NCBI GenBank assembly: GCA_944389475.1 | Contig: CALXMM010000006.1 | Span: 6,755-70,754, forward strand | Origin: an uncultured Clostridia bacterium | GTDB taxonomy: Bacteria; Bacillota; Clostridia; TANB77; CAG-508 | Direction of reading: 5' to 3' | Length of the DNA: 64,000 nucleotides | Shown here: positions 1-64,000 of the stretch, one piece after another | How the letters are laid out: each line of letters starts with the position of its first letter | Position numbering within the stretch: position 1 is the first letter of the stretch | Notes under the pieces: generated by a model | What the model saw: the letters and a program-made list of their open reading frames with translations, nothing else | Databases searched by the model: none | What the model was told of the DNA's origin: nothing | Position numbers and translations under genes: made by a program

Positions 1-761
1 ATTTTTGTTCCATCAGCTTTCACAGGATAATATATATCATTATTATGTGCTGAACACCCTGTTGGAGTATGTTTCATCCATAACACTTGTTTTTCATCAT
101 GTTTTCTTGCATAATGATATTTAATATCGGACTTTTCACCTGATTCAAGACTTGGTAAATCCCCTATGGCTTCTCTCAATGTTATTTCTTTTTCGGGTTC
201 TGGCCATGCCCATTCTAAGTCAATTTTATACATTTTTATTATCGCTCTTGGTCTACTTTGTGGTACACCATAATCTTTTGCATTTAAAATCTTAGCTTCA
301 ATTGTATATTTATTAGCATATTTATCAGTTAATATCTCTTTTAAAGTACATAATTTATCTTTGTAGGGTAATTTTATTTTTAAAAAACCAGGAACATTCT
401 CCATCAAGATATAGTCAAAATCTTTTTGGTCTATAACATCTAACACATCAAATACTAAATAATTTCTTGAATCTTTTAATTTATCTTCTAAATTTCGATT
501 TTTTCCTAAATTGCTAATCCCCTGGCAAGGTGGAGTTGCAATTAAAAACTTAACATCTTTTTTAATTTGACTTAAAAATTCATCCTTTATTTTTTTATCT
601 CTAATATCTCCAACTATCATTTTAGTTTTTGGATACATATATTGATAAAATTCTCCTCTTTTTTCTAATAACTCATTTGCAACTACAATTTCTATTCCAG
701 CATTTTTAAAATATGTTTCTGCTATTCCTGCACCTGCAAACATTGATGCTCCTTTAATCAT
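1..761 (-). CDS. DNA (cytosine-5)-methyltransferase, HgaI-type; 3' part runs off the window (not in the ORF track)
   Basis: My translation from ATG 761 (RBS AAAGGAG) gives MIKGASMFAGAGIAETYF..ANE..GDIRD..TPPCQG..MENVPG..DYGVPQSRPRA..WMKHTPTG. This covers C5-MTase motifs I, IV (PCQ), VI (ENV) and VIII, and the frame is open to the edge. Confidence 0.95.
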   Translation of the reverse strand, partial: MIKGASMFAGAGIAETYFKNAGIEIVVANELLEKRGEFYQYMYPKTKMIVGDIRDKKIKDEFLSQIKKDVKFLIATPPCQGISNLGKNRNLEDKLKDSRNYLVFDVLDVIDQKDFDYILMENVPGFLKIKLPYKDKLCTLKEILTDKYANKYTIEAKILNAKDYGVPQSRPRAIIKMYKIDLEWAWPEPEKEITLREAIGDLPSLESGEKSDIKYHYARKHDEKQVLWMKHTPTGCSAHNNDIYYPVKADGTK

Positions 762-915
762 TCTGTCTTTTTCTCCTTTATAAATTTAAAATATATTTTT
801 ACAACTTTCCATTTTTCATTGCTTAGTCATCTATTAAAATCAATAATATTCACTTTATTTACAATATATATTTATATCACAACTATTTATTAAGATAAAT
901 AGTTTTCTTGTATAT

Positions 916-1290
916 TTATTTTTCCAAATACACAAACGACTGAGGCGCAGATTTTACCCCATAGCATGCTAATTCCTTAGGCTCATCATATTTTTTTACA
1001 TCTGTTAATTTATATGCTATAGCATTACTCCTATTTTTAAAATACTTACTATAGAACTCAAAATCTATTCCAGAATAATTTTTAGTTTTTTCCCATAAAT
1101 TATCAGGCGTATCTTCCAAAATCTTTTCCACCTTTGCTTCACCCACAACTTTCATAATTGGTGAAGTTGAATATATGATTATTTTATCCACATTATGTTT
1201 ACACTTAATTTTTCTATATTCATATTTTTTGCTTCCATTTAAAATTTTTTCCACAAATTTTGGCTTAATTGAAATTAAAATATTACACAT
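916..1290 (-). CDS. Stand-alone ASCH (PUA-like) domain protein
   Basis: ISIKPKFVEKILNGSKKYEYRK matches the ASCH signature (SIKP..IL.GxKxxExR); ends in the typical APQSFxY. Confidence 0.88.
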   Translation of the reverse strand: MCNILISIKPKFVEKILNGSKKYEYRKIKCKHNVDKIIIYSTSPIMKVVGEAKVEKILEDTPDNLWEKTKNYSGIDFEFYSKYFKNRSNAIAYKLTDVKKYDEPKELACYGVKSAPQSFVYLEK

Positions 1291-1361
1291 AATTCACTTA
1301 CCCTCACATTTTTATATTTATCATAAGTATTATAAATACAACAAATTAAATTTAATGTATT

Positions 1362-2873
1362 TCACATTATTTCAAACATATTTTGACTATGTCCTTCTTT
1401 TATTATCTTTTCTAAACTTTTTCTATCAATCCTCAATGGTCCTTGAATAGGAACTTTTACAATATTATTTTTTAATAAAAATTTATATGTAATTGGTCTT
1501 TCAAAAGTTACATAATGTTTAAACATTATAACTAAACTATCTAGTTTAGCAACTTTTTCCAATTCTTCTTCGCTATAAGCTGTTCTCTTTCTAACCAAAT
1601 TAAAGATTTCATTTTTCGAATTAAACTTATTCCATGTTGTTTCTATTATTCCTAATGTAGTTATAGCTTTTTTATCAGTTGATGCATAAAATAGTATAAT
1701 ATCTCCAGGATTGATTATTTTTATTTTAGCATTAGAAATGAATGCTTTTTTTATAGCATTAGCTGATGTATCTTTACCTTGAGTATCATTAATACTTATT
1801 TGATATTCATCTTCTGCATCTTCAAATAATAATTTATGATATTTTGGCTTTATTGGAAAAATAAATATGTTTTGATTTTTTAATTGAACATATGGATATT
1901 TACTTTTATCCCTCATATTTTTTACATATACAGCTTCCCTTTCAATTGTCTCATCAGGTTTAAACGTGTTTTTATATGTATATAACTCAAATCCATATTG
2001 TTTTAATAAATAAATTAATGCATCCTGTTTCTCAAAAGTTGTAACATATAACTCATCAACATTCTTTTTTAATGCTTCATTAACCATTATTTTTATAAAA
2101 CTTTCTCCTATCTTTTTTCCAGTATCAGCAACTTTGAATGTACTTACCTTTATTCTTTTAGCTGGTTTAAATGGTTTTTCGAATGTTGAATAATCCTCTT
2201 TCTCATCTTCTTCCTTTAGCATAAGAAAAGATGTAACTTTATTTTCTTTATTTGTAGTTATATAAGCCATTCTTCCTTCTTTTTGTTTTCTTATAAACCA
2301 ATCATCAAACCCCAAATAATCTCTTCTCAAAGTTGTAAAAAAATCATCATTTAAATCCATATTATATAAATATTCTTGTTTTATAAACACAGGAGTTTTA
2401 ATAAAAACTTCTTCCTCATTTTTAAATTTCTCTAGTGCATCATCAATTGACAAAACTCTATCGTTCAAATTTAAAATTTTGGATTTCTTTACAAGTCTTT
2501 TATCATTGGTAATGAAATAACTTACGCAATTTTTCATTACTGCATATAACATTTCATTATCAATTTTATCATTTTCATTGTTGCATCCAACAATTTTATT
2601 AAATTCCTCTGTCATTTTAGGCGGATGATCTATGATATTATAAACTTTTAATTTTGAGATAAATATTGCTTTTTTCTTTTCATCTCTTATTTTATTAGCT
2701 TCCATAAATGTCTCAGGATGTATTGTAATCATATATTTATTTGAATCATATAAAATTTTAGTTAATTTTGATATTTTTTCATCCAATACATGATCATCCA
2801 AAATGTAAATCATCATATTAGTATCTAAGAGTATTTTTTCTTTCATAATTACTTCCTTTTTATTTACATTCAA
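1362..2873 (-). CDS. PIN + GNAT + ASCH/EVE-like three-domain protein
   Basis: N-terminal PIN (LLDTN..E..D..FITND), central GNAT (KVSTFKVADTGKKIGESF..ELYVT), C-terminal ASCH-like domain (FPIKPKYH..PGDIILFY). Start is either TTG 2873 or ATG 2846. Confidence 0.85.
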   Translation of the reverse strand: MNVNKKEVIMKEKILLDTNMMIYILDDHVLDEKISKLTKILYDSNKYMITIHPETFMEANKIRDEKKKAIFISKLKVYNIIDHPPKMTEEFNKIVGCNNENDKIDNEMLYAVMKNCVSYFITNDKRLVKKSKILNLNDRVLSIDDALEKFKNEEEVFIKTPVFIKQEYLYNMDLNDDFFTTLRRDYLGFDDWFIRKQKEGRMAYITTNKENKVTSFLMLKEEDEKEDYSTFEKPFKPAKRIKVSTFKVADTGKKIGESFIKIMVNEALKKNVDELYVTTFEKQDALIYLLKQYGFELYTYKNTFKPDETIEREAVYVKNMRDKSKYPYVQLKNQNIFIFPIKPKYHKLLFEDAEDEYQISINDTQGKDTSANAIKKAFISNAKIKIINPGDIILFYASTDKKAITTLGIIETTWNKFNSKNEIFNLVRKRTAYSEEELEKVAKLDSLVIMFKHYVTFERPITYKFLLKNNIVKVPIQGPLRIDRKSLEKIIKEGHSQNMFEIM

Positions 2874-2887
2874 CCAAATCCTTTTAT

Positions 2888-3412
2888 TTATGCTTTTTTA
2901 TTTGATAAATATTGGCAATAAAATTCATAATCTGATTCATTAAAACAAACTAAATATATTTTTTCAAAATCTTTTTTATATTTAATAGTTGTGTCTATTG
3001 CAATTTTCCCTCCAACAGCTTGTGGAACTTGATATACTCCCATTCCTAAGCAAGGAAAAGCAATTGTTTTAATTCCATTCCTTTTTGCTAATTCATAAGA
3101 ATTAATATAGCAATTTTCTAACAATTCTTCTTTATTTTTTACCGTATCATCATACCATTTTGGTGCAACTGTATGTATAACATGTTTAGCTTTAAGATTA
3201 TATCCTTTTGTAATCTTTGCCTCTCCAGTTTTGCATCCTCCTAATTTTCTACATTCTTCTAAAAGTCCATTTCCAGCTCTAGCATGTATTGCACCATCTA
3301 CACCTCCACCACCTAGAAGTGATTCATTTGCTGCATTTACTATTGCATCTACTTCTAATTCTGTTATATCACCTTTTAAAATTATAATATTATCAAATTC
3401 ACTCTTTATCAT
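2888..3412 (-). CDS. Macro domain protein (O-acetyl-ADP-ribose deacetylase / ADP-ribosylhydrolase, YmdB-like)
   Basis: GDIT..DAIVNAAN..LLGGGGVDGAIH..G..VIHTVAP..IAFPCLGMGVY. Confidence 0.95.
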   Translation of the reverse strand: MIKSEFDNIIILKGDITELEVDAIVNAANESLLGGGGVDGAIHARAGNGLLEECRKLGGCKTGEAKITKGYNLKAKHVIHTVAPKWYDDTVKNKEELLENCYINSYELAKRNGIKTIAFPCLGMGVYQVPQAVGGKIAIDTTIKYKKDFEKIYLVCFNESDYEFYCQYLSNKKA

Positions 3413-3438
3413 TTTTATATTCCTCTTCTTTTTCTATT

Positions 3439-3467
3439 ATTATACATTATAATACATAGACTCACAA
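3439..3467 (-). promoter_or_regulatory. Sigma-A-like promoter of the macro / PIN-GNAT-ASCH operon
   Basis: TTGTGA-17 bp-TATAAT with an extended TG, 26 bp upstream of the macro start. Confidence 0.65.
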
Positions 3468-3542
3468 TTTTTCTTTCGCATTGGATATTCTTTCATTAGA
3501 GCTCTTGTAAGTTTAGTCTTTTTATTTCATTATACTAATAAA

Positions 3543-4256
3543 TCAATCTCCAACCCCAAAGTCTGTATTTTCCAATAAAATATCAATATTTTCATAATCC
3601 TTGTATTTTGGATAAACTTGTCTAACAAATTCCTCTTTTAATTTTGTATCAGCAGGCATTATATCATCCATTTCTTTATATAAATTCACGCAAACTCTTT
3701 CAAAATTCTTTATGCCTATTTCTATATCATTCTCAATCTCTTCTAAATTTTGTCCTTTTACTCCAACTAGCAAATTAATTTCATCAAATGTATTTTTTAA
3801 ATCATCTAAAGTTGGGTAACCAAAACCTTTATTAAAAACTTTTTCTCTAATTTCTGCATCAAAAGTTTCCACTCCACCTTTTACTTTTAATGTTATACCA
3901 TTTGATGCACATTCTTTTCTAAATTCTTCTATTTGTTTTTTGTACATGTAATGACTCTCTATAATTAGTCTTTTAATCCCTTTGTTAATACAAGTTTTCA
4001 TCAATTCTTCTTTACTTTTCGCATTTAATTCAAAAATACTACCAGAGTTGATTGCTTCCAAAACACCAAATTCTCCTGTAACATTTTGCAAGACTTCATA
4101 ATTTATTTTAAATTGTTCCTCCGGATTACTATTTCTATCTAAATGATAATTGCAAAATTTACATTTACTCCATTTACATCCATTTCCTATTAATAGAACT
4201 ATTTCTCTTTTATCTTTATTTAAAATCTTTGAATATCTGTCCATCTTTTCCTCCAT
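3543..4256 (-). CDS. Short radical SAM protein, queuine lyase (QueL)-like
   Basis: CxxxCxxC (CKWSKCKFC). The REIVLL, GVLEAINSGS, ESH, GVETFD and terminal ENTDFGVG blocks match my recollection of the clostridial QueL family. Confidence 0.65.
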   Translation of the reverse strand: MEEKMDRYSKILNKDKREIVLLIGNGCKWSKCKFCNYHLDRNSNPEEQFKINYEVLQNVTGEFGVLEAINSGSIFELNAKSKEELMKTCINKGIKRLIIESHYMYKKQIEEFRKECASNGITLKVKGGVETFDAEIREKVFNKGFGYPTLDDLKNTFDEINLLVGVKGQNLEEIENDIEIGIKNFERVCVNLYKEMDDIMPADTKLKEEFVRQVYPKYKDYENIDILLENTDFGVGD

Positions 4257-4265
4257 TTATTTTGT

Positions 4266-4871
4266 TTATTCTAATTGTCCATCTCTTTTTTCTTTCTTCT
4301 TCACAGGAAATTTTTTATCAAATTCTTCCACCTCATCCATATTTACATGGTAAACATCTGGTTCTTCATATATTCCATATAAATCATTAATTTTATTCCT
4401 ATGAAAAATTTTTATCATAAAATATGGATTCTCTTTATTCTCCATTCCACCATAATAAATCTTATAGTGGGATGCAGGTTTGAATCCAAATCTAGTATAA
4501 TATTCAGGTTTTCCAGTTACAACTACAGCAGTATACCCCATTTGTTTTGCTTTTTTTAAAGTGAATTTTATAAGTTTTGTACCATATCCAGCATCTTGAT
4601 ATTCTGGTAAAACGCTTACTGGTCCAAATGTTAAAACTTCTTCTTCTCCTTTTGCATTTATTATCTTTCCTTTTGTATATACAATACTTGCTATCAATCT
4701 TCTGTCAGCTTCTATTACATAACTTAATTCTTTCACATAACTAGGATCTTTTCTTACTTTATGTAAAAGATAGTGCTCATAACACCCAGGTCTATATACA
4801 TTCCAGAAAGCCTCCCTTGTTAAATTTTCATTCATAAAGTAATCTTTTTCTTCTTCTAATCGTATTTTCAT
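4266..4871 (-). CDS. GNAT family N-acetyltransferase
   Basis: FGPVSVLPEYQDAGYGTKLI (acetyl-CoA motif A), GKPEYYTRFGF. Confidence 0.9.
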   Translation of the reverse strand: MKIRLEEEKDYFMNENLTREAFWNVYRPGCYEHYLLHKVRKDPSYVKELSYVIEADRRLIASIVYTKGKIINAKGEEEVLTFGPVSVLPEYQDAGYGTKLIKFTLKKAKQMGYTAVVVTGKPEYYTRFGFKPASHYKIYYGGMENKENPYFMIKIFHRNKINDLYGIYEEPDVYHVNMDEVEEFDKKFPVKKKEKRDGQLE

Positions 4872-4995
4872 CCTTCGCTTCCTTTACTATATAAATATAT
4901 ATATTTAATTATCTATAATGGAGCAGGTAGGAAAAACTTTGCAACCTATAACTATAAAAAAATATATATATTTAATTCTCTACAAAATAAAATTT

Positions 4996-5556
4996 TTATG
5001 TATTGCTTAATATATTTTCAGATGTCTTCCATCCAATTATATATCTACTTATTCTTTTTTCTGAATATTCTGACATTAAAACTCCTGTTGGTATTGCACC
5101 AACACTTTCCATAACTCTTCTAGATGCATCATCTTCCAAATCATGGCATACAATAATTTCATCCATTCCTAATTCTTTACATTTATTTACAAGCATATTT
5201 GCAACTGCTTTGCCATATCCTTTTCGCCTCTCTGAAGGTCTAATTCCATAAGATAAATTTCCTAAAATATCTTTTCCAGGTTGAGTTAAATTTATTCTAA
5301 TAGCTGTAGCGCCAATCAATTTATCTTGATCATTTATTACTAAATAATAATAACATTTTTCGTACCATTCTTCTTTATTATGTAATTCATTAGCTGCATT
5401 TTCAGCAACTCTTACTATATTTCTATAATCTATCTCATTATCACAAGGTAATTCTAAAATATCAGGTGTTAAGGAAGTATTACTTTTTTTCCATTCTTGT
5501 ATCATATCTATATATTGAATATAATATCTTGGTTCTATTTTTTCGAATCTTAACAT
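4996..5556 (-). CDS. GNAT family N-acetyltransferase
   Basis: GNLSYGIRPSERRKGYGK motif A, followed by ASRRVMESVG. Confidence 0.88.
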   Translation of the reverse strand: MLRFEKIEPRYYIQYIDMIQEWKKSNTSLTPDILELPCDNEIDYRNIVRVAENAANELHNKEEWYEKCYYYLVINDQDKLIGATAIRINLTQPGKDILGNLSYGIRPSERRKGYGKAVANMLVNKCKELGMDEIIVCHDLEDDASRRVMESVGAIPTGVLMSEYSEKRISRYIIGWKTSENILSNT

Positions 5557-5621
5557 GCATATGTCCCCCTATATTATTTTTTTCGATATATTTCCTATTT
5601 TTCCTTGTAAATAAAGACATT

Positions 5622-6066
5622 TTATTGCTTTTTTTCATACCAATCTGCAAACACTTTAAATGAATTAATTGATTTTTCTCTTTTTCTATTATCCCTTTCT
5701 TCCTTTGTCATTTGTGCTAATGTTTTATCATATCCATATGGTATAAATATATACCATAAATCTGACCATTTTTCATTTGTATCATTTCCTAGAATTTTTT
5801 TAGATAATGTTCCATTATGTCCAATGTAAAATTCACAAAAGCTCTTGGGAATCCATTTAGTTCATCTATCCAAAAGCCAGAATCTAATGATATACATGGT
5901 TTATTTACTAATTTATATGCTTCTTCAACTTTTACTTTAGAGATATATTTTATATTATCACTTCTAGGTTCATCTAAATCGTATTCTTTATATTTGCATT
6001 TTTTAAAACCTTTTGTGCTGATGCAATTTTTCCTTTATTATGTGTTACAAAAATTAATTCTTCCAT
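5622..6066 (-). pseudogene. Disrupted Ham1/RdgB-type non-canonical purine NTP pyrophosphatase
   Basis: Three reading frames join into one Ham1-like protein: MEELIFVTHNKGKIASAQ / EYDLDEPRSD..PCISLDSGFWIDELNGFPRAFV / HNGTLS..KWSDLWYIFIPYGYDKTLAQM. Frameshifts lie near 5985 and 5820. Confidence 0.8.
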
Positions 6067-6132
6067 AAAAAGTTCCCCCTTTTGTGAAACATTTTATCAC
6101 AAAAGAAGGAGTTATAGTTAATTTTTATAAAA

Positions 6133-7320
6133 TTATTCTTCAAACATATTTTTTCTATTATATTTTTTACAATTTAATTTTTCTTTTAAATAAATACATT
6201 CTTCCAAATCAATATCAAATGTATTAGCTAAACATACAACATAATAAAGTACATCCTGTAATTCTTCTTCTATTGTTCCTTTTATTTCCTTTCCTTGCAT
6301 TCTTACATTTTCATTAACATCTTTTGCAAGTTCTCCTACTTCTTCCATTAACTTAAGCATATACTTTTCTTTTGTATTATTTTTATGATTAATTTTGCTT
6401 ATGCATTCTTGTAATCTTTTTATTGTTAAATCTGCTTGCTTTGGTTTTCTACCTCTCTTAGATTTTTTTGGAGTAAAATTAATATCCATTATTTCATCTG
6501 TATTTTGATATTGTATTGGTTGCATTGGAATTGTTTGCAATTCTTGATAAGGATCATCAAAGTCTTTTGAATAATCAATTTTATCTAATTTTCTTGTTTT
6601 AGTCATTTGACCTATATTTGTTGCTACAGATACATTTTCCAAATTGTAATTCATATTTCCAATAGTTTCTGCTGCTTCTGTAATTACATTATCATTAATT
6701 TTCTTTTTTCTTCCTCTTTTAGCTGGTACTTTTTCTAAATTGTTTTGTCTTACTATTTGAGTTTGCTCTACATTATTATTTTTTTCTATCTTATTATTTG
6801 TTTTCTTTGGAATATCTATTATTTTCTTTTTGGCTAAATCATTTTGTTTTACACCATATAAAATAGCTAATTCTTCATTTTCTAATATAGTTTTAAATGC
6901 CTTTTTATAATCATCTATTTTTTCATCAAGTAATTCTTGATTTGCTATATATTCTATGCTATCTTCTGGTAAATTCATAAACTCTTGGGCTGTATAGAAT
7001 ATGTTGATTAGTGCTATTACATTTTTGGCAAATTTTTTCTTCTTGTAATTTATTAATTTTTTATCAAATAAAATTATCTTATTTTTTGCCTCTATATATT
7101 CCTCTAAAACATATTTTTCCAAATTATATTTTCCCCAAACTTTTAGGATTAAAGTACCATTTGTATTTTCCTCAAATATAGGAAATAGTATAAAATTCAC
7201 ATCATTTTCTTTTAAGCATTTTGGAAAAAACATCTGATATTTTCCTACAGGATTGTATTCTTTCCAGTTATCCAATATTCCATCCATTAATGCAATTCCG
7301 TTTTCTAATTCTTCTTCCAT
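6133..7320 (-). CDS. Protein with unknown N-terminal domain, low-complexity linker and C-terminal MazG-like pyrophosphohydrolase
   Basis: C-terminal LMEEVGELAK..IEEELQDVLYYVVCLAN..IDLE is the MazG ExxE..ExxD motif; the first ~290 aa are not recognised. Confidence 0.8.
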   Translation of the reverse strand: MEEELENGIALMDGILDNWKEYNPVGKYQMFFPKCLKENDVNFILFPIFEENTNGTLILKVWGKYNLEKYVLEEYIEAKNKIILFDKKLINYKKKKFAKNVIALINIFYTAQEFMNLPEDSIEYIANQELLDEKIDDYKKAFKTILENEELAILYGVKQNDLAKKKIIDIPKKTNNKIEKNNNVEQTQIVRQNNLEKVPAKRGRKKKINDNVITEAAETIGNMNYNLENVSVATNIGQMTKTRKLDKIDYSKDFDDPYQELQTIPMQPIQYQNTDEIMDINFTPKKSKRGRKPKQADLTIKRLQECISKINHKNNTKEKYMLKLMEEVGELAKDVNENVRMQGKEIKGTIEEELQDVLYYVVCLANTFDIDLEECIYLKEKLNCKKYNRKNMFEE

Positions 7321-7381
7321 TATTTACACCCCAATATTTTTCTATAAAATCTTTCTTTTAATATTTTATTTATAATCTTTT

Positions 7382-8803
7382 TTAACTTTCTTTATTTAAT
7401 AAATTTCTTGCCATTTGTACTCCGGATGCTGATGCCATCATTAGTCCTCTTGTCATTCCTCCTCCATCACCTATAGAATATAATCCTTTTACACTTGTTT
7501 CAAAATTATTATCTATTACAACTCTGTTACTATAGAATTTGATTTCCGGAGCATATAATAAATTTTCAGGATTTGCAAAACCTTCTACAATTTTATCCAT
7601 ACTTCTAATAAATTCCAAAATATCTGTCATTGTTCTATAACCTAATGAAAATGTTATATCTCCTGCTACTGCAGATTTTAAAGTAGGTTTTATTTTATTT
7701 TTTTCTAATTCATAATCCCAAGTTCTTTTTCCTCTATAAATATCTCCTAACCTTTGAACTACAATGTTTCCAGCTCCTAGTTCATTTAGATTTTTAGCTA
7801 TATTCCTTCCATATTCTATTGGTTTATCAAAAGGATACTCAAATTTATGTGATACTAAAATCGCTAAATTTGTTTGTGTACTTTTTTTATCTTTGTATGA
7901 ATGTCCATTTACTAAATCTATTCCTTCATCATATACCTCTGAAGAAACAAATCCACTTGGGTTTTGACAAAATGTTCTTACTTTATCTCTATATGGCTCT
8001 GGATGTCCTATAAATTTTCCCTCATACATATATGCATTAATGTCTTTCATAACCTCATCTGATAGTTCATATCTTACACCTATATCTACTACTCCTGCTT
8101 CTGTTTTTATTTGATGCTCATTACACATATCTACTAACCAATTGGCACCTTTTCTTCCAACTGCCATAATTATATTTTTTCCATATATTTTTTCTTCTTC
8201 AGTTCCTTTGTTATGCTTTACTATTACACCTTTAGCTTCATTGTTTTCTATAATTAAATCTTTTACTTCTGTTTCAAACATTAAATTGATATTATTTTCT
8301 TCTAGATAATCTTCTAACTTTTTATACAATTCATGTGCCTTTTCAGTTCCTAAATGTCTAATAGGAATATCTATTAGTGTAATTTCTTCTTTTTTTGCTT
8401 TTTTCTTTATTTCATCAATTTCTTTTTTATAATGTGTGCCTTCTAGTTTTGGATCTGCTCCAAAATCTAGATATATTTTGTCCGTATAATCTATTAATTT
8501 CTTTGTTTCTTCTACACCCACATATTTATGTAGATCTCCTCCTACATAGAAATCCTCATCCTCTTTGTTGTATAAAGAAAGTTTTCCATCTGAAAATGCT
8601 CCAGCCCCTGAGAATCCACTTGTTATATTACAAAATGGTTTGCATTTTATACATTTGCCAATTTTATCTATTGGACAATTTCTTTCTTCTACACGTTTGC
8701 CTTGCTCTATTAGTAAAATTTTTTTGTTTTTATCATGTTGTAACATTTCGTATGCAAAAAATATACCACCAGGTCCCATTCCTATTACTATAGCATCATA
8801 CAT
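7382..8803 (-). CDS. FAD-dependent oxidoreductase (uncharacterised clostridial family)
   Basis: GMGPGG Rossmann motif, GAGAFSDGKL, RTFCQNPSG, C-terminal GDGGGMTRGL. Confidence 0.85.
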   Translation of the reverse strand: MYDAIVIGMGPGGIFFAYEMLQHDKNKKILLIEQGKRVEERNCPIDKIGKCIKCKPFCNITSGFSGAGAFSDGKLSLYNKEDEDFYVGGDLHKYVGVEETKKLIDYTDKIYLDFGADPKLEGTHYKKEIDEIKKKAKKEEITLIDIPIRHLGTEKAHELYKKLEDYLEENNINLMFETEVKDLIIENNEAKGVIVKHNKGTEEEKIYGKNIIMAVGRKGANWLVDMCNEHQIKTEAGVVDIGVRYELSDEVMKDINAYMYEGKFIGHPEPYRDKVRTFCQNPSGFVSSEVYDEGIDLVNGHSYKDKKSTQTNLAILVSHKFEYPFDKPIEYGRNIAKNLNELGAGNIVVQRLGDIYRGKRTWDYELEKNKIKPTLKSAVAGDITFSLGYRTMTDILEFIRSMDKIVEGFANPENLLYAPEIKFYSNRVVIDNNFETSVKGLYSIGDGGGMTRGLMMASASGVQMARNLLNKES

Positions 8804-8873
8804 TTATATCACATCCTATCTTTAACTTACTTTATCCTCATAAGTTCTAAAGTTCTCTACTTTCTTGACAAGA

Positions 8874-9365
8874 TTACTTTATTCTTTCATAAGTAACGAA
8901 GTAATAATCCAATTTATTATTTTCATCTTTTATTCCTTTTTCCCTGCTAACTTCCTTCCAAATTTTATCATCAATTCTAGGAAAAAATGCATCACCATCA
9001 AAATCCTTTTCTATTTCTGTTACATACATTTTCTTTACATATGGCATTAAGAAATTATATATCATTGCTCCTCCAATTACAAAAGCCTCTTCTTTTCCTT
9101 CTATTAAATCTTGAATTTGAAGTAATGAATGTACAACTTCTACATTTTCATCATGAACTTTAAAATCTGGATTATTACTTAATATTATATGCTTTCTATT
9201 TGGAAGTATTTTTCCTAAAGACTCAAAAGTTTTTCTTCCCATAATTATTGTATGTCCTGTTGTTAAATTTTTAAAATGTTTTAAATCTTCTGGCAAATGC
9301 CAAATTATCTTATTATCTTTTCCAATTATATTGTTTTTTGCTTTTGCTACTACTATACTTAACAT
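8874..9365 (-). CDS. folA: Dihydrofolate reductase
   Basis: IGKDNKIIWHLPEDLKHFK..MGRKTFES..LPNR..IGGAMIY. Confidence 0.97.
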   Translation of the reverse strand: MLSIVVAKAKNNIIGKDNKIIWHLPEDLKHFKNLTTGHTIIMGRKTFESLGKILPNRKHIILSNNPDFKVHDENVEVVHSLLQIQDLIEGKEEAFVIGGAMIYNFLMPYVKKMYVTEIEKDFDGDAFFPRIDDKIWKEVSREKGIKDENNKLDYYFVTYERIK

Positions 9366-9425
9366 CTTTCTCTCTCCTATTCTAAGTTTTATAAGTTTGT
9401 TTATTCTATATGATGTAACCCTTCA

Positions 9426-10283
9426 TTATTCTGCAACTGGTATTTTACCAATTTTAATTTCTTTTTGATAATCATAATCCTGTACTTCAAAATCCTCTAC
9501 CTTAAATTGGTAAAAATCCTTCGTATCATTCTTTATAACTAATTTTGGTGTAACATCCATTGGTTTAGCCTCTAATAATCTTTTAACTAGAGGAATATGT
9601 CTATCATAAATATGGCAATCACCAATATTATGAGTTAAGGTTCCAACTTCTAATCCAGATACTTGTGCAAACATATATTGTAATGCAGCATATTGCATAA
9701 CATTCCATCCGTTTGCAGTTAACATATCTTGTGAACGTTGATTTAATATTAAATGTAATTTTCCTTCTTTTACCAACCATTGGGTTCCATATGCACATGG
9801 CTCTAAATTCATATCTTTTAGTTCTTCATGATTAAATATATTTGTCATAATTCTACGACTTGATGGGTCATTTTTTAGTAAATATAAAACATAATCAACT
9901 TGATCCATCTCTTTAATTCCTTCTTTTGTTTTGAATTGATATTTCTTTCCCAATTGATATCCATATGCTTTACCAATACTACCATTTTCATCAATCCATT
10001 GATCCCAAATATGTGAATTTAAATCTTTTACATTGTTTGATTTCTTTTGCCATATCCATAATATTTCATCAATAGCTTTATAGATTGTTTTAGAATTATT
10101 TCTAAGTGTTATCATAGGAAATTCTTTTCCTACATCATATTTATTTGTTACTCCAACTATGGAATAATAATTAGCTTCACTTCCATCTTCCCATCTTGTA
10201 CGTACATGTGTCCCTTCTGATGAATAACCATGCTCAATTATCTCTTTACAAGTATCAATAAAATGTTTATCTGCCTGTGTCAT
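9426..10283 (-). CDS. thyA: Thymidylate synthase
   Basis: Catalytic PC (LEPCAY), QRSQD, HNIGDCHIYDRH; adjacent to folA. Confidence 0.97.
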   Translation of the reverse strand: MTQADKHFIDTCKEIIEHGYSSEGTHVRTRWEDGSEANYYSIVGVTNKYDVGKEFPMITLRNNSKTIYKAIDEILWIWQKKSNNVKDLNSHIWDQWIDENGSIGKAYGYQLGKKYQFKTKEGIKEMDQVDYVLYLLKNDPSSRRIMTNIFNHEELKDMNLEPCAYGTQWLVKEGKLHLILNQRSQDMLTANGWNVMQYAALQYMFAQVSGLEVGTLTHNIGDCHIYDRHIPLVKRLLEAKPMDVTPKLVIKNDTKDFYQFKVEDFEVQDYDYQKEIKIGKIPVAE

Positions 10284-10390
10284 TTATACTTCCTCCCATT
10301 CAGTTCTAGTCTTTTGATATTTATATTTTTTTCGATTTAATTCTATATCAAACTTTTATTTATTACAATAGCAAATTTAAGAAAAAGAAA

Positions 10391-10433
10391 AGACTGTTGA
10401 GCAAAATATTTTTATATACTTTGTCAACAGTCT
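10391..10433 (-). terminator. Intrinsic terminator of the fab-acc operon
   Basis: AGACTGTTGA...TCAACAGTCT inverted repeat followed by a T-rich run on the minus strand. Confidence 0.6.
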
Positions 10434-10517
10434 AGAGCGAATGTATAAAATTATACATTCGCCTTTTTATTTTTTCAAATTATAAATGTGGAATTTTATG
10501 AACTATTATTATGCTTT

Positions 10518-11861
10518 TTACATTCCAAATTCTTTTTCTATAAATGATGTATCATATTTATTTTTTACAAATTTCTCATTATTTAATATCTTTAATATAA
10601 AATCTATATTAGTATCTATTCCAGAAATTACGAATTCTGATAGTGCACTTTTCATTTTAGCTATGGATTCATTTCTGTTTTTACCATGAACAATAACTTT
10701 TGCTATCATAGAATCATAATTTTGTGGTACTCTATAACCAGAGTATAGTGCTGTATCAACTCTTATACCATTTCCTCCTGGAATATGTAATTCTTCTATT
10801 GTACCAGGACATGGCATAAAGTTTTTGTCTGGATTTTCCGCATTTATTCTTGCTTCTAAAGCATGTCCAGTAAATTTTATATCTTTTTGTTTGTAGGACA
10901 TTTTTTCTCCTGAAGCTATACGTATTTGTTCTTTTACCAAATCCAAACCTGTTACCATTTCTGTAATAGGATGCTCAACTTGAATTCTTGTGTTCATTTC
11001 CATAAAATAAAAGTCTTTATTCTTGTCTACTAAAAATTCTATTGTTCCTAAACTTGTATATCCTACTTCTTTAACAGCTTTAACTGCAATAGACCCCATT
11101 TTTTCTCTTAATTTACTATCTATTACTCCTGATGGTGTTTCTTCTAGCATTTTTTGATTTCTTCTTTGTACTGTACAATCTCTTTCTCCTAAATGCACTG
11201 CATTTCCATGTTCATCCGCCATAACTTGTATCTCTATATGCCTTGGATTTTCTATAAATTTTTCTATATAAATACTATCATCATTAAAAGAAATTGCTGC
11301 TTCTTGTTTTACTAGTTCATACTCTTTTTTTAATTCATCTTCATTATATGCTACTCTAATACCTTTTCCTCCACCACCAGCAGATGCCTTAAGCATTACT
11401 GGATAGCCTATTTCGTTTGCAATATTTATTGCTTCTTGAACTGTATATATTAATCCATCAGATCCAGGTACAACTGGTACTCCCGCATTTTTCATAGTTT
11501 CTTTTGCTTTTGATTTATTTCCCATAAGTTCTATTATCTCTGGTTTTGGTCCAATAAATTTTAGGCCTATTTCATCACACATTTTTGCAAAACTACTATT
11601 TTCTGATAAGAAACCAAAACCTGGATGAATACTATCTGCTCCAGTTAAGCAAGCTGCTTCGATTATAGCTTTAACATTTAAATAACTTTTCTTAGATGGT
11701 GCAGGTCCTATGCATATTGCTTCATCAGCAAGTTTTGTATGCAATGCTGTTTTGTCAGCTTCAGAATATACTGCAACTGTTTTTATTCCCATTTCTCTAC
11801 AAGCTCTTATTATTCTAACAGCTATTTCTCCTCTGTTTGCAATTAATATTTTCTTTAACAT
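10518..11861 (-). CDS. accC: Acetyl-CoA carboxylase, biotin carboxylase subunit
   Basis: KKILIANRGEIA, HPGFGFLSEN, GGGGKG, EMNTRIQVEHP. Start moved to ATG 11861 (RBS AAAGGA). Confidence 0.97.
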   Translation of the reverse strand: MLKKILIANRGEIAVRIIRACREMGIKTVAVYSEADKTALHTKLADEAICIGPAPSKKSYLNVKAIIEAACLTGADSIHPGFGFLSENSSFAKMCDEIGLKFIGPKPEIIELMGNKSKAKETMKNAGVPVVPGSDGLIYTVQEAINIANEIGYPVMLKASAGGGGKGIRVAYNEDELKKEYELVKQEAAISFNDDSIYIEKFIENPRHIEIQVMADEHGNAVHLGERDCTVQRRNQKMLEETPSGVIDSKLREKMGSIAVKAVKEVGYTSLGTIEFLVDKNKDFYFMEMNTRIQVEHPITEMVTGLDLVKEQIRIASGEKMSYKQKDIKFTGHALEARINAENPDKNFMPCPGTIEELHIPGGNGIRVDTALYSGYRVPQNYDSMIAKVIVHGKNRNESIAKMKSALSEFVISGIDTNIDFILKILNNEKFVKNKYDTSFIEKEFGM

Positions 11862-11930
11862 AACAATTTCAATTCCTTTCTTAATTCGATTAGAATATCT
11901 CATATACATCGCAATTTATAAACTTTAAAA

Positions 11931-12362
11931 TTATTTATTATCTACTATAGCAAATGTAAGTTCACCCTTTACTGCTACTTCACCATTTACAGTAGCCACA
12001 GCTGAACCAACTCCTATTGGTCCTTTTCTTTTTATAATTTTAACTTCTAATTTTAATACATCTCCAGGAATTACTGGCTTTTTAAATCTTAATTTATCAA
12101 CTCCACCAAATAAAGCATTTTTACCTTTATTCTCTGGCATAGAAAGAATGGCAACAGCACCTGTTTGTGCTAATGCCTCTATTGTTAATACACCAGGCAT
12201 AATTGGATTTCCAGGGAAATGTCCTTGGAAATGTGGTTCATTTATACATACATTTTTATAAGCTATACAACTTTCTCCAGGCACACACTCTTCAACTCTA
12301 TCAATCATTAAAAATGGTGGTCTTTGAGGAATAATATCCATGATTTCATTAATATTTAACAT
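11931..12362 (-). CDS. fabZ: 3-hydroxyacyl-ACP dehydratase
   Basis: [23 protein letters not shown]. Confidence 0.97.
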
Positions 12363-12391
12363 TTTTCTTCTCCTTTTTGAACTTTAAGTAT

Positions 12392-12841
12392 TTATTTTAT
12401 CTTAAATAATGTTGTTCCATATTCTACCATATCTTCGTTTTTTACGCAGATTTCTACTATTTCTCCATCATACTCTGATTCTATTTCGTTCATTAATTTC
12501 ATTGCTTCGATAACACAAAGTACATCACCTTTTTTTACTTTGTCACCTACTTTTACATATGGTTCATCTTTTGGAGATGGACTGCTATAAAATGTTCCTA
12601 CCATTGGTGATTTTACTTCTTTATAATTTTCTGTTGCTACTACTGCTTTTTCTTCTTCTTTTTTCTCCGTAGGTAATGTTGTCTCTTTTACAGCAGGCAT
12701 AGTAGGTTCCACTGTTTCTATAATTTTTGCTTCATTCTTTTTCATTTTTATTTTTGTTCCATCTGGGAATTCTATATCTAAACTATCTACTTTTGAGTTT
12801 CCCATGTCATCTAATAATCTTTTAATATCACTATATTCCAT
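12392..12841 (-). CDS. accB: Biotin carboxyl carrier protein
   Basis: SPMVGTFY, EAMKLMNEI biotinylation motif. Confidence 0.97.
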   Translation of the reverse strand: MEYSDIKRLLDDMGNSKVDSLDIEFPDGTKIKMKKNEAKIIETVEPTMPAVKETTLPTEKKEEEKAVVATENYKEVKSPMVGTFYSSPSPKDEPYVKVGDKVKKGDVLCVIEAMKLMNEIESEYDGEIVEICVKNEDMVEYGTTLFKIK

Positions 12842-12946
12842 TTTTATATCTTTCCTTTCTTGCTTTACTTTTGAGATTCTTCAAAAGCTTTTTGCTCATT
12901 TCATAAATTATTCTTTCGTTTCTTGCAAAAATCTAGATACATAAAA

Positions 12947-14188
12947 TTAATCTTCGTATTTTTTGAATATTATTGAAGCATTATGTCCACCAAATCCTAA
13001 TGAATTTGACATTGCATATTTAACTTCAACATTTCTTCCTTCGTTTGGAACAATATCCAAATCACATTCTGGATCTGGTACCTTATAGTTTATTGTTGCT
13101 GGAACATATCCATCTTCGATTGCTTTTATGCAAACAATTGCCTCTATTCCGCCAGCAGCTCCCAACATATGTCCTGTATTACTCTTAGTTGAACTTACCA
13201 TTAGTTTTTTACTTGTTTCTTCACCAAAAGCTTTCTTTACAGCTAATGTTTCTCCAGAATCATTTAAATGTGTTGATGTACCATGTGCATTTATATATGT
13301 AATATCTTCTGGTTTTAATTTTGCATCTTCTAATGCAGATACCATAGCTCTTGCAGCACCTTCTCCATCTGGTGATGGTGATGTTATATGGTATGCATCT
13401 GATGATGCTCCATATCCTACTATTTCTGCATATATATGTGCTCCTCTTTTCTTAGCATGTTCTAATTCTTCTAGAACAATTACTGCAGCACCCTCTCCCA
13501 TTACAAATCCATTTCTTTCTGCATCAAATGGTATACTTGCTCTTTCTATATCTGTTGCTCTTGATAATGCTTTTAAGTTTTGGAATCCTGCAATACCTGT
13601 TTTTGTAATAGGTGCTTCTGTTCCTCCTGCTAAAACTGCATCTTGATATCCATGTTTAATCATTCTATAACTTTCTCCAATAGAATGTGTTCCTGTTGCA
13701 CAGGCACTTACCATTGCAAGTGATTCACCTTTCAAACCTAAATCTATAGATACATTTCCTGTTGCCATATTAGGAATCCCCATTGGTATGAACATTGGTG
13801 ATACTCTATCCGGTCCTTTAACAGCACATGCTACAATATCTTTGTCCATAGTTTCTAGTCCACCAATTCCTGAACCAACCACAGTACCAACTCTATTCAT
13901 ATCTGTATTCTCAGCTGTAATATCACTATCTTTTAAAGCCTCTCTTGAAGCAACTACAGCATATTTTGAATATAAATCCATTCTTCTTGCTGTTCTTCTG
14001 TCAAAATAATCTTCATCTTTAAATCCTTTAACTTCTGCTGCTAATTTTACCTTTAAATCACTGGTATCAACTCTTGTAATTTCATCTATACCACATTTTC
14101 CAGCTTTTATTCCTTCCCAGAATTCTTTAGCTGTATTTCCTATTGGTGTAATTGCTCCGATTCCTGTTACAACAACTCTTCTTTCCAT
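12947..14188 (-). CDS. fabF: Beta-ketoacyl-ACP synthase II
   Basis: SACATG, NAHGTST, SNSLGFGGHN. Confidence 0.97.
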   Translation of the reverse strand: MERRVVVTGIGAITPIGNTAKEFWEGIKAGKCGIDEITRVDTSDLKVKLAAEVKGFKDEDYFDRRTARRMDLYSKYAVVASREALKDSDITAENTDMNRVGTVVGSGIGGLETMDKDIVACAVKGPDRVSPMFIPMGIPNMATGNVSIDLGLKGESLAMVSACATGTHSIGESYRMIKHGYQDAVLAGGTEAPITKTGIAGFQNLKALSRATDIERASIPFDAERNGFVMGEGAAVIVLEELEHAKKRGAHIYAEIVGYGASSDAYHITSPSPDGEGAARAMVSALEDAKLKPEDITYINAHGTSTHLNDSGETLAVKKAFGEETSKKLMVSSTKSNTGHMLGAAGGIEAIVCIKAIEDGYVPATINYKVPDPECDLDIVPNEGRNVEVKYAMSNSLGFGGHNASIIFKKYED

Positions 14189-14189
14189 G

Positions 14190-14924
14190 TTAAATCATAC
14201 CCCCATCTATGTTTAATGTTTGACCTGTTATATATGTATTTTCTTCTCCTCCTAAGAAGTATACTGCATTTGCAATTTCATCTGCTGTTCCCATTCTTTT
14301 TAATGGTATTTGTGCATTTATGCTTTCTTTTACCTTGTCACTTAATACTGAAGTCATATCTGTAGCTATAAATCCAGGAGCAACACAGTTTGCTAAAATA
14401 TTTCTTGATGCTAATTCTTTAGCAACACTCTTTGTAAATCCAATTATTCCAGCTTTTGATGCTGCATAATTTGATTGTCCTGCATTTCCTACAACACCTA
14501 CAACTGAAGAAATACTTACTATTCTTCCTTCTCTTTTTTTCATCATATATGGTGTTACCAATTTTGTCATATTAAATGTACCTTTTAAGTTTATAGAAAT
14601 TACTTTGTCAAAATCTTCTTCCTTCATTCTCATTAAAAGATTATCCTTTGTAACTCCTGCATTATTTATTAATGTGTCAATTCTTCCAAATTTCTCTATT
14701 GCTGCTTTTACCATATTTTCGCATTGTTCATAATTGCTTACATCAGCTTTTTCTAATAATACTTCTACACCGTATTCTTTAAATTCATTCTGTATTCCAT
14801 CTAAATCCGTTTTGTCTGATACATAATTTAAAATTAAATCATATCCATTTTTTGCAAATTTCTTTGCTATTGCCTTTCCAATACCTTTGGCACCACCTGT
14901 TATTAAAGCTACTCTTCTTTCCAT
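14190..14924 (-). CDS. fabG: 3-oxoacyl-ACP reductase
   Basis: TGGAKGIG, NNAGVTKD, YAASK. Confidence 0.97.
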   Translation of the reverse strand: MERRVALITGGAKGIGKAIAKKFAKNGYDLILNYVSDKTDLDGIQNEFKEYGVEVLLEKADVSNYEQCENMVKAAIEKFGRIDTLINNAGVTKDNLLMRMKEEDFDKVISINLKGTFNMTKLVTPYMMKKREGRIVSISSVVGVVGNAGQSNYAASKAGIIGFTKSVAKELASRNILANCVAPGFIATDMTSVLSDKVKESINAQIPLKRMGTADEIANAVYFLGGEENTYITGQTLNIDGGMI

Positions 14925-14946
14925 ATTTACTCTCCTTTGTTAAATT

Positions 14947-15885
14947 TTATTTCATTATTGATAAGAAATTCTCTAAAGACTCAACATTATTAATATTATA
15001 CAAGTTTACATCTTTAAGTTCTTTCCTTACAAATCCTGTTAAAGTTCTTCCTGGCCCAATTTCTACAAATGTATCAATTTCATTTTCTTGCATTGCTTTA
15101 ATTGCTTTGTCAAATCTTACAGAACTTATAATATGTCTTGATAAAATATCTACCATATCATCATTTTCATTATAGAATGTTCCATCTAAGTTTTTAATTA
15201 CTTTTGCTTTTGGATTTTCTTTATTAAATTTTACTTCTTTTAATTTTTCAGTATATAATTCTTTTGCTTTACTTAATTTGATTGTATGGAATGGTCCTCC
15301 TGTTTGAAGTTTTATTGCTCTTTTAGCACCTTTTTCTTTTAATTGTTCTATTGCAATATTAATTGCTTCTTCTTCACCAGATATTACTGTTTGACCTGAA
15401 TAGTTATAGTTTGCTGGCGAAATAAACATCCCTTTTTCTGCAATATTATTGCAAACTTCTTCTATTATTTTGCTATCTAAACCAATAATTGCTGCCATAC
15501 TATAATTTCCAGGTTCTACTTCGTGTTCCATATAATATCCACGATATTTTAATAGTTTAATACCATCTTCAAAACTTAAATATCCTCCGCTTATTAATGC
15601 CGGATATTCTCCTAAACTTAGTCCAACAGTGATTTCTGGTTTTACATTATTTTCTTCTAATACTTTTAAAATTCCTAAACTCATTGTTGCGATTGCAAGT
15701 TGTGTGTTTTCTGTTTTGCTTAATTCTTCTATTGTAGAATCAAATGTTATTTTTGCTATATCTTTTCCAGAAATTTCTGAAGCTTTTTTGTATACTTCTT
15801 TTATTTCATCATATTTGTCGTATAGGTCTTTACCCATTCCTACTGTTTGTGCTCCTTGTCCTGGAAACATAAATGCTATTTTCAT
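14947..15885 (-). CDS. fabD: Malonyl-CoA:ACP transacylase
   Basis: FPGQGAQ, GLSLGEY, GPFHT, EIGPG. Confidence 0.96.
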   Translation of the reverse strand: MKIAFMFPGQGAQTVGMGKDLYDKYDEIKEVYKKASEISGKDIAKITFDSTIEELSKTENTQLAIATMSLGILKVLEENNVKPEITVGLSLGEYPALISGGYLSFEDGIKLLKYRGYYMEHEVEPGNYSMAAIIGLDSKIIEEVCNNIAEKGMFISPANYNYSGQTVISGEEEAINIAIEQLKEKGAKRAIKLQTGGPFHTIKLSKAKELYTEKLKEVKFNKENPKAKVIKNLDGTFYNENDDMVDILSRHIISSVRFDKAIKAMQENEIDTFVEIGPGRTLTGFVRKELKDVNLYNINNVESLENFLSIMK

Positions 15886-15923
15886 TATTATCTTCCTTCC
15901 TGTTTTTATATAAACTTCGTGTA

Positions 15924-16835
15924 TTATATTTCTAGAATTATACTTCCTGTATTTAGACCTCCACCATATCCAATTAAAATAACTTTGTCATTTTTTTGTA
16001 ATTTTTTATTTTTTAGCATTTCATCCATTGCAATTGGAATGCTTGCACAAAATGTATTTCCTATTTCTTCTACATTTGAATACATTTTTTCTGTTGGTAT
16101 ATTTAATTTTTTAGCCATAGATACCAATATTCTTCTATTAGATTGATGAGGTATTATATATTTTATTTCATTAATGTCTATATTTTGATGTTCTAATACG
16201 TGATTTATATTTTTAACAGTATCTGTTACTGCATATTTGAAAACTTCTTTTCCATCCATATATATTTTAGTTGTATTTGTTAATATATCTCCTTTTTGAC
16301 CTTTGCTTTCTATATATGAATGATATATTTTTTCTTCTTCACATTTTTGTATTACTATTGCTCCTGCACCATCTGAAAGTAATATTTCTGTTCCTAAATC
16401 TGTTCTATCAACAAAACTAGATAATTTATCTACTCCTATTACCAATGCTGTTTTTACTCTGTTACTATCAATGTATAGTTTAGCAATATCTAATGCATTA
16501 ATAAATCCTGCACATCCAGCTAGTACATCCATACATATGCATTCTTTAATATCAAAATATTTTTGTACTTTATATGATATGCTTGGCATTTGAGTTTTCT
16601 CCGATGTAGAAGCGACTATAATTAAATCTATTTTATCTTTTATATTTTTTAATGCTTCTTCTGAAGCTTTAATTGCTAATTCTTCTATTTCTTCGCTAGT
16701 ATAATATCTTTGTTTTATGCCAGTCCTTTTTAAGATGTATCCCTCTTCTACTTTATATTTTTTCTCTAATTCTTCGTTTGTAATTTTTATATTTGGGATA
16801 TATCTTCCACTTGAAATTATTTGTATATTGCTCAT
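15924..16835 (-). CDS. fabH: Beta-ketoacyl-ACP synthase III
   Basis: AGCAGF, PHQSN, GNTFCASIP, GYGGGL. Confidence 0.95.
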   Translation of the reverse strand: MSNIQIISSGRYIPNIKITNEELEKKYKVEEGYILKRTGIKQRYYTSEEIEELAIKASEEALKNIKDKIDLIIVASTSEKTQMPSISYKVQKYFDIKECICMDVLAGCAGFINALDIAKLYIDSNRVKTALVIGVDKLSSFVDRTDLGTEILLSDGAGAIVIQKCEEEKIYHSYIESKGQKGDILTNTTKIYMDGKEVFKYAVTDTVKNINHVLEHQNIDINEIKYIIPHQSNRRILVSMAKKLNIPTEKMYSNVEEIGNTFCASIPIAMDEMLKNKKLQKNDKVILIGYGGGLNTGSIILEI

Positions 16836-16897
16836 AAATCCTCTCCCATATAAATCTACTATATATTTTATAGTTTTTTTACTTATTTTTAATTAGT

Positions 16898-16990
16898 CCG
16901 ACCGGTCAGGTTTTGAGCTTATTTTGTTTATTAACAGTATTTCATTTAACATACCATTCTTATTTTATCATATTTTTGAAAATCTTACAA
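16898..16990 (-). promoter_or_regulatory. fab operon promoter (TTGTAA-17-TAAAAT, 16990-16962) and a downstream GC-rich palindrome CCGACCGGTCAG (16898-16909), a possible operator
   Basis: Read directly from the sequence; the palindrome stands out in an otherwise AT-rich leader. Confidence 0.5.
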
Positions 16991-17049
16991 TATTTGCTAT
17001 TACTTAATTTCGTTTAAATTTTACATATTATTTAACTATGTAGTTAAAT

Positions 17050-17088
17050 AAAAATGAGGAACAGAATTAAAATCTATTCCTCATTTTT
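17050..17088 (-). terminator. Intrinsic terminator of cassette A
   Basis: AAAAATGAGGAA...TTCCTCATTTTT stem with T tracts on both strands. Confidence 0.8.
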
Positions 17089-17142
17089 TTGTGCTTTATC
17101 AGCACTTTTAAATAGGCAATTGGCCTCTATCTTCACTGATGT

Positions 17143-17586
17143 CTATTGATAAGGTAGTTGGAGAAACAGCACATGCCTTGGGGCCACACGCAAATCCATA
17201 TAGATATAATTATCATCTTTAAAGTTAACATTAGATACCCACTCCAAATTAGTTTTGAGCTTCTTAAGCATCAATTTAAACTCATCATCCATAGTCTCTG
17301 AGCCAGGATAAATAATAAAGCAAGTCTCAGATTTAAGAAGATCCTTCATTAATTGAACAGGGAACTCACTATGTAAGTGTACTCTACCAATAAAAAAGAG
17401 AGTCTCCTCTTTAAAATCACCAGGATTATACTGGATGAGTTTTAACTTTCGGAGTAATGAATTCGTATGCGGTAAACAAACCTCAAATACAGTGCACTTA
17501 TGTCGCCAAAACTCTTTATCATCAAATGAAACAATAGGATTTCCATTTTTCTTATTCATACCACATACAAAAACAGTGGCAGGCAT
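17143..17586 (-). CDS. Orphan protein, cassette A (paralogue of 17854..18282)
   Basis: RBS AGAAAGGA. Shares TVFVCGM, NGN, VSF, WxHKCxVFE, YNP, DLL, KL..LEW and RHV with the neighbour. About 35% GC (hand count, 360 nt). Confidence 0.8.
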   Translation of the reverse strand: MPATVFVCGMNKKNGNPIVSFDDKEFWRHKCTVFEVCLPHTNSLLRKLKLIQYNPGDFKEETLFFIGRVHLHSEFPVQLMKDLLKSETCFIIYPGSETMDDEFKLMLKKLKTNLEWVSNVNFKDDNYIYMDLRVAPRHVLFLQLPYQ

Positions 17587-17691
17587 ATTTAATCCTTTCT
17601 ATTGTTAAAATAATATTTTTATTGTATAGATGCCAAAAGAAAAATTTTCTCCTTTCTTTAATTGCCTAAATTTACAATTGTAACAAATTAT

Positions 17692-17720
17692 ATTATACCA
17701 CTTTTATTGAATATCTTCAA
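17692..17720 (-). promoter_or_regulatory. Sigma-A promoter of cassette A
   Basis: TTGAAG-17-TATAAT with extended TG; same boxes and spacing as cassette B. Confidence 0.75.
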
Positions 17721-17755
17721 ATATTTTTTAATAATAATTTATTTAATAAAAGAAA

Positions 17756-17783
17756 TGAGGGACAGAATTTAATCCATCCCTCA
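17756..17783 (-). terminator. Intrinsic terminator of cassette B
   Basis: TGAGGGA...TCCCTCA stem followed by TTTCTTTT on the minus strand; homologous to the cassette A terminator. Confidence 0.75.
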
Positions 17784-17853
17784 CTTTGCAGTGCATTAAT
17801 AGCACTTTTGCTTAGGCAATTGGCTTCTAGACCTATATCTTGCAGTATTGCTA

Positions 17854-18282
17854 CTACATGTCGGTAGACACCACATGCCTCGAAGTCCTGCGCTCTACTC
17901 TCTGAACGACACGGTCATTGCAGCGGATTGCATACATCCACTCCAAAGTCTTGATGAGCTTGTTAAGGCTCCTCTCGAAGGTGTCGGTAGTCCTGAAGTC
18001 GGAAGACAGAACGAAGAAAACTTCGGCATAGAGAAGATCATTCATCATATCTTCGGAGCACTCCTCCTGGAAGAAATCTCCAACGATAAACCACTGAATC
18101 TCCTCACCGGAATCATTCTTCGGGTTGTACTCATTGATGACCATGGTCTTATAAGCTGTTTCATCGTTACTCGAGAGGTCAATCTCGAAAACCGGGCACT
18201 TATGAGACCAGGCATCATCCCCGAAGGAAACCATAAAGTTTCCATTTTCCTTCATACCACAAACAAAGACAGTGGTAGACAT
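17854..18282 (-). CDS. Orphan protein, cassette B (paralogue of 17143..17586)
   Basis: RBS GAAAGGA; motif-level homology to cassette A; about 47% GC (hand count, 360 nt). Confidence 0.8.
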   Translation of the reverse strand: MSTTVFVCGMKENGNFMVSFGDDAWSHKCPVFEIDLSSNDETAYKTMVINEYNPKNDSGEEIQWFIVGDFFQEECSEDMMNDLLYAEVFFVLSSDFRTTDTFERSLNKLIKTLEWMYAIRCNDRVVQRVERRTSRHVVSTDM

Positions 18283-18389
18283 GTTTTATCCTTTCACTTG
18301 TTGATACTATAGTCTATAGTACAGATGCCAAAAGAAAAAAATATTCTCCTTTCTTTAATTGCCTAATATGTACATCTGTAACACCTTAT

Positions 18390-18418
18390 ATTATAGCACA
18401 GTTTTCCATTTTCTTCAA
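18390..18418 (-). promoter_or_regulatory. Sigma-A promoter of cassette B
   Basis: TTGAAG-17-TATAAT with extended TG. Confidence 0.75.
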
Positions 18419-18476
18419 ATTTATTTTTCAATAAAAAGTTGCTGTTGTTGAAAGAATTTGTTATACTTTATGTATT

Positions 18477-19400
18477 ATGGAAATTAAAGAAAGATATAAT
18501 CATTTAAATACTTATTATAAAAATAAATTTGGTGAAAGGACATTAAAAATCTGCATAGATGCTGGTTTTACATGTCCTAATCGTGATGGAAGTTTAAGTT
18601 ATGAAGGCTGTATATTTTGTAGTGAAAAAGGCTCTGGTGAATTAATAAAATTCTCTAATTTAAATATAACTAAACAAGTCCAAAACTTTTTAAATAGTTA
18701 CAGAGGTAAGCGTGCAAATAAATTCATTGTATATTTTCAAAATTTTACAAACACTTATGATTCTGTCCCAAACTTAAAAGCTAAATATGATGCAGCTTTA
18801 GTTGATGATAGAATCGCTGGCTTATCTGTCGCAACAAGACCAGATTGTATTACAGAAGAAATTGCGGTTCTACTTGAATCATATTCTAAAAAATATAATG
18901 TTTCTGTTGAACTAGGCTTGCAGACTTCAAATAATAAAATTGGAAATTTAATTAATCGTTGTTATTCTAGCAATCAATTTACAAATGCTGTTAACATTTT
19001 AAGAAAACATAATATCGAAGTAATTGCTCATATGATGATTGGACTTCCTACTGAAACATTTGAAGATATTAAGAATACTGTAGAATTTATAAATGTACAT
19101 GATATTCAAGGGCTTAAAATACATTCTACATATATTGTTAAAAATACTGTTTTAGCAAATATGTATTACAAAAACAAATATATTCCAATTACTTTAGACT
19201 ATTATTTAAATAATCTAGCATATGTTATAACACATTTAAGACCGGATATAATAATTCATAGAATTTCTGGAGATGCACCTAAAGATTTGCTTGTAGCTCC
19301 AGAGTGGAATTTGCATAAAAAGTGGGTTTTAAACGGTTTCGAAAAATTATTGAAAGAGCAAGATTTGTGGCAAGGAAAATATTATAAAGAAAAAAGTTAG
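18477..19400 (+). CDS. TIGR01212-type (YhcC/YtqA-like) radical SAM protein
   Basis: DAGFTCPNRDG..GCIFC, VATRPDC, VELGLQT, HRISGDAP. Confidence 0.9.
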   Translation: MEIKERYNHLNTYYKNKFGERTLKICIDAGFTCPNRDGSLSYEGCIFCSEKGSGELIKFSNLNITKQVQNFLNSYRGKRANKFIVYFQNFTNTYDSVPNLKAKYDAALVDDRIAGLSVATRPDCITEEIAVLLESYSKKYNVSVELGLQTSNNKIGNLINRCYSSNQFTNAVNILRKHNIEVIAHMMIGLPTETFEDIKNTVEFINVHDIQGLKIHSTYIVKNTVLANMYYKNKYIPITLDYYLNNLAYVITHLRPDIIIHRISGDAPKDLLVAPEWNLHKKWVLNGFEKLLKEQDLWQGKYYKEKS

Positions 19401-19422
19401 ACATTATATATGTCTAACTTTT
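19392..19422. terminator. Bidirectional terminator overlapping both convergent stop codons
   Basis: AAAAGTTAGACA...TGTCTAACTTTT perfect inverted repeat. Confidence 0.7.
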
Positions 19423-19992
19423 AATCCTTTTTTCAATATCTTTTTCAATATTTTCAATTATTTTACAAATGATATCTTCTACATTATATTCTTTTTTTGT
19501 TTCTTTATATAATGATGTGGCAATATTGGAAATGTCATCGTGAAATACTTTTTCATTCACATTAAATCCAATTCCTATGAATATTTCTCTTACTTCATCT
19601 TTTATTGTTGTACTTTCTGTTAAAATTCCACATATTTTCTTTTTATTTAATAGTAAATCATTTGGCAATTTAATATTTAAATCGATATTATATAAATCTT
19701 TTATTGCTTTTTTTATATCCTCAGCAATTGTTCTTGTAAAACCTTCTAATTTTTCTAATTTCATATTTGGTTTTAATATTATTGTCATAGCTATATTATT
19801 TGCTTTAGTATGCCAAACTCTTCCATGAGTTCCCTTTCCAGAGGTTTGTACATCAGCTATAATAATTGTTCCATTTTCATATTTACTAATATTTCTCTTA
19901 GCTTCTGTTTGGGTTGAATCGATTGTTTCGAAATACTTTATATTTTTACCTATACATTTTGTTTTTGAATTTTGTATTTTTTGAATATCCAT
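19414..19992 (-). CDS. birA: Biotin protein ligase, catalytic domain only
   Basis: STQ, QTSGKG..GRVW, IKLPNDLLLNKKKICGILTE, GIGFNV; no N-terminal HTH. Confidence 0.88.
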   Translation of the reverse strand: MDIQKIQNSKTKCIGKNIKYFETIDSTQTEAKRNISKYENGTIIIADVQTSGKGTHGRVWHTKANNIAMTIILKPNMKLEKLEGFTRTIAEDIKKAIKDLYNIDLNIKLPNDLLLNKKKICGILTESTTIKDEVREIFIGIGFNVNEKVFHDDISNIATSLYKETKKEYNVEDIICKIIENIEKDIEKRIKS

Positions 19993-20043
19993 ATTTACCT
20001 CTATTCGTTGTTTGTTGATACTTTATCTGTCTAGATTTTAAAC

Positions 20044-20892
20044 TTACAATATTATATCCCTCTTTAATAAGCTATTTTTCACAGTTCCTGTTCCTATAAA
20101 TTTATTATCATCATATATTTTATAAAGTCCATCATTGTTTGATATTCTTAAGTTTACACCATTTAAAAATAATTTTAACTTCTTATTACTTAAGTATATA
20201 GAATCATTTTCTTTTAACAATTCTTCTAACGTTATTAAATGTTCTTGGATGCTTTCTAAATTCACATCTTCAATTTTTATTGCATTTTCAATTTTAAATT
20301 TTCCAACTTGAAGTCTATTTAAATTTCTCATATAACCTACTGTATTTAATTTTTCTGCAATATCTTCGCATAAACTTCTTATATATGTACCCTTCGAGCA
20401 AGAGACCTTTAAATTAATGCATTTATCCTCATATTTTAATAATTCAATATTGTATATTTCTATCTTTCTAGGCTCTATTTCTACTTTCTCACCTGCTCTT
20501 GCATATTCGTATAATTTTTTACCATTTTTCTTTATAGCTGAATACATTGGTGGAATTTGTTCTTGCTTTCCAATAAAACTTTTTAATACTTTTTGTAAAT
20601 TTGCATTTATATATTCTTCATCAACATTTTTTTCTTCTATTATTCTACCTTCAGCATCTGCTGTATCAGTTTTTTTGCCTAGTTCTAGTTCTACCTCATA
20701 TACTTTGTCATGCTCTATTAGGTATTTAGAAAACTTAGTTCCTTTTCCAATTAAAATTGGTAATACTCCTGTTGCTAAAGGGTCTAAAGTCCCCGTGTGG
20801 CCCACTTTTTCACCAGTTATTTTTCTTATTTTAGCAACCACATCATGTGATGTCCATTTTTTTTCTTTATTTATTATTAATATGCCATTCAT
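20044..20892 (-). CDS. truB: tRNA pseudouridine(55) synthase
   Basis: GHTGTLDPLATG, PPMYSA, SKGTYIRSL. Confidence 0.97.
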   Translation of the reverse strand: MNGILIINKEKKWTSHDVVAKIRKITGEKVGHTGTLDPLATGVLPILIGKGTKFSKYLIEHDKVYEVELELGKKTDTADAEGRIIEEKNVDEEYINANLQKVLKSFIGKQEQIPPMYSAIKKNGKKLYEYARAGEKVEIEPRKIEIYNIELLKYEDKCINLKVSCSKGTYIRSLCEDIAEKLNTVGYMRNLNRLQVGKFKIENAIKIEDVNLESIQEHLITLEELLKENDSIYLSNKKLKLFLNGVNLRISNNDGLYKIYDDNKFIGTGTVKNSLLKRDIIL

Positions 20893-20895
20893 ATT

Positions 20896-21852
20896 TTATT
20901 TTAGATTCCTTTTTATTACATTTAATAAGCTTGTTTTTATTTGTTCAGGTGTTCCTGACATTTTGCAACCTGCGGCTCTAATATGTCCTCCACCACCAAA
21001 TGTAGTTGCTACATCTGATACATTTACATAGTCATTTGAACGTAGAGATATTTTGAATGTTTTATCTTCTTTTTGATGTAAAAAGATTGCTACTTCAACT
21101 CCTTCTATATCTCTTCCAAGGTCTACTATTCTTTCATGGTCTCCTTCTTCTGCATTTACTTCTTCTTCATCTTGCTTTGTTATATATGTAAATGTTACTT
21201 TACCATCTTCTAAAAATTCCATTCTATTCATTGCTAATTTTGATAATTCAAAATTAGCTTTTGTTCTTATTTGAAATGCTTTTTTATATATGTCTGAAAC
21301 ATTTATACCGCTCTGTAATAACCAAGCAACAAATTGAAATGTGTCAGATGTTACTCCTTGATACTTGAATCCCCCAGTATCTGTTATAATTCCTGTTAAT
21401 AAGCATGTTCCAATTTCTTTAGTAATTTTTATATTTAAAGCTTCTAATATAATTATTAAAATTTGACAACAAGCTGGAGATGCAGGGTCAACATAATTAT
21501 AATCTCCAAACATTGAATTCTTGGTGTGATGGTCTATATTTATACTAACCTTTGCATCTTCAAAATAATTCTTCCAACCATTTAATCTATCCATGCTTCC
21601 ACAATCCAATGAGATTGCTAAATCATATTTTTCTTTTTTTCCTTCTTCCAAAATATCTTCTGAACCTGGTAAAAACTTGAATATTCTATTATACTTTGGA
21701 ATTATTACATCCGGATTTTTTCCCATTTGTTTTAAAGAATTATACATTGCCAAAGAACTTCCAATTGCATCTCCATCTGGACTTTCATGTGTTAATATAA
21801 CTATACTTTCTGCTTTTTTTACTTCTTCTACTATACTCTCTAAAGTTGTCAT
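20896..21852 (-). CDS. nrnA: DHH/DHHA1 phosphoesterase (nanoRNase / pAp phosphatase)
   Basis: HESPDGDAIGS, IDHH, TDTGGF, GGGGHIRAAG. Confidence 0.92.
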   Translation of the reverse strand: MTTLESIVEEVKKAESIVILTHESPDGDAIGSSLAMYNSLKQMGKNPDVIIPKYNRIFKFLPGSEDILEEGKKEKYDLAISLDCGSMDRLNGWKNYFEDAKVSINIDHHTKNSMFGDYNYVDPASPACCQILIIILEALNIKITKEIGTCLLTGIITDTGGFKYQGVTSDTFQFVAWLLQSGINVSDIYKKAFQIRTKANFELSKLAMNRMEFLEDGKVTFTYITKQDEEEVNAEEGDHERIVDLGRDIEGVEVAIFLHQKEDKTFKISLRSNDYVNVSDVATTFGGGGHIRAAGCKMSGTPEQIKTSLLNVIKRNLK

Positions 21853-21854
21853 AC

Positions 21855-22232
21855 TTATTCTCCTTTATTTTCTGGTTTAATATCTTTCATAACTTCTTTT
21901 AAAATAGTATCTATTTTAGCTCCATACTCTATTGAGTCATCAAAAATAAATATTATTTCCGGTGTTAAACGTAAATTCATTCTTTTTGCTAACTCAGTTC
22001 TAACAAATCCTGATGATTTTTTTAATGTTGCTAAAACCTGTTTATTATCTTTTGCATTTATCATGCTTACATAAACCTTAGCATATTTTAAATCCCCACT
22101 AACTTTTACTTTTGTTACGCTAATTAAACCTGTTATATTAGGGTCTTTTAAGTCATAAGTAATAATATGACTTATTTCCTTTTTCATCTCTTCATCAATT
22201 CTATTTAATCTATTTGAGTTTTTGCTAGGCAT
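21855..22232 (-). CDS. rbfA: Ribosome-binding factor A
   Basis: R..EEMKKEIS..VTKVKVSGDLKYAKVY..PEIIF..DDSI; start moved to ATG 22232 for RBS spacing. Confidence 0.95.
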   Translation of the reverse strand: MPSKNSNRLNRIDEEMKKEISHIITYDLKDPNITGLISVTKVKVSGDLKYAKVYVSMINAKDNKQVLATLKKSSGFVRTELAKRMNLRLTPEIIFIFDDSIEYGAKIDTILKEVMKDIKPENKGE

Positions 22233-22351
22233 ATCCATACCTCCTCGCCAAAAAAATTCTTTAATATTAGCAAAACTTTCTCCTACAAGAGGAAAAAGTT
22301 TTAGCTAATTAAAATTATTCAACCTAAATATTTTAAAGCCTTCGATATAGA

Positions 22352-25246
22352 TTATCTCTTAACTTCTTCCATTACAAAAGCTTCAATAATATCTCCTTCT
22401 TTTATATCATTATAATTTTCTATTTGTAAACCACATTCAAAACCTTTATTAACTTCTTTAACATCATCTTTAAATCTCTTTAATGAAGTTAATTTTCCTT
22501 CATGTATAACTACTTCTTCACGAATTACACGAACTCCAGCATTTCTTTCTATTTTTCCAGTTAAAACAAATGCTCCACCAATTGTTCCAACACTTGAAAT
22601 TCTAAAGATTTGTCTTATTTCTGCTGTTCCTATTACTCTTTCTACATATTTTGGATCTAACATACCCTTCATTGCTGTTTCTACATCTTCAATTGCTTGA
22701 TAAATTACTGAATATTGTTTTATTTCTACTTTATCTTTTTCAGCTTCAACTTTTGCTGTTGCAACTGGTCTTACGTTAAATGCAATTATAATAGCATTAG
22801 ATACATTTGCTAGAGTAACATCTGATTCGGTAACTGCTCCTACAGCTGAATGTATTACAGAAACTTTAACTTCATCATTAGATAGCTTTTCTAGAGATTG
22901 TTTTAAAGCTTCTACTGTTCCTTGAACATCTGCTTTTATAATTAAATTTAATTGTTTTAATTTTCCTTCTTCCATCTGGCTAAATAAATTATCCAATGTA
23001 ACTTTGTTTACTTGATTTATAGATTTTTCTCTTTGTTGTCTCTTTCTTCTTTCTATTAAATGTTTAGCCATTTTTTCATCTTTAACTTCATAGAATGTAT
23101 CTCCAGCTATTGGAACCTCTGTTAATCCCATAACTTCTACTGGTGTAGAAGGACCTGCTTTCTTAACTTTTTGTCCTTTATAATTTCTCATAGCTCTAAT
23201 TCTTCCAATAGAAGAACCTACAACAATTGTATCTCCTACATCCAAGGTTCCTCTTTGTACCAATAATGATGCGATTGGTCCTTTTGATGTATCTAGTCTA
23301 GCCTCTATAACTGCTCCTTTAGCTTGTTTATTAGGGTTTGCTTTTAAATCCAACATATCTGCTTCCAATAATACCATTTCTAGTAATTGGTCTATATTTT
23401 CATGTGTTTTTGCTGATATTGGAACAAATATTGTGTCTCCACCCCATTCTTCTGGAACCAAATTATATTTCATCAATTCTTCTTTTACCTTTTCTACATT
23501 TGCCCCAGGTAAATCTATTTTATTAATAGCTACAATTATAGGAATATTAGCTGCTTTCGCATGATTTATAGCTTCTACAGTTTGTGGCATAACACCATCA
23601 TTTGCTGCAACAACCAATATTGCTATATCTGTAATTTGAGCACCTCTAGCACGCATACTTGTAAAAGCTTCATGTCCTGGTGTGTCTAGGAATGTAATAT
23701 CCCTTCCTTTAACATTTACTTGGTATGCACCTATATGTTGAGTAATTCCTCCAGCTTCACCTTCTATTACATTAGTAGAACGTATTGCATCAAGTAGTGA
23801 TGTTTTACCATGGTCTACGTGACCCATTACAACTATAACTGGTGCTCTTGGTACTAAATCTTCTGGCTTATCTTCTGAGTCATCAAACAATATATCTTCT
23901 TCTTTTACAACATTTTTCTTTTTAGCTGTTACTCCAAACTCTTGTGCAACTAAATAAGCGGTATCAAAATCTATATCATTATTTATTGTTGCCATAATTC
24001 CGTAACTTAGTAATTTTTTTATTACTTCACTACTAGTTTTCTTTAATTCTGCTGCTAAATCTTTTACAGAAATTGTTTCAGGAATAGTAATTTCTGTAAG
24101 TTTAAATATTTTTTGTTTTGATTCTGTTGTTTTTTGATTTTTAGCATTTTTCTTTTTAGCTTTCTTACCTCTTCTTGTTGATAAATCATAATAATCCAAC
24201 ATTCCACCATCTTGGTCAGAAAACATAGTAGATAAACTATTAGTTTGTTTTAAATCTTGTAATTTCTTCTCATTTATATCTTCATCATTAAATCTCTTAC
24301 TAGATCTAGCAGATTTTCTTGTTTTATTTTCCTCATATCTATTATTTTTTTGCTTATCTATAGATTTATTATTATATTCTCTTACATTTTCTTTCTCTGC
24401 AACTTCTGAAGACATAATATTCTTTATGTTCTTTTCAATGGTTCTCTCATCCATTGGTCGTGAACCTCTAGAGAAGTTATTGTTTCTATAATTATTATTC
24501 TTATAATTATTATTTTTATATCCTTCTCTATTATTGTTATTTCTGAAGTTTTTGTTATCTCTTCTATTATTATTAAAATTATTATTTCTCTTTGAAGAGT
24601 CCCTTTCTTCACGTTTATTAATTGATTCAATTTGTTTTGATGTTTTGTTATTTTGTACCCCTATCATATTCTCTCTTTCACTTTTTTCAATTTTTTTATT
24701 TTCAATTTTTTGTTCTTGCTTTACTCCACTTGTTTCTTCTTTTGTTTCTGAAGGCTTAGCTTCTACTTTTTCTTCTTTTTTAGGTTCAGGCTTTTCTTTC
24801 TTTGGTTCTTCCTTTTTCTTTAGCCCAAATAATTCTTCTACTGTAAGTGGTTTGGTTTGCTTATTTCTATAAACAATATTAAAATCTTTGCTCTTATTTC
24901 TTTCTACAAATCCAAGTTGCTTTTCTCTTTCAGTTTGTCTTTTCTTCTTTTCAGCCTCTTCCTTTTTAGCCATTTCTTCATCAGAAATAATAACTTCTCT
25001 TCTTATTATTACAGGTTCATCCTTCTTGTTTGCAGAAGATTGTGAAGATTGTTTTGTAACATTTTTGTTCTTTTGGTTATTTTTGTTTGATTTAGTTAAC
25101 TCATCTTCTATTTTTTTAGCTTCCTCATCAGTTACTGCACTTAAATGACTCTTTACATCAATATTTAGCTTTTGGGCCTTTTCTAAAACTTCCTTGCTTG
25201 TAAGCCCCAATTTCTTTGCTATTTCATGTATTTTTATTTTACCCAA
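22352..25246 (-). CDS. infB: Translation initiation factor IF-2
   Basis: [20 protein letters not shown]; likely TTG start at 25246 after GGGGTGA. Confidence 0.98.
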
Positions 25247-25556
25247 TAGCTTCACCCCCACTAATTAATTTCTGTATTCCTTTTACTATATTAATATCTT
25301 TTATTCCTATTATAGCTTTATTTTCTTGACCAATGGCTTTACTCAATTCTTTTATTGTTCCTATAAAAATAATTGGAATATTATATTTTTCGGCATAAAA
25401 TTTATAATTCTTCTTGGTTTTATCCGATGCATCTTCAGATAATACTAGCATTTTTATTTTATTCATCTTTAATGCATTTTTGCAAGCATTACTTCCAAAA
25501 ACTATATTTCCAGCTCTAGCTGCTAAACCAAGTAAATTTAAAATTTTATTTTTCAC
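25239..25556 (-). CDS. ylxQ: L7Ae/L30e-like ribosomal protein (YlxQ)
   Basis: [21 protein letters not shown]; conserved position before infB. Confidence 0.9.
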
Positions 25557-25806
25557 TAATTACACCTCTTAATTCATTGTAAACATCTTCGCTTATGCTC
25601 ATCTCGAAAGTTCTTTCTAAAGCCTTTGTTTTTATGGCCTTTTCTAAACATTGAATATTATCACATATATAAGCTCCTCTACCATTTGCTTTTCCTGTCC
25701 TATCCAATGTAATAATTCCTTCTTTATTTTTTACTATTCTAATTAAATCTTTTTTGTCTTTTTTCTCTCTACAACCAATGCAAGTTCTTTGTGGTATTTT
25801 TTTCAT
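25546..25806 (-). CDS. ylxR: YlxR (RnpM) RNA-binding protein
   Basis: PQRTCIGCR..LIRIV..GRGAYIC. Confidence 0.95.
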   Translation of the reverse strand: MKKIPQRTCIGCREKKDKKDLIRIVKNKEGIITLDRTGKANGRGAYICDNIQCLEKAIKTKALERTFEMSISEDVYNELRGVISEK

Positions 25807-25852
25807 TTTAACACTTCCTTATTATTATACTTGCTCATAGCTTTTTATATGT

Positions 25853-26980
25853 TTACTCTTCTTCGGAATTGTCTTCTTTCTTTTCTTCCATTTCAGCTTG
25901 TTTTTCCATTAATATATTTCTAAATTGTGTTTCTGATTTAATATCTATTCTCCAATCTGAAAGTCCAGTTAATTTAGCTGCAAGTCTTGCATTTTGTCCT
26001 GATTTACCTATTGCTAATGATAATTGGTCATCTGGCACAATTACTTGTGCAACTCTATTTTCTTCATCAATATCAACAGCCATAACCTGTGCTGGTAATA
26101 ATGCAGAAGAAATATATGTTGATAAATCTGCATTCCATTCTATAACATCTATTTTTTCACCATTTAATTCATTTATAATATTTTGAATTCTAACACCCTT
26201 TTGACCAACGCAAGAACCAACTGGGTCTATATTTTCGTTAGGTGAATAAACAGCTACTTTACTTCTACTACCTGGATCTCTAGATACACCTTTTATTTCT
26301 ATTACACCTTCATAAATTTCTGGTATTTCGAATTCAAATAATTTCTTAACAAATTCTGGACAAGCTCTAGAAATTATAACTTGTGGAACTCCTTTTGCTC
26401 CTTTTTTTACATCTAATATGTATCCTTTAATTTTATCATTTACATGATATTTCTCTGTAGGAATTTGTTCTTTAGCTGGCATAATACCTTCTACTTTACC
26501 CAAGTCCATAACAACAATGCTTGGATCTGCTTTTTGTATTATTCCAGAAACTATTTCCCCTTTTCTTTCATTATACTCATTAAATATAATTTCTCTTTCT
26601 GCTTCTCTTAATTTTTGAATAATTACTTGTTTTGCTGTTTGTGCTGCAATTCTTCCAAAATTCTTTGGCACAAGTTCTACATCTACTGTATCGCCAATTT
26701 TTGCTTCTTTATTAATTTTTCTAGCATCTGCTAAACTAATTTGAAGTATTGGATTTTCTGCATGTTCAACAACTTCTTTTACGGAATATAAATGTGATGC
26801 ACCTGTTTCTCTGTCTACTACTACTTTAACATTTTCTTGTGAATTATAATTTCTTTTATATGCTGTTAATAATGCCTGTTCTATGGAATCTAATAAATAA
26901 TCCTTCTTAATTCCTTTTTCCTTTTCTAATTCTTGTATTGCAACTATTAATTGTTTATTATCTATACCTTCTTCTTTCAT
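25853..26980 (-). CDS. nusA: Transcription termination factor NusA
   Basis: FGRIAAQTAKQ, RDPGSRSKVAV, LSLAIGKSGQNARLA. Confidence 0.98.
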   Translation of the reverse strand: MKEEGIDNKQLIVAIQELEKEKGIKKDYLLDSIEQALLTAYKRNYNSQENVKVVVDRETGASHLYSVKEVVEHAENPILQISLADARKINKEAKIGDTVDVELVPKNFGRIAAQTAKQVIIQKLREAEREIIFNEYNERKGEIVSGIIQKADPSIVVMDLGKVEGIMPAKEQIPTEKYHVNDKIKGYILDVKKGAKGVPQVIISRACPEFVKKLFEFEIPEIYEGVIEIKGVSRDPGSRSKVAVYSPNENIDPVGSCVGQKGVRIQNIINELNGEKIDVIEWNADLSTYISSALLPAQVMAVDIDEENRVAQVIVPDDQLSLAIGKSGQNARLAAKLTGLSDWRIDIKSETQFRNILMEKQAEMEEKKEDNSEEE

Positions 26981-27045
26981 TATTTACACTCCTTTTTACC
27001 ATTTTTGAATAATGCTTTTTATTTAAATAAATTGTAAACACTATC

Positions 27046-27489
27046 CTACCAATTATATTTTATTTTAATTAATGAAATATCTTTTCTAGGTAATTCCACA
27101 TCATCTATATTAATGTTTTCTTCATTAAAACCTTTTAGTAAACCTGTTACTGTTTTTTGACCATTAAATGGTTTGAATAGTTTAACTTCAACTTCTTTTC
27201 CAATATTTTCTTGGATTTGCCAATCCTTTCTTAATACTCTCTCTATTCCAGGTGAAGATACTTCTAAAAAATATTGGTCCTTTATATAATCTTTTTCATC
27301 TAATAATTCTGTAATAGCATTATTTACTTTTTCGCAATCTTCTAAACTTATTCCTTTTTCGTTATCTATAAAAATTCTTAGATAGTAGTCCTTAGCCTCC
27401 TTTTCATAAATTACATCATAAAGCTTATATCCAAGACTTTTTACTATTGGTTCTATTAATTCTTCTACTTTTGTTTCAACCTTAGACAA
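27046..27489 (-). CDS. rimP: Ribosome maturation factor RimP (TTG start)
   Basis: LRIFID..LEDCE..LEVSSPGIERVL; RBS GGAGGT. Confidence 0.97.
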   Translation of the reverse strand: MSKVETKVEELIEPIVKSLGYKLYDVIYEKEAKDYYLRIFIDNEKGISLEDCEKVNNAITELLDEKDYIKDQYFLEVSSPGIERVLRKDWQIQENIGKEVEVKLFKPFNGQKTVTGLLKGFNEENINIDDVELPRKDISLIKIKYNW

Positions 27490-27511
27490 AAAATTTACCT
27501 CCCTTTACACT

Positions 27512-27544
27512 CATAAGGAGTGGGATTTGTTCCCACTCCTTATG
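27512..27544 (-). ncRNA. rimP leader hairpin
   Basis: CATAAGGAGTGGGA...TCCCACTCCTTATG 14-bp stem with a GGG..CCC core, between the promoter and rimP, as in the described rimP-leader motif. Confidence 0.75.
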
Positions 27545-27566
27545 TAATGTATTTTGCTATATTCGT

Positions 27567-27595
27567 ATTATATAACATATATTTCCAAAAATCAA
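27567..27595 (-). promoter_or_regulatory. Sigma-A promoter of the rimP-nusA-infB operon
   Basis: TTGATT-17-TATAAT. Confidence 0.7.
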
Positions 27596-27632
27596 GCATT
27601 TCATGATTTTTTTAGCGGATTATCAAAAAAAA

Positions 27633-27668
27633 ATCCTCATTAGGCACTTATGTATCTAATGAGGATTT
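27633..27668 (-). terminator. Intrinsic terminator downstream of addA
   Basis: AATCCTCATTAG...CTAATGAGGATT stem followed by poly-T on the minus strand. Confidence 0.8.
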
Positions 27669-27679
27669 GCGAGTACACT

Positions 27680-27890
27680 TGCACTACGCAATTGGAGTTT
27701 TTTTAGATGACAGCAGCTTATTGCAACCTAATGGTGCTTATTCTTGTTTCCATTAGTAATTATGGTAAATACTATTAAAATTGCCATCATAATAACAGTT
27801 ATGCCAATCACACCTAATCGGTTAGATTCTGGATAGGACAAAACATATACTTGATAGTACTATATTTCCATCCAATTGGCTGTGCACATT
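27680..27890 (-). ncRNA. Candidate structured RNA of about 210 nt, possibly encoding a small membrane peptide (27728..27811)
   Basis: Ends pair (TGCAC..CAATTGGA with TCCAATTG..GTGCA), internal stems are present, and GC is higher than in neighbouring spacers; family not recognised. Confidence 0.35.
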
Positions 27891-27913
27891 GCAAAAGTCT
27901 TTAAATCAACTTT

Positions 27914-30900
27914 TTATATTTCTATTTCTTTATTAAGCCATGTTGAATATATATATGTTTTATCAACCTTTCTATTTAAAGCCTCTTCCAATGCTTTTTT
28001 ATAAATTGCTAATTGAATATTATATTTATCTCTTAAACTTTGCTCATCTTTATTTGCTACATAATCTGTTTTATAGTCAACTAGCACTAATTTATCATCA
28101 TCAGTTACATAATATAAATCTATAATACCTTGTACCAAAATCTCATCTTCTGCACTATTTTTATATATTTCACTAGCTTTTAGATTCAAATAAAATGGTT
28201 TTTCCTGCTCCACAATTTTTGCTTTTTTCATATCTTTCCATATATTCGAATTTAAAAAAGCAACTAATTTATCATAGTTTACACTTTCAGCTTCTTTTGG
28301 TAACATAATTTCTTTTTCTACTAATTTATTAACCATATCTTTCAATTTATCTTTATCATAATCTTGTTTATAATCTAATTTTTGTAAACATAAATGCATT
28401 ATCGTTCCTTTTTCTGCTGGTGATAGTTGTGTTTTATCTACTAAAAAGTTTGGCTTTTTTAAAGAAGAAATTTTTGTATCTTCCTGTTTTTTAGATAATT
28501 CTTTAATTTTAGATACTGATAACTCACTTGGTATTTCTGTTGAATCCTTATATTTATATTTCCATTCCAAAATATTATGTATTTTTTCTATATTTTCCTT
28601 TGTTATTTTTCTCTTTTCTATATCATTTAAAATGTCTAACTTTTCTGTTTCTTTTTTATCATTTGAATTTAATATATCTTTTTTATGCACCACATTAAAT
28701 TCAAAAATCTGCGAATTTTTATTTTCATCTTTTAAATATACTAGTTCTATCCAATCTAAATAAGACCTATAATTTTCTAATATTCTTGAGTTTATTTTTA
28801 AATCATTTCCTTGTGAATATAATTCTAATTCTTTTTTCTTATTCTCTATTGATTTTTGTAAATCTTTTTCTATTCCTGTTATAAACAATTTTTCCTTAGC
28901 CCTTGTAAGTGCAACATATAATACTCTCATTTCTTCTGAAATGCTTTCTTTTCTACTTACTATTTTAATAGCCTCTTTTGCTAATGTTGGATATTCTATT
29001 TTTAATTTACTGTTTTCATAATTTGGTCCAAATCCTATTTCTTGATGTATTAAAATTTGTGCACTTAAATCTTTTAGATTAAAATGTTTACCAGTGCTAC
29101 ATAAAAATACAACAGGAAACTCTAACCCTTTACTTTTATGTATACTCATTATTCTAATTACATTCTCATTTTCTCCAATGATTTTGGCAGCACCTAAATC
29201 ATTATTACGAAGTTTTAATTTATCAATAAAATTTATAAAATTAAATACTCCTTTAAATGATGCTACAGAATATTGTTTTGCTCTTTCAAAAAGCATTTTG
29301 AAATTTGCCTGTCTTAGTTTACCATTTTGCATCAATCCTACATAATTGTAATATCCTGTATCCATATAAATTTTCCAAATAAGCTCATCCAAAGCTAAAA
29401 ATTCACTTTCTTCTCTCCAGTTATTTATCATTTCTAAAAAGGCATTAATTTTATTTTGCAAATCCTGATTTACTTGAATTCTAGATTTTATCATACATTC
29501 ATAAAAATTATCATATTTATCTGCAAGTCTAATTTCTATTAAATCATTATCTGTAAATCCACCAATCATTGACCTCATTACTGTTACCAAAGGTATATCT
29601 TGCATTGGATTATCTATTATTTTTAAAACAGACATTATCGTTTGAATTTCTACTGAATTTAAATATTCTGTTGAAGTTTCACTATATACTGGCATACCTA
29701 AATCTGATATTTCTTTTTCGTATATTGGTGATAATTCTGTTGTTGACCTTAATAATACAACGACATCCTTATATGTAATTTTTCTATAACCTTCTTTTTT
29801 ATCTAAAACGTAATAATTACTATTTATGAGTTCATTTATTTTCTTAGCAACATATCTTGCTTCCAAAATAGAATTTTCTACTCTTTCAGTATTTTCGTTT
29901 TCTGACTCTTCATCACTTTCTTCTTCATCCTTAGTACCATTTGTGTTGTTTTGTAAATCTATTACGTTAATTTCTGTCTTGCCTGCAAAATCTATATTTT
30001 TTAAAGTAGGTTCTTCATAATTTGCACCTAAATTTAAGTATTCATCTTCATTATAATCAACATCTCCTAAGTCCTTACTCATAATTTCTTGGAAGATTGT
30101 ATTTGTTGTATCAAGAATATTTTTCCTACTTCTAAAATTCTTAAATAATTGGATTTTTAAATCATCATTTTCGCCTTTGTCCTTCTTTAATTTATATGCT
30201 CTATATTTATTCAAAAACAATTCTGGCATTGCTTGTCTAAATTTATATATACTTTGTTTAACATCTCCAACCATAAAAATATTATTACCCTTGGAAATAG
30301 AGCTTAAAATATATTCTTGAACCATATTGCTATCTTGATATTCATCTATTGCAATTTCTTCAAATTTATCTTGATATTTTTTTGCAATTTCTGTTGGCAC
30401 ATAATTTCCATCTTCATTTTTAACCAATATTTTTAATGCCAAATGTTCAATATCATTAAAATCTATTACATTTCTTTCTAGTTTAGCCTTTTTATATTTT
30501 TCCGTATATTTTAAAATAATATCTTGTATCAATTTTAAAATTTCATACATTTCTGATAAATCAGAAATTGCTTCTTTAGATGTATATATAAAATACTGTT
30601 TTTTAAAATTATCAAATTTCTTTTTTATAGCATCTCTTTTATTTTTTATTTCATTTATGTTTTCATTACTACCTTTTTTACCCTTAGACCATGTTCCAAA
30701 TGAAAATCTATTACCTAGCTCGCAAATCTCATCCCATGAATCTAAATTAGATGCTAATTTTTCCAAATTTTCTATATTTAATCTTATAAGTTGGTAGTTT
30801 TTTTCTGAATCCGGGTCTCCCTCTAATTCATTTTTAACCTTTTTTAACCCTAAAATGGATTCTTCCAAAAGTTCTTTATAATTATTTATAATAATCTTTC

Positions 30901-31537
30901 CCCATACAGTATTTGCAAAATCTACCACTTGTGAATCCATATTAAATAATTTAACCTTTTCATCAAGCCATTTCTCTGGAAATGGTGCACTTTGAATAAA
31001 ATTATATATATTTTTAATTATATCCTTTAAAGGTCCATCATCTTTATATGATGTATATATTTCTAAAAGCTTTAAAAATCCTTCATCTTCTTTTAAATAT
31101 AAATCTTCAAAAAGCTCTTCTAAAACCTCTTCTTTTAACAATTCTATTTCTGCAGTATCCCCAATCCTAAAATTTGGAGATACATCTATTTCATAGAAAT
31201 TATTTCTTATCACATCCAAGCAAAATGAATGTATTGTACATATATTAGATTTATTCAAAAGAGTAATCTGTTTTTGAAGTCTTAAATTATTAGGTTCTTC
31301 TTCTATTTTTTTATAAATAGCATTTAATATTCTTTCTCTCATTTCACTCGCAGCTGCATTTGTAAATGTTACAACCAAAAGTTTATCTATATCAACTTCT
31401 TCTGATATAATTTTATTTATTATTCTTTCTACTAAAACAGCAGTTTTACCACTCCCTGCAGCAGCCGCAACTAAGATATTAGCACCTTTCTCCTTTATAG
31501 CCTGTAATTGCTCATCAGTCCACTTAACTTCGCTCAT
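27914..31537 (-). CDS. addA: ATP-dependent helicase/nuclease subunit A
   Basis: AAAGSGKTAVL, IDEYQD, VGDVKQSIYKFR, SIHKSKGLEFP, nuclease motif QGIID..DYKTD. Confidence 0.97.
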   Translation of the reverse strand: MSEVKWTDEQLQAIKEKGANILVAAAAGSGKTAVLVERIINKIISEEVDIDKLLVVTFTNAAASEMRERILNAIYKKIEEEPNNLRLQKQITLLNKSNICTIHSFCLDVIRNNFYEIDVSPNFRIGDTAEIELLKEEVLEELFEDLYLKEDEGFLKLLEIYTSYKDDGPLKDIIKNIYNFIQSAPFPEKWLDEKVKLFNMDSQVVDFANTVWGKIIINNYKELLEESILGLKKVKNELEGDPDSEKNYQLIRLNIENLEKLASNLDSWDEICELGNRFSFGTWSKGKKGSNENINEIKNKRDAIKKKFDNFKKQYFIYTSKEAISDLSEMYEILKLIQDIILKYTEKYKKAKLERNVIDFNDIEHLALKILVKNEDGNYVPTEIAKKYQDKFEEIAIDEYQDSNMVQEYILSSISKGNNIFMVGDVKQSIYKFRQAMPELFLNKYRAYKLKKDKGENDDLKIQLFKNFRSRKNILDTTNTIFQEIMSKDLGDVDYNEDEYLNLGANYEEPTLKNIDFAGKTEINVIDLQNNTNGTKDEEESDEESENENTERVENSILEARYVAKKINELINSNYYVLDKKEGYRKITYKDVVVLLRSTTELSPIYEKEISDLGMPVYSETSTEYLNSVEIQTIMSVLKIIDNPMQDIPLVTVMRSMIGGFTDNDLIEIRLADKYDNFYECMIKSRIQVNQDLQNKINAFLEMINNWREESEFLALDELIWKIYMDTGYYNYVGLMQNGKLRQANFKMLFERAKQYSVASFKGVFNFINFIDKLKLRNNDLGAAKIIGENENVIRIMSIHKSKGLEFPVVFLCSTGKHFNLKDLSAQILIHQEIGFGPNYENSKLKIEYPTLAKEAIKIVSRKESISEEMRVLYVALTRAKEKLFITGIEKDLQKSIENKKKELELYSQGNDLKINSRILENYRSYLDWIELVYLKDENKNSQIFEFNVVHKKDILNSNDKKETEKLDILNDIEKRKITKENIEKIHNILEWKYKYKDSTEIPSELSVSKIKELSKKQEDTKISSLKKPNFLVDKTQLSPAEKGTIMHLCLQKLDYKQDYDKDKLKDMVNKLVEKEIMLPKEAESVNYDKLVAFLNSNIWKDMKKAKIVEQEKPFYLNLKASEIYKNSAEDEILVQGIIDLYYVTDDDKLVLVDYKTDYVANKDEQSLRDKYNIQLAIYKKALEEALNRKVDKTYIYSTWLNKEIEI

Positions 31538-31549
31538 TTTGTCTCCTTT

Positions 31550-31625
31550 TGAACTTTAGGGACGGACCTTAAAGTTCATATTTTATGTTACCTTAATGAA
31601 CTTTTAGTTCCGTCCCATAAGTTCA
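31550..31625. repeat. 76-bp REP/BIME-like element, copy 1 (right arm lies inside the pepF 3' end)
   Basis: TGAACTTTAGGGACGGACCTTAAAGTTCA + 18 bp + TGAACTTTTAGTTCCGTCCCATAAGTTCA. Confidence 0.9.
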
Positions 31626-33378
31626 TTAATTTCTTAATATCATTTGCATAAAATTCTAATGCATTTTTGTATACTTTGCTGTCCTCTAAATCTATATCTA
31701 CAGTTTTTAATATATCTAAAGATTTTTTACTTCCACCTAATTTTAACATATTAATATATTTCTCTACAAATCCATCTTCTTTATTTAAAATTCTTGTTGC
31801 TATTTCTATTGCAGAAGAAATACCTGTTGCATATTTATATACATAGAAGCAACTATAAAAATGAGGAATTCTTGCCCAATTATATTTATTATAATCATCA
31901 ATTATTAAATCTTTGCCATAATATTTTTTGTTCAATTCCAAATAAATTTCTCCCAATTTAGTAGAATTTAATATATTTCCACTTTCTACATTTGAGTGTA
32001 CTTCCTTTTCAAATTCTGCAAACATTGATTGAGTTAATAATGTTGCTCTTACTGTTTCAATTCTATCATATAGTAAAGCCATTTTTTCTTCTTTTGTTTT
32101 CGCGGTCTCTATTCTATATTGTGCAAGTAAAATTTCATTTACTGTTGATGCTATTTCTGCTGTTAAAATTGTATAATTAGAATCTAGCACATTTTGACTT
32201 TCGCAAGCATAGTATGAATGCATTGCATGTCCAAACTCATGAGCTACTGTAGAAACATCATTAGTTGTTCCTTCATAGTTTAATAAAATATATGGATGAA
32301 CTCCATAAACAGACATATTATATCCACCACTTCTTTTATTCGGTGCTTTATATACATCCATCCAGTTTGATTCAAAAGCTTCTTTTAATTTTGCAATATA
32401 CTCTTCTCCTAATGGCTCCAATGCTTTTAGTATAATAGCTTTTGCTTCTTCTATATCCGTATATTTTTCTTCAGTTGTAAATGGATTTACATACATATCA
32501 TACATGTGAATTTCTGGTAATTTTAACATATGTTTCTTTAATTTTGTATATTCATAATTTATATTTAAATTTTCATTCACCGTGCTAATTAATTTATTGT
32601 AAACCTCAACTGTTGCATCATCTTCATCTACAGCTTTTTCCAATGAACTATTATAATTTCTTAATCTTGCCATTTTAGTGTATTCGTTAACTCTGTTTAG
32701 ATATAATTCTGTTATTGTATTTATATATTTTCCATATTCAGATACTAGTAAGGTTGAGGCTTGTTTCCTTATTTCTCTATTTTTACTACTTAATAATTTT
32801 GAATATGTTGCTTCACTTAATTCTAATTCTTCTCCATTTTCTCCTTTTATTGATGGGAACTTAATTTCTGCATTTGTTAATATGTCATATGCATTTTCTA
32901 CCCCATTAAATACATCAGAAAATCTAGATAATGCATCCTCAACATCCTTACTTAAAATATGTTTTTTGTTTTTTATAATTTCTTCTATTAATCTTTTATA
33001 TCTTTGTAATTCTTTGTTTTCATTTAAATAATTCTCCAACACTTTTGTGTCAATATCTGTTAGTTCTGGAACCATAAAAGATGTTGTTTCATCTATTTTA
33101 GCATCCAAACTTTCTGCATCTTTAAATAATTTAATTCCCTCTGGATTAGATAAATCCTTATGATATTTAAACATTCCATATGCATATATTTTGCCTATTA
33201 ATTCGGCAATTTCTTCGAAGATTTTATAGCAATTATATATATTCTCTGATGAATCTTTTAGTTTTCCTTTAAACTGCTTTATTTCTTCTAATAATTCATT
33301 TATTCTTTCTTTATCCTTTTTATAATCAGCTTCTGTTTTATATATATCTGTTAATTTCCATTCATATTTATTTTCCAT
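31588..33378 (-). CDS. pepF: Oligoendopeptidase F (M3B)
   Basis: AHEFGHAMH, AEIAST, PHFY..FYVYKYATG; start moved to ATG 33378 (RBS AAGGAGG). Confidence 0.96.
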   Translation of the reverse strand: MENKYEWKLTDIYKTEADYKKDKERINELLEEIKQFKGKLKDSSENIYNCYKIFEEIAELIGKIYAYGMFKYHKDLSNPEGIKLFKDAESLDAKIDETTSFMVPELTDIDTKVLENYLNENKELQRYKRLIEEIIKNKKHILSKDVEDALSRFSDVFNGVENAYDILTNAEIKFPSIKGENGEELELSEATYSKLLSSKNREIRKQASTLLVSEYGKYINTITELYLNRVNEYTKMARLRNYNSSLEKAVDEDDATVEVYNKLISTVNENLNINYEYTKLKKHMLKLPEIHMYDMYVNPFTTEEKYTDIEEAKAIILKALEPLGEEYIAKLKEAFESNWMDVYKAPNKRSGGYNMSVYGVHPYILLNYEGTTNDVSTVAHEFGHAMHSYYACESQNVLDSNYTILTAEIASTVNEILLAQYRIETAKTKEEKMALLYDRIETVRATLLTQSMFAEFEKEVHSNVESGNILNSTKLGEIYLELNKKYYGKDLIIDDYNKYNWARIPHFYSCFYVYKYATGISSAIEIATRILNKEDGFVEKYINMLKLGGSKKSLDILKTVDIDLEDSKVYKNALEFYANDIKKLMNLWDGTKSSLR

Positions 33379-33478
33379 AATAACCTCCTTCACATCTCTT
33401 ATATTAATAATATTTTTAATAATTTGCAATATTAAATTAAAGAAAAGTGAATGTAACTAAATTACATCCACCTTTAAC

Positions 33479-34072
33479 CTATGCTTTTTTATTCATTTCT
33501 TTTATTTTTTCATAGATATCATAAAAACTATAACATCTAATAATATTTCTGCCTTCTACATCTCTGTTATATCTTGTATCAAAACATAATATTGGTAAAA
33601 ACTCTGAAAGTTGTCTTATATTATGTGGGCTATCTTCCACCATTATATCAATATTTTTCGCTCTGCAATTTTCTAATTTATTAACAGTAGAAAAGATCAA
33701 TTCATCATAATATATTTCATTATTTTTAAACCATTGTCTTACCAATTCTTCCATTTTATTTTTAATTTCCACATCCTGAAATTCACTTGACCTTGCAGTT
33801 ATAATATAAATATTGTGCCCCTCATTTTTTAACTTATCTATTACTTCTTTTGCAAATGGTCTTGGCTTTTCCTCGATTGCATATTTGGCTTTATACTTAG
33901 CCCAAAAATCATTATCTGTTTGCTCACTCCAACTAAAAATTTCTATACTCTCATATCCTCTTGGATTTACTATTTTCCCACTACCAATTTCAGAAGCATA
34001 TTTTGTTCCATAATTTAAACAAAAATCATTAAAATTTGTTAAAACACCATCTAAATCTATTCCTATATTCAT
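33479..34072 (-). CDS. HAD-family 5'(3')-deoxyribonucleotidase-like protein
   Basis: IGIDLDGVL (DxD), ITAR, K..IDIMVEDSP. Confidence 0.85.
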   Translation of the reverse strand: MNIGIDLDGVLTNFNDFCLNYGTKYASEIGSGKIVNPRGYESIEIFSWSEQTDNDFWAKYKAKYAIEEKPRPFAKEVIDKLKNEGHNIYIITARSSEFQDVEIKNKMEELVRQWFKNNEIYYDELIFSTVNKLENCRAKNIDIMVEDSPHNIRQLSEFLPILCFDTRYNRDVEGRNIIRCYSFYDIYEKIKEMNKKA

Positions 34073-34087
34073 ATTATCCTCCCTTAT

Positions 34088-35725
34088 TTACATTATTTTA
34101 TCAAATAATTCATTCTGCTTTTTATAAATATATCTATTTATAAAATAAGTAATTATGATATGTATTATTGTAAATATTCCTGCAAATACAAAATATGAGT
34201 TGTTTTTTAAAGGTATTGCAATCACAAAAGCCACCATTATTTCTAATAGGCCAACCACAAATGGCCATAATAAATTTAAATTTTGTTTAACTACTGCATA
34301 TTCTGTAGACCAATCTAGTTTTGGTTTCTTTAAATCTACTAATTCCATTAGCAATGTTTGAATTATAATTAAAATTAAATTTATAACAAAGCATATTGCT
34401 AGAAATACAAACGATACTCTCATCACTAAATATACAAAAATTAAAATTATAATTGATGTAATAGTTCCAAATATCACATTTGGAATACCTTTATATATTA
34501 TCTGTTTATAATATGAAACAGGTATATATTTCATAAATATAGCATTGCTACCATCTCTTGATATAGCAGTTGGTGCAATATATAGCATACTATACATAAA
34601 CTCTGTTACTGCAATTATTACAGCCATTCCTATTGGTGATTGTACAAGACTTCCTAAAATAGATGTTATTGCTTGTAAATCATTTGATTCATTACTAGAA
34701 ATAGTAAAAATAGCAATCCCCAATACTAGTATTGGCATAAATACTGATGGCAATACACATTGAACAAAAAATATTGGATTTCTAAATAATATTTTTATTT
34801 CTTTAATTACATAAGTTTTTCCAATTTTTCGTGTTTTTATACTATTTATTTTTATTTTCTTTTTGGTTTTATTACCCGAAGATAAATTTCCAATTGCACC
34901 TCTAAAGTAAATCTTACTACCAATCAAAATAAATGCTAAATACCCTATAATTGTAATAATCGCTAATTTTAATAATTCTAAAATATTAGAATTTATTATT
35001 GCATTAATAGCCGGTTTTAAAATAATAAATTTATCACTAATAAGTTCTACCATTTGATTTGCTTGTAATAATTTCTCTAGTACTTCTTTTTCTGAAATAT
35101 CGGATGAGCCTGTTGATGCAAAAGAAATTGCAAAAGCTAATATTATTCCAAGAATTGGAACTATTAATTGGAATCTATCCTTATTTTTAGCTCCTTTTGT
35201 AAAACTCATTATTATCATGATTATAATAGTTGATATAATCAAAGGAATTATTGGGAATATCAACAATACTAAAAATGAAATTATATAATATTGTATTCCT
35301 ACTGCTGTTAGTACACCATAAATAATTATTGGTACCACCGCAAATAACAATTCTACTATATATTCTGTAATTAAAATTACATTCAATTTTGATATTAAAA
35401 TTTCTCTTGGTTTTAATGGTAGTGGCAAAATATACTCTAAATCCCTAGAAAAATAAAATACATTTGTTGCTGATACCATGCCTTGTATTATTATAAATAA
35501 AGCAACGCCCATCAAAAACATACCAATAAATATGGATTCTTGATTTATTTGCTTTAATGTATTTATTATTTGAAAAGAAAAGACTCCAAATAATGCCATA
35601 ACATATCCAAAAACAATAATATACAAAATTGCTGTTGCAACTTTATTTCTTTGCTTTTTATTATCATATCTTTGGAAGGAATTTTTTAAAAGAACTTTTG
35701 TAAGTGAAAATATTTTTTTATTCAT
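34088..35725 (-). CDS. ABC exporter permease (multi-pass membrane protein)
   Basis: About 12 hydrophobic segments, SRDLEYILPLP motif; overlaps the ATPase gene. Confidence 0.85.
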   Translation of the reverse strand: MNKKIFSLTKVLLKNSFQRYDNKKQRNKVATAILYIIVFGYVMALFGVFSFQIINTLKQINQESIFIGMFLMGVALFIIIQGMVSATNVFYFSRDLEYILPLPLKPREILISKLNVILITEYIVELLFAVVPIIIYGVLTAVGIQYYIISFLVLLIFPIIPLIISTIIIMIIMSFTKGAKNKDRFQLIVPILGIILAFAISFASTGSSDISEKEVLEKLLQANQMVELISDKFIILKPAINAIINSNILELLKLAIITIIGYLAFILIGSKIYFRGAIGNLSSGNKTKKKIKINSIKTRKIGKTYVIKEIKILFRNPIFFVQCVLPSVFMPILVLGIAIFTISSNESNDLQAITSILGSLVQSPIGMAVIIAVTEFMYSMLYIAPTAISRDGSNAIFMKYIPVSYYKQIIYKGIPNVIFGTITSIIILIFVYLVMRVSFVFLAICFVINLILIIIQTLLMELVDLKKPKLDWSTEYAVVKQNLNLLWPFVVGLLEIMVAFVIAIPLKNNSYFVFAGIFTIIHIIITYFINRYIYKKQNELFDKIM

Positions 35726-36443
35726 CCTGTGTAATCTCCAAAAATAAATCTTCTAGTGACCCATTATCTTTTAATTTAGCTTTCATATCTTCAAAAGTTC
35801 CAACAAAAATTAATTTTCCTTTATTTATAATTCCTACTCTATCACATAATTTTTCTGCAACATCCAATACATGTGTTGAAAAGAAAACACAATTACCTTC
35901 CTTTGCATGTTTTCTCATCATTTCTTTTAAATCAAAAGAAGCTTTAGGGTCTAAGCCTGTCATTGGTTCATCCAAAATCCAGTTCTTAGGATTGCTTAAA
36001 AGAGCTCCACAAATAACTATTTTTTGTCTCATTCCATGTGAATAACTTTGCATTTCTTCATTTAAATTATCAAAAATTCCAAATTTTTTCGTTAACTCTT
36101 CAATTCTTCTTTTTCTTATATCTGCTTGAACTTCATAAATATCACCCATAAAATTAAGATATTCTATTCCCTTTAATTTTAGAAATATATCAGGAGTATC
36201 TGGAACAAATCCAATATTCTTTTTAGCAGATATTCCTTCTTTTTTTATGTCTTTACCATCTATTAATATATGTCCTTCATCAGAGTTTAGAATTCCTGTT
36301 ATCATCTTAATAGTTGTAGTCTTACCAGCACCATTCGGTCCTAGAAAACCAAATATTTCTCCATCCTTTATTTCTAAATCCAAAGTATCAACCGACTTTT
36401 TACCTTTAACATAGGATTTAGACACATTTTCGATTTTTATCAT
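35718..36443 (-). CDS. ABC transporter ATP-binding protein
   Basis: GPNGAGKTT, YSHGMRQK, ILDEP, STH. Confidence 0.96.
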   Translation of the reverse strand: MIKIENVSKSYVKGKKSVDTLDLEIKDGEIFGFLGPNGAGKTTTIKMITGILNSDEGHILIDGKDIKKEGISAKKNIGFVPDTPDIFLKLKGIEYLNFMGDIYEVQADIRKRRIEELTKKFGIFDNLNEEMQSYSHGMRQKIVICGALLSNPKNWILDEPMTGLDPKASFDLKEMMRKHAKEGNCVFFSTHVLDVAEKLCDRVGIINKGKLIFVGTFEDMKAKLKDNGSLEDLFLEITQDE

Positions 36444-36559
36444 ATAAATCCTCCTAGTTTTTACTTATTTGATTTTACTTATTTTATATAAACTAGTCAA
36501 TATTAAATTACAAAAACATAAGCCAGCATACTAATTTTAGTTTGCTGGCTATATAACTT

Positions 36560-37351
36560 CTATCTTTGACAATCATTTCTTTGCTTTAGAAATTCTTCAT
36601 AATCCTCGTGAAAATAATATCTAAATCTATTTTCAAAACTATCTATAACTAATTTATCTTTACGAGTTCTTTTATCAAACTCAAAATGCATGTATAAAGG
36701 CAAAAAATATTCTGCAGATTTTGGACTACTTATATTATTTAAGCAAATTCCTCTATTTGCCTTATATACTGTAGAGTGACTTGCTGTTCCATCTTTTTCT
36801 GTTTCCCTCATCCTAAATGTTTTTATCTGTGTTTCATGGTTAAAAGCTATATTTTCATCTTCTACATAAACAGTACGAGTTATATGTAAAGAAGAATATC
36901 CATTATCCTTTGGACAAGCAATATAATCTTTTCTTTTTTCATGAATCTCAGTAATATTTGGATTATAACTTACTAAAAATTTTTCCATTTCATAGGCTGT
37001 TTTTATTAAAGAAGATTCATCTGTTTTTCCATTTGCAGATAAAATTATAATTTTATCCCCAAATATATCGAAGGCATCGCCTTTTTGTTCGATTTTCTCT
37101 TTATAATTATGTTTTGACTTAACTCTAGACAAAATATAGAAATCTACATTAGAAAAAGCTTGCTTTAAAATTGCATTCTCTTCTTCTAAATTTTGTACAT
37201 AAAATTTAAAATAATTGCTTTTATATACATCATATAAATTCAGTAATTGTTGTTTTTGTGCTAAATTTGGCTTTTTACCTAAAGTACGTAAATAATTAAT
37301 TAATCTATCATTTGTGAATGTAGTTTTTGTCCTTTGAGACAATATTATCAC
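36560..37351 (-). CDS. Small alarmone synthetase-like protein (RelA/SpoT synthetase domain)
   Basis: SRVKS, DIFGDKII, KDYIACPKDNGYSSLH, ETQIKT..M..GTASH..YK. Confidence 0.82.
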   Translation of the reverse strand: MIILSQRTKTTFTNDRLINYLRTLGKKPNLAQKQQLLNLYDVYKSNYFKFYVQNLEEENAILKQAFSNVDFYILSRVKSKHNYKEKIEQKGDAFDIFGDKIIILSANGKTDESSLIKTAYEMEKFLVSYNPNITEIHEKRKDYIACPKDNGYSSLHITRTVYVEDENIAFNHETQIKTFRMRETEKDGTASHSTVYKANRGICLNNISSPKSAEYFLPLYMHFEFDKRTRKDKLVIDSFENRFRYYFHEDYEEFLKQRNDCQR

Positions 37352-37391
37352 CTCTGTAATTTTTGTTTTACCTTAATTGCGCGCGAAATAA

Positions 37392-37420
37392 ATTATACCA
37401 AATTTTGGTAAATAATACAA
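37392..37420 (-). promoter_or_regulatory. Sigma-A promoter of the SAS gene
   Basis: TTGTAT-17-TATAAT with extended TG. Confidence 0.6.
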
Positions 37421-37491
37421 TAATAAAAAGTATAAATCGTTCGACTTATACTTCTAAAATTCGACATTTTATTTTTCTATTTAATAATAAT

Positions 37492-38052
37492 TTATATCTT
37501 GCCTAAATATTTTAGACTAGAAAAAATAGTGTCTAAAACTAAACATATTGGCATTAAATAAATAAGAACTCTTAATATATATGTTGGCACTTTCGATATT
37601 GATTTCTCTATTTTTTTAGAAAAAAATGGATGAATATTATTAATAAAAATTAAACCAATAAATCCCCATATAATAGTATAAAAAATACTAATTCTACCAT
37701 TTAAATTAAAGAAATCATATGTATAATCCCACCATTTAGCTGCAAAAATGGCATCTAATGCAAAACTTACAACATATTCGAATGCTGTAAATAAAATTGC
37801 AGATGCAAAAAATAATTTTATAGAATTCTTTTTATATTGGCTAATAAATAGAATCATCATTATTGCACCAAAACCATATATTGGACAAATAGGACCAAAT
37901 AAGAAACCACGTTTTGTAAAATGGCCAAGTACAAGTACAGAATATACTGTTTCCAATAACCAACCAATAAAAGAATATAAAAAGAAATATAAAACTATGT
38001 ATTCTTTTTCTGATAATTTTTTCTTTACGACTAAAGATTTTGACTCTTGCAT
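37492..38052 (-). CDS. Membrane protein, putative ABC-transporter permease (CmpB/DUF1113-like)
   Basis: YSFIGWLLE, RGFLFGPICPIYGFG, WWDY..FNLNGRI. Confidence 0.85.
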   Translation of the reverse strand: MQESKSLVVKKKLSEKEYIVLYFFLYSFIGWLLETVYSVLVLGHFTKRGFLFGPICPIYGFGAIMMILFISQYKKNSIKLFFASAILFTAFEYVVSFALDAIFAAKWWDYTYDFFNLNGRISIFYTIIWGFIGLIFINNIHPFFSKKIEKSISKVPTYILRVLIYLMPICLVLDTIFSSLKYLGKI

Positions 38053-38087
38053 AAAAACCCCCTATAACAAAGTGTAGGAGGTAAAAT

Positions 38088-39005
38088 TTAGAATTCATTA
38101 ATTTCTTTAATAGCTGTTTTAATGGCACTGGCAGAATTTTCGAATCTTGAACTTTCTTCTGGAGTAAGTGACATTAAACCTGTTTTTTCTATTCCATCAA
38201 TTCCAACAACAGAAGGTGAACTAATAAATATCTTTTGTAGTGGATCATATGATGAGACACAAATTATAGCTTTTTCATCTTCTATTATTGCTTTTGTTAT
38301 TCTTGTAAGAGCTGAGGCCACACCATAACAAGTATAAGTTTTCTTTTGAGCAATAGTAAATCCAAAATTTCTTGTTTCTTCTTCCATCTGTCCCATTTCT
38401 TCTTTTGAGAAATAATTAAAAATTGGATTTAAGCCTATTTTTGCATTACTCCATGGCACAAATTGACTATTTCCATGTTCACCAATCACATAAGCATTCA
38501 CACTCTTTGGTGATATATTAAGCCTTTTGGAAATAATATTTTGTAATCTTGCAGAATCCAATGATGTTCCTGAACCTATAATTTGACTTGTATTTAGTCC
38601 AGAATATTTCCAAGTAACATATGTCATAACATCTAATGGATTTCCAGCAATAAGTATAATACCATTAAATTTAGTACTAGCAATATTTTTAACAATATCT
38701 TTAAAAATATTTGTAGCCTTAAATAAATCTTCCATTCTAGATTTTATATTTGCCCTTTGTGAAACTCCTGCTGTTATACAAACTATTGATGCATCATTAC
38801 AATCCTCATATGTTCCAAACCTAATTTTAGTAGAACCGGCTACTAGTGGAGTACAATTTAATAAATCTAATGCTTCTCCTTCTGCTTTTTGAGTATTAAT
38901 GTCTATTAATATAATTTCATGTATATTTAAATTAGAACATAGAAGAGAATAGGCATAACTAACTCCAACATTACCTGTTCCAATTATAACTATCTTATTT
39001 TTCAT
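38088..39005 (-). CDS. ldh: L-lactate dehydrogenase-like (LDH/MDH family)
   Basis: GTGNVG, NPLD, GSGTSLDSARL, GEHG; start moved to ATG 39005 (RBS GGAGG); substrate loop diverged (AGVSQRANIKSRM). Confidence 0.8.
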   Translation of the reverse strand: MKNKIVIIGTGNVGVSYAYSLLCSNLNIHEIILIDINTQKAEGEALDLLNCTPLVAGSTKIRFGTYEDCNDASIVCITAGVSQRANIKSRMEDLFKATNIFKDIVKNIASTKFNGIILIAGNPLDVMTYVTWKYSGLNTSQIIGSGTSLDSARLQNIISKRLNISPKSVNAYVIGEHGNSQFVPWSNAKIGLNPIFNYFSKEEMGQMEEETRNFGFTIAQKKTYTCYGVASALTRITKAIIEDEKAIICVSSYDPLQKIFISSPSVVGIDGIEKTGLMSLTPEESSRFENSASAIKTAIKEINEF

Positions 39006-39102
39006 TTGTAAAAAACCTCCTAATAACTTGTACTTCATAAGTATATAGCAAAATTTTTTTACTGTAAAGAGATTAAGAAAATTTTAATAATACTCTACTT
39101 TT

Positions 39103-39690
39103 TTATTTAAATCGACTAATTGCTAATCCATCTCCGACTTCTAGAATTTCTGTCTTACAATTTTCATCCTCTGTTACTTCTTTTATATATTCACGTAAAT
39201 TTCTAACAGCTGTTCTTTGCTTATGTTTATTATAATCACTCATAACATAACCTTTATATAGAATATTATCAGCAAAAATTATTCCATTTTTATTTAACAT
39301 TCTTTTTGACTGCTCTAAAAAGAATGGATATTTCCCTTTTGCAGCATCTATAAATACAACATCATATTTATTGTTTAAAGTTGGTAAAATTTCTACTGCA
39401 TCTCCTTCTAAAATATTTATTTTATTTTCTACACCAACCTTCTTTATGTTTTCCTTAGCTTCTTCTACTCTATCATGTTCTCTTTCAATTGTATCTATTG
39501 TACCATCTTCATCTAAATATCTAGAAAAGCACATTGCGGAATATCCTACAGCAGTACCAATTTCTAACATTCTCTTAGGTTTTACTTCTTTTAAAATCTT
39601 ATCTATCACTTCTAATGTATCATCCATTAATATTGGAATATGTTCGCTTAATGCTTTTTCTTTTATTTTTTCTAATTCTACTTCGTTCAT
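39103..39690 (-). CDS. SAM-dependent O-methyltransferase (TrmR/YrrM-like)
   Basis: LEIGTAVGYSA, GDA, FIDAAKG, ADN. Confidence 0.9.
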   Translation of the reverse strand: MNEVELEKIKEKALSEHIPILMDDTLEVIDKILKEVKPKRMLEIGTAVGYSAMCFSRYLDEDGTIDTIEREHDRVEEAKENIKKVGVENKINILEGDAVEILPTLNNKYDVVFIDAAKGKYPFFLEQSKRMLNKNGIIFADNILYKGYVMSDYNKHKQRTAVRNLREYIKEVTEDENCKTEILEVGDGLAISRFK

Positions 39691-39704
39691 TAATTTTCTC
39701 CTTT

Positions 39705-39780
39705 TGAACTTTAGGGACGGACCTTAAAGTTCATTAAATTAACATAAAATTTGAACTTTTAGGTCCGTCCCTTTTGTTCA
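39705..39780. repeat. 76-bp REP/BIME-like element, copy 2 (18-bp core inverted)
   Basis: TGAACTTTAGGGACGGACCTTAAAGTTCA + TTAAATTAACATAAAATT + TGAACTTTTAGGTCCGTCCCTTTTGTTCA. Confidence 0.9.
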
Positions 39781-41607
39781 TTAATCTTCTTTTACTTTTC
39801 TTCTAGCTTCTCTTTCTCTTGTTTTTGTGTCTAGAATTTTCTTTCTTAAACGAATACTCTTTGGAGTTACTTCTACTAATTCATCATCTTGAATAAACTC
39901 TATTGCTTTTTCCAAAGACATTTGAATTGGTGGAACTAATCTTAAAGCATCATCAGAACCTGAAGCTCTTGTGTTTGTTAAATGTTTTTCTTTACATACA
40001 TTTATAGTTAAATCTTCTGGTCTAGAATTTATACCTACAATCATTCCCTCATATACTTCTACACCTGGTCCAATAAATAATTCACCTTTATCTTGTGCAT
40101 TATATAATCCATATGTTATTGATGTTCCAGCTTCGAAGGCTACAATTGTTCCTCTTGTTCTTGCAACAACTGTTCCTTTATATGGCTCATATCCATCAAA
40201 AACATTGCTCATTGTACCATTACCTTTTGTATCTGTCATAAATTCTGTTCTATATCCAATTAAACCTCTTGCTGGAATCTTAAATTCAACTTTAGTATGT
40301 CCAGCTTCTGCAGGTTCCATATTCTGCATTTCTGCTTTTCTTCTACCTAATTTTTCTATTACTGTACCAATACAATCATCAGGTACATTAACTACTAATC
40401 TTTCGATAGGTTCACACTTTTGACCATTTATTTCTTTAAATATTACTTTTGGTCTAGATACTAAGAATTCATATCCTTCTCTTCTCATAGTTTCTATTAA
40501 AACAGATAAATGTAACTCTCCACGTCCAGCTACCTCAAAAGAATCTGGTGAATCAGTTTCCTTTACACGTAAACTTACATTTCTATCAAGCTCTTTAAAC
40601 AATCTATCTCTTAAATGTCTAGATGTAATAAATTTACCTTCTTTTCCAGCTAGTGGTCCATCATTTACACTAAATGTCATTGTAACAGTTGGTTCATCTA
40701 TATCTACGAAATCAATTTTATCTGGATGTTCTACATCACATATTGTTTCACCTATATTTATATCTGGAATTCCTGATAATTCTATAATATCTCCAGCACC
40801 AATTTCTTGAACTTCTACTTTCTTAAGTCCCATATGTGTATAAATTTTTCCAACTCTAGCATTTTCTAATGAACCATCTTTTTTACAAATAACTACAGGG
40901 TCATTTACTTTTAAAATTCCTCTTTCTAATCTTCCAATAGCCATTCTACCTATGAATTCATCATAATCTATGTTAGATACTAACATTTGAACAGGTCCCT
41001 CATCATCACATTGTGGTGGGTCTATTTCTTTTATGATTGTTTCAAATATACAATTTACATTGTCACTGCTATCTTCCATATGCATTTTAGCTATTCCATT
41101 TTTAGCTGAAGCATAAATTACTGGAAATTCTAATTGTTCATCTGTTGCATCTAATTCTATGAATAATTCCAATACTTGGTCTAAAACTTTAGATGGATTT
41201 GCACCCGGTCTATCTATTTTATTTATTACAACTATAGGCTTTAAGTTCATTGCTAATGCTTTCTTTAGAACTTCTCTTGTCTGAGGCATTGGTCCCTCGA
41301 ATGCATCTACTAATAATAAAACTCCATCAACAGTTTTTAAAACTCTTTCTACCTCTCCACCAAAATCAGCATGTCCTGGTGTGTCTACTATATTTATTTT
41401 TACACCATTATACATAACTGATGTATTTTTAGATAGAATTGTTATTCCTCTTTCTTTTTCTAGTGCATTTGAGTCCATTACTCTTTCTGCAACTTGTTCA
41501 TTATCTCTAAATACATGGCTTTGCTTTAAAAGAGCATCAACCAATGTAGTTTTTCCATGATCTACGTGTGCTATGATTGCTATGTTTCTAATATTTTTGT
41601 TTATCAT
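39781..41607 (-). CDS. typA: Translational GTPase TypA/BipA
   Basis: AHVDHGKTT, DTPGHADFGGE, GRGELHL, EKHLTNTRASG; start moved to ATG 41607. Confidence 0.98.
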   Translation of the reverse strand: MINKNIRNIAIIAHVDHGKTTLVDALLKQSHVFRDNEQVAERVMDSNALEKERGITILSKNTSVMYNGVKINIVDTPGHADFGGEVERVLKTVDGVLLLVDAFEGPMPQTREVLKKALAMNLKPIVVINKIDRPGANPSKVLDQVLELFIELDATDEQLEFPVIYASAKNGIAKMHMEDSSDNVNCIFETIIKEIDPPQCDDEGPVQMLVSNIDYDEFIGRMAIGRLERGILKVNDPVVICKKDGSLENARVGKIYTHMGLKKVEVQEIGAGDIIELSGIPDINIGETICDVEHPDKIDFVDIDEPTVTMTFSVNDGPLAGKEGKFITSRHLRDRLFKELDRNVSLRVKETDSPDSFEVAGRGELHLSVLIETMRREGYEFLVSRPKVIFKEINGQKCEPIERLVVNVPDDCIGTVIEKLGRRKAEMQNMEPAEAGHTKVEFKIPARGLIGYRTEFMTDTKGNGTMSNVFDGYEPYKGTVVARTRGTIVAFEAGTSITYGLYNAQDKGELFIGPGVEVYEGMIVGINSRPEDLTINVCKEKHLTNTRASGSDDALRLVPPIQMSLEKAIEFIQDDELVEVTPKSIRLRKKILDTKTREREARRKVKED

Positions 41608-41620
41608 TTTAATTACTCCT

Positions 41621-42706
41621 TTATTCTTTATATTCATGAGATGTATTTTCTAATTCTCTTATTGATAATTCAATTCTTTTATTTTCTAAATCCATATCTA
41701 TTATTTTAGCATTAACCTTTTGTCCTATTCTTAATTCTTCTTCTGGCTTTGTTATTTTTCTTTCGCATATTTGTGAAAGATGTACTAAACCTTCTATTCC
41801 TGGTTCCAATTCCACAAAAGCTCCAAAAGGCATTAATTTAACTACTTTCACAGTTAAAATATCATTTATATTGTATTTTCCTTCTACACTCTTCCATGGA
41901 TCAGGTCCTTTTTCTGCATATGATAATTTTATTCTTCTATTTTCTTTATCAACATCTATTGCAATAACATCTATCACTTGTCCAACTTGCAATATTTCAT
42001 TAGGTGGCGTATTCCTATTCCAAGTCATTTCTGAAATATGTAATAGTCCTTGTACAACACCTAAATCTACAAAAGCTCCATATGTACTTATGCTTGTAAC
42101 TTTTCCCTTGTATTTTTTACCTACTTCAGCATTGGTCCAAAATTCATCTATTTTTTTGTTCTTCTCTTCATCTAAAACAGATTTTATTGAACCTATTATT
42201 CTTCTAGGTCTAAATTTACATTCTATTAATCTAAATCTTACTACTTTATTTTTATAATCACTTATATTCTCACTTCTTGTTATTCCAGACAAAGAAATAG
42301 GAATAAAAATATTATATCCTTCCTTTGAAACTATAAATCCTTTATCTGTAATACTAGAAATCTTTTCTTCTAATATTTCATTATTTTTAAATTTTTCTTC
42401 TAACTCTTTTTGAGCTTCTTTCATTTTATATCTCTTTGTAGAAAGTAATACATTACCTTCTCCATCATTCATTTTAAGAACTTCGGCTGTTATTTTATCT
42501 CCAGCTTTTAATTCTTTTTTTGGATCCGCAGATTCATCATATGAGTATTCATCTCTTGGAATAATCCCATCTGCCTTATATCCAATATCTATTATTACTT
42601 CACCTTTTCTATTTATACTAATTACTGTTCCTTCTATTGCTTCTTTTACATTTATATTTTTCATTGATTCTTTGACCATTTGTTCAAAATTTAATTGCTC
42701 TGCCAT
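41621..42706 (-). CDS. rpsA: Ribosomal protein S1 (four S1 domains)
   Basis: Repeated S1 motifs (YGAFVDLG..GLLHISE, FGAFVEL..GLVHLSQ). Confidence 0.92.
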   Translation of the reverse strand: MAEQLNFEQMVKESMKNINVKEAIEGTVISINRKGEVIIDIGYKADGIIPRDEYSYDESADPKKELKAGDKITAEVLKMNDGEGNVLLSTKRYKMKEAQKELEEKFKNNEILEEKISSITDKGFIVSKEGYNIFIPISLSGITRSENISDYKNKVVRFRLIECKFRPRRIIGSIKSVLDEEKNKKIDEFWTNAEVGKKYKGKVTSISTYGAFVDLGVVQGLLHISEMTWNRNTPPNEILQVGQVIDVIAIDVDKENRRIKLSYAEKGPDPWKSVEGKYNINDILTVKVVKLMPFGAFVELEPGIEGLVHLSQICERKITKPEEELRIGQKVNAKIIDMDLENKRIELSIRELENTSHEYKE

Positions 42707-42848
42707 AATTTCACCTTCCTAAATCTTTGTTACGTTGTAACATCCTCTTTTGTTTGGTTCATCTTTATAAATGGCGTTTTTCAAAAATGAAAAACGCCTA
42801 TTCGCAATAAACTGATAATATTATATATTATTGTTTTATATTTGTCAA
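42707..42848 (-). promoter_or_regulatory. rpsA promoter and structured 5' leader
   Basis: Consensus TTGACA-17-TATAAT (42848-42820); leader hairpins GGCGTTTTTC/GAAAAACGCC (42773-42798) and GTTAC/GTAAC. Confidence 0.7.
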
Positions 42849-43433
42849 CATAATTATGTTATCCATTATTTCTTTACTTATTTGGTCAAGCTCTTCTTTT
42901 GAAGGTTTTTTTGTCATCCTATCGCTATAGTCCAATGGCTTTCCATAATTAATATAAACTTTTTGAAATGGTTTTTCTCCTCCTACTATACCAACTGGTT
43001 GAACTTTTGCACCAGTTGTTAATGCAAAGAATGCAACGCCATCTTTTATCTCTTCACCTTTTTTTAATCCATTTCTAGTTCCTTCTGGGAACATTGCCAC
43101 ACTCTCTTTGTTTTTTAAAGCCTTGATTGTTGTTTTTAAAGCACCTATATCTTTGTTATCTCTTTTAACATATATTGCATCAAATACAAATCCTAAGAAC
43201 TTCAAAAATTTATTTTTAGTAAGTTCTTCTTTTGCCATAAACCTAACATGCCTTCCTGCTGTTATAACTATTAGTGGAGGGTCTAAATAACTCCTATGAT
43301 TTCCACAATATATTATTGGTCCTTCATCTGGAATATTTTCTTTTCCCATTACCTTCATTCTATATACAACTTTGCAATACAAATATATGGCTGTTCTAAC
43401 GATTACTCTTAATATTTTTTTTATAATTATCAT
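42828..43433 (-). CDS. plsC: 1-acyl-sn-glycerol-3-phosphate acyltransferase
   Basis: NHRSYLD (HX4D), FMAKEEL, FPEGTR. Confidence 0.95.
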   Translation of the reverse strand: MIIIKKILRVIVRTAIYLYCKVVYRMKVMGKENIPDEGPIIYCGNHRSYLDPPLIVITAGRHVRFMAKEELTKNKFLKFLGFVFDAIYVKRDNKDIGALKTTIKALKNKESVAMFPEGTRNGLKKGEEIKDGVAFFALTTGAKVQPVGIVGGEKPFQKVYINYGKPLDYSDRMTKKPSKEELDQISKEIMDNIIMLTNIKQ

Positions 43434-44136
43434 TTCTTACACTCCTCTTACCCTCATTAGTTTTTTGTTTTATAATTCTTATTATTTTATGTTTAGTTTT
43501 ATTAACACTTGATTTACTAGAATCTACATAAATAGCATCAGGTGCCTTTTTTAGTGCACCTACAGCCTTATTCATATCATTTTTATCTCTGGCCATAATA
43601 GATTGTAATACTTCCTCAAAAGATTGATTTATACCATTTTTCTTATTTTGTCTACATCTTCTTTTTGCTCTTTCTATAGGAGTTGCATCAAGATATATTT
43701 TTACTTTTGCATCTGGGAATACAACTGTAGTAATATCTCTCCCTTCCATTATTATATTTTTTCCTTCTTTTAGCCATTTATATCCAATTTTTCTTTCTAA
43801 TTGCGTTATTTTCTCTCTAACCTTTGGAAAAGTAGAAGTTTGAGAAACAATACTGCTTACTTCCGGAGTTCTAATTTGATTTGTAACATCTTCTCCATTT
43901 AAAAAAACTAATTGTTTATTATCATTATTTCTTAAATCTATATCTATTTTTTCCAAAATATCTACTACTTCTTTTTCATTTGTTATTGATATGTTATTTT
44001 TTAATACTGCTAAAGCATGACATCTATATAGCATTCCTGTATCTATACTAACCAACCCCATATCCTTAGCAACTAATTTTGTAATCGTACCTTTACCTGC
44101 ACCAGCAGGACCATCTATTGCTACTATATATGACAT
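43396..44136 (-). CDS. cmk: Cytidylate kinase
   Basis: IDGPAGAGKGT, DTGMLYR, EGRDI..VFPDA..YLDA; start probably ATG 44136. Confidence 0.96.
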   Translation of the reverse strand: MSYIVAIDGPAGAGKGTITKLVAKDMGLVSIDTGMLYRCHALAVLKNNISITNEKEVVDILEKIDIDLRNNDNKQLVFLNGEDVTNQIRTPEVSSIVSQTSTFPKVREKITQLERKIGYKWLKEGKNIIMEGRDITTVVFPDAKVKIYLDATPIERAKRRCRQNKKNGINQSFEEVLQSIMARDKNDMNKAVGALKKAPDAIYVDSSKSSVNKTKHKIIRIIKQKTNEGKRSVRNDNYKKNIKSNR

Positions 44137-44153
44137 TTTCATTCTACCTTCCA

Positions 44154-45002
44154 CTATTTATTTTCTTCTTTGTAAGCATCACTCACATGAAGTTCTTTTA
44201 TAACTATCTTTATTGTTTGAACTCTCATTGTTGTTAATTTTTCTAGTTCTTTTATAACTTTATTTTTAAATTCTTCTACAACATCTCTTATATTTTCTCC
44301 ATACTCAACACTAAGCTCTATGTATACATATGGTCCTTCTTCTTGATTATCAATCCTGGTTCTTAAGACACTATATATCTTTGGCTCTTTCTTAGCAATA
44401 TATTCTATTATTTGTCTAAATACGGTATCAGATATTGTAAATTTTCCCAAATAGCTAAATGTAGGCCTAATAATTGATTTTTCTGATATATATGGTTTGT
44501 GTCCCCTTCCTTTAAATTTAAATATTTGTAGGGGGTCCAATATAAACCCGGAAAAATCTTTTTTTATTTCGAATGTTGGTACAGGAATAACATGCTTTCC
44601 TTCTGTTACCCTACTTCTCCTTGCTTCTTGAATTTCTTCCGGTGTTGCAATTTCATCAATATATATTGTTTTTTGTATAGGTGGCAACCCTATATTTGCA
44701 GCTATTTTTTGCACCATTCCATCAGATGTACCCAATATTAAAATAGATTCTGGTTTATATTTTTCTATAGCTTTTCTAATTTCATCCTTTTGCTCTTGTT
44801 TCAAAAATAATGCCTTTTTTACAGTTTCTATTTTTGTAGGAGCTTTTTTAGCAGACTCACCAGCTATAATCTCATTATCATTTATAAAAAGTCCATCATC
44901 TATTATATAATGAATATTATTTTCATTCGCTACCATTTGTGCTCTATAACTTTTACCAGTCCCAGATGGGCCAACAAAAGCATACACTCTTATATTATCC
45001 AT
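44154..45002 (-). CDS. Conserved clostridial P-loop protein with an Asp23/Gls24-like C-terminal domain
   Basis: GPSGTGKSY, IIDDGL, HVIPVP, IIRPTFSYLG. Confidence 0.75.
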   Translation of the reverse strand: MDNIRVYAFVGPSGTGKSYRAQMVANENNIHYIIDDGLFINDNEIIAGESAKKAPTKIETVKKALFLKQEQKDEIRKAIEKYKPESILILGTSDGMVQKIAANIGLPPIQKTIYIDEIATPEEIQEARRSRVTEGKHVIPVPTFEIKKDFSGFILDPLQIFKFKGRGHKPYISEKSIIRPTFSYLGKFTISDTVFRQIIEYIAKKEPKIYSVLRTRIDNQEEGPYVYIELSVEYGENIRDVVEEFKNKVIKELEKLTTMRVQTIKIVIKELHVSDAYKEENK

Positions 45003-45135
45003 ATTTTCTCCTCTTAATATTCTACTATATTAATATTTATACTTAAGTCTTTTATATTATACCTCATTATTTTTTGCATTTCAATTACATTATGTTTATT
45101 AAAACAAAAACAGGATACATAAGTACCCTGTCTTT

Positions 45136-46458
45136 TTATTTTTTCTCATATCCTGGTTTTCCAAGTAATGTAAACATATTCTTTTTGTATGCTTCTACTC
45201 CTGGTTGATTAAATGGGTCAACTCCCAATAACTTACCAGACATTGCACATGCTAGTTCGAAGAAATAAATTAATTGTCCCAAATTTTCTTCATTTAATTT
45301 TTCCATTGTAATTAGAATATTTGGCACATCTCCATCCACATGAGCTGCAATAGTTGCTTCCATAGCTTTTTTGTTTACATAGTCCAAAGATTTTCCTACC
45401 AAATAATTTAGTCCATCTAAATTATCTTCATCAGATTCAATTTTTATATCCGTTTTTGATTTTTCTACATTTAGTACTGTTTCGAAAAGATTACGTCTTC
45501 CCTGTTGAATATATTGCCCCATAGAGTGCAAGTCCGTTGTGAATTCTACACCTGCTGGAAAAATACCTTTTAAATCTTTTCCTTCGCTTTCACCATATAA
45601 TTGTTTCCACCATTCTATAAAATAGTGTAATTTTGGCTCATAATCTACTAATAATTCTATATTCTTTTTCTTTCCATATAAAATATTTCTTACAACAGCA
45701 TATTTATAACAATCATTATATTTTAAATTTTCTTCCGCATATTTATTTTGAGCAGATAAAGCTCCTTGCATTAATTTATCTATATTTATTCCAGCTACTG
45801 CTACTGGTAATAATCCAACAGCTGTTAAAACGGAATATCTTCCTCCAACATTATCAGGGATAACAAATTCTTCATATCCTTCTTTGTCTGCAAGTTGCTT
45901 TAAAGCACCTTTCTTTTTGTCTGTAGTAACATAAATTCTACTTCTTGCTTCTTCTATTCCATATTTGTTTTCTAGAAATTCTCTAAAAATTCTAAATGCA
46001 ATTGCAGGTTCTGTTGTTGTTCCAGATTTAGATATAACATTTATAGATAAATCCCTATCACCTATAAATTCTATAACATCATTAATATAATCTGGATTTA
46101 AATTATTTCCTGCAAATATTACTTTTGGATATTTAGCTTGTTCATCAGATATAGAATTTACGAAATTACTTGTCATTGCTTCTATTACTGCTCTTGCTCC
46201 TAGATAAGAGCCTCCTATACCTATTACTAAAAATACATCTGAATCTCCCTGTATTTTTTTAGCAGCTTTTTCAATTCTCTTAAATTCTTTCTTATCATAA
46301 TTTGTAGGAAGTTTAAGCCATCCTAAAAATTCTTTTTCATCATCTGCTTTATCATATAATTCATTATGTATTTTAGATACTTTTTGTGAATATTTTAAGA
46401 TTTCCTCTTCTTCTACATTAGTATTTTTTAATTCTAATTTTAAATCTTTCATATACAC
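45136..46458 (-). CDS. pgi: Glucose-6-phosphate isomerase
   Basis: [35 protein letters not shown]. Confidence 0.97.
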
Positions 46459-46464
46459 ACCTCT

Positions 46465-49041
46465 TTATCTTGTAACCCATTGGATTACATCCAAATTAGT
46501 AGTATTTAACATCATATCTGTTTGTGGCATAACTCTAAAAGTATAACCATAATTTCCACCAGTTTTTAATTCTATTTTAGTTGAATATTTATATTCTCTA
46601 TTTTCATCATCTTTTTCTATTAACTGCATTGGAACAGTTTTTATTTCTTCCATTATTCCATTATCTAATATTTTTCCATAATATACTTCTGCTCTAATAG
46701 AATTATAGTCTATGCTTTCTGGCAATTTAACTACACAGTGTACCTCTATTTTGTTGCCTGCATCTATTGTAATATTATCTAAATTATTATTTTGAGTAAT
46801 GCTAATGTTTTTCCAATTTGTGTACATATTCTTTTTCCACTCTGTAAACTTAATTGCTTCATCCACATTTTGATAATGTTTATGAGATAAATTTATAAGT
46901 TCCATATAATATTCTTTTGTATACTGTATTACCATTCTAGATGTACTATATTTTCCTCCTGTAGAAATGATTGAATTTTTAAACATTTCCATCCATTTAT
47001 CAGAAACACCATCTGCTTTTTTGTTTTCATAATATAAAGGAATAATTTTGTTTTCCAATGTATTATATAAACTTTCGCTATCAGCTTTGTCTTGTTCTTC
47101 ATATGATTGATATTCTGTGTTGTCCCCTATTGTCCAACCATTCTTTTGGTTATATCCTTCAGCCCACCAACCATCTAATACACTAAAGTTAATTACACCA
47201 TTTACAGAAGCCTTTTGTCCACTAGTTCCAGAAGCTTCCATTGGTCTTCTAGGAGTATTAAGCCATACATCTACACCACTTATTAAATACCTTGACATTG
47301 CTATGTTATAATTTTCTAGTAAAAATATTTTTCCTTTAAATTGTGGTTTCATAGAAACTTCGTGAATATATTTTATTAAATCTTGACCTTCTTTATCTGC
47401 CGGATGTGCTTTACCTGCAAATATTAATTGTACTGGTCTGTCCGGATTATTTAATAATTGGGTTAATCTTTCTAAATCTTTAAATATTAATGTTGCTCTT
47501 TTATATGTTGCAAACCTTCTTGCAAATCCAATTGTTAAAGCATTTGGATTTAATTTAGATACTATCTCATTAATTTCTTCGTAGCTATAACCACTTGCTT
47601 TTAATCTATTTGTCATATTGCATTTTACTAATGCACATAATTTTTTCTTTCTTTCTATATGGGTATCCCATAATTCCTTATTAGGAATATTTTTAATGTC
47701 CTTCCAAGTTTCATCATCTTCAATATGGTCCTGCCAATATGGTTTTAAATATTGATTAAACAATTTTTTCATAGATGGAGCAAGCCATGAACAAGTATGA
47801 ATTCCATTAGTTACATATTCTATTGGAGATTCATCTGGGGCAATATTTGGCCATACATCTGAGAATAACCTTCTTGATACTGCACCATGTAATTTACTTA
47901 CACCATTTTTCTTGCCTGCAATTCTTAAAGCAAACATTCCCATATTAAATCCTTGTTCCAATCCTTGTGCACTCTTCATTCCTAGTCTTAAGAAATCCTC
48001 ACGAGAAATTCCAAGTTGTGGCCAGAAATTAGAAAAGTATTTATCCATTAATTCTATTGGGAATATATCGTTTCCTGCTGGAACAGGTGTATGCGTTGTA
48101 AATACTGTTTTAGCTGAACATATTGTTTTAGCTACTTCGAATGATACTTGTTTTTCTTGCATTATATCTTTTATTACTTCTAAATTTAAAAATGCAGAAT
48201 GACCTTCATTCATATGGTATACAGATGGTTTTAATCCTAAACGTTTTAATAATTTTATTCCAGCCATTCCTAAGACAATCTCTTGTCTTATTCTCATTTC
48301 CTGGTCTCCACCATATAGTCTTAATGTAACAACTTTATCTTCAGCAATATTTTTATCTATATCAGAATCCATTAAATATAGAGTAATTCTTCCTACTACA
48401 ATTTTCCAAATTTTCAAATAAAGTTTTCTATCTGGGAAATCGACATCTATTATTAAATCTTCCCCGTTTTCATCCTTTACTGGTAAAATTGGTAAATTGT
48501 CTAAATCTATATTTGTATATTCTGTTTTTTGAATTCCGTACCCATCTATTTTTTGGTTAAAATATCCATTTTTATATAATAATCCTACTGCAACAAAAGG
48601 TAATCCTAAATCACTTGCAGACTTTAAATGATCTCCAGAAAGAATTCCTAATCCTCCAGAATATATAGGTATTATTTCATCTATACCATATTCTGCAGAG
48701 AAATATGCTATTAAATCATTTGTATTATTAGGATAATTCTTAGAAAACCATGTTTCCTTCGTTTGCATATATGAATTAAAATGTTCTACAACTTTATCGT
48801 ATTCCTTTAAAAATTCTTCATCTTTTACAATTGCTTCCAATTTATCTTGAGATACTAATTTTAAGAATTTTACAGGATTTTTACCTACAGTATCCCATAA
48901 ATCAGAATCAATACTTTTAAATAACCTTAAAAATTCTGTATTCCAAGACCACCATAAATTATTTGCAATATCTAATAATTGTCCCACTCTTTTAGGTAAT
49001 TGTGGATTTACCGTGATTTTATTAAATATATACATCAACAT
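46465..49041 (-). CDS. glgP: Alpha-glucan (glycogen) phosphorylase
   Basis: YSGGLGILSGD, HMNEGH, ARRFATYKRA, EASGTSGQK. Confidence 0.97.
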   Translation of the reverse strand: MLMYIFNKITVNPQLPKRVGQLLDIANNLWWSWNTEFLRLFKSIDSDLWDTVGKNPVKFLKLVSQDKLEAIVKDEEFLKEYDKVVEHFNSYMQTKETWFSKNYPNNTNDLIAYFSAEYGIDEIIPIYSGGLGILSGDHLKSASDLGLPFVAVGLLYKNGYFNQKIDGYGIQKTEYTNIDLDNLPILPVKDENGEDLIIDVDFPDRKLYLKIWKIVVGRITLYLMDSDIDKNIAEDKVVTLRLYGGDQEMRIRQEIVLGMAGIKLLKRLGLKPSVYHMNEGHSAFLNLEVIKDIMQEKQVSFEVAKTICSAKTVFTTHTPVPAGNDIFPIELMDKYFSNFWPQLGISREDFLRLGMKSAQGLEQGFNMGMFALRIAGKKNGVSKLHGAVSRRLFSDVWPNIAPDESPIEYVTNGIHTCSWLAPSMKKLFNQYLKPYWQDHIEDDETWKDIKNIPNKELWDTHIERKKKLCALVKCNMTNRLKASGYSYEEINEIVSKLNPNALTIGFARRFATYKRATLIFKDLERLTQLLNNPDRPVQLIFAGKAHPADKEGQDLIKYIHEVSMKPQFKGKIFLLENYNIAMSRYLISGVDVWLNTPRRPMEASGTSGQKASVNGVINFSVLDGWWAEGYNQKNGWTIGDNTEYQSYEEQDKADSESLYNTLENKIIPLYYENKKADGVSDKWMEMFKNSIISTGGKYSTSRMVIQYTKEYYMELINLSHKHYQNVDEAIKFTEWKKNMYTNWKNISITQNNNLDNITIDAGNKIEVHCVVKLPESIDYNSIRAEVYYGKILDNGIMEEIKTVPMQLIEKDDENREYKYSTKIELKTGGNYGYTFRVMPQTDMMLNTTNLDVIQWVTR

Positions 49042-49259
49042 TTCCTCCTTAGTTTACCCTTTTAATTCATCTCTTGTACTCCATATATTATCTATTATAG
49101 TTCTGTTTTTGTCAAATGATTTTACACATTTTTTATTAATATTTTTTCAAAAAAATTTTTTTGATTTTAATTCAATTTTATGTATTTTTTCTATTGAATT
49201 TATTTATGTTTTGATATAGTATATACTTAGTTATGCGTAAATACAAAGGAGGAAATTAA

Positions 49260-50432
49260 ATGCCAAAAAAAGCAAATGATAATGAATTAAATAAGACCGA
49301 AACATTAACGAAAAAAAGTTCTAATATCAAGGCAACTTCAAAAACAAAAAAATCCACGAAAGCAGAAGTTCCAACAACAAAAGCAAGTACAACAAAAAAA
49401 TCTACTGTAGCTAAAGTTTCAGCAACAAAAGCAAGTACTACAAAAAAAACCACTACAACTAAAGCTTCAGCAACAAAAACAGGTACAACAAAAAAAAATA
49501 CTACAACTAAAGCGTCAACTTCTAAAACAAGTACTACAAAAAAAGTAGCCACAGCTAAGGTACCTACAACAAAAGCAAGTACTACAAAAGTAGCTAAGAC
49601 TAAAACTTCTACTAGTAAAACAAGTGCTACTAAAAAAGAACCTAAAGTTTCTACCAAAAAAACTAGTACTTCTAAAAAAGCTGTATCATCAAAGGTTCCA
49701 AGTAAAAAAGTGGTAAAAGATTTAACAAAAGACTCTATTAAAAGTAATGAAAAAGATGAAACCATAAAACAAAAATCAACTATTAGTGGTGAAAAGTTTT
49801 CTATAGCAGAATATTATGATTTACCTTATAGATATAATCAAACTATAGTAAAACTACTTTATCAAACACCTACTACTCTATTTATTTATTGGGATATTTC
49901 TGATGAAGATAGAGAAAAACTTAAAGAAACTCATGGTGAAGATTTCTTCGAAAAAACAAAACCTGTTCTTTTAGTTTATAACGAAACTAAAGGTTATAGT
50001 TTTGAAGTGGAAATTAATGATTTTGCTAATTGTTGGTATTTAAATGTTAATGATAGTAAGTGTAAATATAAAATAGAATTGGGCAGAAAACCTTTTGAGG
50101 TTATGTATAATGGCGAAGTTACAGAAGTAAAAACTACTTCTAAAATTACTCAAAATTATATTCCTATTACTTCTTCTAATGAAGTAGAATCTCCAAATGA
50201 TCATATTCTTTTCGAAAAGAAACAAGAAATGATATATTTTAAAAATGTAAAGGATAATACTGTAACAGCCAAAAATGTTGCCAATCTTAGTTTTGTTAGA
50301 AGTATCGGTAAAGTATATAAAATTAATGATCTTTACAAGAAATTTTATAAAGATGAAAATTTAGACCAATTTGGTAAGGAACAAAATCCTTCATCAAGTA
50401 GTTTAAATTCTTCAGGATTTAAAGCATTTTAA
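49260..50432 (+). CDS. DUF4912 protein with a K/T/S/A-rich N-terminus
   Basis: LPYRYNQT..LLYQTP..LFIYWD, WY, ELG; directly upstream of the GH57 gene. Confidence 0.85.
   Translation: MPKKANDNELNKTETLTKKSSNIKATSKTKKSTKAEVPTTKASTTKKSTVAKVSATKASTTKKTTTTKASATKTGTTKKNTTTKASTSKTSTTKKVATAKVPTTKASTTKVAKTKTSTSKTSATKKEPKVSTKKTSTSKKAVSSKVPSKKVVKDLTKDSIKSNEKDETIKQKSTISGEKFSIAEYYDLPYRYNQTIVKLLYQTPTTLFIYWDISDEDREKLKETHGEDFFEKTKPVLLVYNETKGYSFEVEINDFANCWYLNVNDSKCKYKIELGRKPFEVMYNGEVTEVKTTSKITQNYIPITSSNEVESPNDHILFEKKQEMIYFKNVKDNTVTAKNVANLSFVRSIGKVYKINDLYKKFYKDENLDQFGKEQNPSSSSLNSSGFKAF
49320..49710 (+). repeat. Degenerate coding repeats (KASTTKK / KVSATK / AKVPTTK)
   Basis: Recurring ACAACAAAAGCAAGTAC-like units inside the ORF. 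Confidence 0.75.
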
Positions 50433-50444
50433 AGGAGTTATAAG

Positions 50445-52037
50445 ATGAGCAAAGACATAAAAGGATATGTAAGTTTTGTATTGCATGCACATTTACCATT
50501 TGTGCATCACCCAGAAAGTGATGATTATCTAGAGGAACAATGGTTGTTTGAAGCCATGTCCGAAACTTATATTCCTCTTCTTAGGAATTTCAAAAAATTA
50601 GTAGATGAAAAAGTTGACTTTAGAATTACAATGTCAATGACTCCTCCTCTACTTTGGATGTTGGACAATAAATTATTACAAGAAAAATATGTTCATTATC
50701 TAAATGAACATATTGAGCTTTGTGAAAAAGAAGTAAAAAGAACTGCATATGATGCCAGATTAAATGAACTTTCTAAATATTATTTAAAAAGATACTCAAA
50801 TGATTTATATTTATTTGAGAAAGTTTTTAAACGTGATTTAATATCTGTATTCAAACATTTTCAAGATCTTGGTGTTTTGGAAATTATAACTTGTGGAGCA
50901 ACACATGGTTTCTTCCCCATCTTATACGTAAATGAAAAGACAGTACGAGCACAAATTGCTGTAGGTGTACAAACCTATAAAAGATTTTTTGGAAGACAAC
51001 CTAGAGGAATATGGCTTCCTGAATGTGGTTATGTTCCAGAAGCTGATAAATACTTAAAAGAATTTGGTATTGAATATGCAATTTTAGAAACACATGGTAT
51101 ATTATATGCAGACCCTACTCCAATATATGGTACATTTGCACCAATTGTTTCTCCTGGTGGATTAGTTGCCTTTGGTCGTGATATGGAATCATCTAGACAA
51201 GTATGGAGTTCCATAAATGGATATCCCGGAGATTTCAATTATAGAGAATTTTATAGAGATATTGGTTATGAATCTGATTATGATTATATAAAACCTTACA
51301 TTGCACATGATGGCGTAAGAGTTAATACTGGTATTAAATATTATAGAATTACAGGAAAAACGGACCAAAAAGATTATTATAATTTGCAATGGGCAAAAGA
51401 TTCCATATATAAACAAACAGGTCACTTCTTCGACAGCAGAGTAAAACAAATAAATGATGTTGCACCTTATATGGACAACCCCCCAATTATTTTATGTCCT
51501 TATGATGCTGAATTATATGGACATTGGTGGTATGAAGGACCGGATTGGTTATACATTTTATTTAAGAAAATATATTATGATGATTGTAATTTTAAACTTA
51601 TAACACCTAGTGAATATATCGATAAATATCCAAATATACAAATATCTTCACCTTGTAGGTCTAGTTGGGGTGCTAATGGGTATAACGAAGTATGGCTTAA
51701 CCCATTAAATGATTATGTTCATAGACATCTTCATAAAACTGGGGACAGAATGGTAGAACTTGCACACCTATTCCCTAATGAAAAAGATGAACTAAAAAGA
51801 TTCGCACTAAACCAATGTGCAAGAGAATTATTATTGGCACAAAGCAGTGATTGGCTATTTATAATTACAAACCAAACAATGGTTGATTATGCCAAAAAAA
51901 GAATTAAAGACCATATCGGTAGATTTACCAAATTATATTATCAACTAAAAAATGATAATATAGATAAAACATATTTAGAAGAAATTTATAAAAAAGACAA
52001 AATTTTTGATGATATAGATTATATGATATATTATTAA
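50445..52037 (+). CDS. GH57 1,4-alpha-glucan branching enzyme
   Basis: HAHLPFV, ETYIP, THG, WLPECG, PYDAELYGHWWYEG, AQSSDW. Confidence 0.95.
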   Translation: MSKDIKGYVSFVLHAHLPFVHHPESDDYLEEQWLFEAMSETYIPLLRNFKKLVDEKVDFRITMSMTPPLLWMLDNKLLQEKYVHYLNEHIELCEKEVKRTAYDARLNELSKYYLKRYSNDLYLFEKVFKRDLISVFKHFQDLGVLEIITCGATHGFFPILYVNEKTVRAQIAVGVQTYKRFFGRQPRGIWLPECGYVPEADKYLKEFGIEYAILETHGILYADPTPIYGTFAPIVSPGGLVAFGRDMESSRQVWSSINGYPGDFNYREFYRDIGYESDYDYIKPYIAHDGVRVNTGIKYYRITGKTDQKDYYNLQWAKDSIYKQTGHFFDSRVKQINDVAPYMDNPPIILCPYDAELYGHWWYEGPDWLYILFKKIYYDDCNFKLITPSEYIDKYPNIQISSPCRSSWGANGYNEVWLNPLNDYVHRHLHKTGDRMVELAHLFPNEKDELKRFALNQCARELLLAQSSDWLFIITNQTMVDYAKKRIKDHIGRFTKLYYQLKNDNIDKTYLEEIYKKDKIFDDIDYMIYY

Positions 52038-52171
52038 ATAAATTTTTAAGAGTTCACTTTAATTAAAATAAAGTGAGCTCTTTTTATATACATCAAACAA
52101 GTTTCAAAATAAATCTTATTTCATATTATATGTATAATGATACTTTATTTAGTAGATAATATTACATATAT

Positions 52172-52996
52172 GTGAAGGGAGATATTTTCATGAAATCATT
52201 TTGTATAAAAACAAATAATAAACGTATAGTTAAATATCTACTAGATAATTTTACTTTTCCAAACACATATATAATTGCAAAGAAATTTAAAATATATCAA
52301 AATATAATTATTCATTTTACAGGCAAAAAAGATTCTAAAGAACAATCCGATTTTTATAACGCCCTTGCCAATACCTTGGTTTCGGTAATTATACATTTTT
52401 ATGAAAAGAAATTATTAAAATCAATTATTCAATCCAATTATTTTTATTTTTCAGAATCAGAACAAGATATTATATTGCAAAAATGTTTGGACTTTTTTAT
52501 AGATACATCTACTGTTGAATATCAGGTAAGAATTGAACATATTTATATTGCCGCATTAAAATATATAACCAACAACAAATCTATGATTTTAAGTGGATTC
52601 GTTAATTTTAGATTATATAATTATATGAAAATTTTAGATTATATTGTAGACAGCGCTGTAAATGAACTTGTAGTTGACAGAGAATATAAAGAATTTATAA
52701 GTTTGTTAAAATCATATGTTAACTCTAGACCATCAACTATTAATACAGTACACTTTATATATAAAAATACGGATTCAGTACTTTTAGACAGTAATTATAA
52801 AAAAATTCCATTTATAGATGATTTATCAAATTTAAACTATATTTCCGATGTCTCATTTTCTGAAAATGATATATCATTAAACACCCTTCTTACCCTTTTG
52901 CCACAAAAAATAATAATACATTTGTCAAAAGAATCCGATGATTTTATAAAAACACTAATATGTATATTTGAAAATAGAATAGAATTTGCAAAATGA
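52172..52996 (+). CDS. ytxC: Sporulation protein YtxC-like
   Basis: GFVNFRL..Y..VD.AV.E..V.REYKEFISLLK.YV, LLTLLPQKIIIH, IFENR; stop TGA supplied by the repeat. Confidence 0.8.
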   Translation: MKGDIFMKSFCIKTNNKRIVKYLLDNFTFPNTYIIAKKFKIYQNIIIHFTGKKDSKEQSDFYNALANTLVSVIIHFYEKKLLKSIIQSNYFYFSESEQDIILQKCLDFFIDTSTVEYQVRIEHIYIAALKYITNNKSMILSGFVNFRLYNYMKILDYIVDSAVNELVVDREYKEFISLLKSYVNSRPSTINTVHFIYKNTDSVLLDSNYKKIPFIDDLSNLNYISDVSFSENDISLNTLLTLLPQKIIIHLSKESDDFIKTLICIFENRIEFAK

Positions 52997-53069
52997 ACTT
53001 TAGGGACGGACCTTAAAGTTCATTTTTTATGTTAATTTGATGAACTTTTAGGTCCGTCCCCTTAGTTCA
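52994..53069. repeat. 76-bp REP/BIME-like element, copy 3 (supplies the stop codons of both convergent genes)
   Basis: TGAACTTTAGGGACGGACCTTAAAGTTCA + TTTTTTATGTTAATTTGA + TGAACTTTTAGGTCCGTCCCCTTAGTTCA. Confidence 0.9.
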
Positions 53070-54002
53070 CAAACTTAAATTTATTCCTCTTGCTACAACA
53101 TCTTTCATATTTTCTACTAACTTATCTATTTCTTTTGGTGTTACTACAAAATTATAATCTTTAGGTATTAGTGCTTCTTTTATTTCTAAATAATTATCTT
53201 CTTCTTTTAATTTGTTTAAATAAGCATTGGATTCTGCTTTTTCTTGCAATTTTTCTATAAAAACATCCAAGCAATCATTAACCACAACTGCAGTTTCTAC
53301 GACTGTTGGTATTCCTATAGCAATTACAGGGATTCCTAAAGTATTTTGGGTTAATTCCTTTCTAGCATTGTCTACTCCGGCTCCGGGAACAATTCCTGTA
53401 TCTGCTAGTTGTATTGTGCTACTAATTCTTTCCATACTGCGAGAAGCTAAACTATCTATAACTATTACTAATTTTGGTTCAATATTGTCTACAATTCCTT
53501 TTAAAATTTCAGCAGTTTCAATTCCTGTTGTTCCTAAAACTCCTGGTGAAATAGCACTTACTGGTCTTGTATTTTTATCTAAATATTGAGGTACATATTT
53601 TAATAGATGTCTTGTAATATCTATTTCATTAATTACCTTTGGTCCCAATGCATCAGGCGTTACATATACATTTCCCAATCCCACAACTAATATTTCTTCT
53701 TCTTTACTTACAAATTCATCAATCATTTTCTTTAATTCTTCACTTAAAACCTCACTAGCACTTTGAATATCATCTTCTCCCATATATTTCATATTTTTTA
53801 AATCTATTGTTACATAATTTCCTTTAACCTTTCCTATTGCTTTTTCTCCATTTTCATTTAAAATTTTTACTCTTGTTATTTTTATATTATTACTTATTTG
53901 TTCTTCTTCTGCCTCTATTCCATCTATTTCATTTTCTATATTATTCGCTTTTTTATATAAATCTCTTCTCTCACTAGCAAGATCTGTTCTAAACTCAAAC
54001 AT
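53067..54002 (-). CDS. gpr: Germination protease GPR
   Basis: RTDLASE, VVGLGN..TPDALGP, PGVLGTTGIET, IDSLA, VTPKEID. Confidence 0.97.
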   Translation of the reverse strand: MFEFRTDLASERRDLYKKANNIENEIDGIEAEEEQISNNIKITRVKILNENGEKAIGKVKGNYVTIDLKNMKYMGEDDIQSASEVLSEELKKMIDEFVSKEEEILVVGLGNVYVTPDALGPKVINEIDITRHLLKYVPQYLDKNTRPVSAISPGVLGTTGIETAEILKGIVDNIEPKLVIVIDSLASRSMERISSTIQLADTGIVPGAGVDNARKELTQNTLGIPVIAIGIPTVVETAVVVNDCLDVFIEKLQEKAESNAYLNKLKEEDNYLEIKEALIPKDYNFVVTPKEIDKLVENMKDVVARGINLSL

Positions 54003-54090
54003 AACTCAACCTTCTTTTCTTAAAATATATTTTCTTATATTTATATTTTAAGAAAAAAAGTACTTTTTTATACAAAAACATATAAATAAA

Positions 54091-54123
54091 CTGTGGTAGG
54101 AATCCATGATTTCATTACCACAG
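54091..54123 (-). terminator. Intrinsic terminator
   Basis: CTGTGGTA...TACCACAG stem. Confidence 0.6.
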
Positions 54124-54153
54124 CTTTAATTTAAATATTTATAAATATGCTTA

Positions 54154-54600
54154 TCATCTATTTACTTCATTATTGGCAGCTAGTTTTCCTCTTCTAAAAA
54201 ACTTTTTCAATTTTGACCAGATTTTATTAATTATATTTTCTGGTTTATATACCATTAATCCTGTATTTGAAGAATTTGATATTAAATTATTTTGTTCACT
54301 AACTACCATATAATCTTCATTTGCTTTTTCATTTTTCCAATATATATTTAAAATTTCTTCTCTTTCTTCTGGACTACACCAATAATCCAAATTCAAAACA
54401 GCCAATAATAATAATGTTTTTCTTTGTAGTTTTTGGTCTTCTATTGGTAGTTTAGGATTAATTTGAACTTTATAATTTTTATCCCTTTTTGTTTTAAAAA
54501 TATTTAAAACATCCTTTGGAACTTTATTTAAATATGATACTGGTATATATTTTAATACTTCATATACTTCTGAATATGCTTGTGCTAATTCGTTTTCCAT
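54154..54600 (-). CDS. Hypothetical protein
   Basis: 148-aa ORF with RBS AGGAG (AYSEVYEVL..LAVLNLDYWC); no recognised domain. Confidence 0.75.
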   Translation of the reverse strand: MENELAQAYSEVYEVLKYIPVSYLNKVPKDVLNIFKTKRDKNYKVQINPKLPIEDQKLQRKTLLLLAVLNLDYWCSPEEREEILNIYWKNEKANEDYMVVSEQNNLISNSSNTGLMVYKPENIINKIWSKLKKFFRRGKLAANNEVNR

Positions 54601-54609
54601 AATTATCTC

Positions 54610-56070
54610 CTACTTTTTAATAATATTTAATTCTTCTTTTATTGTTTGATAAGCTATTAATTCTTCGTTTCTTTCAATTTTAATACTATTTTTTAATGAA
54701 CTTCTTAATCTATTAAAAAATACCTCAGGTGTTATATTTACTTCTTCTGACATTTCTAATTTTATTTTTAAATATGATAAAGAATCTTTTAAATCTTCCT
54801 CTAAATTTTTGTCTTCTATTTCAATTTTATTTGAATATTCATTAATTGCTTGTATTAATTCTTTATTTTTTTCTATTTTAACATTTCTTTCTAAATCATT
54901 TATTAAATATTGTATTACTTCTTTAACTTGTTTTGCAATATTATTATTTAATTTTTTATATTTTAAAACAACTAATACATTTTCCAAAATATTAGCAGAA
55001 GACATTCTCTTTTCCATATTTGTTAAATTTTCTAATTCTTTTTCTGTCCATTCCACCAAATCATCTTTTATTTTATTAGTATCTTGCATAACATTAACTA
55101 TTTCATCCAATTTGTTTGAATCAATTTTATTTATTCTTTCATGATTAAAAGCTTTAAAAATTATATCTGATGATGAAAATTCTTTTTGCAAAATATTTTC
55201 ATTTGGTATTTTTTCTTGCAATATATATAATGGTAAAATTGTATTCTTATTATAATAAATACTTTCTCTATTTATGTCTTTTAATGCAAATTTATTTTTT
55301 TCGTAAAATTCATTTAAATTAAACTCTTCTACCTTTGGACTACCATTAAATATATTCCTTATGTATTTTTCCTTATCTCCTAACAAATATTCTAATAGCA
55401 TTTTTTTATCTATCTTTAATTGTTCTAGCACATACATTCTTGTTCTAATTATACTATTTTCTTCTAGGTATTTACTCTCTATACTATAATTTTTATCTAA
55501 ATGAAAACCTAGATTTTCGTATGGATGATTTTTTAAATAATTATTTACTACTAAATCCGCAAAGATATCAGCATTTCCTTCTTCCAATACTTTATTATTT
55601 TCATTTGAATCCCTATTAGAAAAACAATTTGCATATCCATATAATACATAACCTAATACTTTACTTTGACTATTTCTTCTTTTCTCTGAAATTATTATTG
55701 TTTTATCTTTTGAATTTACCTCGAATTCTTCATTTTCCGGTAACTTATCACAAATAACGTTTGTTCTATTAAAACTTATCTCTACTGTCTCTAGTTTATC
55801 CTCTGAAACACTTGAATAAACACTTTTTATAAATTCTTTTATCATCCTTTGTGCTAAATAAACTATTCTAAATAAATCCGGAGACACTTTATGTTCTAAA
55901 CTATTTATTATTTTATCCCTAGATTCCCTTTCTTTAAAGTTTTGTAAAAACTCTAATTTGGCATCATTATCCTTTTGAGCAGCTAGATATGAAACTTTAT
56001 TTTTTTCTCCATCTATTGCATTTATCTCTTTCTTTAATTCTTCTTTTTTTTCAATACTAGTATCTAACAT
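54610..56070 (-). CDS. Hypothetical protein with a possible degenerate zincin-like segment
   Basis: 486-aa ORF with RBS AGGAG; LEEGNADIFA follows a helix that lacks HExxH. Confidence 0.7.
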   Translation of the reverse strand: MLDTSIEKKEELKKEINAIDGEKNKVSYLAAQKDNDAKLEFLQNFKERESRDKIINSLEHKVSPDLFRIVYLAQRMIKEFIKSVYSSVSEDKLETVEISFNRTNVICDKLPENEEFEVNSKDKTIIISEKRRNSQSKVLGYVLYGYANCFSNRDSNENNKVLEEGNADIFADLVVNNYLKNHPYENLGFHLDKNYSIESKYLEENSIIRTRMYVLEQLKIDKKMLLEYLLGDKEKYIRNIFNGSPKVEEFNLNEFYEKNKFALKDINRESIYYNKNTILPLYILQEKIPNENILQKEFSSSDIIFKAFNHERINKIDSNKLDEIVNVMQDTNKIKDDLVEWTEKELENLTNMEKRMSSANILENVLVVLKYKKLNNNIAKQVKEVIQYLINDLERNVKIEKNKELIQAINEYSNKIEIEDKNLEEDLKDSLSYLKIKLEMSEEVNITPEVFFNRLRSSLKNSIKIERNEELIAYQTIKEELNIIKK

Positions 56071-56105
56071 AATAATCTTCTCCTATGTTTATTCTATTTT
56101 TAGGT

Positions 56106-57134
56106 TTATTTTGAGCAATTATTACACAAAATCGTTTCTAATCCTATATTTAAATCTATATTACCAATTTTATAATTGTAATCCAAATCTATTAATGCTT
56201 TTATAATATTCGAAATTTCTAATTCTGTAAAGCTTTTTGCTTGCTTTTTATATTTATTTACTAAAAACATTTGATTAGGTTTTAAATTTAAAGATTTTGC
56301 TATATCTAATTTATATTTTTCTGCTAATTTTGTAAAGTATAATCTTTTAAAATGATTATATAAAGTAATCAAGATTTTTTGGATGGGCTCTTTATTATAA
56401 AGTAATTTATTCAATTCTTCCAGTGCTAATTTTATTTGTTTTTTACCTAGATAATCGGTTAAATTAAATATTATCGCCTGTGTTTGTTTTGTACATAACA
56501 AATCAATATCTGCTTTTGTTATTGTACCTCCTTCTCCTTCATACTCTATTAATTTTCTAATTTCATTAATAAGTTCCTGCATATTTTGACCACACTGTTC
56601 AATTAAATATTGTAATGTGTTTTCTGCAACATTTACTTTATATGCATTAGCAATAGATTTTAATCTTCCTATAATTTGATTTGGTTTTTGAAATTCAAAT
56701 TCGCATACACAAGCATTTTTTTCTAGAACTTTAAACAATTTTTGCTTTTCTACATTTTCTTCTATAAAAACTAATATTACGCTTTCATCAATTTCTTCCA
56801 TATTATTCTCTATGTATTCTGCAACACTCTTTTTTGCCTTAGCAAGTTCTGGGTCCTTTCTTTTTCCTTCCTTTTTTAGAATTCCGGAATTTCTAACAAC
56901 TATTAGTTTTTTTGGATATCCAAATGCCGGAGTTTGTATATCTGCTATTAATTCCCCTATATTTGTTTCATCAATTGTAATATAATTAATTCCATTTATA
57001 CATTCCCCAAAATTCTTCTTTATTTTCTTTACAACTGATTCTAGCAAAAATTTTTCTTCACCATATAATAGATATATACTTTTCAGTTTCTGTTCTCTTA
57101 AATCTCGTTCTAGTTCTTCGATTAACACAATCAT
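56106..57134 (-). CDS. holA: DNA polymerase III delta subunit
   Basis: IYLLYGEEKFL, NEIRKL, IFNLTD, DYNYKIG; 342 aa. Confidence 0.9.
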   Translation of the reverse strand: MIVLIEELERDLREQKLKSIYLLYGEEKFLLESVVKKIKKNFGECINGINYITIDETNIGELIADIQTPAFGYPKKLIVVRNSGILKKEGKRKDPELAKAKKSVAEYIENNMEEIDESVILVFIEENVEKQKLFKVLEKNACVCEFEFQKPNQIIGRLKSIANAYKVNVAENTLQYLIEQCGQNMQELINEIRKLIEYEGEGGTITKADIDLLCTKQTQAIIFNLTDYLGKKQIKLALEELNKLLYNKEPIQKILITLYNHFKRLYFTKLAEKYKLDIAKSLNLKPNQMFLVNKYKKQAKSFTELEISNIIKALIDLDYNYKIGNIDLNIGLETILCNNCSK

Positions 57135-57190
57135 ACCTTCTTCATAATTTTAAATTTCATAACCCGATAAAAAAGCAATCTGCACATTCT

Positions 57191-57682
57191 TTATAATTTA
57201 AATTGTGATGAAAACTTAGATGAATGTGCATGGCAAATTGCCATTGCCATACTATCTGTTATATCATCTAGTTTTGGTAGTTTTTCTACATTTAAAATCA
57301 TCTTAACCATTCTTTGAACTTGTATTTTATCTGCTCTACCATAGCCGGTTACCGCTTGTTTTACTTGTAGAGGTGTATATTCAAAAATATCTAATTTATT
57401 TATTCTTGCAGTAATTAATATTACACCTCTTGCCTGTGCTACATTAATTGCTGTTTTAGCATTATTATTGAAAAATAACTCTTCTATTGCCATTGCATCT
57501 GGTTTATATGTTTTTATAATATTATCTAAATCCGTATAAATTTTTTCCAATCTTAATGGAAATGAAACTCCTGCCTCAGTTAAGATTGCTCCAGATGTCT
57601 CTAATTTAAATTTATTTCCTATGTAATCTATTATACTGTACCCAGTTATTGCAAAACCCGGGTCTATTCCTAATATTCTCAT
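57191..57682 (-). CDS. ruvC: Holliday junction resolvase
   Basis: ILGIDPG, AIEELFF, YTPLQVKQAVTGYGRADK, DDITDSMA. Confidence 0.97.
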   Translation of the reverse strand: MRILGIDPGFAITGYSIIDYIGNKFKLETSGAILTEAGVSFPLRLEKIYTDLDNIIKTYKPDAMAIEELFFNNNAKTAINVAQARGVILITARINKLDIFEYTPLQVKQAVTGYGRADKIQVQRMVKMILNVEKLPKLDDITDSMAMAICHAHSSKFSSQFKL

Positions 57683-59778
57683 TATTTTTCCTCTTCTTCT
57701 GTTGTTTTTGATTTTTGTACCTTGTTAGAACTCAAATTTTCTTTTTTAATTTTCTCTTCTTCTATTGTTGCATCTAATAATATTCTAAATATTTCTGCAA
57801 CACTCCATGCTTGTGAAAAAGCTCCCTTTGGTAAATATGGAGGTTTAGAATCATATAATTCAGAAATACTTTGTACACAACCTTCTTTATACATCATTGC
57901 TTTTGTAGTAGTCTTTAAATTCTTTATAAATTGGTCATATTGTTTTTGCAATTCTTGTTTTGTTTTTGCAGTTTTCGTATTTTCTATAACTGCTTTATAT
58001 GCATCACTATATATTCCAAATAACCATGGCCATGTAATTCCTTGATGGTAACTTATATCTCTCCTATATGAATCTCCCTCATATGTGGCAATATATTGTT
58101 TATCTTTTCTATTTAAAGTACGTAGTCCATGTTTTGTATATAGTTCATCAGTTACTGTTTTTAATATTTCTTTTGCATTTCTTCCCGATGGATTTAATAC
58201 AGGATATGTAAGTGATAAACTAAATAATTGGTTAGGTCTTATCCTGTCATCACCTAATACATCATATAAAGATTTTTTCTCTGGATTATAAAATTTCCTA
58301 TTAAAAGATTTTTGCACTTTTTCTGCTAATTCACTATATATCTCTGATGCTTTCTTTGTCTCAAATCTCTTAGATAATTCCTCCATTATTTTTAAAGCAT
58401 TATACCATAAACTATTTATTTCTACAGCTTTTCCATTTCTTGGAGTTACTGCAAAATCACCTATTTTTACATCCATCCATGTATTTTGTGTATTTATAGT
58501 TCCAGAATGAATTAATCCATCCCTCTCCATATAAATATTATTATCATCCACATCTATTCCTGTTATATATGCTTCTACAATCTTTTTTAAACAAATATAG
58601 AAATTATCTTTTATAAATTTATAATCATGTGTATAGTTTAAATATTTCTTTATTTCTTCAAAAAGAAGCAAAGATGCATCTGCACTATTATATAAAGGTC
58701 TGTTATCATATCCTGAATAACCATTTGGTACTAAACCATATTTAACATCTCTTATAAAAGTTAAAAGAACTTCTTTAGCTATGTCAAATCTTTTTGTTTT
58801 TAGTAATAAACCTTCGAAAGCAATTAAACTGTCCCTGCCCCAATCTAGGAACCATGGATATCCTGCAATTATAGTATGCAAGCCAAATGAAGGTCTATAT
58901 GCTATAAAGCTATCTGCTGTAATTATAAAATCCTCTATTAATTCCTTATCCTCTGTTTTCTCATCAATTAATTTAGTATCTTTAACAATTTTCTTTAATC
59001 TGTCCTCTTCCTGTTTTATTATATCTTCCGCTTTTATTTCATCAATATTCTCTTCTAGAGAAAACACAAATGTTATATCTTTTTTCTCATTTGGATTAAT
59101 ATTAATTTCATATCTTCCAGGAATTGCATGATTTTCTATTGGGTCAAATCCTCTTTTTTCCTCTTCCATATAAAACATATGGTAAAATATATCATTATGA
59201 TGTTCTATATATTGTCCTTCTGAACATTTCATGTAGAAAGGTGTTTGGCTTTCATTCTTTACAATCATTTTTACTTTTGTTCCAGATATTGTCTCTTTTA
59301 AATTAAAATCTGTATCTTTGTTGATTTGATGAAAGTCCCTATAATTTATTATTGGAGCCAATGTTAATTTTGTTTTATAATTTCCGTTTTTTACTCTATA
59401 TAGCAAAACTACTGTATTTCTTCCGTATTGCATACTAATAGTTTTTTGAATAGTAATATCATCTATTTTGTATGTATATGTTGGAACATATTTCTTTTCG
59501 AATGATTCTATTCTTTTACATCCATCAGAAATATAATTATCACATATATTAGTATATAAAGGATATTTAGAACCATTAAATTCTATGGATTCATCTACTT
59601 TTGACAATATTAAAAATCTTCTTGCGGGTGGAGTTAATGCTGCTACAAGTAATCCATGATATTTTCTTGTATTAGCTCCTACAACGGTGGAAGCTGCAAA
59701 ACCTCCTATTCCATTAGAAATCACCCATTCTCTTTGAACTAAATCTTTAAAATCTCCTTTATTTACCATTATTTTCAT
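57682..59778 (-). CDS. Glycogen debranching enzyme (amylo-alpha-1,6-glucosidase)
   Basis: EWVISNGIGGFA, RKYHGLL, AGYPWFLDWGRD, TWMD, YHQG..WPW, QAWSVAE. Confidence 0.95.
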   Translation of the reverse strand: MKIMVNKGDFKDLVQREWVISNGIGGFAASTVVGANTRKYHGLLVAALTPPARRFLILSKVDESIEFNGSKYPLYTNICDNYISDGCKRIESFEKKYVPTYTYKIDDITIQKTISMQYGRNTVVLLYRVKNGNYKTKLTLAPIINYRDFHQINKDTDFNLKETISGTKVKMIVKNESQTPFYMKCSEGQYIEHHNDIFYHMFYMEEEKRGFDPIENHAIPGRYEININPNEKKDITFVFSLEENIDEIKAEDIIKQEEDRLKKIVKDTKLIDEKTEDKELIEDFIITADSFIAYRPSFGLHTIIAGYPWFLDWGRDSLIAFEGLLLKTKRFDIAKEVLLTFIRDVKYGLVPNGYSGYDNRPLYNSADASLLLFEEIKKYLNYTHDYKFIKDNFYICLKKIVEAYITGIDVDDNNIYMERDGLIHSGTINTQNTWMDVKIGDFAVTPRNGKAVEINSLWYNALKIMEELSKRFETKKASEIYSELAEKVQKSFNRKFYNPEKKSLYDVLGDDRIRPNQLFSLSLTYPVLNPSGRNAKEILKTVTDELYTKHGLRTLNRKDKQYIATYEGDSYRRDISYHQGITWPWLFGIYSDAYKAVIENTKTAKTKQELQKQYDQFIKNLKTTTKAMMYKEGCVQSISELYDSKPPYLPKGAFSQAWSVAEIFRILLDATIEEEKIKKENLSSNKVQKSKTTEEEEK

Positions 59779-59792
59779 TTGTATGCCTCCAA

Positions 59793-61349
59793 TTATTTAT
59801 TTTTCTTATTTTGTTCAATTTTTTCTATAAAATTTTCTATAAACTCTTCCTCTTTGTCCTTGTTCATATTTTTTAACATTTCTCTGTTCCTTATTTTTAC
59901 ATCTTCAGTATTTTTTATAGCATCTATACGATTACCATATCTGTCTAAAAATTTACTTTTTCTATGTTTAGGAACTGTTTCCTTTTTCTTTCTTTTTGGT
60001 TTATTTTTTATTTTATTATAATGCTTTTCGTATGCTAATTTTGATTGCAATAATAAATATTGTGGGTCAGATTGTTTATCTCTAAATTTTAAATCATCAC
60101 ATATCAATTCAGAAATAGCACGTGCAACTAAATCTGGGTTATGTCTTATATATCCATTTTCTACACAAGCTAAATCTCTTTGTATTAATCTTACTCCCAT
60201 ACTCTTAGCTTTTTGAATATCTGCTTCTACTAATTCTGCTCCTTTTAAGTTATATCTTTTTATGTATTCAGGAATTATTTCTCCGGTATCATAAATGCAA
60301 TAATCCATAACATTTTTTCCTGTATGTTCCATTATTGCCTTAATATGGTCTGATAATTTATACCCTTCAGTTTGTCCTGGTTCTGTCATTATATTACTAA
60401 TATAAACTTTTATTGCCTTACTTTCTTTCATAGCTTTATAAACACCATTTACCAATAAATTAGGTATTACATTTGTATACAAACTTCCTGGTGCAATTAC
60501 TATACAATCAGCTTCTTTTATTGCTTGTATAACATCAGGTGTAGCTCTACAGTTTGGTGGTGAAATAAAGACTCTATTAATTTTTGTAATTTTATCATAA
60601 GTAATTTTGCTTATCTTATCTTTTTCTTCTATAATCATGCCATTTTCAAGTTCTGCACATATCCTCATTTCATCATTTGTAATAGGTAGAATTTTTCCTA
60701 TTATATCAAATATTTCATCAAAATTAGATATTGCTTCTGTAAAATCTTTAGATATATCTTGTAATGTGGCAAAAAGTAAATCACTAAAAGTTATATCTTT
60801 TAAATCTCCACTTTTAAATTTATAGTTTACTAATTTATTTGCTAATTCTTCATTCTTAGCTAAAGCAATTATAGTATTTTTTATATCCTCTGTAGGCATG
60901 GAATTTATGCTATTATCTCTAATTTGTCCATATGCGGATACTGTTACAATTGCTGTTATATTATCCGTATATTTTTTTAATCCTTTTGCAACAGTTTCCA
61001 TACCATTTCCAGAACCTATTACAACAATTTTTGGACCTTCAGAATAAATTTTCTTATTAAATATTAGAGAATTTATATTTACATGTTTTCTATTATTCTT
61101 AACCCTTGAATCTGTAGATTCTATAATCATTTCCATAGTTCTTTTTTGCATGAACACAATTCCTATTACAATGCATGTAAAGCCTATAATAAATGATAAA
61201 ATAATTAAAAATAATTGTGATATTTCTAATTCTTCCTTTACAATTATAGAAGATATTCCATAACAAGCAAATACAATACCCACTAATATAAGAAATATCC
61301 ATCTTTTTATTCTTGCATTTGGTCTAAACCATTCTATAAATCCTTTCAT
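59793..61349 (-). CDS. yvcK: YvcK/GlmR-like protein with N-terminal membrane segments
   Basis: KIVVIG, AIKEAD..PGSLYT.V.PNLL, NIMTEPGQT.GY, RHNP. Confidence 0.85.
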   Translation of the reverse strand: MKGFIEWFRPNARIKRWIFLILVGIVFACYGISSIIVKEELEISQLFLIILSFIIGFTCIVIGIVFMQKRTMEMIIESTDSRVKNNRKHVNINSLIFNKKIYSEGPKIVVIGSGNGMETVAKGLKKYTDNITAIVTVSAYGQIRDNSINSMPTEDIKNTIIALAKNEELANKLVNYKFKSGDLKDITFSDLLFATLQDISKDFTEAISNFDEIFDIIGKILPITNDEMRICAELENGMIIEEKDKISKITYDKITKINRVFISPPNCRATPDVIQAIKEADCIVIAPGSLYTNVIPNLLVNGVYKAMKESKAIKVYISNIMTEPGQTEGYKLSDHIKAIMEHTGKNVMDYCIYDTGEIIPEYIKRYNLKGAELVEADIQKAKSMGVRLIQRDLACVENGYIRHNPDLVARAISELICDDLKFRDKQSDPQYLLLQSKLAYEKHYNKIKNKPKRKKKETVPKHRKSKFLDRYGNRIDAIKNTEDVKIRNREMLKNMNKDKEEEFIENFIEKIEQNKKNK

Positions 61350-61395
61350 TTTAATTTAATACATCCTTTCGAGACTAACTTAATATTTAAGTTAG

Positions 61396-62331
61396 CTAGT
61401 TTTCTAAATCTTCCCCTATGACTTGTACTTCTAATTCAATTTTCTTGCCAAATTTTTCATAGATTTTTTCACTAATGTATCTCGTTAAATTTAATATATC
61501 TTTTGCTTTTGCATTTCCTTTATTTATAACAAAACCTGCATGTTTTGTTGACACTTCTGCTCCACCTATATTATAACCTTTAAGTCCACATTCATCAATA
61601 AGTTTAGCAGTAATAAAATCTTTTCCTCTTTTAAATGTACTTCCAGCAGATGGATATTCCAATGGTTGGTGTTCTTTTCTCCATTTTGTATACTCATCCA
61701 TCTTTCCTTTTATTTCTCTATAAATTCCATGTTTTAATTTCAATTTAGTGCTTAGTACAATATACTTATTTGTACTAAAAATACTATTTCTATATTCAAA
61801 TTTTTGCTCTGCATTTGATAACACTTTTATATTTCCATCCAAATCCATGCATTTGGTTTCTAGAACAATATCCTTCATTTCTCCACTATGTGCTCCTGCA
61901 TTCATTCTTATTGCTCCACCAATAGAACCCGGTATGCCTGCTGCAAATTCGAATCCCTCAATTTCATCTATTAATAATTTTTGTGCAACATAACCATTTT
62001 TTACTCCTGCACCTACGGTAATTATGTACTCTTTATCTGGGTTTTCAGCTATGTAAAATTCATCTATACCTATTTTTAGAACAATTCCTCTTACTCCACC
62101 ATCTTTTACTAGTAAATTACTTCCATTACCAATAACAGTTAAAGGTATTTCATTTTTTACAGAATAATTTAATATGTTTTTTACATCATATTGTGTTGCT
62201 GCTATTACAAATATGTCTGCAGGACCACCAACTTTAAAAGAAGTATGCTTAGACATTAGCTCATTCTCATAAATTTTAGAATCTTTAGATATACATTTTT
62301 CTAATTCTTTGGAAACTTTTTCTATATTCAA
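61396..62331 (-). CDS. murB: UDP-N-acetylenolpyruvoylglucosamine reductase (TTG start)
   Basis: HTSFKVGGPA, GNGSNLL, GIPGSIGG..MNAGA, PSAGSTFKR, HAGFVIN. Confidence 0.97.
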   Translation of the reverse strand: MNIEKVSKELEKCISKDSKIYENELMSKHTSFKVGGPADIFVIAATQYDVKNILNYSVKNEIPLTVIGNGSNLLVKDGGVRGIVLKIGIDEFYIAENPDKEYIITVGAGVKNGYVAQKLLIDEIEGFEFAAGIPGSIGGAIRMNAGAHSGEMKDIVLETKCMDLDGNIKVLSNAEQKFEYRNSIFSTNKYIVLSTKLKLKHGIYREIKGKMDEYTKWRKEHQPLEYPSAGSTFKRGKDFITAKLIDECGLKGYNIGGAEVSTKHAGFVINKGNAKAKDILNLTRYISEKIYEKFGKKIELEVQVIGEDLEN

Positions 62332-62332
62332 A

Positions 62333-63175
62333 TTAGTCCCTCTCCTTTAAATATTTTATAACTTCATCAATACTTTCCTTAGGTGTGGAAGCTCCTGCCA
62401 TAACACCTATTTTATTTATATTTTTTAAATCTTCATTGTACAATTCTTGCACAGTTTCTATTTTGATTGCTTTTTTACAATATTTTTTGGAAATTTCATA
62501 TAATTTATTTGTATTAGAACTTTTCTTTCCACCAATTATAATCATATAATCCACTTGTTTTGCAATTTCTTCTGTTTCCTTTTGTCTATTTTCTGTAGCA
62601 TTGCAAATACTATTATAAACTTCATTTTCAGTAGTTAAGTTCTCTTTAAGATATTTTTCTATCTCAGAAAATTTTTGTAAATTATATGTTGTTTGCGTTA
62701 TTACTGCTACCTTTTCTTGTTTATTTAAATAATCGATTCTTTGCTTTAATTCATCTAGATTTTCTATTATTTCACCTTGTTTGCAAAAACTAAATGTTCC
62801 TAAAACCTCTGCATGCTTTCTTTCTCCAAATAAGACTACATAATAACCTTTTTTAGATAATTCTTCAGCCAAATTATGAACTCTTAAAACTTTTGGACAA
62901 GTACAATCCACTAATTCTATGCCATTTTCCTTAGCATAATCATAAACATCTTTTTTTACTCCATGAGCTCTAATAATTACTTTTTGTTTAGCCTCTTTAA
63001 TATCATTTATTACAACTAAACCTTTATTTTTTAATTTTTCCAATACTTGGTCATTATGCAATAAGTCTCCGAGACATTCTACCTTGTCTGACTTATCTAA
63101 CTCCTTATTTGTTTTATCTAAAGCTAATGTAATTCCTGTACAAAAGCCTGCAGTTTTACCCAATATTATTTCCAT
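62333..63175 (-). CDS. ispH: 4-hydroxy-3-methylbut-2-enyl diphosphate reductase
   Basis: AGFC, HN, RAHG, DCTCPKV, HAEV, QTT, ICNAT, SSN, AGASTP. Confidence 0.96.
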   Translation of the reverse strand: MEIILGKTAGFCTGITLALDKTNKELDKSDKVECLGDLLHNDQVLEKLKNKGLVVINDIKEAKQKVIIRAHGVKKDVYDYAKENGIELVDCTCPKVLRVHNLAEELSKKGYYVVLFGERKHAEVLGTFSFCKQGEIIENLDELKQRIDYLNKQEKVAVITQTTYNLQKFSEIEKYLKENLTTENEVYNSICNATENRQKETEEIAKQVDYMIIIGGKKSSNTNKLYEISKKYCKKAIKIETVQELYNEDLKNINKIGVMAGASTPKESIDEVIKYLKERD

Positions 63176-63290
63176 TTATATATCACCTATATTAATTTAT
63201 GCTTTCTTAGGTTGCATTATATCATATATTTTATAAATCTGTAAATTCAATTTAACATAACTTTAAAAATTTATTGCTTTTTTACATAAA

Positions 63291-63330
63291 AAAACAGTCA
63301 AATGAGTTTTTATTTTCATTTGACTGTTTT
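63291..63330. terminator. Intrinsic terminator after dnaJ
   Basis: AAAACAGTCAAATGA...TCATTTGACTGTTTT. Confidence 0.8.
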
Positions 63331-63396
63331 TGAACAATACCTAAAAGTTTTTGGTAAACATAAAATTCGAACTTTAAGGTCCGTCCCTCGTGTTCA
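63331..63396. repeat. REP/BIME-like element, copy 4 (whole element reversed, one arm internally deleted)
   Basis: TGAACAATACCTAAAAGTTTT + TGGTAAACATAAAATT + CGAACTTTAAGGTCCGTCCCTCGTGTTCA, abutting the dnaJ stop. Confidence 0.8.
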
Positions 63397-64000
63397 CTAT
63401 CCGAATAAACCTCTCTTCTTTACTGGGGGTTGTTCGTTCATAGTTTTTGCTAATTGTGTGAACAAGTCTCTTTGTTCTTTTGTTAATCTTTTTGGTGTTT
63501 GTACATTTACTGTGAATATATAATCTCCTTGCCAATTTCCATTTAATGCTTTAAATCCTTTATTTCGTATATTGAATTTTGTTCCTGTTTGTGTTCCTTC
63601 AGGTATTTTGTATTTTACTTTTTCTCCATCTACCATTGGAATTTCTAGCTCTGCTCCAAGTGTGGCTTGAGTCATAGTTATTGGAATGTCGCATAATACA
63701 TTGCTTCCATCTCTTTTAAATATGCTATGTCTTTTTACATGCACTGTTAAATGCATATCTCCTTTTTCTCCGCCTCTTTCACCTGGCTCTCCTTCTCCTC
63801 TTAATATAAGTGTTTCGCCTTCAGCTATTCCGGCTGGAATATTTATAGTAACTTTTGCTTGTTTTCTTACAGTTCCTTTTCCTCTACATGTTGTACATGG
63901 TTCTTTTATAATTTGACCAGTTCCATGGCATTCTGAACAAGTTCTAGTTGTTTGCATTTGTCCTAAAATTGTATTTTGAACTTGTGTTACTTGACCAGTT
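63397..64000 (-). CDS. dnaJ: Chaperone DnaJ, C-terminal part (the start lies beyond the window)
   Basis: CSECHGTG and CTTCRGKG zinc-finger repeats, GEGEPG..GD, IPEGTQTG; the frame stays open past 63957 to the edge. Confidence 0.96.
   Translation of the reverse strand, partial: TGQVTQVQNTILGQMQTTRTCSECHGTGQIIKEPCTTCRGKGTVRKQAKVTINIPAGIAEGETLILRGEGEPGERGGEKGDMHLTVHVKRHSIFKRDGSNVLCDIPITMTQATLGAELEIPMVDGEKVKYKIPEGTQTGTKFNIRNKGFKALNGNWQGDYIFTVNVQTPKRLTKEQRDLFTQLAKTMNEQPPVKKRGLFG

Follow-up and report, generated by a model that had tools for sequence, protein, structure and literature searches.

The minus-strand genes at 2846..1362 and 1290..916 of the DNA analysed here (the window, a 64,000-nucleotide stretch from an uncultured Clostridia bacterium) are a PIN-containing member of the two-gene (PIN)-GNAT-EVE + ASCH module PDC-M11, an already catalogued candidate system and not a new one, and they are located at the proximal edge of a restriction/defence island that is variable. 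On balance, we hold it probable that this pair is a toxin-antitoxin (TA)-like, abortive-infection type defence module acting on RNA. The macro-domain gene upstream of it is probably a lineage-specific accessory or passenger and not a defining component. A preliminary description of the window had listed a macro gene, a PIN-GNAT-ASCH fusion, a stand-alone ASCH gene and a methyltransferase; all four were found, all of them on the minus strand, and the features that bear on the argument are the following.

1..761, minus strand: dcm-type C5-cytosine DNA methyltransferase, cut by the window edge (TIGR00675, E 5.9e-30; start at 761)
882..905, no strand assigned: A-T-rich perfect palindrome AACTATTTAT-N4-ATAAATAGTT in the ASCH-dcm intergenic gap (sequence, fold)
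911..3448, minus strand: conserved 2.54-kb block of macro gene, PDC-M11A and PDC-M11B (98.3-99.0% identity to loci L073 and L074)
916..1290, minus strand: PDC-M11B, stand-alone ASCH protein of 124 aa (PADLOC, Pfam ASCH, family profile)
1362..2846, minus strand: PDC-M11A, PIN-GNAT-EVE/PUA fusion of 494 aa plus stop (PADLOC, homologue lengths, AF2 model with pLDDT 84)
1365..1892, minus strand: PUA-like (EVE/ASCH) C-terminal domain of the fusion, aa 319-494 (Foldseek, weak Pfam EVE match, PF01878 in homologues)
1893..2399, minus strand: GNAT-like domain of the fusion, about aa 150-318, with divergent motif A (Foldseek, family profile, conservation)
2409..2846, minus strand: PIN nuclease domain of the fusion, aa 1-146 (Foldseek, Pfam on family members, conserved acidic residues)
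2888..3412, minus strand: MacroD-type macro-domain gene, 174 aa (Pfam Macro, E 2.6e-43; PDB matches)
3439..3467, minus strand: promoter-like TTGTGA-17-TATAAT upstream of the macro gene (motif scan, 10/12 matches)

The fusion protein matched PDC-M11A (PADLOC PDLC04422, E 1.2e-138; residues 13-500 of the 503-aa open reading frame against positions 2-498 of 501 in the profile) and the small ASCH protein matched PDC-M11B (PADLOC PDLC04425, E 1.2e-46; residues 3-123 against positions 2-123 of 132), and the two genes are neighbours on the minus strand with a 71-nt gap, as the PDC-M11 layout has it. The search thereby bore out the earlier suspicion of a defence-type unit and supplied the name that the preliminary description could not give: the pair is PDC-M11, or a (PIN)-GNAT-EVE + ASCH operon, with GevT/GevA as its PIN-less version. 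That this gene set belongs to no validated system still holds. PDC-M11 is a phage defence candidate defined by guilt-by-embedding only (Payne 2024, bioRxiv 10.1101/2024.01.29.577857), and our literature search found neither a later validation of PDC-M11 nor an experiment on its PIN-containing members. The pair resembles PDC-M11 in the full-length model matches for both proteins, in their same-strand adjacency and in having relatives embedded in type I restriction-modification (RM) operons, but PDC-M11 comprises two genes with no macro component, and the pair here has a type II RM system next to it and is not embedded in a system. The architecture is also the subject of three computational accounts, of which Iyer 2013, as cited in the other two, was the first and proposed nucleic-acid acetylation, followed by Matelska 2017 (PMC5499597; PIN_15/PIN_17) and Bell 2020 (PMC7641849). 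Their predictions conflict, being variously DNA or RNA acetylation, a degenerate GNAT domain, and a TA system with aminoacyl-tRNA acetylation. The operons they describe share with the window the three-domain fusion, the second PUA-like (ASCH) gene and the association with type I RM and defence islands, and their XRE-HTH and AAA_17 partner variants recur among the loci surveyed here; a macro partner is mentioned in none of the three.

The fusion had been described as a 503-aa protein starting 14 bp after the macro gene. A 503-aa open reading frame from TTG 2873 does exist, but close homologues are all 493-494 aa long and begin with the methionine of MKEKILLDTN, independent gene calls on near-identical contigs likewise give 494 aa, and the sequence AAGGAAG precedes ATG 2846. 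From the homologue lengths and the independent gene calls, ATG 2846 is probably the real start and TTG 2873 an unlikely one, which puts the gap after the macro stop codon at 41 nt instead of 14.

The domain calls of the preliminary description agree with Pfam, Foldseek and profile matches, and the three parts that Bell 2020 lists for these operons, an N-terminal PIN fold, a central GNAT-like fold and a C-terminal PUA-like domain, are all present. A model of the PIN part on its own (AF2, aa 1-146, pLDDT 87) matched 3ix7, SSO1118, Utp24 and VapC in Foldseek (E about 1e-3, probability 1.0), Pfam PIN_3 matched 17 of 28 family N-termini, with PIN_4 and PIN also matching members, and the acidic residues are intact, as had been noticed from the sequence, with conservation over 64 homologues of 98% for D8, 93% for D93, 98% for D96 and 100% for D115. 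The central domain matched NatA/Naa50 in Foldseek (E 3e-6), and the family profile aligned with Naa50 (E 3.9e-6). Its aligned segment, T-G-K-K-I-G-E, departs from the GNAT motif A (Q/R-x-x-G-x-G/A), as the first position is neither Q nor R and the middle glycine is replaced by lysine or arginine, while the last glycine is 100% conserved, so that a family-specific G-x-[KR]-x-G-E motif (G243 95%, G247 100%, E248 98%) occupies the place of the canonical one. The Y-G-F motif is kept as well (G285 and F286, 98%), and the strong conservation of this motif and of the loop glycines suggests that a cofactor site may persist; Matelska 2017 (PMC5499597) considered that the GNAT domain of this architecture may be catalytically dead. 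The C-terminal domain found its best structural match in ZmASCH (Foldseek E 8.3e-7), whereas its profile reached 2ar1 at E 0.11 only. Given that the fusion's own Pfam EVE match is weak (18.3 bits, below the cut-off), we label this domain EVE/ASCH jointly; many homologues carry precomputed PF01878 matches.

The small protein passes the Pfam ASCH cut-off (22.6 bits against 21.2), and its family profile retrieved ZmASCH (ZMO0922, PDB 5GUS/5GUQ) as a full-length homologue (5GUS, E 2.4e-26). Within the family, K21, E24, R26 and Y40 do not vary, S118 is conserved in at least 90%, and Y40 and S118 align with Y47 and S128 of ZmASCH, a Mg-dependent single-stranded RNA RNase whose activity depends on those two residues and which has been proposed to control cellular RNA levels (PMC5615036). 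The likeness lies in the homology and the aligned functional residues; the RNase activity of ZmASCH is known in vitro only, and ZmASCH has no known defence or antitoxin role. Beside its gene in Zymomonas lies a 378-aa gene unrelated to PDC-M11A, leaving it no recognisable A partner, and since ZmASCH is the sole characterised relative, B-type proteins may be able to act alone. YqfB (1TE7) was not among the PDB sequences that the same profile recovered at E <= 10; the small protein appears to share with it the ASCH fold class and nothing more specific.

A and B are linked, as the preliminary description's suggestion of a neighbourhood survey allowed us to see. Among 72 homologous loci from other species, the ASCH gene adjoins the fusion gene in 67, with overlapping reading frames in 32 of these 67. 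Restriction-modification genes, other defence genes and integrases do surround the homologues, as had been expected: HsdM in 8 loci, HsdR in 6 and HsdS in 5, with the pair nested as hsdM-[A-B]-hsdS-hsdR in three (L034, L035, L067), besides DpnII RM, Fic/SoFic, GmrSD and HNH genes, and integrases adjoining the pair in 11 of the 72. The nested loci, in which the predicted RNA-nuclease module stands between hsdM and hsdS/hsdR, recall the PrrC/RloC anticodon nucleases found within type I RM loci, and PrrC is the archetype of embedding (Payne 2024, bioRxiv 10.1101/2024.01.29.577857), but the likeness is one of genomic logic only, with no relationship in sequence or fold. Seven of the 72 loci have a split A gene, as do conspecific contigs (L120/L137 and L128), with B still a single matching open reading frame. 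MAG misassembly might account for such splits. Members of the family occur sporadically in bacterial phyla and in archaea (1,158 cluster representatives at E <= 1e-10 among 1.84 billion), and the family is mobile, the pair being found on 33 plasmid records and also in phages and prophages.

In this lineage, the pair and the macro gene form a conserved block that is followed by exchangeable restriction genes. In L073 and L074, the block is 98.3-99.0% identical to that of the window, and the flanks are unrelated; between L115 and L119, the shared stretch begins some 35 nt ahead of the macro ATG and continues for 8.58 kb at 99.07% identity; and the within-species downstream swap point lies 5 nt past the ASCH stop codon. 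The block was present at all eight informative places in this species and no contig without it was seen, a pattern that differs from the presence and absence typical of defence genes. Either a type II RM system or a type IV restriction enzyme follows downstream. The dcm gene of the window is the first of two tandem methyltransferase genes of the type II system, and conspecific contigs that extend beyond it carry the second dcm, an REase_II gene (PADLOC 2.6e-45) and an integrase, whereas in other contigs of the species a type IV methyl-directed restriction enzyme takes the place of this system behind the block, which disposes of the methyltransferase as an obligatory partner. Farther along the conspecific island lie Mokosh-like, AbiO/Nhi-like and Septu genes. 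The hairpin noted earlier is present as the palindrome at 882-905, with nearly all pairs A-T (-8.1 kcal/mol in a 48-nt context), but there is no U-tract after it on the coding strand and the scan gave no terminator-like site; given its position outside the conserved block, it belongs to the dcm-allele junction. Likewise, the promoter-like motif is where it had been placed (3467..3439), but such motifs are no commoner in this AT-rich stretch than chance predicts (22 found against 25.2 +/- 5.0 expected), and it straddles the block edge, with the -10 hexamer inside and the -35 hexamer outside.

The upstream gene encodes a MacroD-type protein (human MacroD2, E 9.6e-44; E. coli YmdB, E 5e-39), in which the MacroD2 alignment covers aa 3-168, nearly the whole protein, and the NAAN...GGGGVDG motif and the G-x-G-x-Y loop are present; the NCBIfam equivalog model for O-acetyl-ADP-ribose deacetylase scored 194.6 bits, just under its cut-off of 200. 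PADLOC DarG/DarT models (E <= 0.01) matched neither this protein nor its neighbours, and no ADP-ribosyltransferase or DarT-like gene lies adjacent, which sets it apart from the DarG macro antitoxin and leaves DarTG without a match; its linkage to the PDC-M11 pair is seen in this lineage only. The gene had been proposed as a component of the unit, but no macro gene occurs within 10 kb of the fusion in any of the 72 loci from other species, even with a profile HMM, and no macro homologue elsewhere adjoins the pair. In other lineages, unrelated genes stand upstream of the fusion, namely a third ASCH gene, Fic, HsdM, RadC or a PI-PLC-X-like protein. The macro gene is thus rarely linked, one of two signs that the preliminary description had named as speaking against the larger unit; the other, separate transcription, probably does not hold, as the 41-nt gap to the fusion gene contains no terminator-like site and the macro gene is probably co-transcribed with the pair here.

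A TA-like reading is supported indirectly by homologues in the lambdoid Escherichia phage PhiR47_2 (GenBank PV340567.1), annotated as GevT toxin and GevA antitoxin, together with the overlapping A and B frames and the frequent disruption of A with B kept. GevT matches PDC-M11A (2.1e-133) and GevA matches PDC-M11B (6.8e-52); GevA is 44% identical to the ASCH protein of the window, and GevT is 30% identical to the fusion over the GNAT-EVE part. Their gene order is that of the window pair and their own frames overlap, but GevT (357 aa) has no PIN domain and the pair is prophage-borne. We traced no source for the annotation in the literature searched. The two genes lie between cI and kil, which we take to be roughly the position of the rexAB exclusion genes in lambda, and phage carriage would suit superinfection exclusion, counter-defence or plain addiction as well.

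Toxin modules of the PIN (VapC) and GNAT (AtaT/TacT) types act on tRNA or aminoacyl-tRNA (Bell 2020, PMC7641849). The fusion resembles these type II toxins in its PIN fold with acidic residues and its GNAT fold, but here both modules share one protein with a PUA-like reader, GNAT motif A departs from the canonical form, and the partner is a downstream ASCH gene rather than an upstream VapB or RHH antitoxin. We picture a mechanism of the following kind only conditionally. The large fusion protein would be the effector or toxin; its PUA-like C-terminus may dock on nucleic acid, probably RNA or tRNA, or on a modified base, its PIN domain would cut RNA, and its GNAT-like domain would acylate or bind a substrate. 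The small ASCH protein, a putative nucleic-acid binder, translationally coupled and homologous to an RNase, would keep the effector harmless until infection upsets the balance. We infer in this way a toxic A protein, its neutralisation by B, an RNA target and protection against phage.

Much of the same evidence is also compatible with an addiction or stabilisation TA module that keeps its island, plasmid or prophage without a direct anti-phage role. The 33 plasmid records and the prophages that carry the pair, the adjoining integrases (11/72), the GenBank labels of toxin and antitoxin, and the fixation of the block in all conspecific contigs seen all suit it, but the nesting in type I RM operons and the clustering with defence genes are a defence-prediction signature (Payne 2024), which makes us think it rather unlikely. 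The rexAB-like site in the lambdoid phage points the same way. A housekeeping pair in RNA processing or modification, for instance tRNA acetylation or maturation, that lies near RM genes by chance is highly improbable: core RNA metabolism employs domains of the PIN, GNAT and PUA/ASCH types, as in Fcf1/Utp24, two homologues are named 'rRNA-processing protein FCF1' by JGI, ZmASCH has its proposed role in cellular RNA levels (PMC5615036), and in this species the block occupies a single chromosomal site and is fixed there, yet the family is sporadic, has clearly been transferred horizontally across bacteria and archaea, occurs in variable contexts that include plasmids and phages, often has a disrupted A gene, and moves as an identical block between unrelated backgrounds.

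The larger idea of the preliminary description, that the macro, PIN-GNAT-PUA and ASCH proteins form one three-gene system in which the GNAT domain would mark RNA or DNA with an acyl group for the PUA-like domains to read, the PIN domain would be the effector, and ASCH-B (YqfB-like) or the macro protein would remove the acyl or a related ADP-ribose mark, we regard as unlikely. The 98-99% identity of the three-gene block in two unrelated backgrounds, the 41-nt gap without a terminator-like site, the strongly conserved GNAT loop glycines and YGF motif, and the nucleic-acid acetylation attributed to Iyer 2013 for this architecture speak for it, and ASCH-fold hydrolases that erase modifications do exist, namely YqfB (PMC12707154) and BapA, the latter in a defence operon (PMC13160076). 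Against it stand the macro count of 0/72 and the macro homologues that elsewhere never lie beside the pair, the unrelated genes in the upstream slot of other lineages, the profile that retrieves the RNase ZmASCH and not YqfB (1TE7) at E <= 10, the altered motif A, and the lack of both an adjacent ADP-ribosyltransferase or DarT-like gene and a DarG model match at E <= 0.01. A narrower version, in which the macro gene has been recruited in this lineage as a true third component of a reversible enzymatic writer-reader-eraser TA system coupled to the PIN nuclease, is less probable still. The mark would then be an acyl, or ADP-ribose-linked acyl, group on tRNA, other RNA or DNA, erased by the ASCH protein, the MacroD-type hydrolase or both. 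Such acyl-mark chemistry is speculation, as is the proposal that the macro protein counters phage ADP-ribosylation.

Taking the TA-like, RNA-directed reading of the pair as our preferred one, the window reveals no new system; it contributes a clean natural example of the module at the head of a defence island, an allelic swap between type II RM and a type IV enzyme directly downstream, and a lineage-specific macro companion. The module is widespread but sparse, in bacteria, archaea, plasmids and phages, and has been flagged repeatedly by comparative genomics, its mechanism being unpublished. If GNAT-like transfer, PUA-like recognition and the restraint of the PIN domain by ASCH were worked out, this would settle a prediction dating from 2013 and could reveal a new kind of modification-sensing immunity.

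The fusion gene and the small ASCH gene stand among four genes that run in one direction, all on the minus strand:

Genes of the locus
3412..2888, minus strand: macro-domain gene (Pfam Macro, E = 2.6e-43)
2873..1362 when read from TTG, start assigned to ATG 2846, minus strand: three-domain large gene (the fusion)
1290..916, minus strand: small ASCH gene, here ASCH-B (Pfam ASCH, 22.6 bits; cut-off 21.2)
761 to beyond the window edge, minus strand: dcm-type C5-methyltransferase gene

All the genes named in the preliminary description were recovered, with small corrections. A 503-aa frame is readable from TTG 2873; however, all close homologues of the fusion are 493–494 aa long and begin at the methionine of MKEKILLDTN, and independent gene calls on near-identical contigs give 494 aa, so we assigned the start to ATG 2846 (AAGGAAG upstream), which leaves 41 nt between the macro gene and the fusion. 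The TTGTGA-17-TATAAT promoter proposed ahead of the macro gene is present at 3467..3439, but such motifs occur in this region at chance density (22 found versus 25.2 ± 5 expected). Similarly, the hairpin exists as a nearly pure A-T palindrome at 882-905, but its reading as an intrinsic terminator was unsupported, with no terminator call and no U-tract following it on the coding strand. Rfam searches of the whole window at gathering thresholds returned no matches. The methyltransferase described behind ASCH-B lies 154 nt away, and in other conspecific contigs it is swapped for a type IV enzyme.

The fusion and ASCH-B are securely placed as a PIN-containing member of the PDC-M11 family, also known as (PIN)-GNAT-EVE plus ASCH, located at a defence island's proximal edge. 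The PADLOC-DB search that had been proposed matched the fusion over its full length to PDC-M11A (E = 1.2e-138) and ASCH-B to PDC-M11B (E = 1.2e-46), a candidate system that appears in the supplement of Payne et al. 2024 (bioRxiv 10.1101/2024.01.29.577857). The PIN-GNAT-PUA architecture with a second PUA/ASCH gene, for which Iyer 2013 is cited, was described as families PIN_15 and PIN_17 by Matelska 2017 (PMC5499597), and Bell et al. 2020 (PMC7641849) gave a detailed account of (PIN)-GNAT-EVE plus ASCH operons, linking them to type I restriction-modification (RM) and predicting a toxin-antitoxin function. A tblastn search of phage records revealed homologues without a PIN domain in lambdoid E. 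coli phages, including a pair between cI and kil of phage PhiR47_2 (PV340567.1) annotated as "GevT toxin" and "GevA antitoxin", which matched the PADLOC models PDC-M11A (2e-133) and PDC-M11B (7e-52), respectively. GevA shares 44% identity with the window ASCH protein, and GevT lacks the PIN domain carried by the window fusion. Our literature search found neither a publication behind the GevT/GevA annotation nor anything relevant on PDC-M11 validation or GNAT-EVE experiments.

Whole-protein searches (Pfam, NCBIfam and PDB) gave no information on the PIN and GNAT domains of the fusion, with a below-threshold EVE hit as the sole Pfam match, and their detection required domain-wise profiles together with AlphaFold2 and Foldseek. 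In an AlphaFold2 model built from 35 homologues (pLDDT 84), the C-terminal part resembled the Zymomonas mobilis ASCH protein 5GUS (Foldseek, E = 8e-7) and the middle part the GNAT acetyltransferases NatA/Naa50 (E = 3e-6). Residues 1-146, modelled separately (pLDDT 87), resembled the PIN domains of 3ix7, SSO1118, Utp24/Fcf1, VapC and SMG6 (Foldseek, E ~1e-3, probability 1.0), and Pfam PIN_3 matched 17 of 28 family N-termini. An alignment of 64 full-length bacterial and archaeal homologues showed 93-100% conservation of D8, T9, N10, D93, D96, T113 and D115 in the PIN domain, bearing out the claim that its acidic residues (D8, D93, D96 and D115) are intact. Conserved residues were also found in the GNAT-like domain (K233, G243, G247, E248, Y267, G285 and F286) and the PUA-like domain (H337, N363, K367, F386, Y387, G399, R421 and F442); judged from this alignment, all three domains look constrained. 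The fusion departs from the canonical GNAT motif A, since T-G-K-K-I-G stands opposite the acetyl-CoA loop R-G-I-G-I-G of Naa50 in a profile alignment (E = 3.9e-6), an alteration likewise remarked by Matelska et al. 2017 (PMC5499597), and the position is occupied by a nearly invariant, family-specific G-x-[KR]-x-G-E.

A profile of the ASCH-B family built from 39 sequences matched ZmASCH (ZMO0922; PDB 5GUS/5GUQ) over its full length (E = 2.4e-26). In vitro, ZmASCH binds nucleic acid and shows a Mg-dependent nuclease activity on single-stranded RNA, to which Y47, K53 and S128 contribute (PMC5615036); in the ASCH-B family, the residues aligned to Y47 and S128 are Y40, which is invariant, and S118, conserved to at least 90%. 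ZmASCH itself was rejected as half of such a pair, as its neighbour in Zymomonas is a 378-aa protein unrelated to PDC-M11A, with no PADLOC match and an hhalign probability of 0.2.

To define the family neighbourhood, one genome per GTDB species was surveyed, returning 72 loci from Clostridia, Bacilli, Kiritimatiellia, Verrucomicrobia, Fibrobacter, Treponema, Dehalococcoidia, Alphaproteobacteria and other bacteria, and from methanogens, Thermococci and Thermoplasmata among archaea; an exhaustive HMMER search among 1.84 billion yielded 1,158 cluster representatives at E <= 1e-10. The ASCH partner adjoins the fusion in 67/72 loci, three of the remaining five ending at a contig edge, and 32 of the 67 have overlapping reading frames. 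The two genes are separated by an XRE-HTH gene in 16 close relatives, and the gene immediately upstream of the fusion varies by lineage (a third ASCH gene, Fic, HsdM, RadC or an unknown protein). The expected RM and defence neighbours were found: type I RM genes near the pair (HsdM in 8, HsdR in 6 and HsdS in 5 of the 72 loci), which enclose it in the order hsdM-[fusion-ASCH-B]-hsdS-hsdR in three loci (L034, L035 and L067), a DpnII RM system immediately upstream in two (L001 and L006), and also Dcm, Fic/SoFic, RadC, GmrSD, HNH and other PDC candidates. Tyrosine integrases lie near the pair in 11 of the 72 loci, and 33 plasmid records carry homologues, as does the "inserted fragment IFa" of Methanothermobacter phage psiM100. 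The psiM100 homologue ('ORFD', 8236-9534, phage-record matches H16/H17) contains a PIN domain (34.6% identity, 86% coverage), and this looks like an archaeal virus with the module as cargo.

Architectural variants were also seen. At L001 (9651-12338) and at 15 loci related to it (64-77% identity), the module takes a four-gene form, in which an additional 117-aa ASCH/DUF3850 gene overlaps or abuts the fusion start and an XRE-HTH gene separates the fusion from ASCH-B; compared with this form, the window has the macro gene in the slot of the upstream ASCH gene and no HTH gene. Two further variants (L052 6096-7094, L054 11473-12471 and L106 3818-5998) are an ASCH-B fused to an AAA_17 ATPase in Kiritimatiellia and Verrucomicrobia, and a 726-aa Acidobacteria protein ordered as canonical GNAT, PIN and an EVE-like end, adjoined by an ASCH-B gene.

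The macro gene had been counted as part of the unit and is physically linked to it here, but the 72 loci, searched for 10 kb around the fusion with phmmer and with a macro HMM made from 17 sequences, contained no macro gene, and the pair was present at none of 25 macro-homologue loci, ruling out the macro gene as a conserved partner. Given its tight physical linkage at this locus, it may reasonably be regarded as a candidate accessory gene of this lineage, nothing more.

Local contigs were collected by exact-protein look-up, many of them 99% identical to the window. Past the window edge, the 99%-identical contigs continue with two dcm genes in succession, a 494-aa type II restriction enzyme (PADLOC REase_II, 2.6e-45) and an integrase; a mobile element that varies comes next, and in contig L118 it carries Septu. 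Other conspecific contigs carry a different gene set from 5 nt after the ASCH-B stop (window 911), comprising a SauUSI-like type IV methyl-directed restriction enzyme (E = 1e-219) and then Mokosh-like helicase genes; in contig L115, from a different background, this stretch runs on into AbiO/Nhi-like genes:

Alternatives of the swapped region
Window 1-911 and beyond the edge: contig L116, 10380-15750, versus contig L119, 10380-16415

The swap looks like allelic exchange at a single hotspot, where a system that writes 5mC is traded for one that restricts it. This replacement, together with the finding that only 6/72 loci have Dcm-like genes less than 10 kb from the fusion, rules out Dcm as an obligatory partner. 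Moreover, depending on the contig, the near-identical pair adjoins either an RM system that writes 5mC or a restriction enzyme that requires it, making it unlikely that the PUA-like readers are tuned to the host's own Dcm methylation. L115 (= L073) has a wholly different upstream flank, with Cas1, Cas2 and Csn2 and, at a greater distance, a TM2 protein, and has in common with the window's species an 8.58-kb macro-fusion-ASCH-B-type IV enzyme-helicase stretch (99.07% identity) whose left edge lies ~35 nt upstream of the macro start. As the downstream set is swapped and this stretch is common to unrelated flanks, the macro gene, fusion and ASCH-B (window 911..3448) behave as one block in this lineage, which is fixed in place while the RM module behind it changes and travels with the module between backgrounds. 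The block followed the radical-SAM gene in 8/8 informative conspecific places, and no empty site was seen in the conspecific contigs when sought via that gene.

L115 also contains two macro paralogues (2775-3311 and 7873-8403, ~82% DNA identity), one resident and the other at the left edge of the common island, and recombination during island acquisition might have been anchored in the macro gene. Outside the window, the integrase-bounded element downstream (L116 15813-18490, minus strand) carries a second, separate-gene set on the same theme, encoding ASCH (235 aa), GNAT (137 aa), AAA_18/cytidylate-kinase-like (168 aa) and HTH/DUF6076 proteins. The radical-SAM gene directly upstream of the block (3543-4256, minus strand) encodes a small protein with a weak likeness to the archaeosine-biosynthesis enzyme RaSEA (47.5 bits versus a cut-off of 212). 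Further upstream lies a gene (6133-7320, minus strand) for a 395-aa protein with a solely C-terminal MazG pyrophosphohydrolase domain (aa 316-382) and a long Lys/Asn-rich N-terminal region with no Pfam match, which adjoins thyA/folA-type genes in conspecific contigs. Between it and GNAT genes, a frameshifted Ham1p-like (ITPase/RdgB-type) pseudogene (5625-6066, minus strand) matches the intact 189-aa gene of conspecific contig L144 in three tblastn pieces (90-100% identity).

The fusion gene is split in 7/72 loci (L008, L021, L030, L031, L041, L060 and L067), in all of which ASCH-B is a single matching ORF, and it is split into two ORFs in the conspecific contigs L120/L137 and L128, where the ASCH gene is still a single ORF of normal length. 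A split fusion beside a single-ORF ASCH-B fits decay of a toxic gene, with assembly errors as the alternative.

Taking these observations together, we infer that the pair is most likely a toxin-antitoxin-like defence module with an RNA target, given the intact PIN active site, the constrained GNAT-like domain, the two PUA-like nucleic-acid-binding modules, frames overlapping in almost half of the loci, nesting in RM operons in the manner of PrrC, plasmid and prophage carriage, the often decayed large gene and the GevT/GevA annotation. The fusion would be the toxin, with its toxicity, its trigger, its substrate and the role of the GNAT-like domain all predicted, and ASCH-B may act by sequestration or by enzymatic reversal of its effect. 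The preliminary description had instead proposed that the unit writes, reads and erases a mark on nucleic acid. ASCH-fold erasers are known, namely YqfB (PMC12707154) and BapA in the Brig3 defence operon (PMC13160076), and ASCH-B belongs to this fold class, but the ASCH-B profile did not recover YqfB (1TE7) in a search of PDB sequences, so the analogy to an acetyl-cytidine eraser is based on fold class alone; the macro gene, moreover, stands outside the PDC-M11 family, and we found no specific support for that reading, which stays an alternative of low probability. The earlier interpretation is partly supported, its observation confirmed with small corrections. The pair belongs to a kind already catalogued and described computationally.

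What the first reader, a model, noticed from the sequence alone, without database searches (positions are those of the whole stretch)
17050..18418. Tandem orphan cassettes whose 5' and 3' UTRs fold into a conserved three-way junction around the ORF
Seen: two ~700-bp units have the same layout. Each has a TTGAAG-17-TATAAT promoter, a ~100-nt leader, an ORF, a trailer and a TGAGG terminator. The leader carries TAGGCAATT-[AAAGAAAGGAG..TTTCTTT hairpin]-TGGCATCT, which is the same in both units apart from the hairpin loop. The trailers read ATAGAGGCCAATTGCCTA (A) and CTAGAAGCCAATTGCCTAA (B). These complement the two leader segments flanking the hairpin, giving a ~18-bp helix with an A mismatch at the same position in both. 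Each unit also has a 5' TACA-nn-TGTA hairpin and a 3' GTGC-loop-GCAC hairpin whose loops differ between copies. The proteins share only scattered motifs, while the UTR helix is preserved. Inference: the RNA frame is under selection separately from its cargo. It could be a processing, circularisation or replication signal, a translation lock like the 5'-3' pairing of type I toxin mRNAs, or a carrier for exchangeable ORFs. I do not recognise the RNA motif or the protein family.
Basis: partly seen in the sequence, partly recalled or inferred. Interest (0 to 1): 0.88.

Follow-up and report, generated by a model that had tools for sequence, protein, structure and literature searches.

The report
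mRNA end-pairing frame around orphan genes
Two neighbouring genes for an unknown small protein each sit in a strongly conserved untranslated frame whose start and end can base-pair, most likely an mRNA-stability or translation-control device like one known in Bacillus subtilis; it is confined to a few uncultured Clostridia and is not a general carrier for different genes.

Summary
On the minus strand there are two roughly 700-bp monocistronic units, each with an extended -10 promoter, a leader of about 100 nt, an ORF (142 and 147 aa, 39% identical), a trailer and a terminator. In both, leader TTAGGCAATT-[hairpin]-TGGCATCT is complementary to trailer AGAnGCC-AATTGCCTA. Folding the whole 630-nt mRNA gives this 5'-3' helix at probability 0.5-1.0.

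Exhaustive searches found one tiny orphan protein family: six clusters at two chromosomal loci in uncultured Clostridia. Scans of 596 Gb of genomes, JGI metagenomes and IMG/VR never found the frame with any other cargo.

The 10-bp helix 1 and the adjacent hairpin occur in every unit that has a leader. Helix 2, and so the full three-way junction, is specific to one lineage. One unit has lost the leader but kept the trailer.

Helix 1 shows no compensatory change, only one U-A to U-G. The terminator and the small 3' hairpin do covary. The leader evolves more slowly than the protein's nonsynonymous sites. The trailer partner lies in a 100%-identical island inside an otherwise diverged, swapped allele block.

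Best reading: a cis 5'/3'-UTR long-range interaction of the B. subtilis hbs type. It is a new member of a known kind, untested experimentally.

The parts
18390..18418 (-). Unit B promoter, TTGAAG-17-(TG)TATAAT
18357..18366 (-). Unit B helix 1, 5' strand: TTAGGCAATT
   Evidence: Invariant in all 8 distinct leaders.
18331..18356 (-). Unit B leader hairpin P2. An SD-like strand AAAGAAAGGAGAA pairs with a U/C-rich anti-SD-like strand.
   Evidence: (100% of cells paired, with G.U to G-C one-sided changes)
18323..18330 (-). Unit B helix 2, 5' strand: (T)GGCATCT
17854..18282 (-). ORF B, 142 aa, orphan family (cluster P0004). GC3 is 0.62 in a genome where fabH GC3 is 0.11.
17822..17828 (-). Unit B helix 2, 3' strand: AGAAGCC
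17812..17821 (-). Unit B helix 1, 3' strand: AATTGCCTAA
17790..17806 (-). Unit B small 3' hairpin: AGTGC-loop-GCACT
   Evidence: one compensatory C-G to U-A in L008
17753..17786 (-). Unit B intrinsic terminator
   Evidence: three pairs with compensatory changes across units
17692..17720 (-). Unit A promoter, TTGAAG-17-(TG)TATAAT
17660..17669 (-). Unit A helix 1, 5' strand: TTAGGCAATT
17636..17659 (-). Unit A leader hairpin P2 (SD-like / anti-SD-like)
17628..17635 (-). Unit A helix 2, 5' strand: (T)GGCATCT
17143..17586 (-). ORF A, 147 aa, orphan family (cluster P0001)
17122..17128 (-). Unit A helix 2, 3' strand: AGAGGCC
17112..17121 (-). Unit A helix 1, 3' strand: AATTGCCTAT (9 of 10 positions pair)
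17091..17105 (-). Unit A small 3' hairpin: GTGC-loop-GCAC
17050..17088 (-). Unit A intrinsic terminator, flanked by an A-run and a U-run

Best explanation
Each unit is an independently transcribed monocistronic mRNA of about 630 nt. A segment near its 5' end (UUAGGCAAUU) pairs in cis with a segment of the 3' UTR just upstream of a small hairpin and the terminator (AAUUGCCUAA).

In the window's lineage the helix is extended by a second 7-bp helix on the far side of a leader hairpin. This clamps the two ends of the message into a multi-branch junction that encloses the ORF.

By analogy with the B. subtilis hbs mRNA, the clamp most likely controls access of ribonucleases to the leader (RNase Y, RNase J1, possibly RNase III). 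That would set mRNA lifetime and, indirectly, translation.

The leader hairpin pairs a copy of the true SD (AGAAAGGAG against AGAAAGGAU) with an anti-SD-like U/C strand. Held shut by the clamp, it would keep that strand from pairing with the real ribosome-binding site.

What is shown: sequence complementarity, thermodynamic prediction, the conservation pattern and sense-strand polarity. What is inferred: the transcript ends, that the pairing forms in vivo, and the effect on decay or translation.

The cargo is a fast-evolving, allele-swapped orphan protein of unknown function.
For: **Pairing and prediction**
- Both partners are present in every unit that has a leader: 8 distinct units, 5 protein clusters, 2 loci.
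- Helix 1 base-pair probability is 0.5-1.0 (0.9 or more over the core pairs) in 6 of 7 full-length mRNAs and 0.51-0.75 in L012, including the distant L008 and L010. It is in the MFE of all of them.

**Conservation**
- The trailer partner ATTGCCTA is the longest invariant block of the 3' UTR across 9 trailers.
- In L008 against L010 it lies in a 23-nt island of 100% identity. That island sits inside a swapped block whose trailer is otherwise 47-70% identical and whose ORF has dS 0.92. The flanking genes have dS 0.15-0.25.
- Most leader distances (K 0.08-0.25) are below ORF dN (0.35-0.59).
- A-B leader identity (83%) is no higher than between species (80-84%), so gene conversion within one genome is not the cause.

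**Strand polarity and local structure**
- One-sided changes keep pairing as G.U on the sense strand only. Examples are U38.G148 in L008, G67.U146 in L012, and the G.U pairs in P2.
- The local hairpins in the same transcript covary. The terminator has 3 pairs with changes on both sides and the small hairpin has 1. So these UTRs behave as structured RNA.

**Architecture and precedent**
- The architecture matches the hbs LRI. There a 14-nt 5'-UTR segment pairs with a complement just upstream of the terminator, and mutating it changes RNase Y cleavage and stability (PMC5737220).
- Anti-SD-like sequences are known to act on the RBS at long range in B. subtilis (PMC12697547).
Against: - There is no compensatory covariation in helix 1: 8 of 10 pairs never vary. 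Conservation of two complementary sequences is therefore the only evolutionary evidence.
- Helix 2 is not conserved in the second lineage (probability 0).
- The P0006 unit has an intact ORF with only a 25-nt leader that lacks helix 1 and P2, yet it keeps the trailer element. This is seen in two independent samples. So the cis clamp is dispensable there.
- Per-unit significance of the complementarity is modest.
- The true SD is not consistently sequestered or released by the trailer in predictions.
- The anti-SD:SD alternative appears in predicted folds of only 2 of 5 leaders.
- There are no expression data.
- Only about 5 independent lineages exist.
Confidence: 0.5

Rival explanations
1. The conserved trailer block, small hairpin and terminator form a 3'-UTR-derived small RNA, or simply act between molecules. 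Its seed CCAAUUGCCUAA pairs in trans with the leaders of cassette mRNAs, both its own family's and its neighbour's, giving cross-regulation between tandem units.
For: - The P0006 unit keeps the trailer seed although its own leader lacks the partner, while the upstream P0005 unit in the same contig carries the partner.
- The conserved trailer island extends beyond helix 1 into the small hairpin, ATTGCCTAA.TAAAAGTG. A seed followed by a hairpin and a terminator is the usual layout of such sRNAs (own knowledge).
- The leaders of units A and B are identical in the paired segments, so either trailer fits either leader.
Against: - Genomes at the second locus carry a single cassette in the DNA seen.
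- Cis pairing is favoured by proximity, and it is predicted with high probability.
- There are no other exact targets in the 64-kb window.
- There is no evidence of processing.
Confidence: 0.13
2. The long-range duplex (17 bp with one mismatch in the window's units) is mainly an RNase III processing site. Cleavage would excise or destabilise the message, as with the icaR 5'/3' duplex or rRNA processing stalks.
For: - Coaxial helix 1 plus helix 2 gives about 17 bp of duplex in units A and B.
- The icaR 5'-3' UTR duplex is an RNase III substrate (PMC3868564).
Against: - In L008 and L010 only 9-10 bp remain. That is short for RNase III (own knowledge).
- The duplex does not involve the SD.
Confidence: 0.12
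3. The feature acts at the DNA level. The 10-bp inverted repeats flanking the ORF, or the conserved leader as a whole, serve recombination. They could be an ORF inversion switch, or simply homology arms that allow allele replacement and cassette gain or loss. On this view RNA pairing is incidental.
For: - Allele replacement occurred at the second locus, with the left boundary near the leader/ATG junction.
- L012 has lost the second unit and carries a hybrid trailer. This fits recombination between repeated trailers.
- The units are tandem, and copy number varies.
Against: - All family-bearing contigs fetched (27 cassette copies in 21 contigs, 8 distinct leader-bearing units plus the leaderless P0006 unit) have the ORF in the same orientation relative to the promoter.
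- No recombinase lies among the neighbours at either locus.
- G.U wobbles would be A.C mismatches on the other strand.
- The right boundary of the swapped block lies beyond the terminator, so the trailer island is conserved within ancient alleles, not by homogenisation.
- 10 bp is short for homologous recombination.
Confidence: 0.1
4. There is no function in the pairing. Leader and trailer are each conserved for separate reasons, such as a protein or ribosome binding site in the leader and a terminator-proximal element in the trailer. The 9-10-nt complementarity would then be a historical accident inherited by all copies.
For: - There is no covariation.
- Per-unit chance is about 1%.
- All copies descend from one ancestor.
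- One unit functions without the leader.
Against: - Both partners would have to stay invariant by coincidence while the surrounding trailer diverged by 30-50%.
- Helix 2 adds adjacent complementarity in the same register in the window's lineage, with a wobble-preserving change in L012.
Confidence: 0.15

Closest known systems
B. subtilis hbs mRNA 5'/3'-UTR long-range interaction (Braun, Durand and Condon 2017, PMC5737220)
   Same: - A monocistronic Firmicute mRNA for a small protein.
- A 5'-UTR segment next to leader hairpins pairs with a complement in the 3' UTR just upstream of the terminator.
- The duplex is 10-17 bp here and 14 bp in hbs.
- An SD or SD-like element lies in a structured leader.
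   Different: - There is no sequence or protein homology.
- Here the 5' strand is split around a hairpin in one lineage, giving a junction.
- The cargo is an orphan protein.
- The effect on RNase Y and RNase J1 is untested.
- The frame is conserved across paralogues with diverged ORFs.
S. aureus icaR 5'-3' UTR pairing (Ruiz de los Mozos et al. 2013, PMC3868564)
   Same: [quoted passage not shown]
- The pairing creates a duplex that could be an RNase III substrate.
   Different: - In icaR the 3' motif (UCCCCUG) pairs with the SD and blocks initiation.
- Here the paired segment lies about 55-70 nt upstream of the true SD and does not cover it.
Fold-back 5'-3' pairing of type I toxin mRNAs (hok fbi element, Helicobacter aapA1; own knowledge)
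   Same: - End-to-end pairing of a short monocistronic mRNA with its own promoter and terminator.
- A possible metastable 5' hairpin in the nascent transcript.
   Different: - The proteins are 141-147 aa and not small hydrophobic peptides.
- No antisense RNA promoter was found.
- No SD lock is seen.
STAB-SD leader elements (B. thuringiensis cryIIIA; own knowledge) and long-range anti-SD-like sequences (Gill et al. 2025 preprint, PMC12697547)
   Same: - An SD-like AAAGGAG lies far upstream of the start codon.
- A U/C-rich anti-SD-like strand lies in the same leader.
   Different: - Here the two are paired with each other in a conserved hairpin.
- Any stabilising or switching role is inferred only.

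Membership tests
5'/3'-UTR long-range interaction mRNAs (hbs type) | Complementary segments in the 5' UTR and in the 3' UTR just upstream of the terminator of one transcript | tested here: met
   The transcript ends are inferred from promoter and terminator matches.
5'/3'-UTR long-range interaction mRNAs (hbs type) | Pairing shown by probing and by compensatory mutations that alter cleavage or stability | not testable with these tools
   Only thermodynamic prediction and natural variation are available. There is no compensatory change in helix 1.
icaR-type 3'UTR-SD pairing | The 3'-UTR motif pairs with the Shine-Dalgarno region | tested here: not met
   Helices 1 and 2 lie 55-70 nt upstream of the true SD. 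The probability that the SD is paired is 0.44-0.78, with inconsistent partners and no consistent change on removing the trailer.
Type I toxin-antitoxin mRNA | Small (under about 60 aa) hydrophobic toxin peptide | tested here: not met
   ORFs of 141-147 aa that are conserved as proteins.
Type I toxin-antitoxin mRNA | Overlapping antisense RNA gene | tested here: inconclusive
   No conserved promoter-like site on the opposite strand was found. The small 3' hairpin reads as a weak terminator on the + strand. No expression data exist.
Invertible element or integron-like cassette | Nearby site-specific recombinase, and both orientations or excised forms in populations | tested here: not met
   The neighbours at both loci are housekeeping genes. 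All 27 cassette copies in the 21 family-bearing contigs are in the same orientation. Read-level data were not available.
Any Rfam family | Match at the gathering score | tested here: not met
   There were 0 matches in the whole window. Only chance-level hits appear at E up to 10 in the region.
Any known protein family (Pfam, NCBIfam, PHROGs, PADLOC, PDB) | Significant profile match | tested here: not met
   AlphaFold models had pLDDT 40-42, so no fold search was attempted.

The most novel reading that the evidence does not exclude
The frame may be a self-contained RNA expression device. A decoy-SD/anti-SD hairpin would be held shut by a 5'-3' clamp that forms only once the whole message has been made, gating decay and translation of the cargo.

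The same conserved leader would double as the recombination arm through which anciently diverged alleles of a conflict-type orphan protein are swapped between strains. That would make it a small 'plug-in socket' for one hypervariable gene family.
Probability: 0.12. Interest if true: 0.65.

Novelty: new member of a known kind. Interest (0 to 1): 0.4.

Why it matters
Few bacterial mRNAs are known in which the 5' and 3' UTRs pair; the hbs paper itself names icaR and hilD as the earlier cases. All were found one gene at a time.

Here the pairing partners are the best-conserved parts of a transcription unit whose coding sequence has diverged to 35-50% identity. The unit has also been replaced by ancient alleles between close strains. 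That gives a natural series of variants for asking what such a clamp does. The series includes a leaderless unit, units lacking helix 2, and a unit with the hairpin at the stop codon deleted.

It also flags a tiny, fast-evolving orphan protein family with strongly atypical codon composition in uncultured Clostridia. The reach is limited: a handful of MAG lineages, no known protein function and no experimental data.

Tried and rejected
**Searches that found no annotation**
- Rfam on the region at E up to 10, and on the whole window at gathering score, found nothing.
- Pfam, PHROGs, PADLOC, NCBIfam and a PDB profile search gave no significant hit.
- Two AlphaFold runs with the 8-sequence alignment gave pLDDT 42 and 40. 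They were unusable.
- blastn of the 1.4-kb pair against plasmids and phages found no match.

**Looking for other cargo**
- The leader pattern scan of GTDB genomes gave 2 real hits, both carrying the same P0003 unit, plus 3 chance hits.
- The same scan of IMG/VR gave 0 hits.
- The trailer pattern scan of metagenomes gave 1 real hit and 18 chance hits.
- The idea of varied cargo was therefore rejected.

**Tests of significance and mechanism**
- Duplex energy and longest-complement statistics are weak for single units, because A-runs and U-runs pair readily in shuffles.
- The test for an SD lock by the trailer gave no consistent signal.
- Gene conversion as the cause of A-B UTR similarity was rejected. 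A-B leader identity is no higher than between species.

**An artefact**
- The apparently longer spacer in L003 is a scaffold gap of Ns.
Full report
**1. What is there**

The finding lies on the minus strand. There are two tandem units.
- Unit B runs from 18418 to about 17753 and carries an ORF of 142 aa (18282..17854).
- Unit A runs from 17720 to about 17050 and carries an ORF of 147 aa (17586..17143).
- They sit between a divergently transcribed radical-SAM gene and the fabH-fabD-fabG-fabF operon.

Each unit has the same layout.
- A TTGAAG-17-TATAAT promoter preceded by TG. These are the two best promoter matches in the region.
- A leader of about 95-100 nt, assuming a conventional start site.
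- An AGAAAGGAT Shine-Dalgarno sequence, then the ORF.
- A trailer of about 40-50 nt, a small hairpin, and a long intrinsic terminator.

In an alignment of the two units, the UTR segments are nearly identical in long blocks while the ORFs are about 58% identical. The proteins are clear paralogues (39% identity, E = 2e-23).

**2. The leader/trailer complementarity is real**

- TAGGCAATT-N-TGGCATCT occurs exactly twice in the window, against 0 expected. GCCAATTGCCTA occurs twice. Exact TTAGGCAATT occurs only at the four cassette sites.
- Helix 1 pairs TTAGGCAATT with AATTGCCTA(A/T). Helix 2 pairs GGCATCT with AGA(G/A)GCC and has an A.G or A.A mismatch at the same column. A 9-10-bp hairpin (P2) separates the two 5' strands.
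- RNAfold of the complete mRNAs places both helices in the MFE and centroid structures. Partition-function probabilities are 0.5-1.0, and 0.9 or more over the core pairs.
- For one unit taken alone the statistics are modest. A perfect complement of at least 9 nt with at least 3 G/C arises in 0.5-1.8% of shuffles. Duplex energies beat 88-99.7% of shuffles. The UTRs are A/U-rich, so some pairing is easy to find.

**3. How widely it occurs**

*Protein searches*
- An exhaustive HMMER search of 1.84 billion representative proteins with a profile of A and B found three clusters.
- A profile search of 5.8 billion clusters found six in all: P0001 (= A), P0004 (= B), P0005, P0006, P0002 and P0003.
- There is no Pfam, NCBIfam, PHROG, PADLOC or PDB match. 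AlphaFold models were unusable (pLDDT 40-42).

*Loci*
- All members come from metagenome contigs or MAGs at two chromosomal loci.
- One is the fabH-upstream locus. It is present in the window and its near-identical strains (L001-L007). A relative with about 90% fabH nucleotide identity carries P0005 plus P0006 there (L012-L016).
- The second locus lies between truA, a 197-aa membrane protein and an ArsP-like permease. It carries P0002 (L008) or P0003 (L010, L019, L020, L025).
- The only organism labels are 'uncultured Clostridia bacterium' MAGs.

*Pattern scans for other cargo*
- A leader pattern that leaves the hairpin free was scanned over 596 Gb of species-representative genomes. It returned only two real loci, both the P0003 unit, plus three chance hits. 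Scanned over IMG/VR, it returned none.
- A trailer pattern scanned over metagenome contigs returned one real locus, again P0003, and 18 chance hits.
- There is no similarity to any plasmid or phage record.

So the frame exists only with this one protein family. It is not a general carrier.

**4. What is conserved and what is not**

*Conserved across all units with a leader* (eight distinct units)
- The extended -10 box.
- TTAGGCAATTAAA.
- The P2 hairpin.
- TTTTG(G/T)CAT.
- The SD.

*The trailer*
- As a whole it is no better conserved than the ORF (K 0.19-0.56).
- It does contain an invariant ATTGCCTA followed by AA.AGTG. This is the longest invariant block of the 3' UTR.

*Pair counts*
- Helix 1 has 10 pairs. 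Eight never vary, one is U-A to U-G in L008, one is broken in L010 or unit A, and none shows a compensatory change.
- P2 has 100% of cells paired, with G.U to G-C and G.U to A-U one-sided changes.
- Helix 2 has only 73% of cells paired. It is intact only in the fabH-locus lineage, with a G-C to G.U change in L012.
- The small 3' hairpin has one compensatory C-G to U-A.
- The terminator has three pairs with changes on both sides.

*Other observations*
- Helix 1 keeps probability 0.7-1.0 (one end pair unpaired in L010) in full-length L008 and L010 mRNAs. Helix 2 has probability 0 there.
- The conserved core is therefore helix 1 plus P2, not a full three-way junction.
- The P0006 unit has a promoter fused to a 25-nt leader that lacks helix 1 and P2. 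It still retains AATTGCCTAA in its trailer. This is seen in two independent samples.
- A strain variant of B (L001) has lost a hairpin that overlaps the stop codon.

**5. Evolutionary rates**

- B against its orthologue P0005: dN 0.10, dS 0.29, ratio 0.33. These are genuine protein-coding genes under moderate constraint.
- All other pairs have dS of 0.9-1.8 and dN of 0.35-0.59.
- Leader distances are 0.08-0.25 for most pairs. Pairs of unit A with L008/L010 reach about 0.5, and the unit-A leader boundary was offset by 5 nt. For most pairs the leader therefore changes more slowly than the nonsynonymous sites of the ORF it precedes.
- A-B leader identity (83%) equals between-species values (80-84%). 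Concerted evolution within one genome is therefore not the explanation.
- At the second locus the flanking genes of L008 and L010 have dS 0.15-0.25 and dN 0.013-0.026. The cassette ORF has dS 0.92 and dN 0.37.
- Identity drops from about 90-95% in the flanks and leader to 57-75% at the ATG. It recovers only beyond the terminator.
- So an anciently diverged allele, trailer included, has been exchanged between close relatives. Within that swapped block, the 23 nt ATTGCCTAAATAAAAGTGTTATA are identical. This is the strongest evidence that the trailer partner of helix 1 is under selection.
- At the fabH locus, the second position holds A in one species and P0006 in the other (44% identity, dS 1.1). 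L012 has lost that unit and carries a hybrid trailer.

**6. RNA or DNA**

- The G.U pairs in P2, helix 1 (L008), helix 2 (L012) and the terminator are pairs only on the sense strand.
- All elements lie between the predicted start site and the terminator.
- No orientation variants are seen among the 21 family-bearing contigs fetched (27 cassette copies).
- No recombinase is nearby.
- No promoter-like site for an antisense RNA was found.
- I therefore read the feature as sense-strand RNA structure.

**7. Mechanism**

*Closest documented case.* This is the B. subtilis hbs mRNA. A 14-nt segment downstream of the leader hairpins pairs with a complement just upstream of the terminator. Mutating either side changes RNase Y cleavage in the leader and the stability of the transcripts (PMC5737220). 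The layout here is the same in kind.

*Cases that fit less well.* The icaR case is a 3'-UTR motif pairing with the SD, with RNase III cleavage (PMC3868564). It is less close, because helix 1 and helix 2 do not touch the true SD. Predictions show no consistent SD sequestration that depends on the trailer. A type-I-toxin lock is not supported, given protein size, the absence of an antisense gene and the absence of an SD lock.

*A further inferred element.*
- P2 pairs a copy of the true SD (AGAAAGGAG against AGAAAGGAU) with a U/C-rich strand that resembles an anti-SD.
- Such strands repress B. subtilis mRNAs at long range by pairing with the RBS (PMC12697547).
- In leader-only folds, the anti-SD strand pairs with the true SD in B, and in L008 when the decoy is blocked. 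It does not do so in A, L010 or L012.
- A clamp that holds P2 shut is therefore plausible but weakly supported.

*Rivals.*
- A trans-acting 3'-UTR-derived sRNA. This is favoured by the leaderless P0006 unit keeping its trailer.
- An RNase III site.
- DNA-level recombination arms or an inversion switch.
- Non-functional inherited complementarity.

**8. Verdict**

There is a separately constrained RNA frame with 5'-3' pairing, and alleles of one family are exchanged within it. It is not a multi-cargo system. The full three-way junction is lineage-specific. The long-range helix shows no covariation.

It is best filed as a new, computationally inferred member of the small class of bacterial mRNAs with a 5'/3'-UTR interaction, wrapped around an orphan, fast-evolving protein family in uncultured Clostridia. 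Interest is moderate.

Noticed in passing
window 17143-17586 and 17854-18282 (minus strand); L008 6001-6426; L010 5560-5985; L015 200-625 and 784-1212: All cassette ORFs are compositionally foreign to their host.
- GC3 is 0.33-0.62, against 0.11-0.15 for fabH and birA.
- Their folding energies are -91 to -146 kcal/mol per roughly 430 nt, against -48 to -68 for host gene segments.
- B, P0005 and P0003 fold better than synonymous-codon shuffles (z from -2.6 to -5.4). A and P0006 do not.

The cause is unexplained.
   Followed up: partly
window 17619-17636 and 18314-18331 (minus strand): A 5-codon mini-ORF, UUG GCA UCU nnn nnn UAA/UAG, begins at the last U of the P2 hairpin and overlaps the 5' strand of helix 2.
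- The stop falls at codon 6 in all six distinct leaders, although the codons differ.
- The SD-like AAAGGAG lies 12-14 nt upstream, inside the hairpin.

It could be a leader peptide or a coincidence.
   Followed up: partly
L015 700-783 and L016 40-121: The P0006 unit has a promoter-like TATAAT fused to a leader of about 25 nt. This is a deletion of roughly 75 nt that removes helix 1, P2 and helix 2. Its trailer still carries GGTCAATTGCCTAA. The same form is seen in two independent samples.
   Followed up: yes
L008 about 5990-6550 against L010 about 5550-6110: The locus is a hotspot of allele replacement. The flanks are about 95% identical (dS 0.15-0.25). The cassette ORF, trailer and terminator are 47-75% identical (dS 0.92, dN 0.37).
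   Followed up: yes
window 17848-18312 (+): A 154-aa ORF runs antisense across the whole of ORF B. There is no counterpart opposite ORF A. It is probably a by-product of the GC-rich third positions.
   Followed up: no
window 16893-16913; L015 about 1484-1506: A palindrome-containing element, TTAGTCCGACCGGTCAGGTTT, lies upstream of fabH and is conserved in the related species. It may be the operator of a fatty-acid synthesis regulator.
   Followed up: no
L008 5195-5788; L010 4753-5349: The upstream neighbour at the second locus is a 197-aa predicted membrane protein with an unusual Asn/Cys-rich low-complexity tail (NCNCNCNCNCSC...). It has no Pfam match.
   Followed up: no
window 17835-17858 (minus strand); L012, L010 and L008 just after the stop codon: A hairpin overlaps the stop codon, GTAGTA-GAAA-TACTAC.
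- L008 shows a G-C to A-U change in it, TAATA...TATTA, seen by eye but not scored as a compensatory pair.
- It is absent in unit A and deleted in the L001 variant of B.
   Followed up: partly
window 18477-18493 (+): The start of the radical-SAM gene, ATGGAAATTAAAGAAAG, resembles the leader segment GGCAATTAAAGAAAG (I2 and I4). This is probably chance in A/T-rich sequence.
   Followed up: no

Follow-up and report, generated by a model that had tools for sequence, protein, structure and literature searches.

Why does one and the same 29-bp hairpin stand exactly in the gaps between genes, and what put it there? The question is raised by a stretch of 64,000 nucleotides from an uncultured Clostridia bacterium (the window), in which seven copies of the hairpin are present: six are paired in three inverted dimers of 76 bp, and the seventh belongs to an element that is half decayed (Table 1). 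We consider it highly probable that these elements are REPIN-like head-to-head dimers of a 29-bp REP/TIR hairpin which is the cognate DNA of a single-copy Y1 HUH transposase of the RAYT/TIRYT type.

The arm is a 9-bp stem, TGAACTTTA/TAAAGTTCA, closing an 11-nt loop, GGGACGGNCCT, that starts with GGGAC. The exact 29-mer TGAACTTTAGGGACGGACCTTAAAGTTCA is found on the + strand at 31550, 39705 and 52994, with 0 matches expected in shuffled sequence, and imperfect inverted partners with 4 mismatches each follow 47 bp downstream of these perfect arms, at 31597, 39752 and 53041. The edges of the unit are sharp at positions 1-29, and there is a weak 3' tail, AATTTTATGTAAA. An nhmmer profile made from 206 arms of relatives finds exactly seven arms in the window plus the remnant at 12376-12388. 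The dimers fold with -34 to -42 kcal/mol (z -7 to -9). Rfam at gathering thresholds gave nothing on the whole window, a permissive Rfam scan of 27400-28000 gave chance-level matches only, and the searches for tRNA and tmRNA genes made alongside these scans found none. The hairpin past site 4 was rejected as a member of the repeat family; it is an ordinary intrinsic terminator.

Table 1. Arms, spacers, tails and neighbouring features of the repeat elements in the window
Feature	Position	Strand	Remarks
Half-arm remnant	12376..12388		TTTGAACTTTAAG; between two - strand genes
Site 1 perfect arm	31550..31578	+	GGGACGG on + strand
Site 1 spacer	31579..31596		18 bp, AT-rich; tail TATTTTATGTTA; pepF stop at 31588-31590
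Site 1 imperfect inverted arm	31597..31625	-	most of the last 12 pepF codons (MNLWDGTKSSLR)
SAM-methyltransferase gene	39103-39690	-	downstream of site 2
Site 2 perfect arm	39705..39733	+	adjoins RBS AAAGGAG of the SAM-methyltransferase gene
Site 2 spacer	39734..39751		tail AATTTTATGTTAA follows the typA-proximal arm, read on - strand
Site 2 imperfect inverted arm	39752..39780	-	abuts typA stop 39781-39783
Site 3 perfect arm	52994..53022	+	first three bases TGA (52994-52996) are the ytxC stop
Site 3 spacer and tail	53023..53040		tail TTTTTTATGTTAATTTGA
Site 3 imperfect inverted arm	53041..53069	-	TCA 53067-53069 is the gpr stop (TGA, - strand)
Ordinary intrinsic terminator	63286..63330	-	stem ACAGTCAAATGAG/CTCATTTGACTGT and T run; past site 4
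Site 4 decayed partner-arm remnant	63331-63352	-	undetected by the arm profile
Site 4 tail	63353-63367	-	AATTTTATGTTTACC
Site 4 lone arm	63368..63396	-	4 mismatches; abuts dnaJ stop 63397-63399

All four elements occupy the gap between two genes exactly, at the junctions pepF/addA, typA/SAM-methyltransferase, dnaJ/ispH and the convergent ytxC/gpr. The first-pass annotation had described four such copies, the left arm being identical in three. The identity of the three arms stands, and so do three of the dimers; the fourth has no recognisable left arm, only the decayed remnant at 63331-63352. Its statement that each arm is itself a hairpin is right for the perfect arms and needs qualifying for the imperfect ones, which are weak hairpins when taken alone. 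It had named the genes correctly, and it had also correctly seen that the terminal TGA/TCA are the stop codons of ytxC and gpr, that the element abuts the stops of typA and dnaJ, and that pepF reads through one arm. The reading-through covers the whole arm (31597-31625), with the final codons and the stop placed in the spacer; pepF has lost its own stop and gained 12 codons from the element, and pepF orthologues stop just 5' of their arm. On the other side of site 1 the perfect arm, read on the transcribed (-) strand, ends directly at the addA RBS, AAAGGAG.

The position at gene ends can be understood from the arm itself. Whichever strand is read, each of the three frames meets a stop codon in it (TGA at 1-3, TAG or TAA at 8-10, TAA at 21-23), so that a protein would end within 23 nt of an arm which lands on its last codons or slips into them; because of this, arms are able in this compact genome to abut gene ends, to replace them or to be read as such. 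Among 208 gene 3' ends adjoining elements, 18 use the TGA of the arm and 34 read into the arm (52/208 together), 17 abut the arm and 31 lie within 10 nt. The earlier suggestion that the element supplies stop codons thus agrees both with the stops in the arm and with the neighbouring genes. At the gpr/ytxC site of another species (bin20) the hairpin is not the same one but TAGGGATTTT...AAAATCCCTA, and there both genes take a TAG stop from it.

The exact-stem pattern was found at 86 loci in Clostridia MAGs, and a metagenome scan gave no fewer than 120 loci, human gut samples included. A related MAG (bin74) has at least 49 distinct arms. In the metagenome run which contains the window (X1) the arm has a depth of ~2600 against 23.6 in the flanks, about 108-fold, a copy number to which other species in the sample may contribute, and the X1 contigs break at arms. 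For annotation, the arms account for repeat-supplied stops, for proteins extended by a few C-terminal residues, and for the breaking of contigs when metagenomes with these organisms are assembled. Single arms make up 147 of 189 clusters; clusters of two arms have the '+-' order in 38 of 41 cases, with a modal offset of 46-47 bp. Inverted arm pairs are 35 bp to 2.4 kb apart, the outer edges of the unit abut the neighbouring genes, and the interior varies: those examined hold Y1, TetR, Phd/YefM, methyltransferases and unknowns. An orientation bias of single arms relative to transcription was rejected as a functional signal, as it is explained by the '+...-' rule with outer arms abutting genes.

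The gene which we believe to belong to these hairpins lies outside the window. In related genomes it codes for a Y1 (IS200-like) protein of 255 aa with a C-terminal HTH, and its locus is PMT_2 gene / Y1 / queH, bracketed by the same hairpins in inverted orientation. The flanking inverted arms and the synteny are found in every species of the clade that was examined, with one locus per MAG (arm-flanked loci L036, L022, L097-L106, L181, L307 and L311-L313). Pfam Y1_Tnp matches residues 14-124 (E 1e-10), and the HUH and YIHNNP motifs are invariant across 40 homologues. The top NCBIfam match is the REP-associated tyrosine transposase (NF047646), aligned over nearly the whole profile length with a score of 62-64 bits, which is below the cut-off of 80. 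The AF2 model (pLDDT 87.7) has helices at 187-254, and there are weak Sigma70_r4 and HTH_19 matches at residues 229-254; the profile of the protein meets a DeoR-type HTH at E 0.07. In the fold search 4ER8, the E. coli TnpA-REP, ranks first (E 3.8e-5, TMt 0.69), followed by IS200/IS605 Y1 HUH proteins. It should be noted that phmmer against PDB sequences gave no match and that the Y1 profile reached 4ER8 there at E 0.13, not significant; the link to known transposases rests on Pfam, NCBIfam and the fold. The window's own genome probably has the gene as well: a 1067-nt contig of X1, separate from the window contig, matches the bin20 Y1 gene at ~82% with a depth of 20.6, and the syntenic flanks of this homologue have depths of 22-28.

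The hairpin family is tied to the Y1 gene across many genomes, and its stems covary. At ~70 of 80 homologous Y1 loci across Clostridia the flanking inverted repeats are hairpins with an 11-nt loop starting with GGGAC. The stems at the homologous loci are of at least eight unrelated sequences, compensatory changes are seen in all 9 stem pairs, and the invariant bases of the arm are the GGGAC in the loop. A constant GGGAC combined with freely covarying stems over dozens of enzyme lineages constitutes a natural experiment on DNA reading. The first-pass annotation had likened the layout to REP/REPIN elements mobilised by HUH transposases, and this reading is borne out: the copies are numerous, and the predicted Y1/RAYT-type gene flanked by the motif is found in relatives and probably present in the window's own genome.

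The copies in the window species are old and fixed. The four sites are all present in all 8-10 conspecific metagenome strains, where the differences are SNPs and small indels. The SNPs within the species fall in the partner arm and the spacer; the perfect arm is invariant, for site 1 across 4 conspecific contigs. In a relative of another species (L002), whose flanking genes share only 75% identity, the arm next to addA matches at the orthologous position in 29/29 bases. Among the 8-10 strains none of the four sites was seen to be polymorphic for insertion or excision, and occupancy varies only between species. Beside the three dimers we saw no direct repeats or target duplication, and neither a target motif nor a site of cleavage emerged, the flanks outside the arm being only T-rich. 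The first-pass annotation had called the element recently active, which the data do not support. As the sites are fixed and the arm persists at a diverged orthologous site, the identical arms reflect constraint or homogenisation and not fresh insertion. The identical arms are real and not an artefact of assembly, a doubt raised in the same annotation, because the elements recur in assemblies made independently from 8-10 other metagenomes. Across species a hairpin of the family, of one sort or another, stands at most sites; what is found at an orthologous site may be a singlet or a dimer, a stretch of 150-250 bp, or cargo genes, depending on the species. The site at 12376-12388 has a single arm in one relative (L025) and a dimer plus a third hairpin in three others (L033, L048, L067); at 20893-20895 the window is empty where L065 has 85 bp; and between the convergent gpr and ytxC a hairpin of GGGAC type is present in every species whose GPR identity is 85% or more. 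Selection at the level of the host could maintain the arms. Present-day mobility is unproven, because there is no polymorphism among strains and arms persist at orthologous sites across species.

The mechanism which we propose builds on the analogy to TnpA-REP and to the TnpA of IS200/IS605. The Y1 enzyme would bind the hairpin extruded in single-stranded DNA, it would read the GGGAC of the loop as the specific determinant, and it would cut and rejoin beside the hairpin. Dimers, and occasionally arms together with the DNA between them, may thereby be copied or lost at gene junctions. At the RNA level, a stop-proximal arm and the U-rich tail behind it resemble a weak terminator or a 3' stabiliser and may serve as such. 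A more far-reaching view, which we hold to be unlikely, is that the inverted arms form an 'operon-safe' insertion module of the Y1 enzyme, so that gut Clostridia would in effect possess gene cassettes handled by an HUH transposase. The content between a '+' and a '-' arm would then be gained, swapped or lost as one unit at a gene junction, whether it is 18 bp or 150-250 bp long or consists of a single accessory gene (for a TetR regulator, a Phd/YefM antitoxin or a methyltransferase, or for the transposase). From the outer arms the gene upstream would receive its stop codon and a hairpin resembling a terminator, and the RBS of the gene downstream would remain untouched.

Could the hairpins today mainly be cis-elements of the host, kept by selection long after transposition ceased? 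We regard this as possible although on balance doubtful, and it is compatible with the explanation by a cognate Y1 transposase. Possible roles are intrinsic terminators or attenuators, mRNA 3' stabilisers, structured spacers before a downstream RBS, or HTH-binding sites of a domesticated Y1 protein. The fixation of the sites, with the perfect arm invariant and SNPs confined to partner arm and spacer, is in favour of such roles, as are the 29/29 arm despite 25% divergence of its flanks, the constant presence of a GGGAC-type hairpin in the gpr/ytxC gap and the stability of the hairpins as RNA. The arm in the GGGACGG sense with its T-rich tail was flagged as terminator-like at 31550 and 52990; the latter flag (52990-53026) is in the sense of ytxC, the one at 31550 is antisense to the local genes. 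However, the RBS-proximal arms at sites 1 and 2 have no U tract (no U run is found on the sense strand of the arms at 39705 or of RBS-proximal arms), and arms occur in all types of intergenic regions, divergent ones included, in roughly background proportions. There are ~100 copies, with stems specific to each Y1 lineage, and the turnover at one and the same site between species, from singlet to dimer to another stem family, is hard to fit with a fixed regulatory role.

Inverted arm pairs 35 bp to 2.4 kb apart with a variable interior would also be expected of a classical MITE. Such an element would have arisen by deletion from a DDE insertion sequence whose terminal inverted repeats are 29 bp long, and it would move by cut-and-paste with target-site duplication. 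This is very improbable: the dimers have no flanking direct repeats, no interior examined has a DDE transposase between the arms, single arms are frequent, and each arm is a hairpin with conserved loop and covarying stem, which suits an HUH enzyme working on single strands. That the elements are integron-like attC recombination sites marking gene cassettes is hardly credible, even though imperfect palindromes stand precisely where genes end and individual accessory genes are in some cases enclosed by a pair of arms. The copies in the window flank core genes in conserved synteny (typA, dnaJ, pepF, addA, gpr), the termini do not fit the consensus RYYYAAC/GTTRRRY, there is no intI integrase among the genes examined next to arms, and the associated enzyme is a Y1 HUH protein. 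On sequence and layout, CRISPR array, CIRCE operator, parS, dif and attC were all rejected.

Among known systems, IS200/IS605 elements such as IS608 and ISDra2 have in common with ours the Y1 HUH fold, hairpin ends presumably recognised as single-stranded DNA, and the lack of target duplications. They are autonomous and multi-copy, and their ends are two different subterminal hairpins. Here, in contrast, there is one copy of the gene, always at the same syntenic locus; one hairpin, in inverted copies, makes up both of its ends, and the repeats spread on their own. Rickettsia palindromic elements (RPE) and in-gene REPs resemble our elements in that palindromic repeats are tolerated in coding sequence or at its edge. 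RPEs are inserted in frame and translated through, whereas translation is brought to an end by our arm, no frame of which is free of stops.

The REP/REPIN-RAYT systems, such as E. coli TnpA-REP with REP/BIME and the Pseudomonas REPINs (Nunvar 2010; Bertels and Rainey 2011; Ton-Hoang 2012; Messing 2012; PMC3116915, PMC5581495), likewise have short intergenic palindromes in tens to hundreds of copies, inverted dimers folding as one long hairpin, long persistence at orthologous sites, and a single-copy Y1 HUH gene with inverted repeat flanks at a conserved locus and with vertical inheritance; the best fold match of our enzyme, 4ER8, is from such a system. Unlike in these systems, the hallmark GTAG (or CGTC) is absent from the foot of the hairpin, where no conservation is seen on the 5' side outside positions 1-29, and the conserved GGGAC is at the 5' side of the 11-nt loop. 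The enzyme differs by its C-terminal HTH and a score below the NCBIfam RAYT cut-off, and the arms differ by overlapping coding ends and supplying stop codons. The host is different too: the REP surveys consulted list no REP family from Firmicutes, and with the present work a clear REPIN/RAYT-like (TIRYT-type) system is located in a lineage of gut Clostridia that is abundant, uncultured and low in GC.

A Y1 protein with C-terminal HTH and a gene flanked by terminal inverted repeats are also features of the TIRYT/TIRtron class (Di Nocera et al., 2013, PMC3733652), which has been equated with the TnpA-REP subclass 2.1 carrying a C-terminal HTH (Quentin et al., 2018, PMC6006769). The motif reported for TIRYT repeats, GGGG[AT][CG]A[CG] (PMC3733652), is fitted exactly by GGGGACAC of the distant homologues and with one mismatch, at position 7, by the (G)GGGACGG (GGGGACGG) of the window's clade, both being compared with the motif only. 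Self-complementarity, and dispersal as singles and dimers, have been reported for some TIRs (PMC3733652). What sets the TIR described here apart is that it forms a clean stem-loop, that its stem covaries and that the family numbers about 50-100 copies. The likeness to subclass 2.1 is one of domain layout, and membership in it is putative. In the 2018 survey the genes of this subclass were without adjoining REP-like hairpins (PMC6006769), and the present analysis ties an HTH-bearing Y1 subclass to clean hairpin repeats. Bacterial repeats of this kind are known, the closest being those of the REPIN/RAYT systems and of the TIRYT/TIRtron class, and our elements add a new member; what distinguishes it is the stop codons in all frames which let the arm sit exactly on gene ends.

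The 29-bp arm TGAACTTTAGGGACGGACCTTAAAGTTCA occurs three times without mismatch on the + strand of the window, where 0 matches are expected in shuffled sequence; the three identical left arms described in the first-pass annotation are confirmed. Four two-arm copies had also been claimed. Three of them are dimers with an imperfect inverted arm (4 mismatches) 47 bp downstream of the perfect one; the fourth is a lone arm, the seventh in the window. A search with a profile built on 206 arms from relatives returned these 7 arms and, as the sole extra trace, a half-arm (Table). The arm is a near-palindrome; its RNA is predicted to form a 5-nt loop closed by a 12-bp stem (-13.7 kcal/mol), and each dimer one long hairpin (-34 to -42 kcal/mol, z -7 to -9). 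Rfam gave no match in the window. The base composition is ~27% G+C and nearly every gene lies on the - strand; over positions 1-64000 the GC skew stays strongly negative, at about -0.3, except in the glycogen cluster, where it is near zero.

Table. Positions of arms and related features in the window and in loci (L-numbers) from related genomes and metagenomes
Position	Feature	Remark
12376-12388	half-arm	
20893-20895	empty junction	85-bp fill in L065
27490-27913	424 bp without ORFs, downstream of addA	
~27508-27548, ~27630-27665	strong hairpins	
31550-31578	perfect arm, site 1 (pepF|addA)	no conspecific SNP
39705-39733	perfect arm, site 2 (typA|SAM-methyltransferase)	no conspecific SNP
~49-52 kb	glycogen cluster	
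52990-53026	terminator pattern	for ytxC
52994-53022	perfect arm, site 3 (ytxC><gpr)	no conspecific SNP
63176-63396	dnaJ-ispH gap	half-element and terminator only
63368-63396	unpaired arm, site 4 (dnaJ|ispH)	
L004:1-110	homology to 31550 begins inside arm	only CTTAAAGTTCA left
L004:3704-3732, L009:5562-5590	arm with inverted 11-nt loop, one versus the other	downstream of addA
L038:2458-2856	distant Y1 homologue	
L056:4451-5397, L060:3173-4228, L012:2448-4866, L078:5583-6990, L073:2206-3082	genes bracketed by inverted arms	
L079:6284-7161	split-gene unit	bin74; same unit as L073 (bin18)
L063:2551-7594, L023:1589-5962	extra genes, dnaJ-ispH gap	4-5 kb
L089:590-620, L090:10936-11018	within-species variants	3-bp deletion, 11-bp duplication
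L227:4934-4965	second hairpin family, gpr|ytxC gap	also L228-L233

The gene names at the four sites were confirmed, and so was the earlier description of the gene ends: ytxC and gpr use the terminal TGA and TCA of an arm as stop codons, the stops of typA and dnaJ directly adjoin an arm, and pepF reads through one entire arm. On the transcribed strand of sites 1 and 2, the perfect arm runs up to the AAAGGAG of the following gene. The order of a unit is always '+...-' (the '+' arm having GGGACGG on the + strand); its outer edges adjoin the neighbouring genes, with a median distance of 2 nt to the stop codon and ~21 nt to the next start codon, and the variable part is the interior. Of 208 gene 3' ends that border an element, 18 use the arm TGA as stop, 17 abut the arm, 34 read into it and 31 have it within 10 nt. 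Read from the sequence, the arm contains stops in every frame in both orientations (TGA at 1-3, TAG/TAA at 8-10, TAA at 21-23), and it is because of these stops that arms are tolerated at gene ends. The proposal that the element supplies stop codons is therefore supported by the three-frame stops and by the 52 of 208 genes that end in an arm or run into it.

Comparison with relatives shows how the ends have changed. The pepF orthologues end ...LI-TAA right before their single arm; in the window this stop is lost, 12 codons are added through the arm, and the frame-3 TAA of the arm is also removed by a point change. In the closest species the gpr|ytxC gap holds one hairpin, TAGGGATTTT...AAAATCCCTA, whose stem belongs to a different family; both genes take a TAG stop from it, at unchanged residue positions. 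In one conspecific strain a 3-bp deletion makes the arm TGA the dnaJ stop. As side observations, a second hairpin family in the gpr|ytxC gap of relatives combines the stem (T)AGGGATTT/AAATCCC(TA) with a loop of the same GGAC type, gives TAG to both convergent genes in bin20 (a related MAG) and forms arrays in other species; a within-species variant of the gpr-proximal arm has an 11-bp tandem duplication (TGAACTAAGGG twice).

Outside the window the family is numerous, as had been asked of a genome-wide count. Exact-stem patterns match 86 loci in uncultured gut Clostridia MAGs (BRZ series, Clostridium sp. CAG:354, Ca. Caccenecus), a metagenome scan gave at least 120 loci, some from human gut samples, and the related MAG bin74 has at least 49 distinct arms. 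Of the words sampled from the window, 90% are present in the metagenome run X1. In its assembly contig breaks coincide with arms, the summed depth is ~2600 over the perfect arm against 23.6 in the flanks, and most of the arm-carrying contigs listed have a depth of 19-26. The depth ratio and the contig depths therefore suggest that the window genome has on the order of 100 arms, a figure that may include arms of other species in the sample. An alignment of 247 distinct copies shows sharp unit edges at positions 1-29 and, 3' of the unit on the GGGACGG strand only, a weak tail, AATTTTATGTAAA. Neighbouring arms are nearly always '+-', spaced from 35 bp to 2.4 kb. Among the papers searched, none gives the arm sequence.

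The first-pass annotation had looked to a Y1/RAYT-type transposase between motif copies, and one is predicted in relatives. In two MAGs one of the longer arm-to-arm intervals contains a 255-aa ORF that matches Y1_Tnp in Pfam (E 1e-10); its best NCBIfam match, over nearly the full profile, is the REP-associated tyrosine transposase, at 64 bits against a curated cut-off of 80. The HUH (NHAH) and YIHNNP motifs are invariant in 40 homologues, all of which have a C-terminal helical HTH-like extension. By sequence alone nothing significant was found in the PDB; the AlphaFold model (pLDDT 87.7) has as top match 4ER8, the E. coli TnpA-REP/REP-hairpin structure (E 3.8e-5, TMt 0.69), followed by ISDra2 TnpA and IS608 TnpA. 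The order is PMT_2-family membrane protein, '+' arm, Y1 gene, '-' arm, queH, constant in every clade species examined, with one locus per MAG. A 1067-nt X1 contig of depth 20.6 matches the Y1 gene of bin20 (L311, closest species) at ~82%, and the syntenic neighbours are on contigs at depth 22-28; the window's own genome therefore probably has the gene, although this is not proof. A second, distant Y1 homologue (35% identity) lies ~2 kb from an arm in L038 and has no flanking arms.

A wider scan for the family of the 255-aa protein gave 80 loci from many Clostridia, and in ~70 of them inverted-repeat hairpins flank the gene. These have an 11-nt loop beginning GGGAC and stems unrelated between loci (for example TGAACTTTA, TTGCCAAAA, CTGTTTTTG, GAGTCAAAA, GTGTCAAAA, GAGATTTTT and TGAGACAAGT). 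Compensatory changes were seen in 9/9 stem pairs of 15 hairpins with GGGAC invariant; since these hairpins were picked for having a stem, the count illustrates the pattern and does not test it. Independent of that choice is the recurrence of a single loop motif, on many different stems, beside a single protein family. In the clade this loop is also found on other stems as dispersed repeats.

Inverted arm pairs also enclose accessory genes, namely those for a TetR regulator and a Phd/YefM antitoxin, two DUF3419/methyltransferase paralogues, one for a 367-aa protein without Pfam match, and a split gene that forms two overlapping ORFs (113 + 122 aa). In L131 the orthologous junction of the bin74 split-gene unit has no cargo. 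The extra genes in the dnaJ-ispH gap of relatives include a 161-aa ORF between inverted arms. At the ORF-free stretch downstream of addA, where Rfam gives nothing above chance, the loci of relatives differ: L007 has two arms separated by 203 bp, L004 and L009 a 3.1-kb insertion with an arm as boundary.

The element had been taken as recently active. The data do not support this. Conspecific metagenome contigs carry sites 3 and 4 in 10 cases and sites 1 and 2 in 8, and in a species with 75% identity in the flanking genes the addA-proximal arm matches at 29/29 positions, for which the chance in unconstrained sequence is ~2e-4. The proposed comparison of filled and empty sites gave no empty site within the species; between species it did, at the junction that is filled in L065. 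Site 1 is a singlet or a dimer depending on the species, the position at 12.4 kb a remnant, a singlet, or a dimer with a third hairpin, and the interiors of orthologous junctions measure 30, 76, 150-250 or >850 bp, with accessory genes in some. From within-species fixation, arm identity and these changes of state it therefore follows that the family is long-lived, vertically carried and of slow turnover. The conspecific contigs differ only by SNPs and small indels, 0 of them in the perfect arms, which hints that one arm is under constraint or homogenisation, the numbers being too small for a test. All SNPs (L087-L096, L391-L398) are confined to imperfect arms and spacers.

A role in host RNA has also to be considered. 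The arm with its T-rich tail, with GGGACGG on the sense strand, fits a simple terminator pattern, for ytxC and, on the antisense strand, at 31550; RBS-proximal arms are without a U run. By likeness to E. coli REPs the arm might serve as attenuator or 3' stabiliser. Two side observations concern rearrangement. Between L004 and L009 the 11-nt loop of one arm is inverted with stem and flanks unchanged, which would reflect loop flipping or else separate insertions in the two orientations. In L004 the sequence upstream of the partial arm is unrelated to the window, so the synteny breakpoint lies within the hairpin.

Noteworthy are the presumed specific determinant in the loop, the three-frame-stop arm used as gene end, and the arm pairs of which some bracket cargo. 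The suggested resemblance to REP/REPIN-RAYT systems was well founded in that the Y1 gene is bracketed by the same hairpins and 4ER8 is the best fold match; the system works in the same way and shares the long life, vertical carriage and slow turnover of those systems (PMC5581495 and related papers), but the classical REP GTAG tag is absent. RAYT group 1 has previously been noted in Clostridia (PMC5581495). The TIRYT/TIRtron class has Y1 proteins with a C-terminal HTH and inverted repeats sharing GGGG[AT][CG]A[CG] (PMC3733652; PMC6006769, subclass 2.1), and in some cases these repeats are self-complementary and occur scattered, singly or as dimers (PMC3733652; PMC6006769). The 2018 survey found no REP-like hairpins beside subclass 2.1 genes (PMC6006769); here the repeat on either side of the gene is clearly a hairpin, and its stem covaries. 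The system appears to fit TIRYT/TIRtron better than classical REP.
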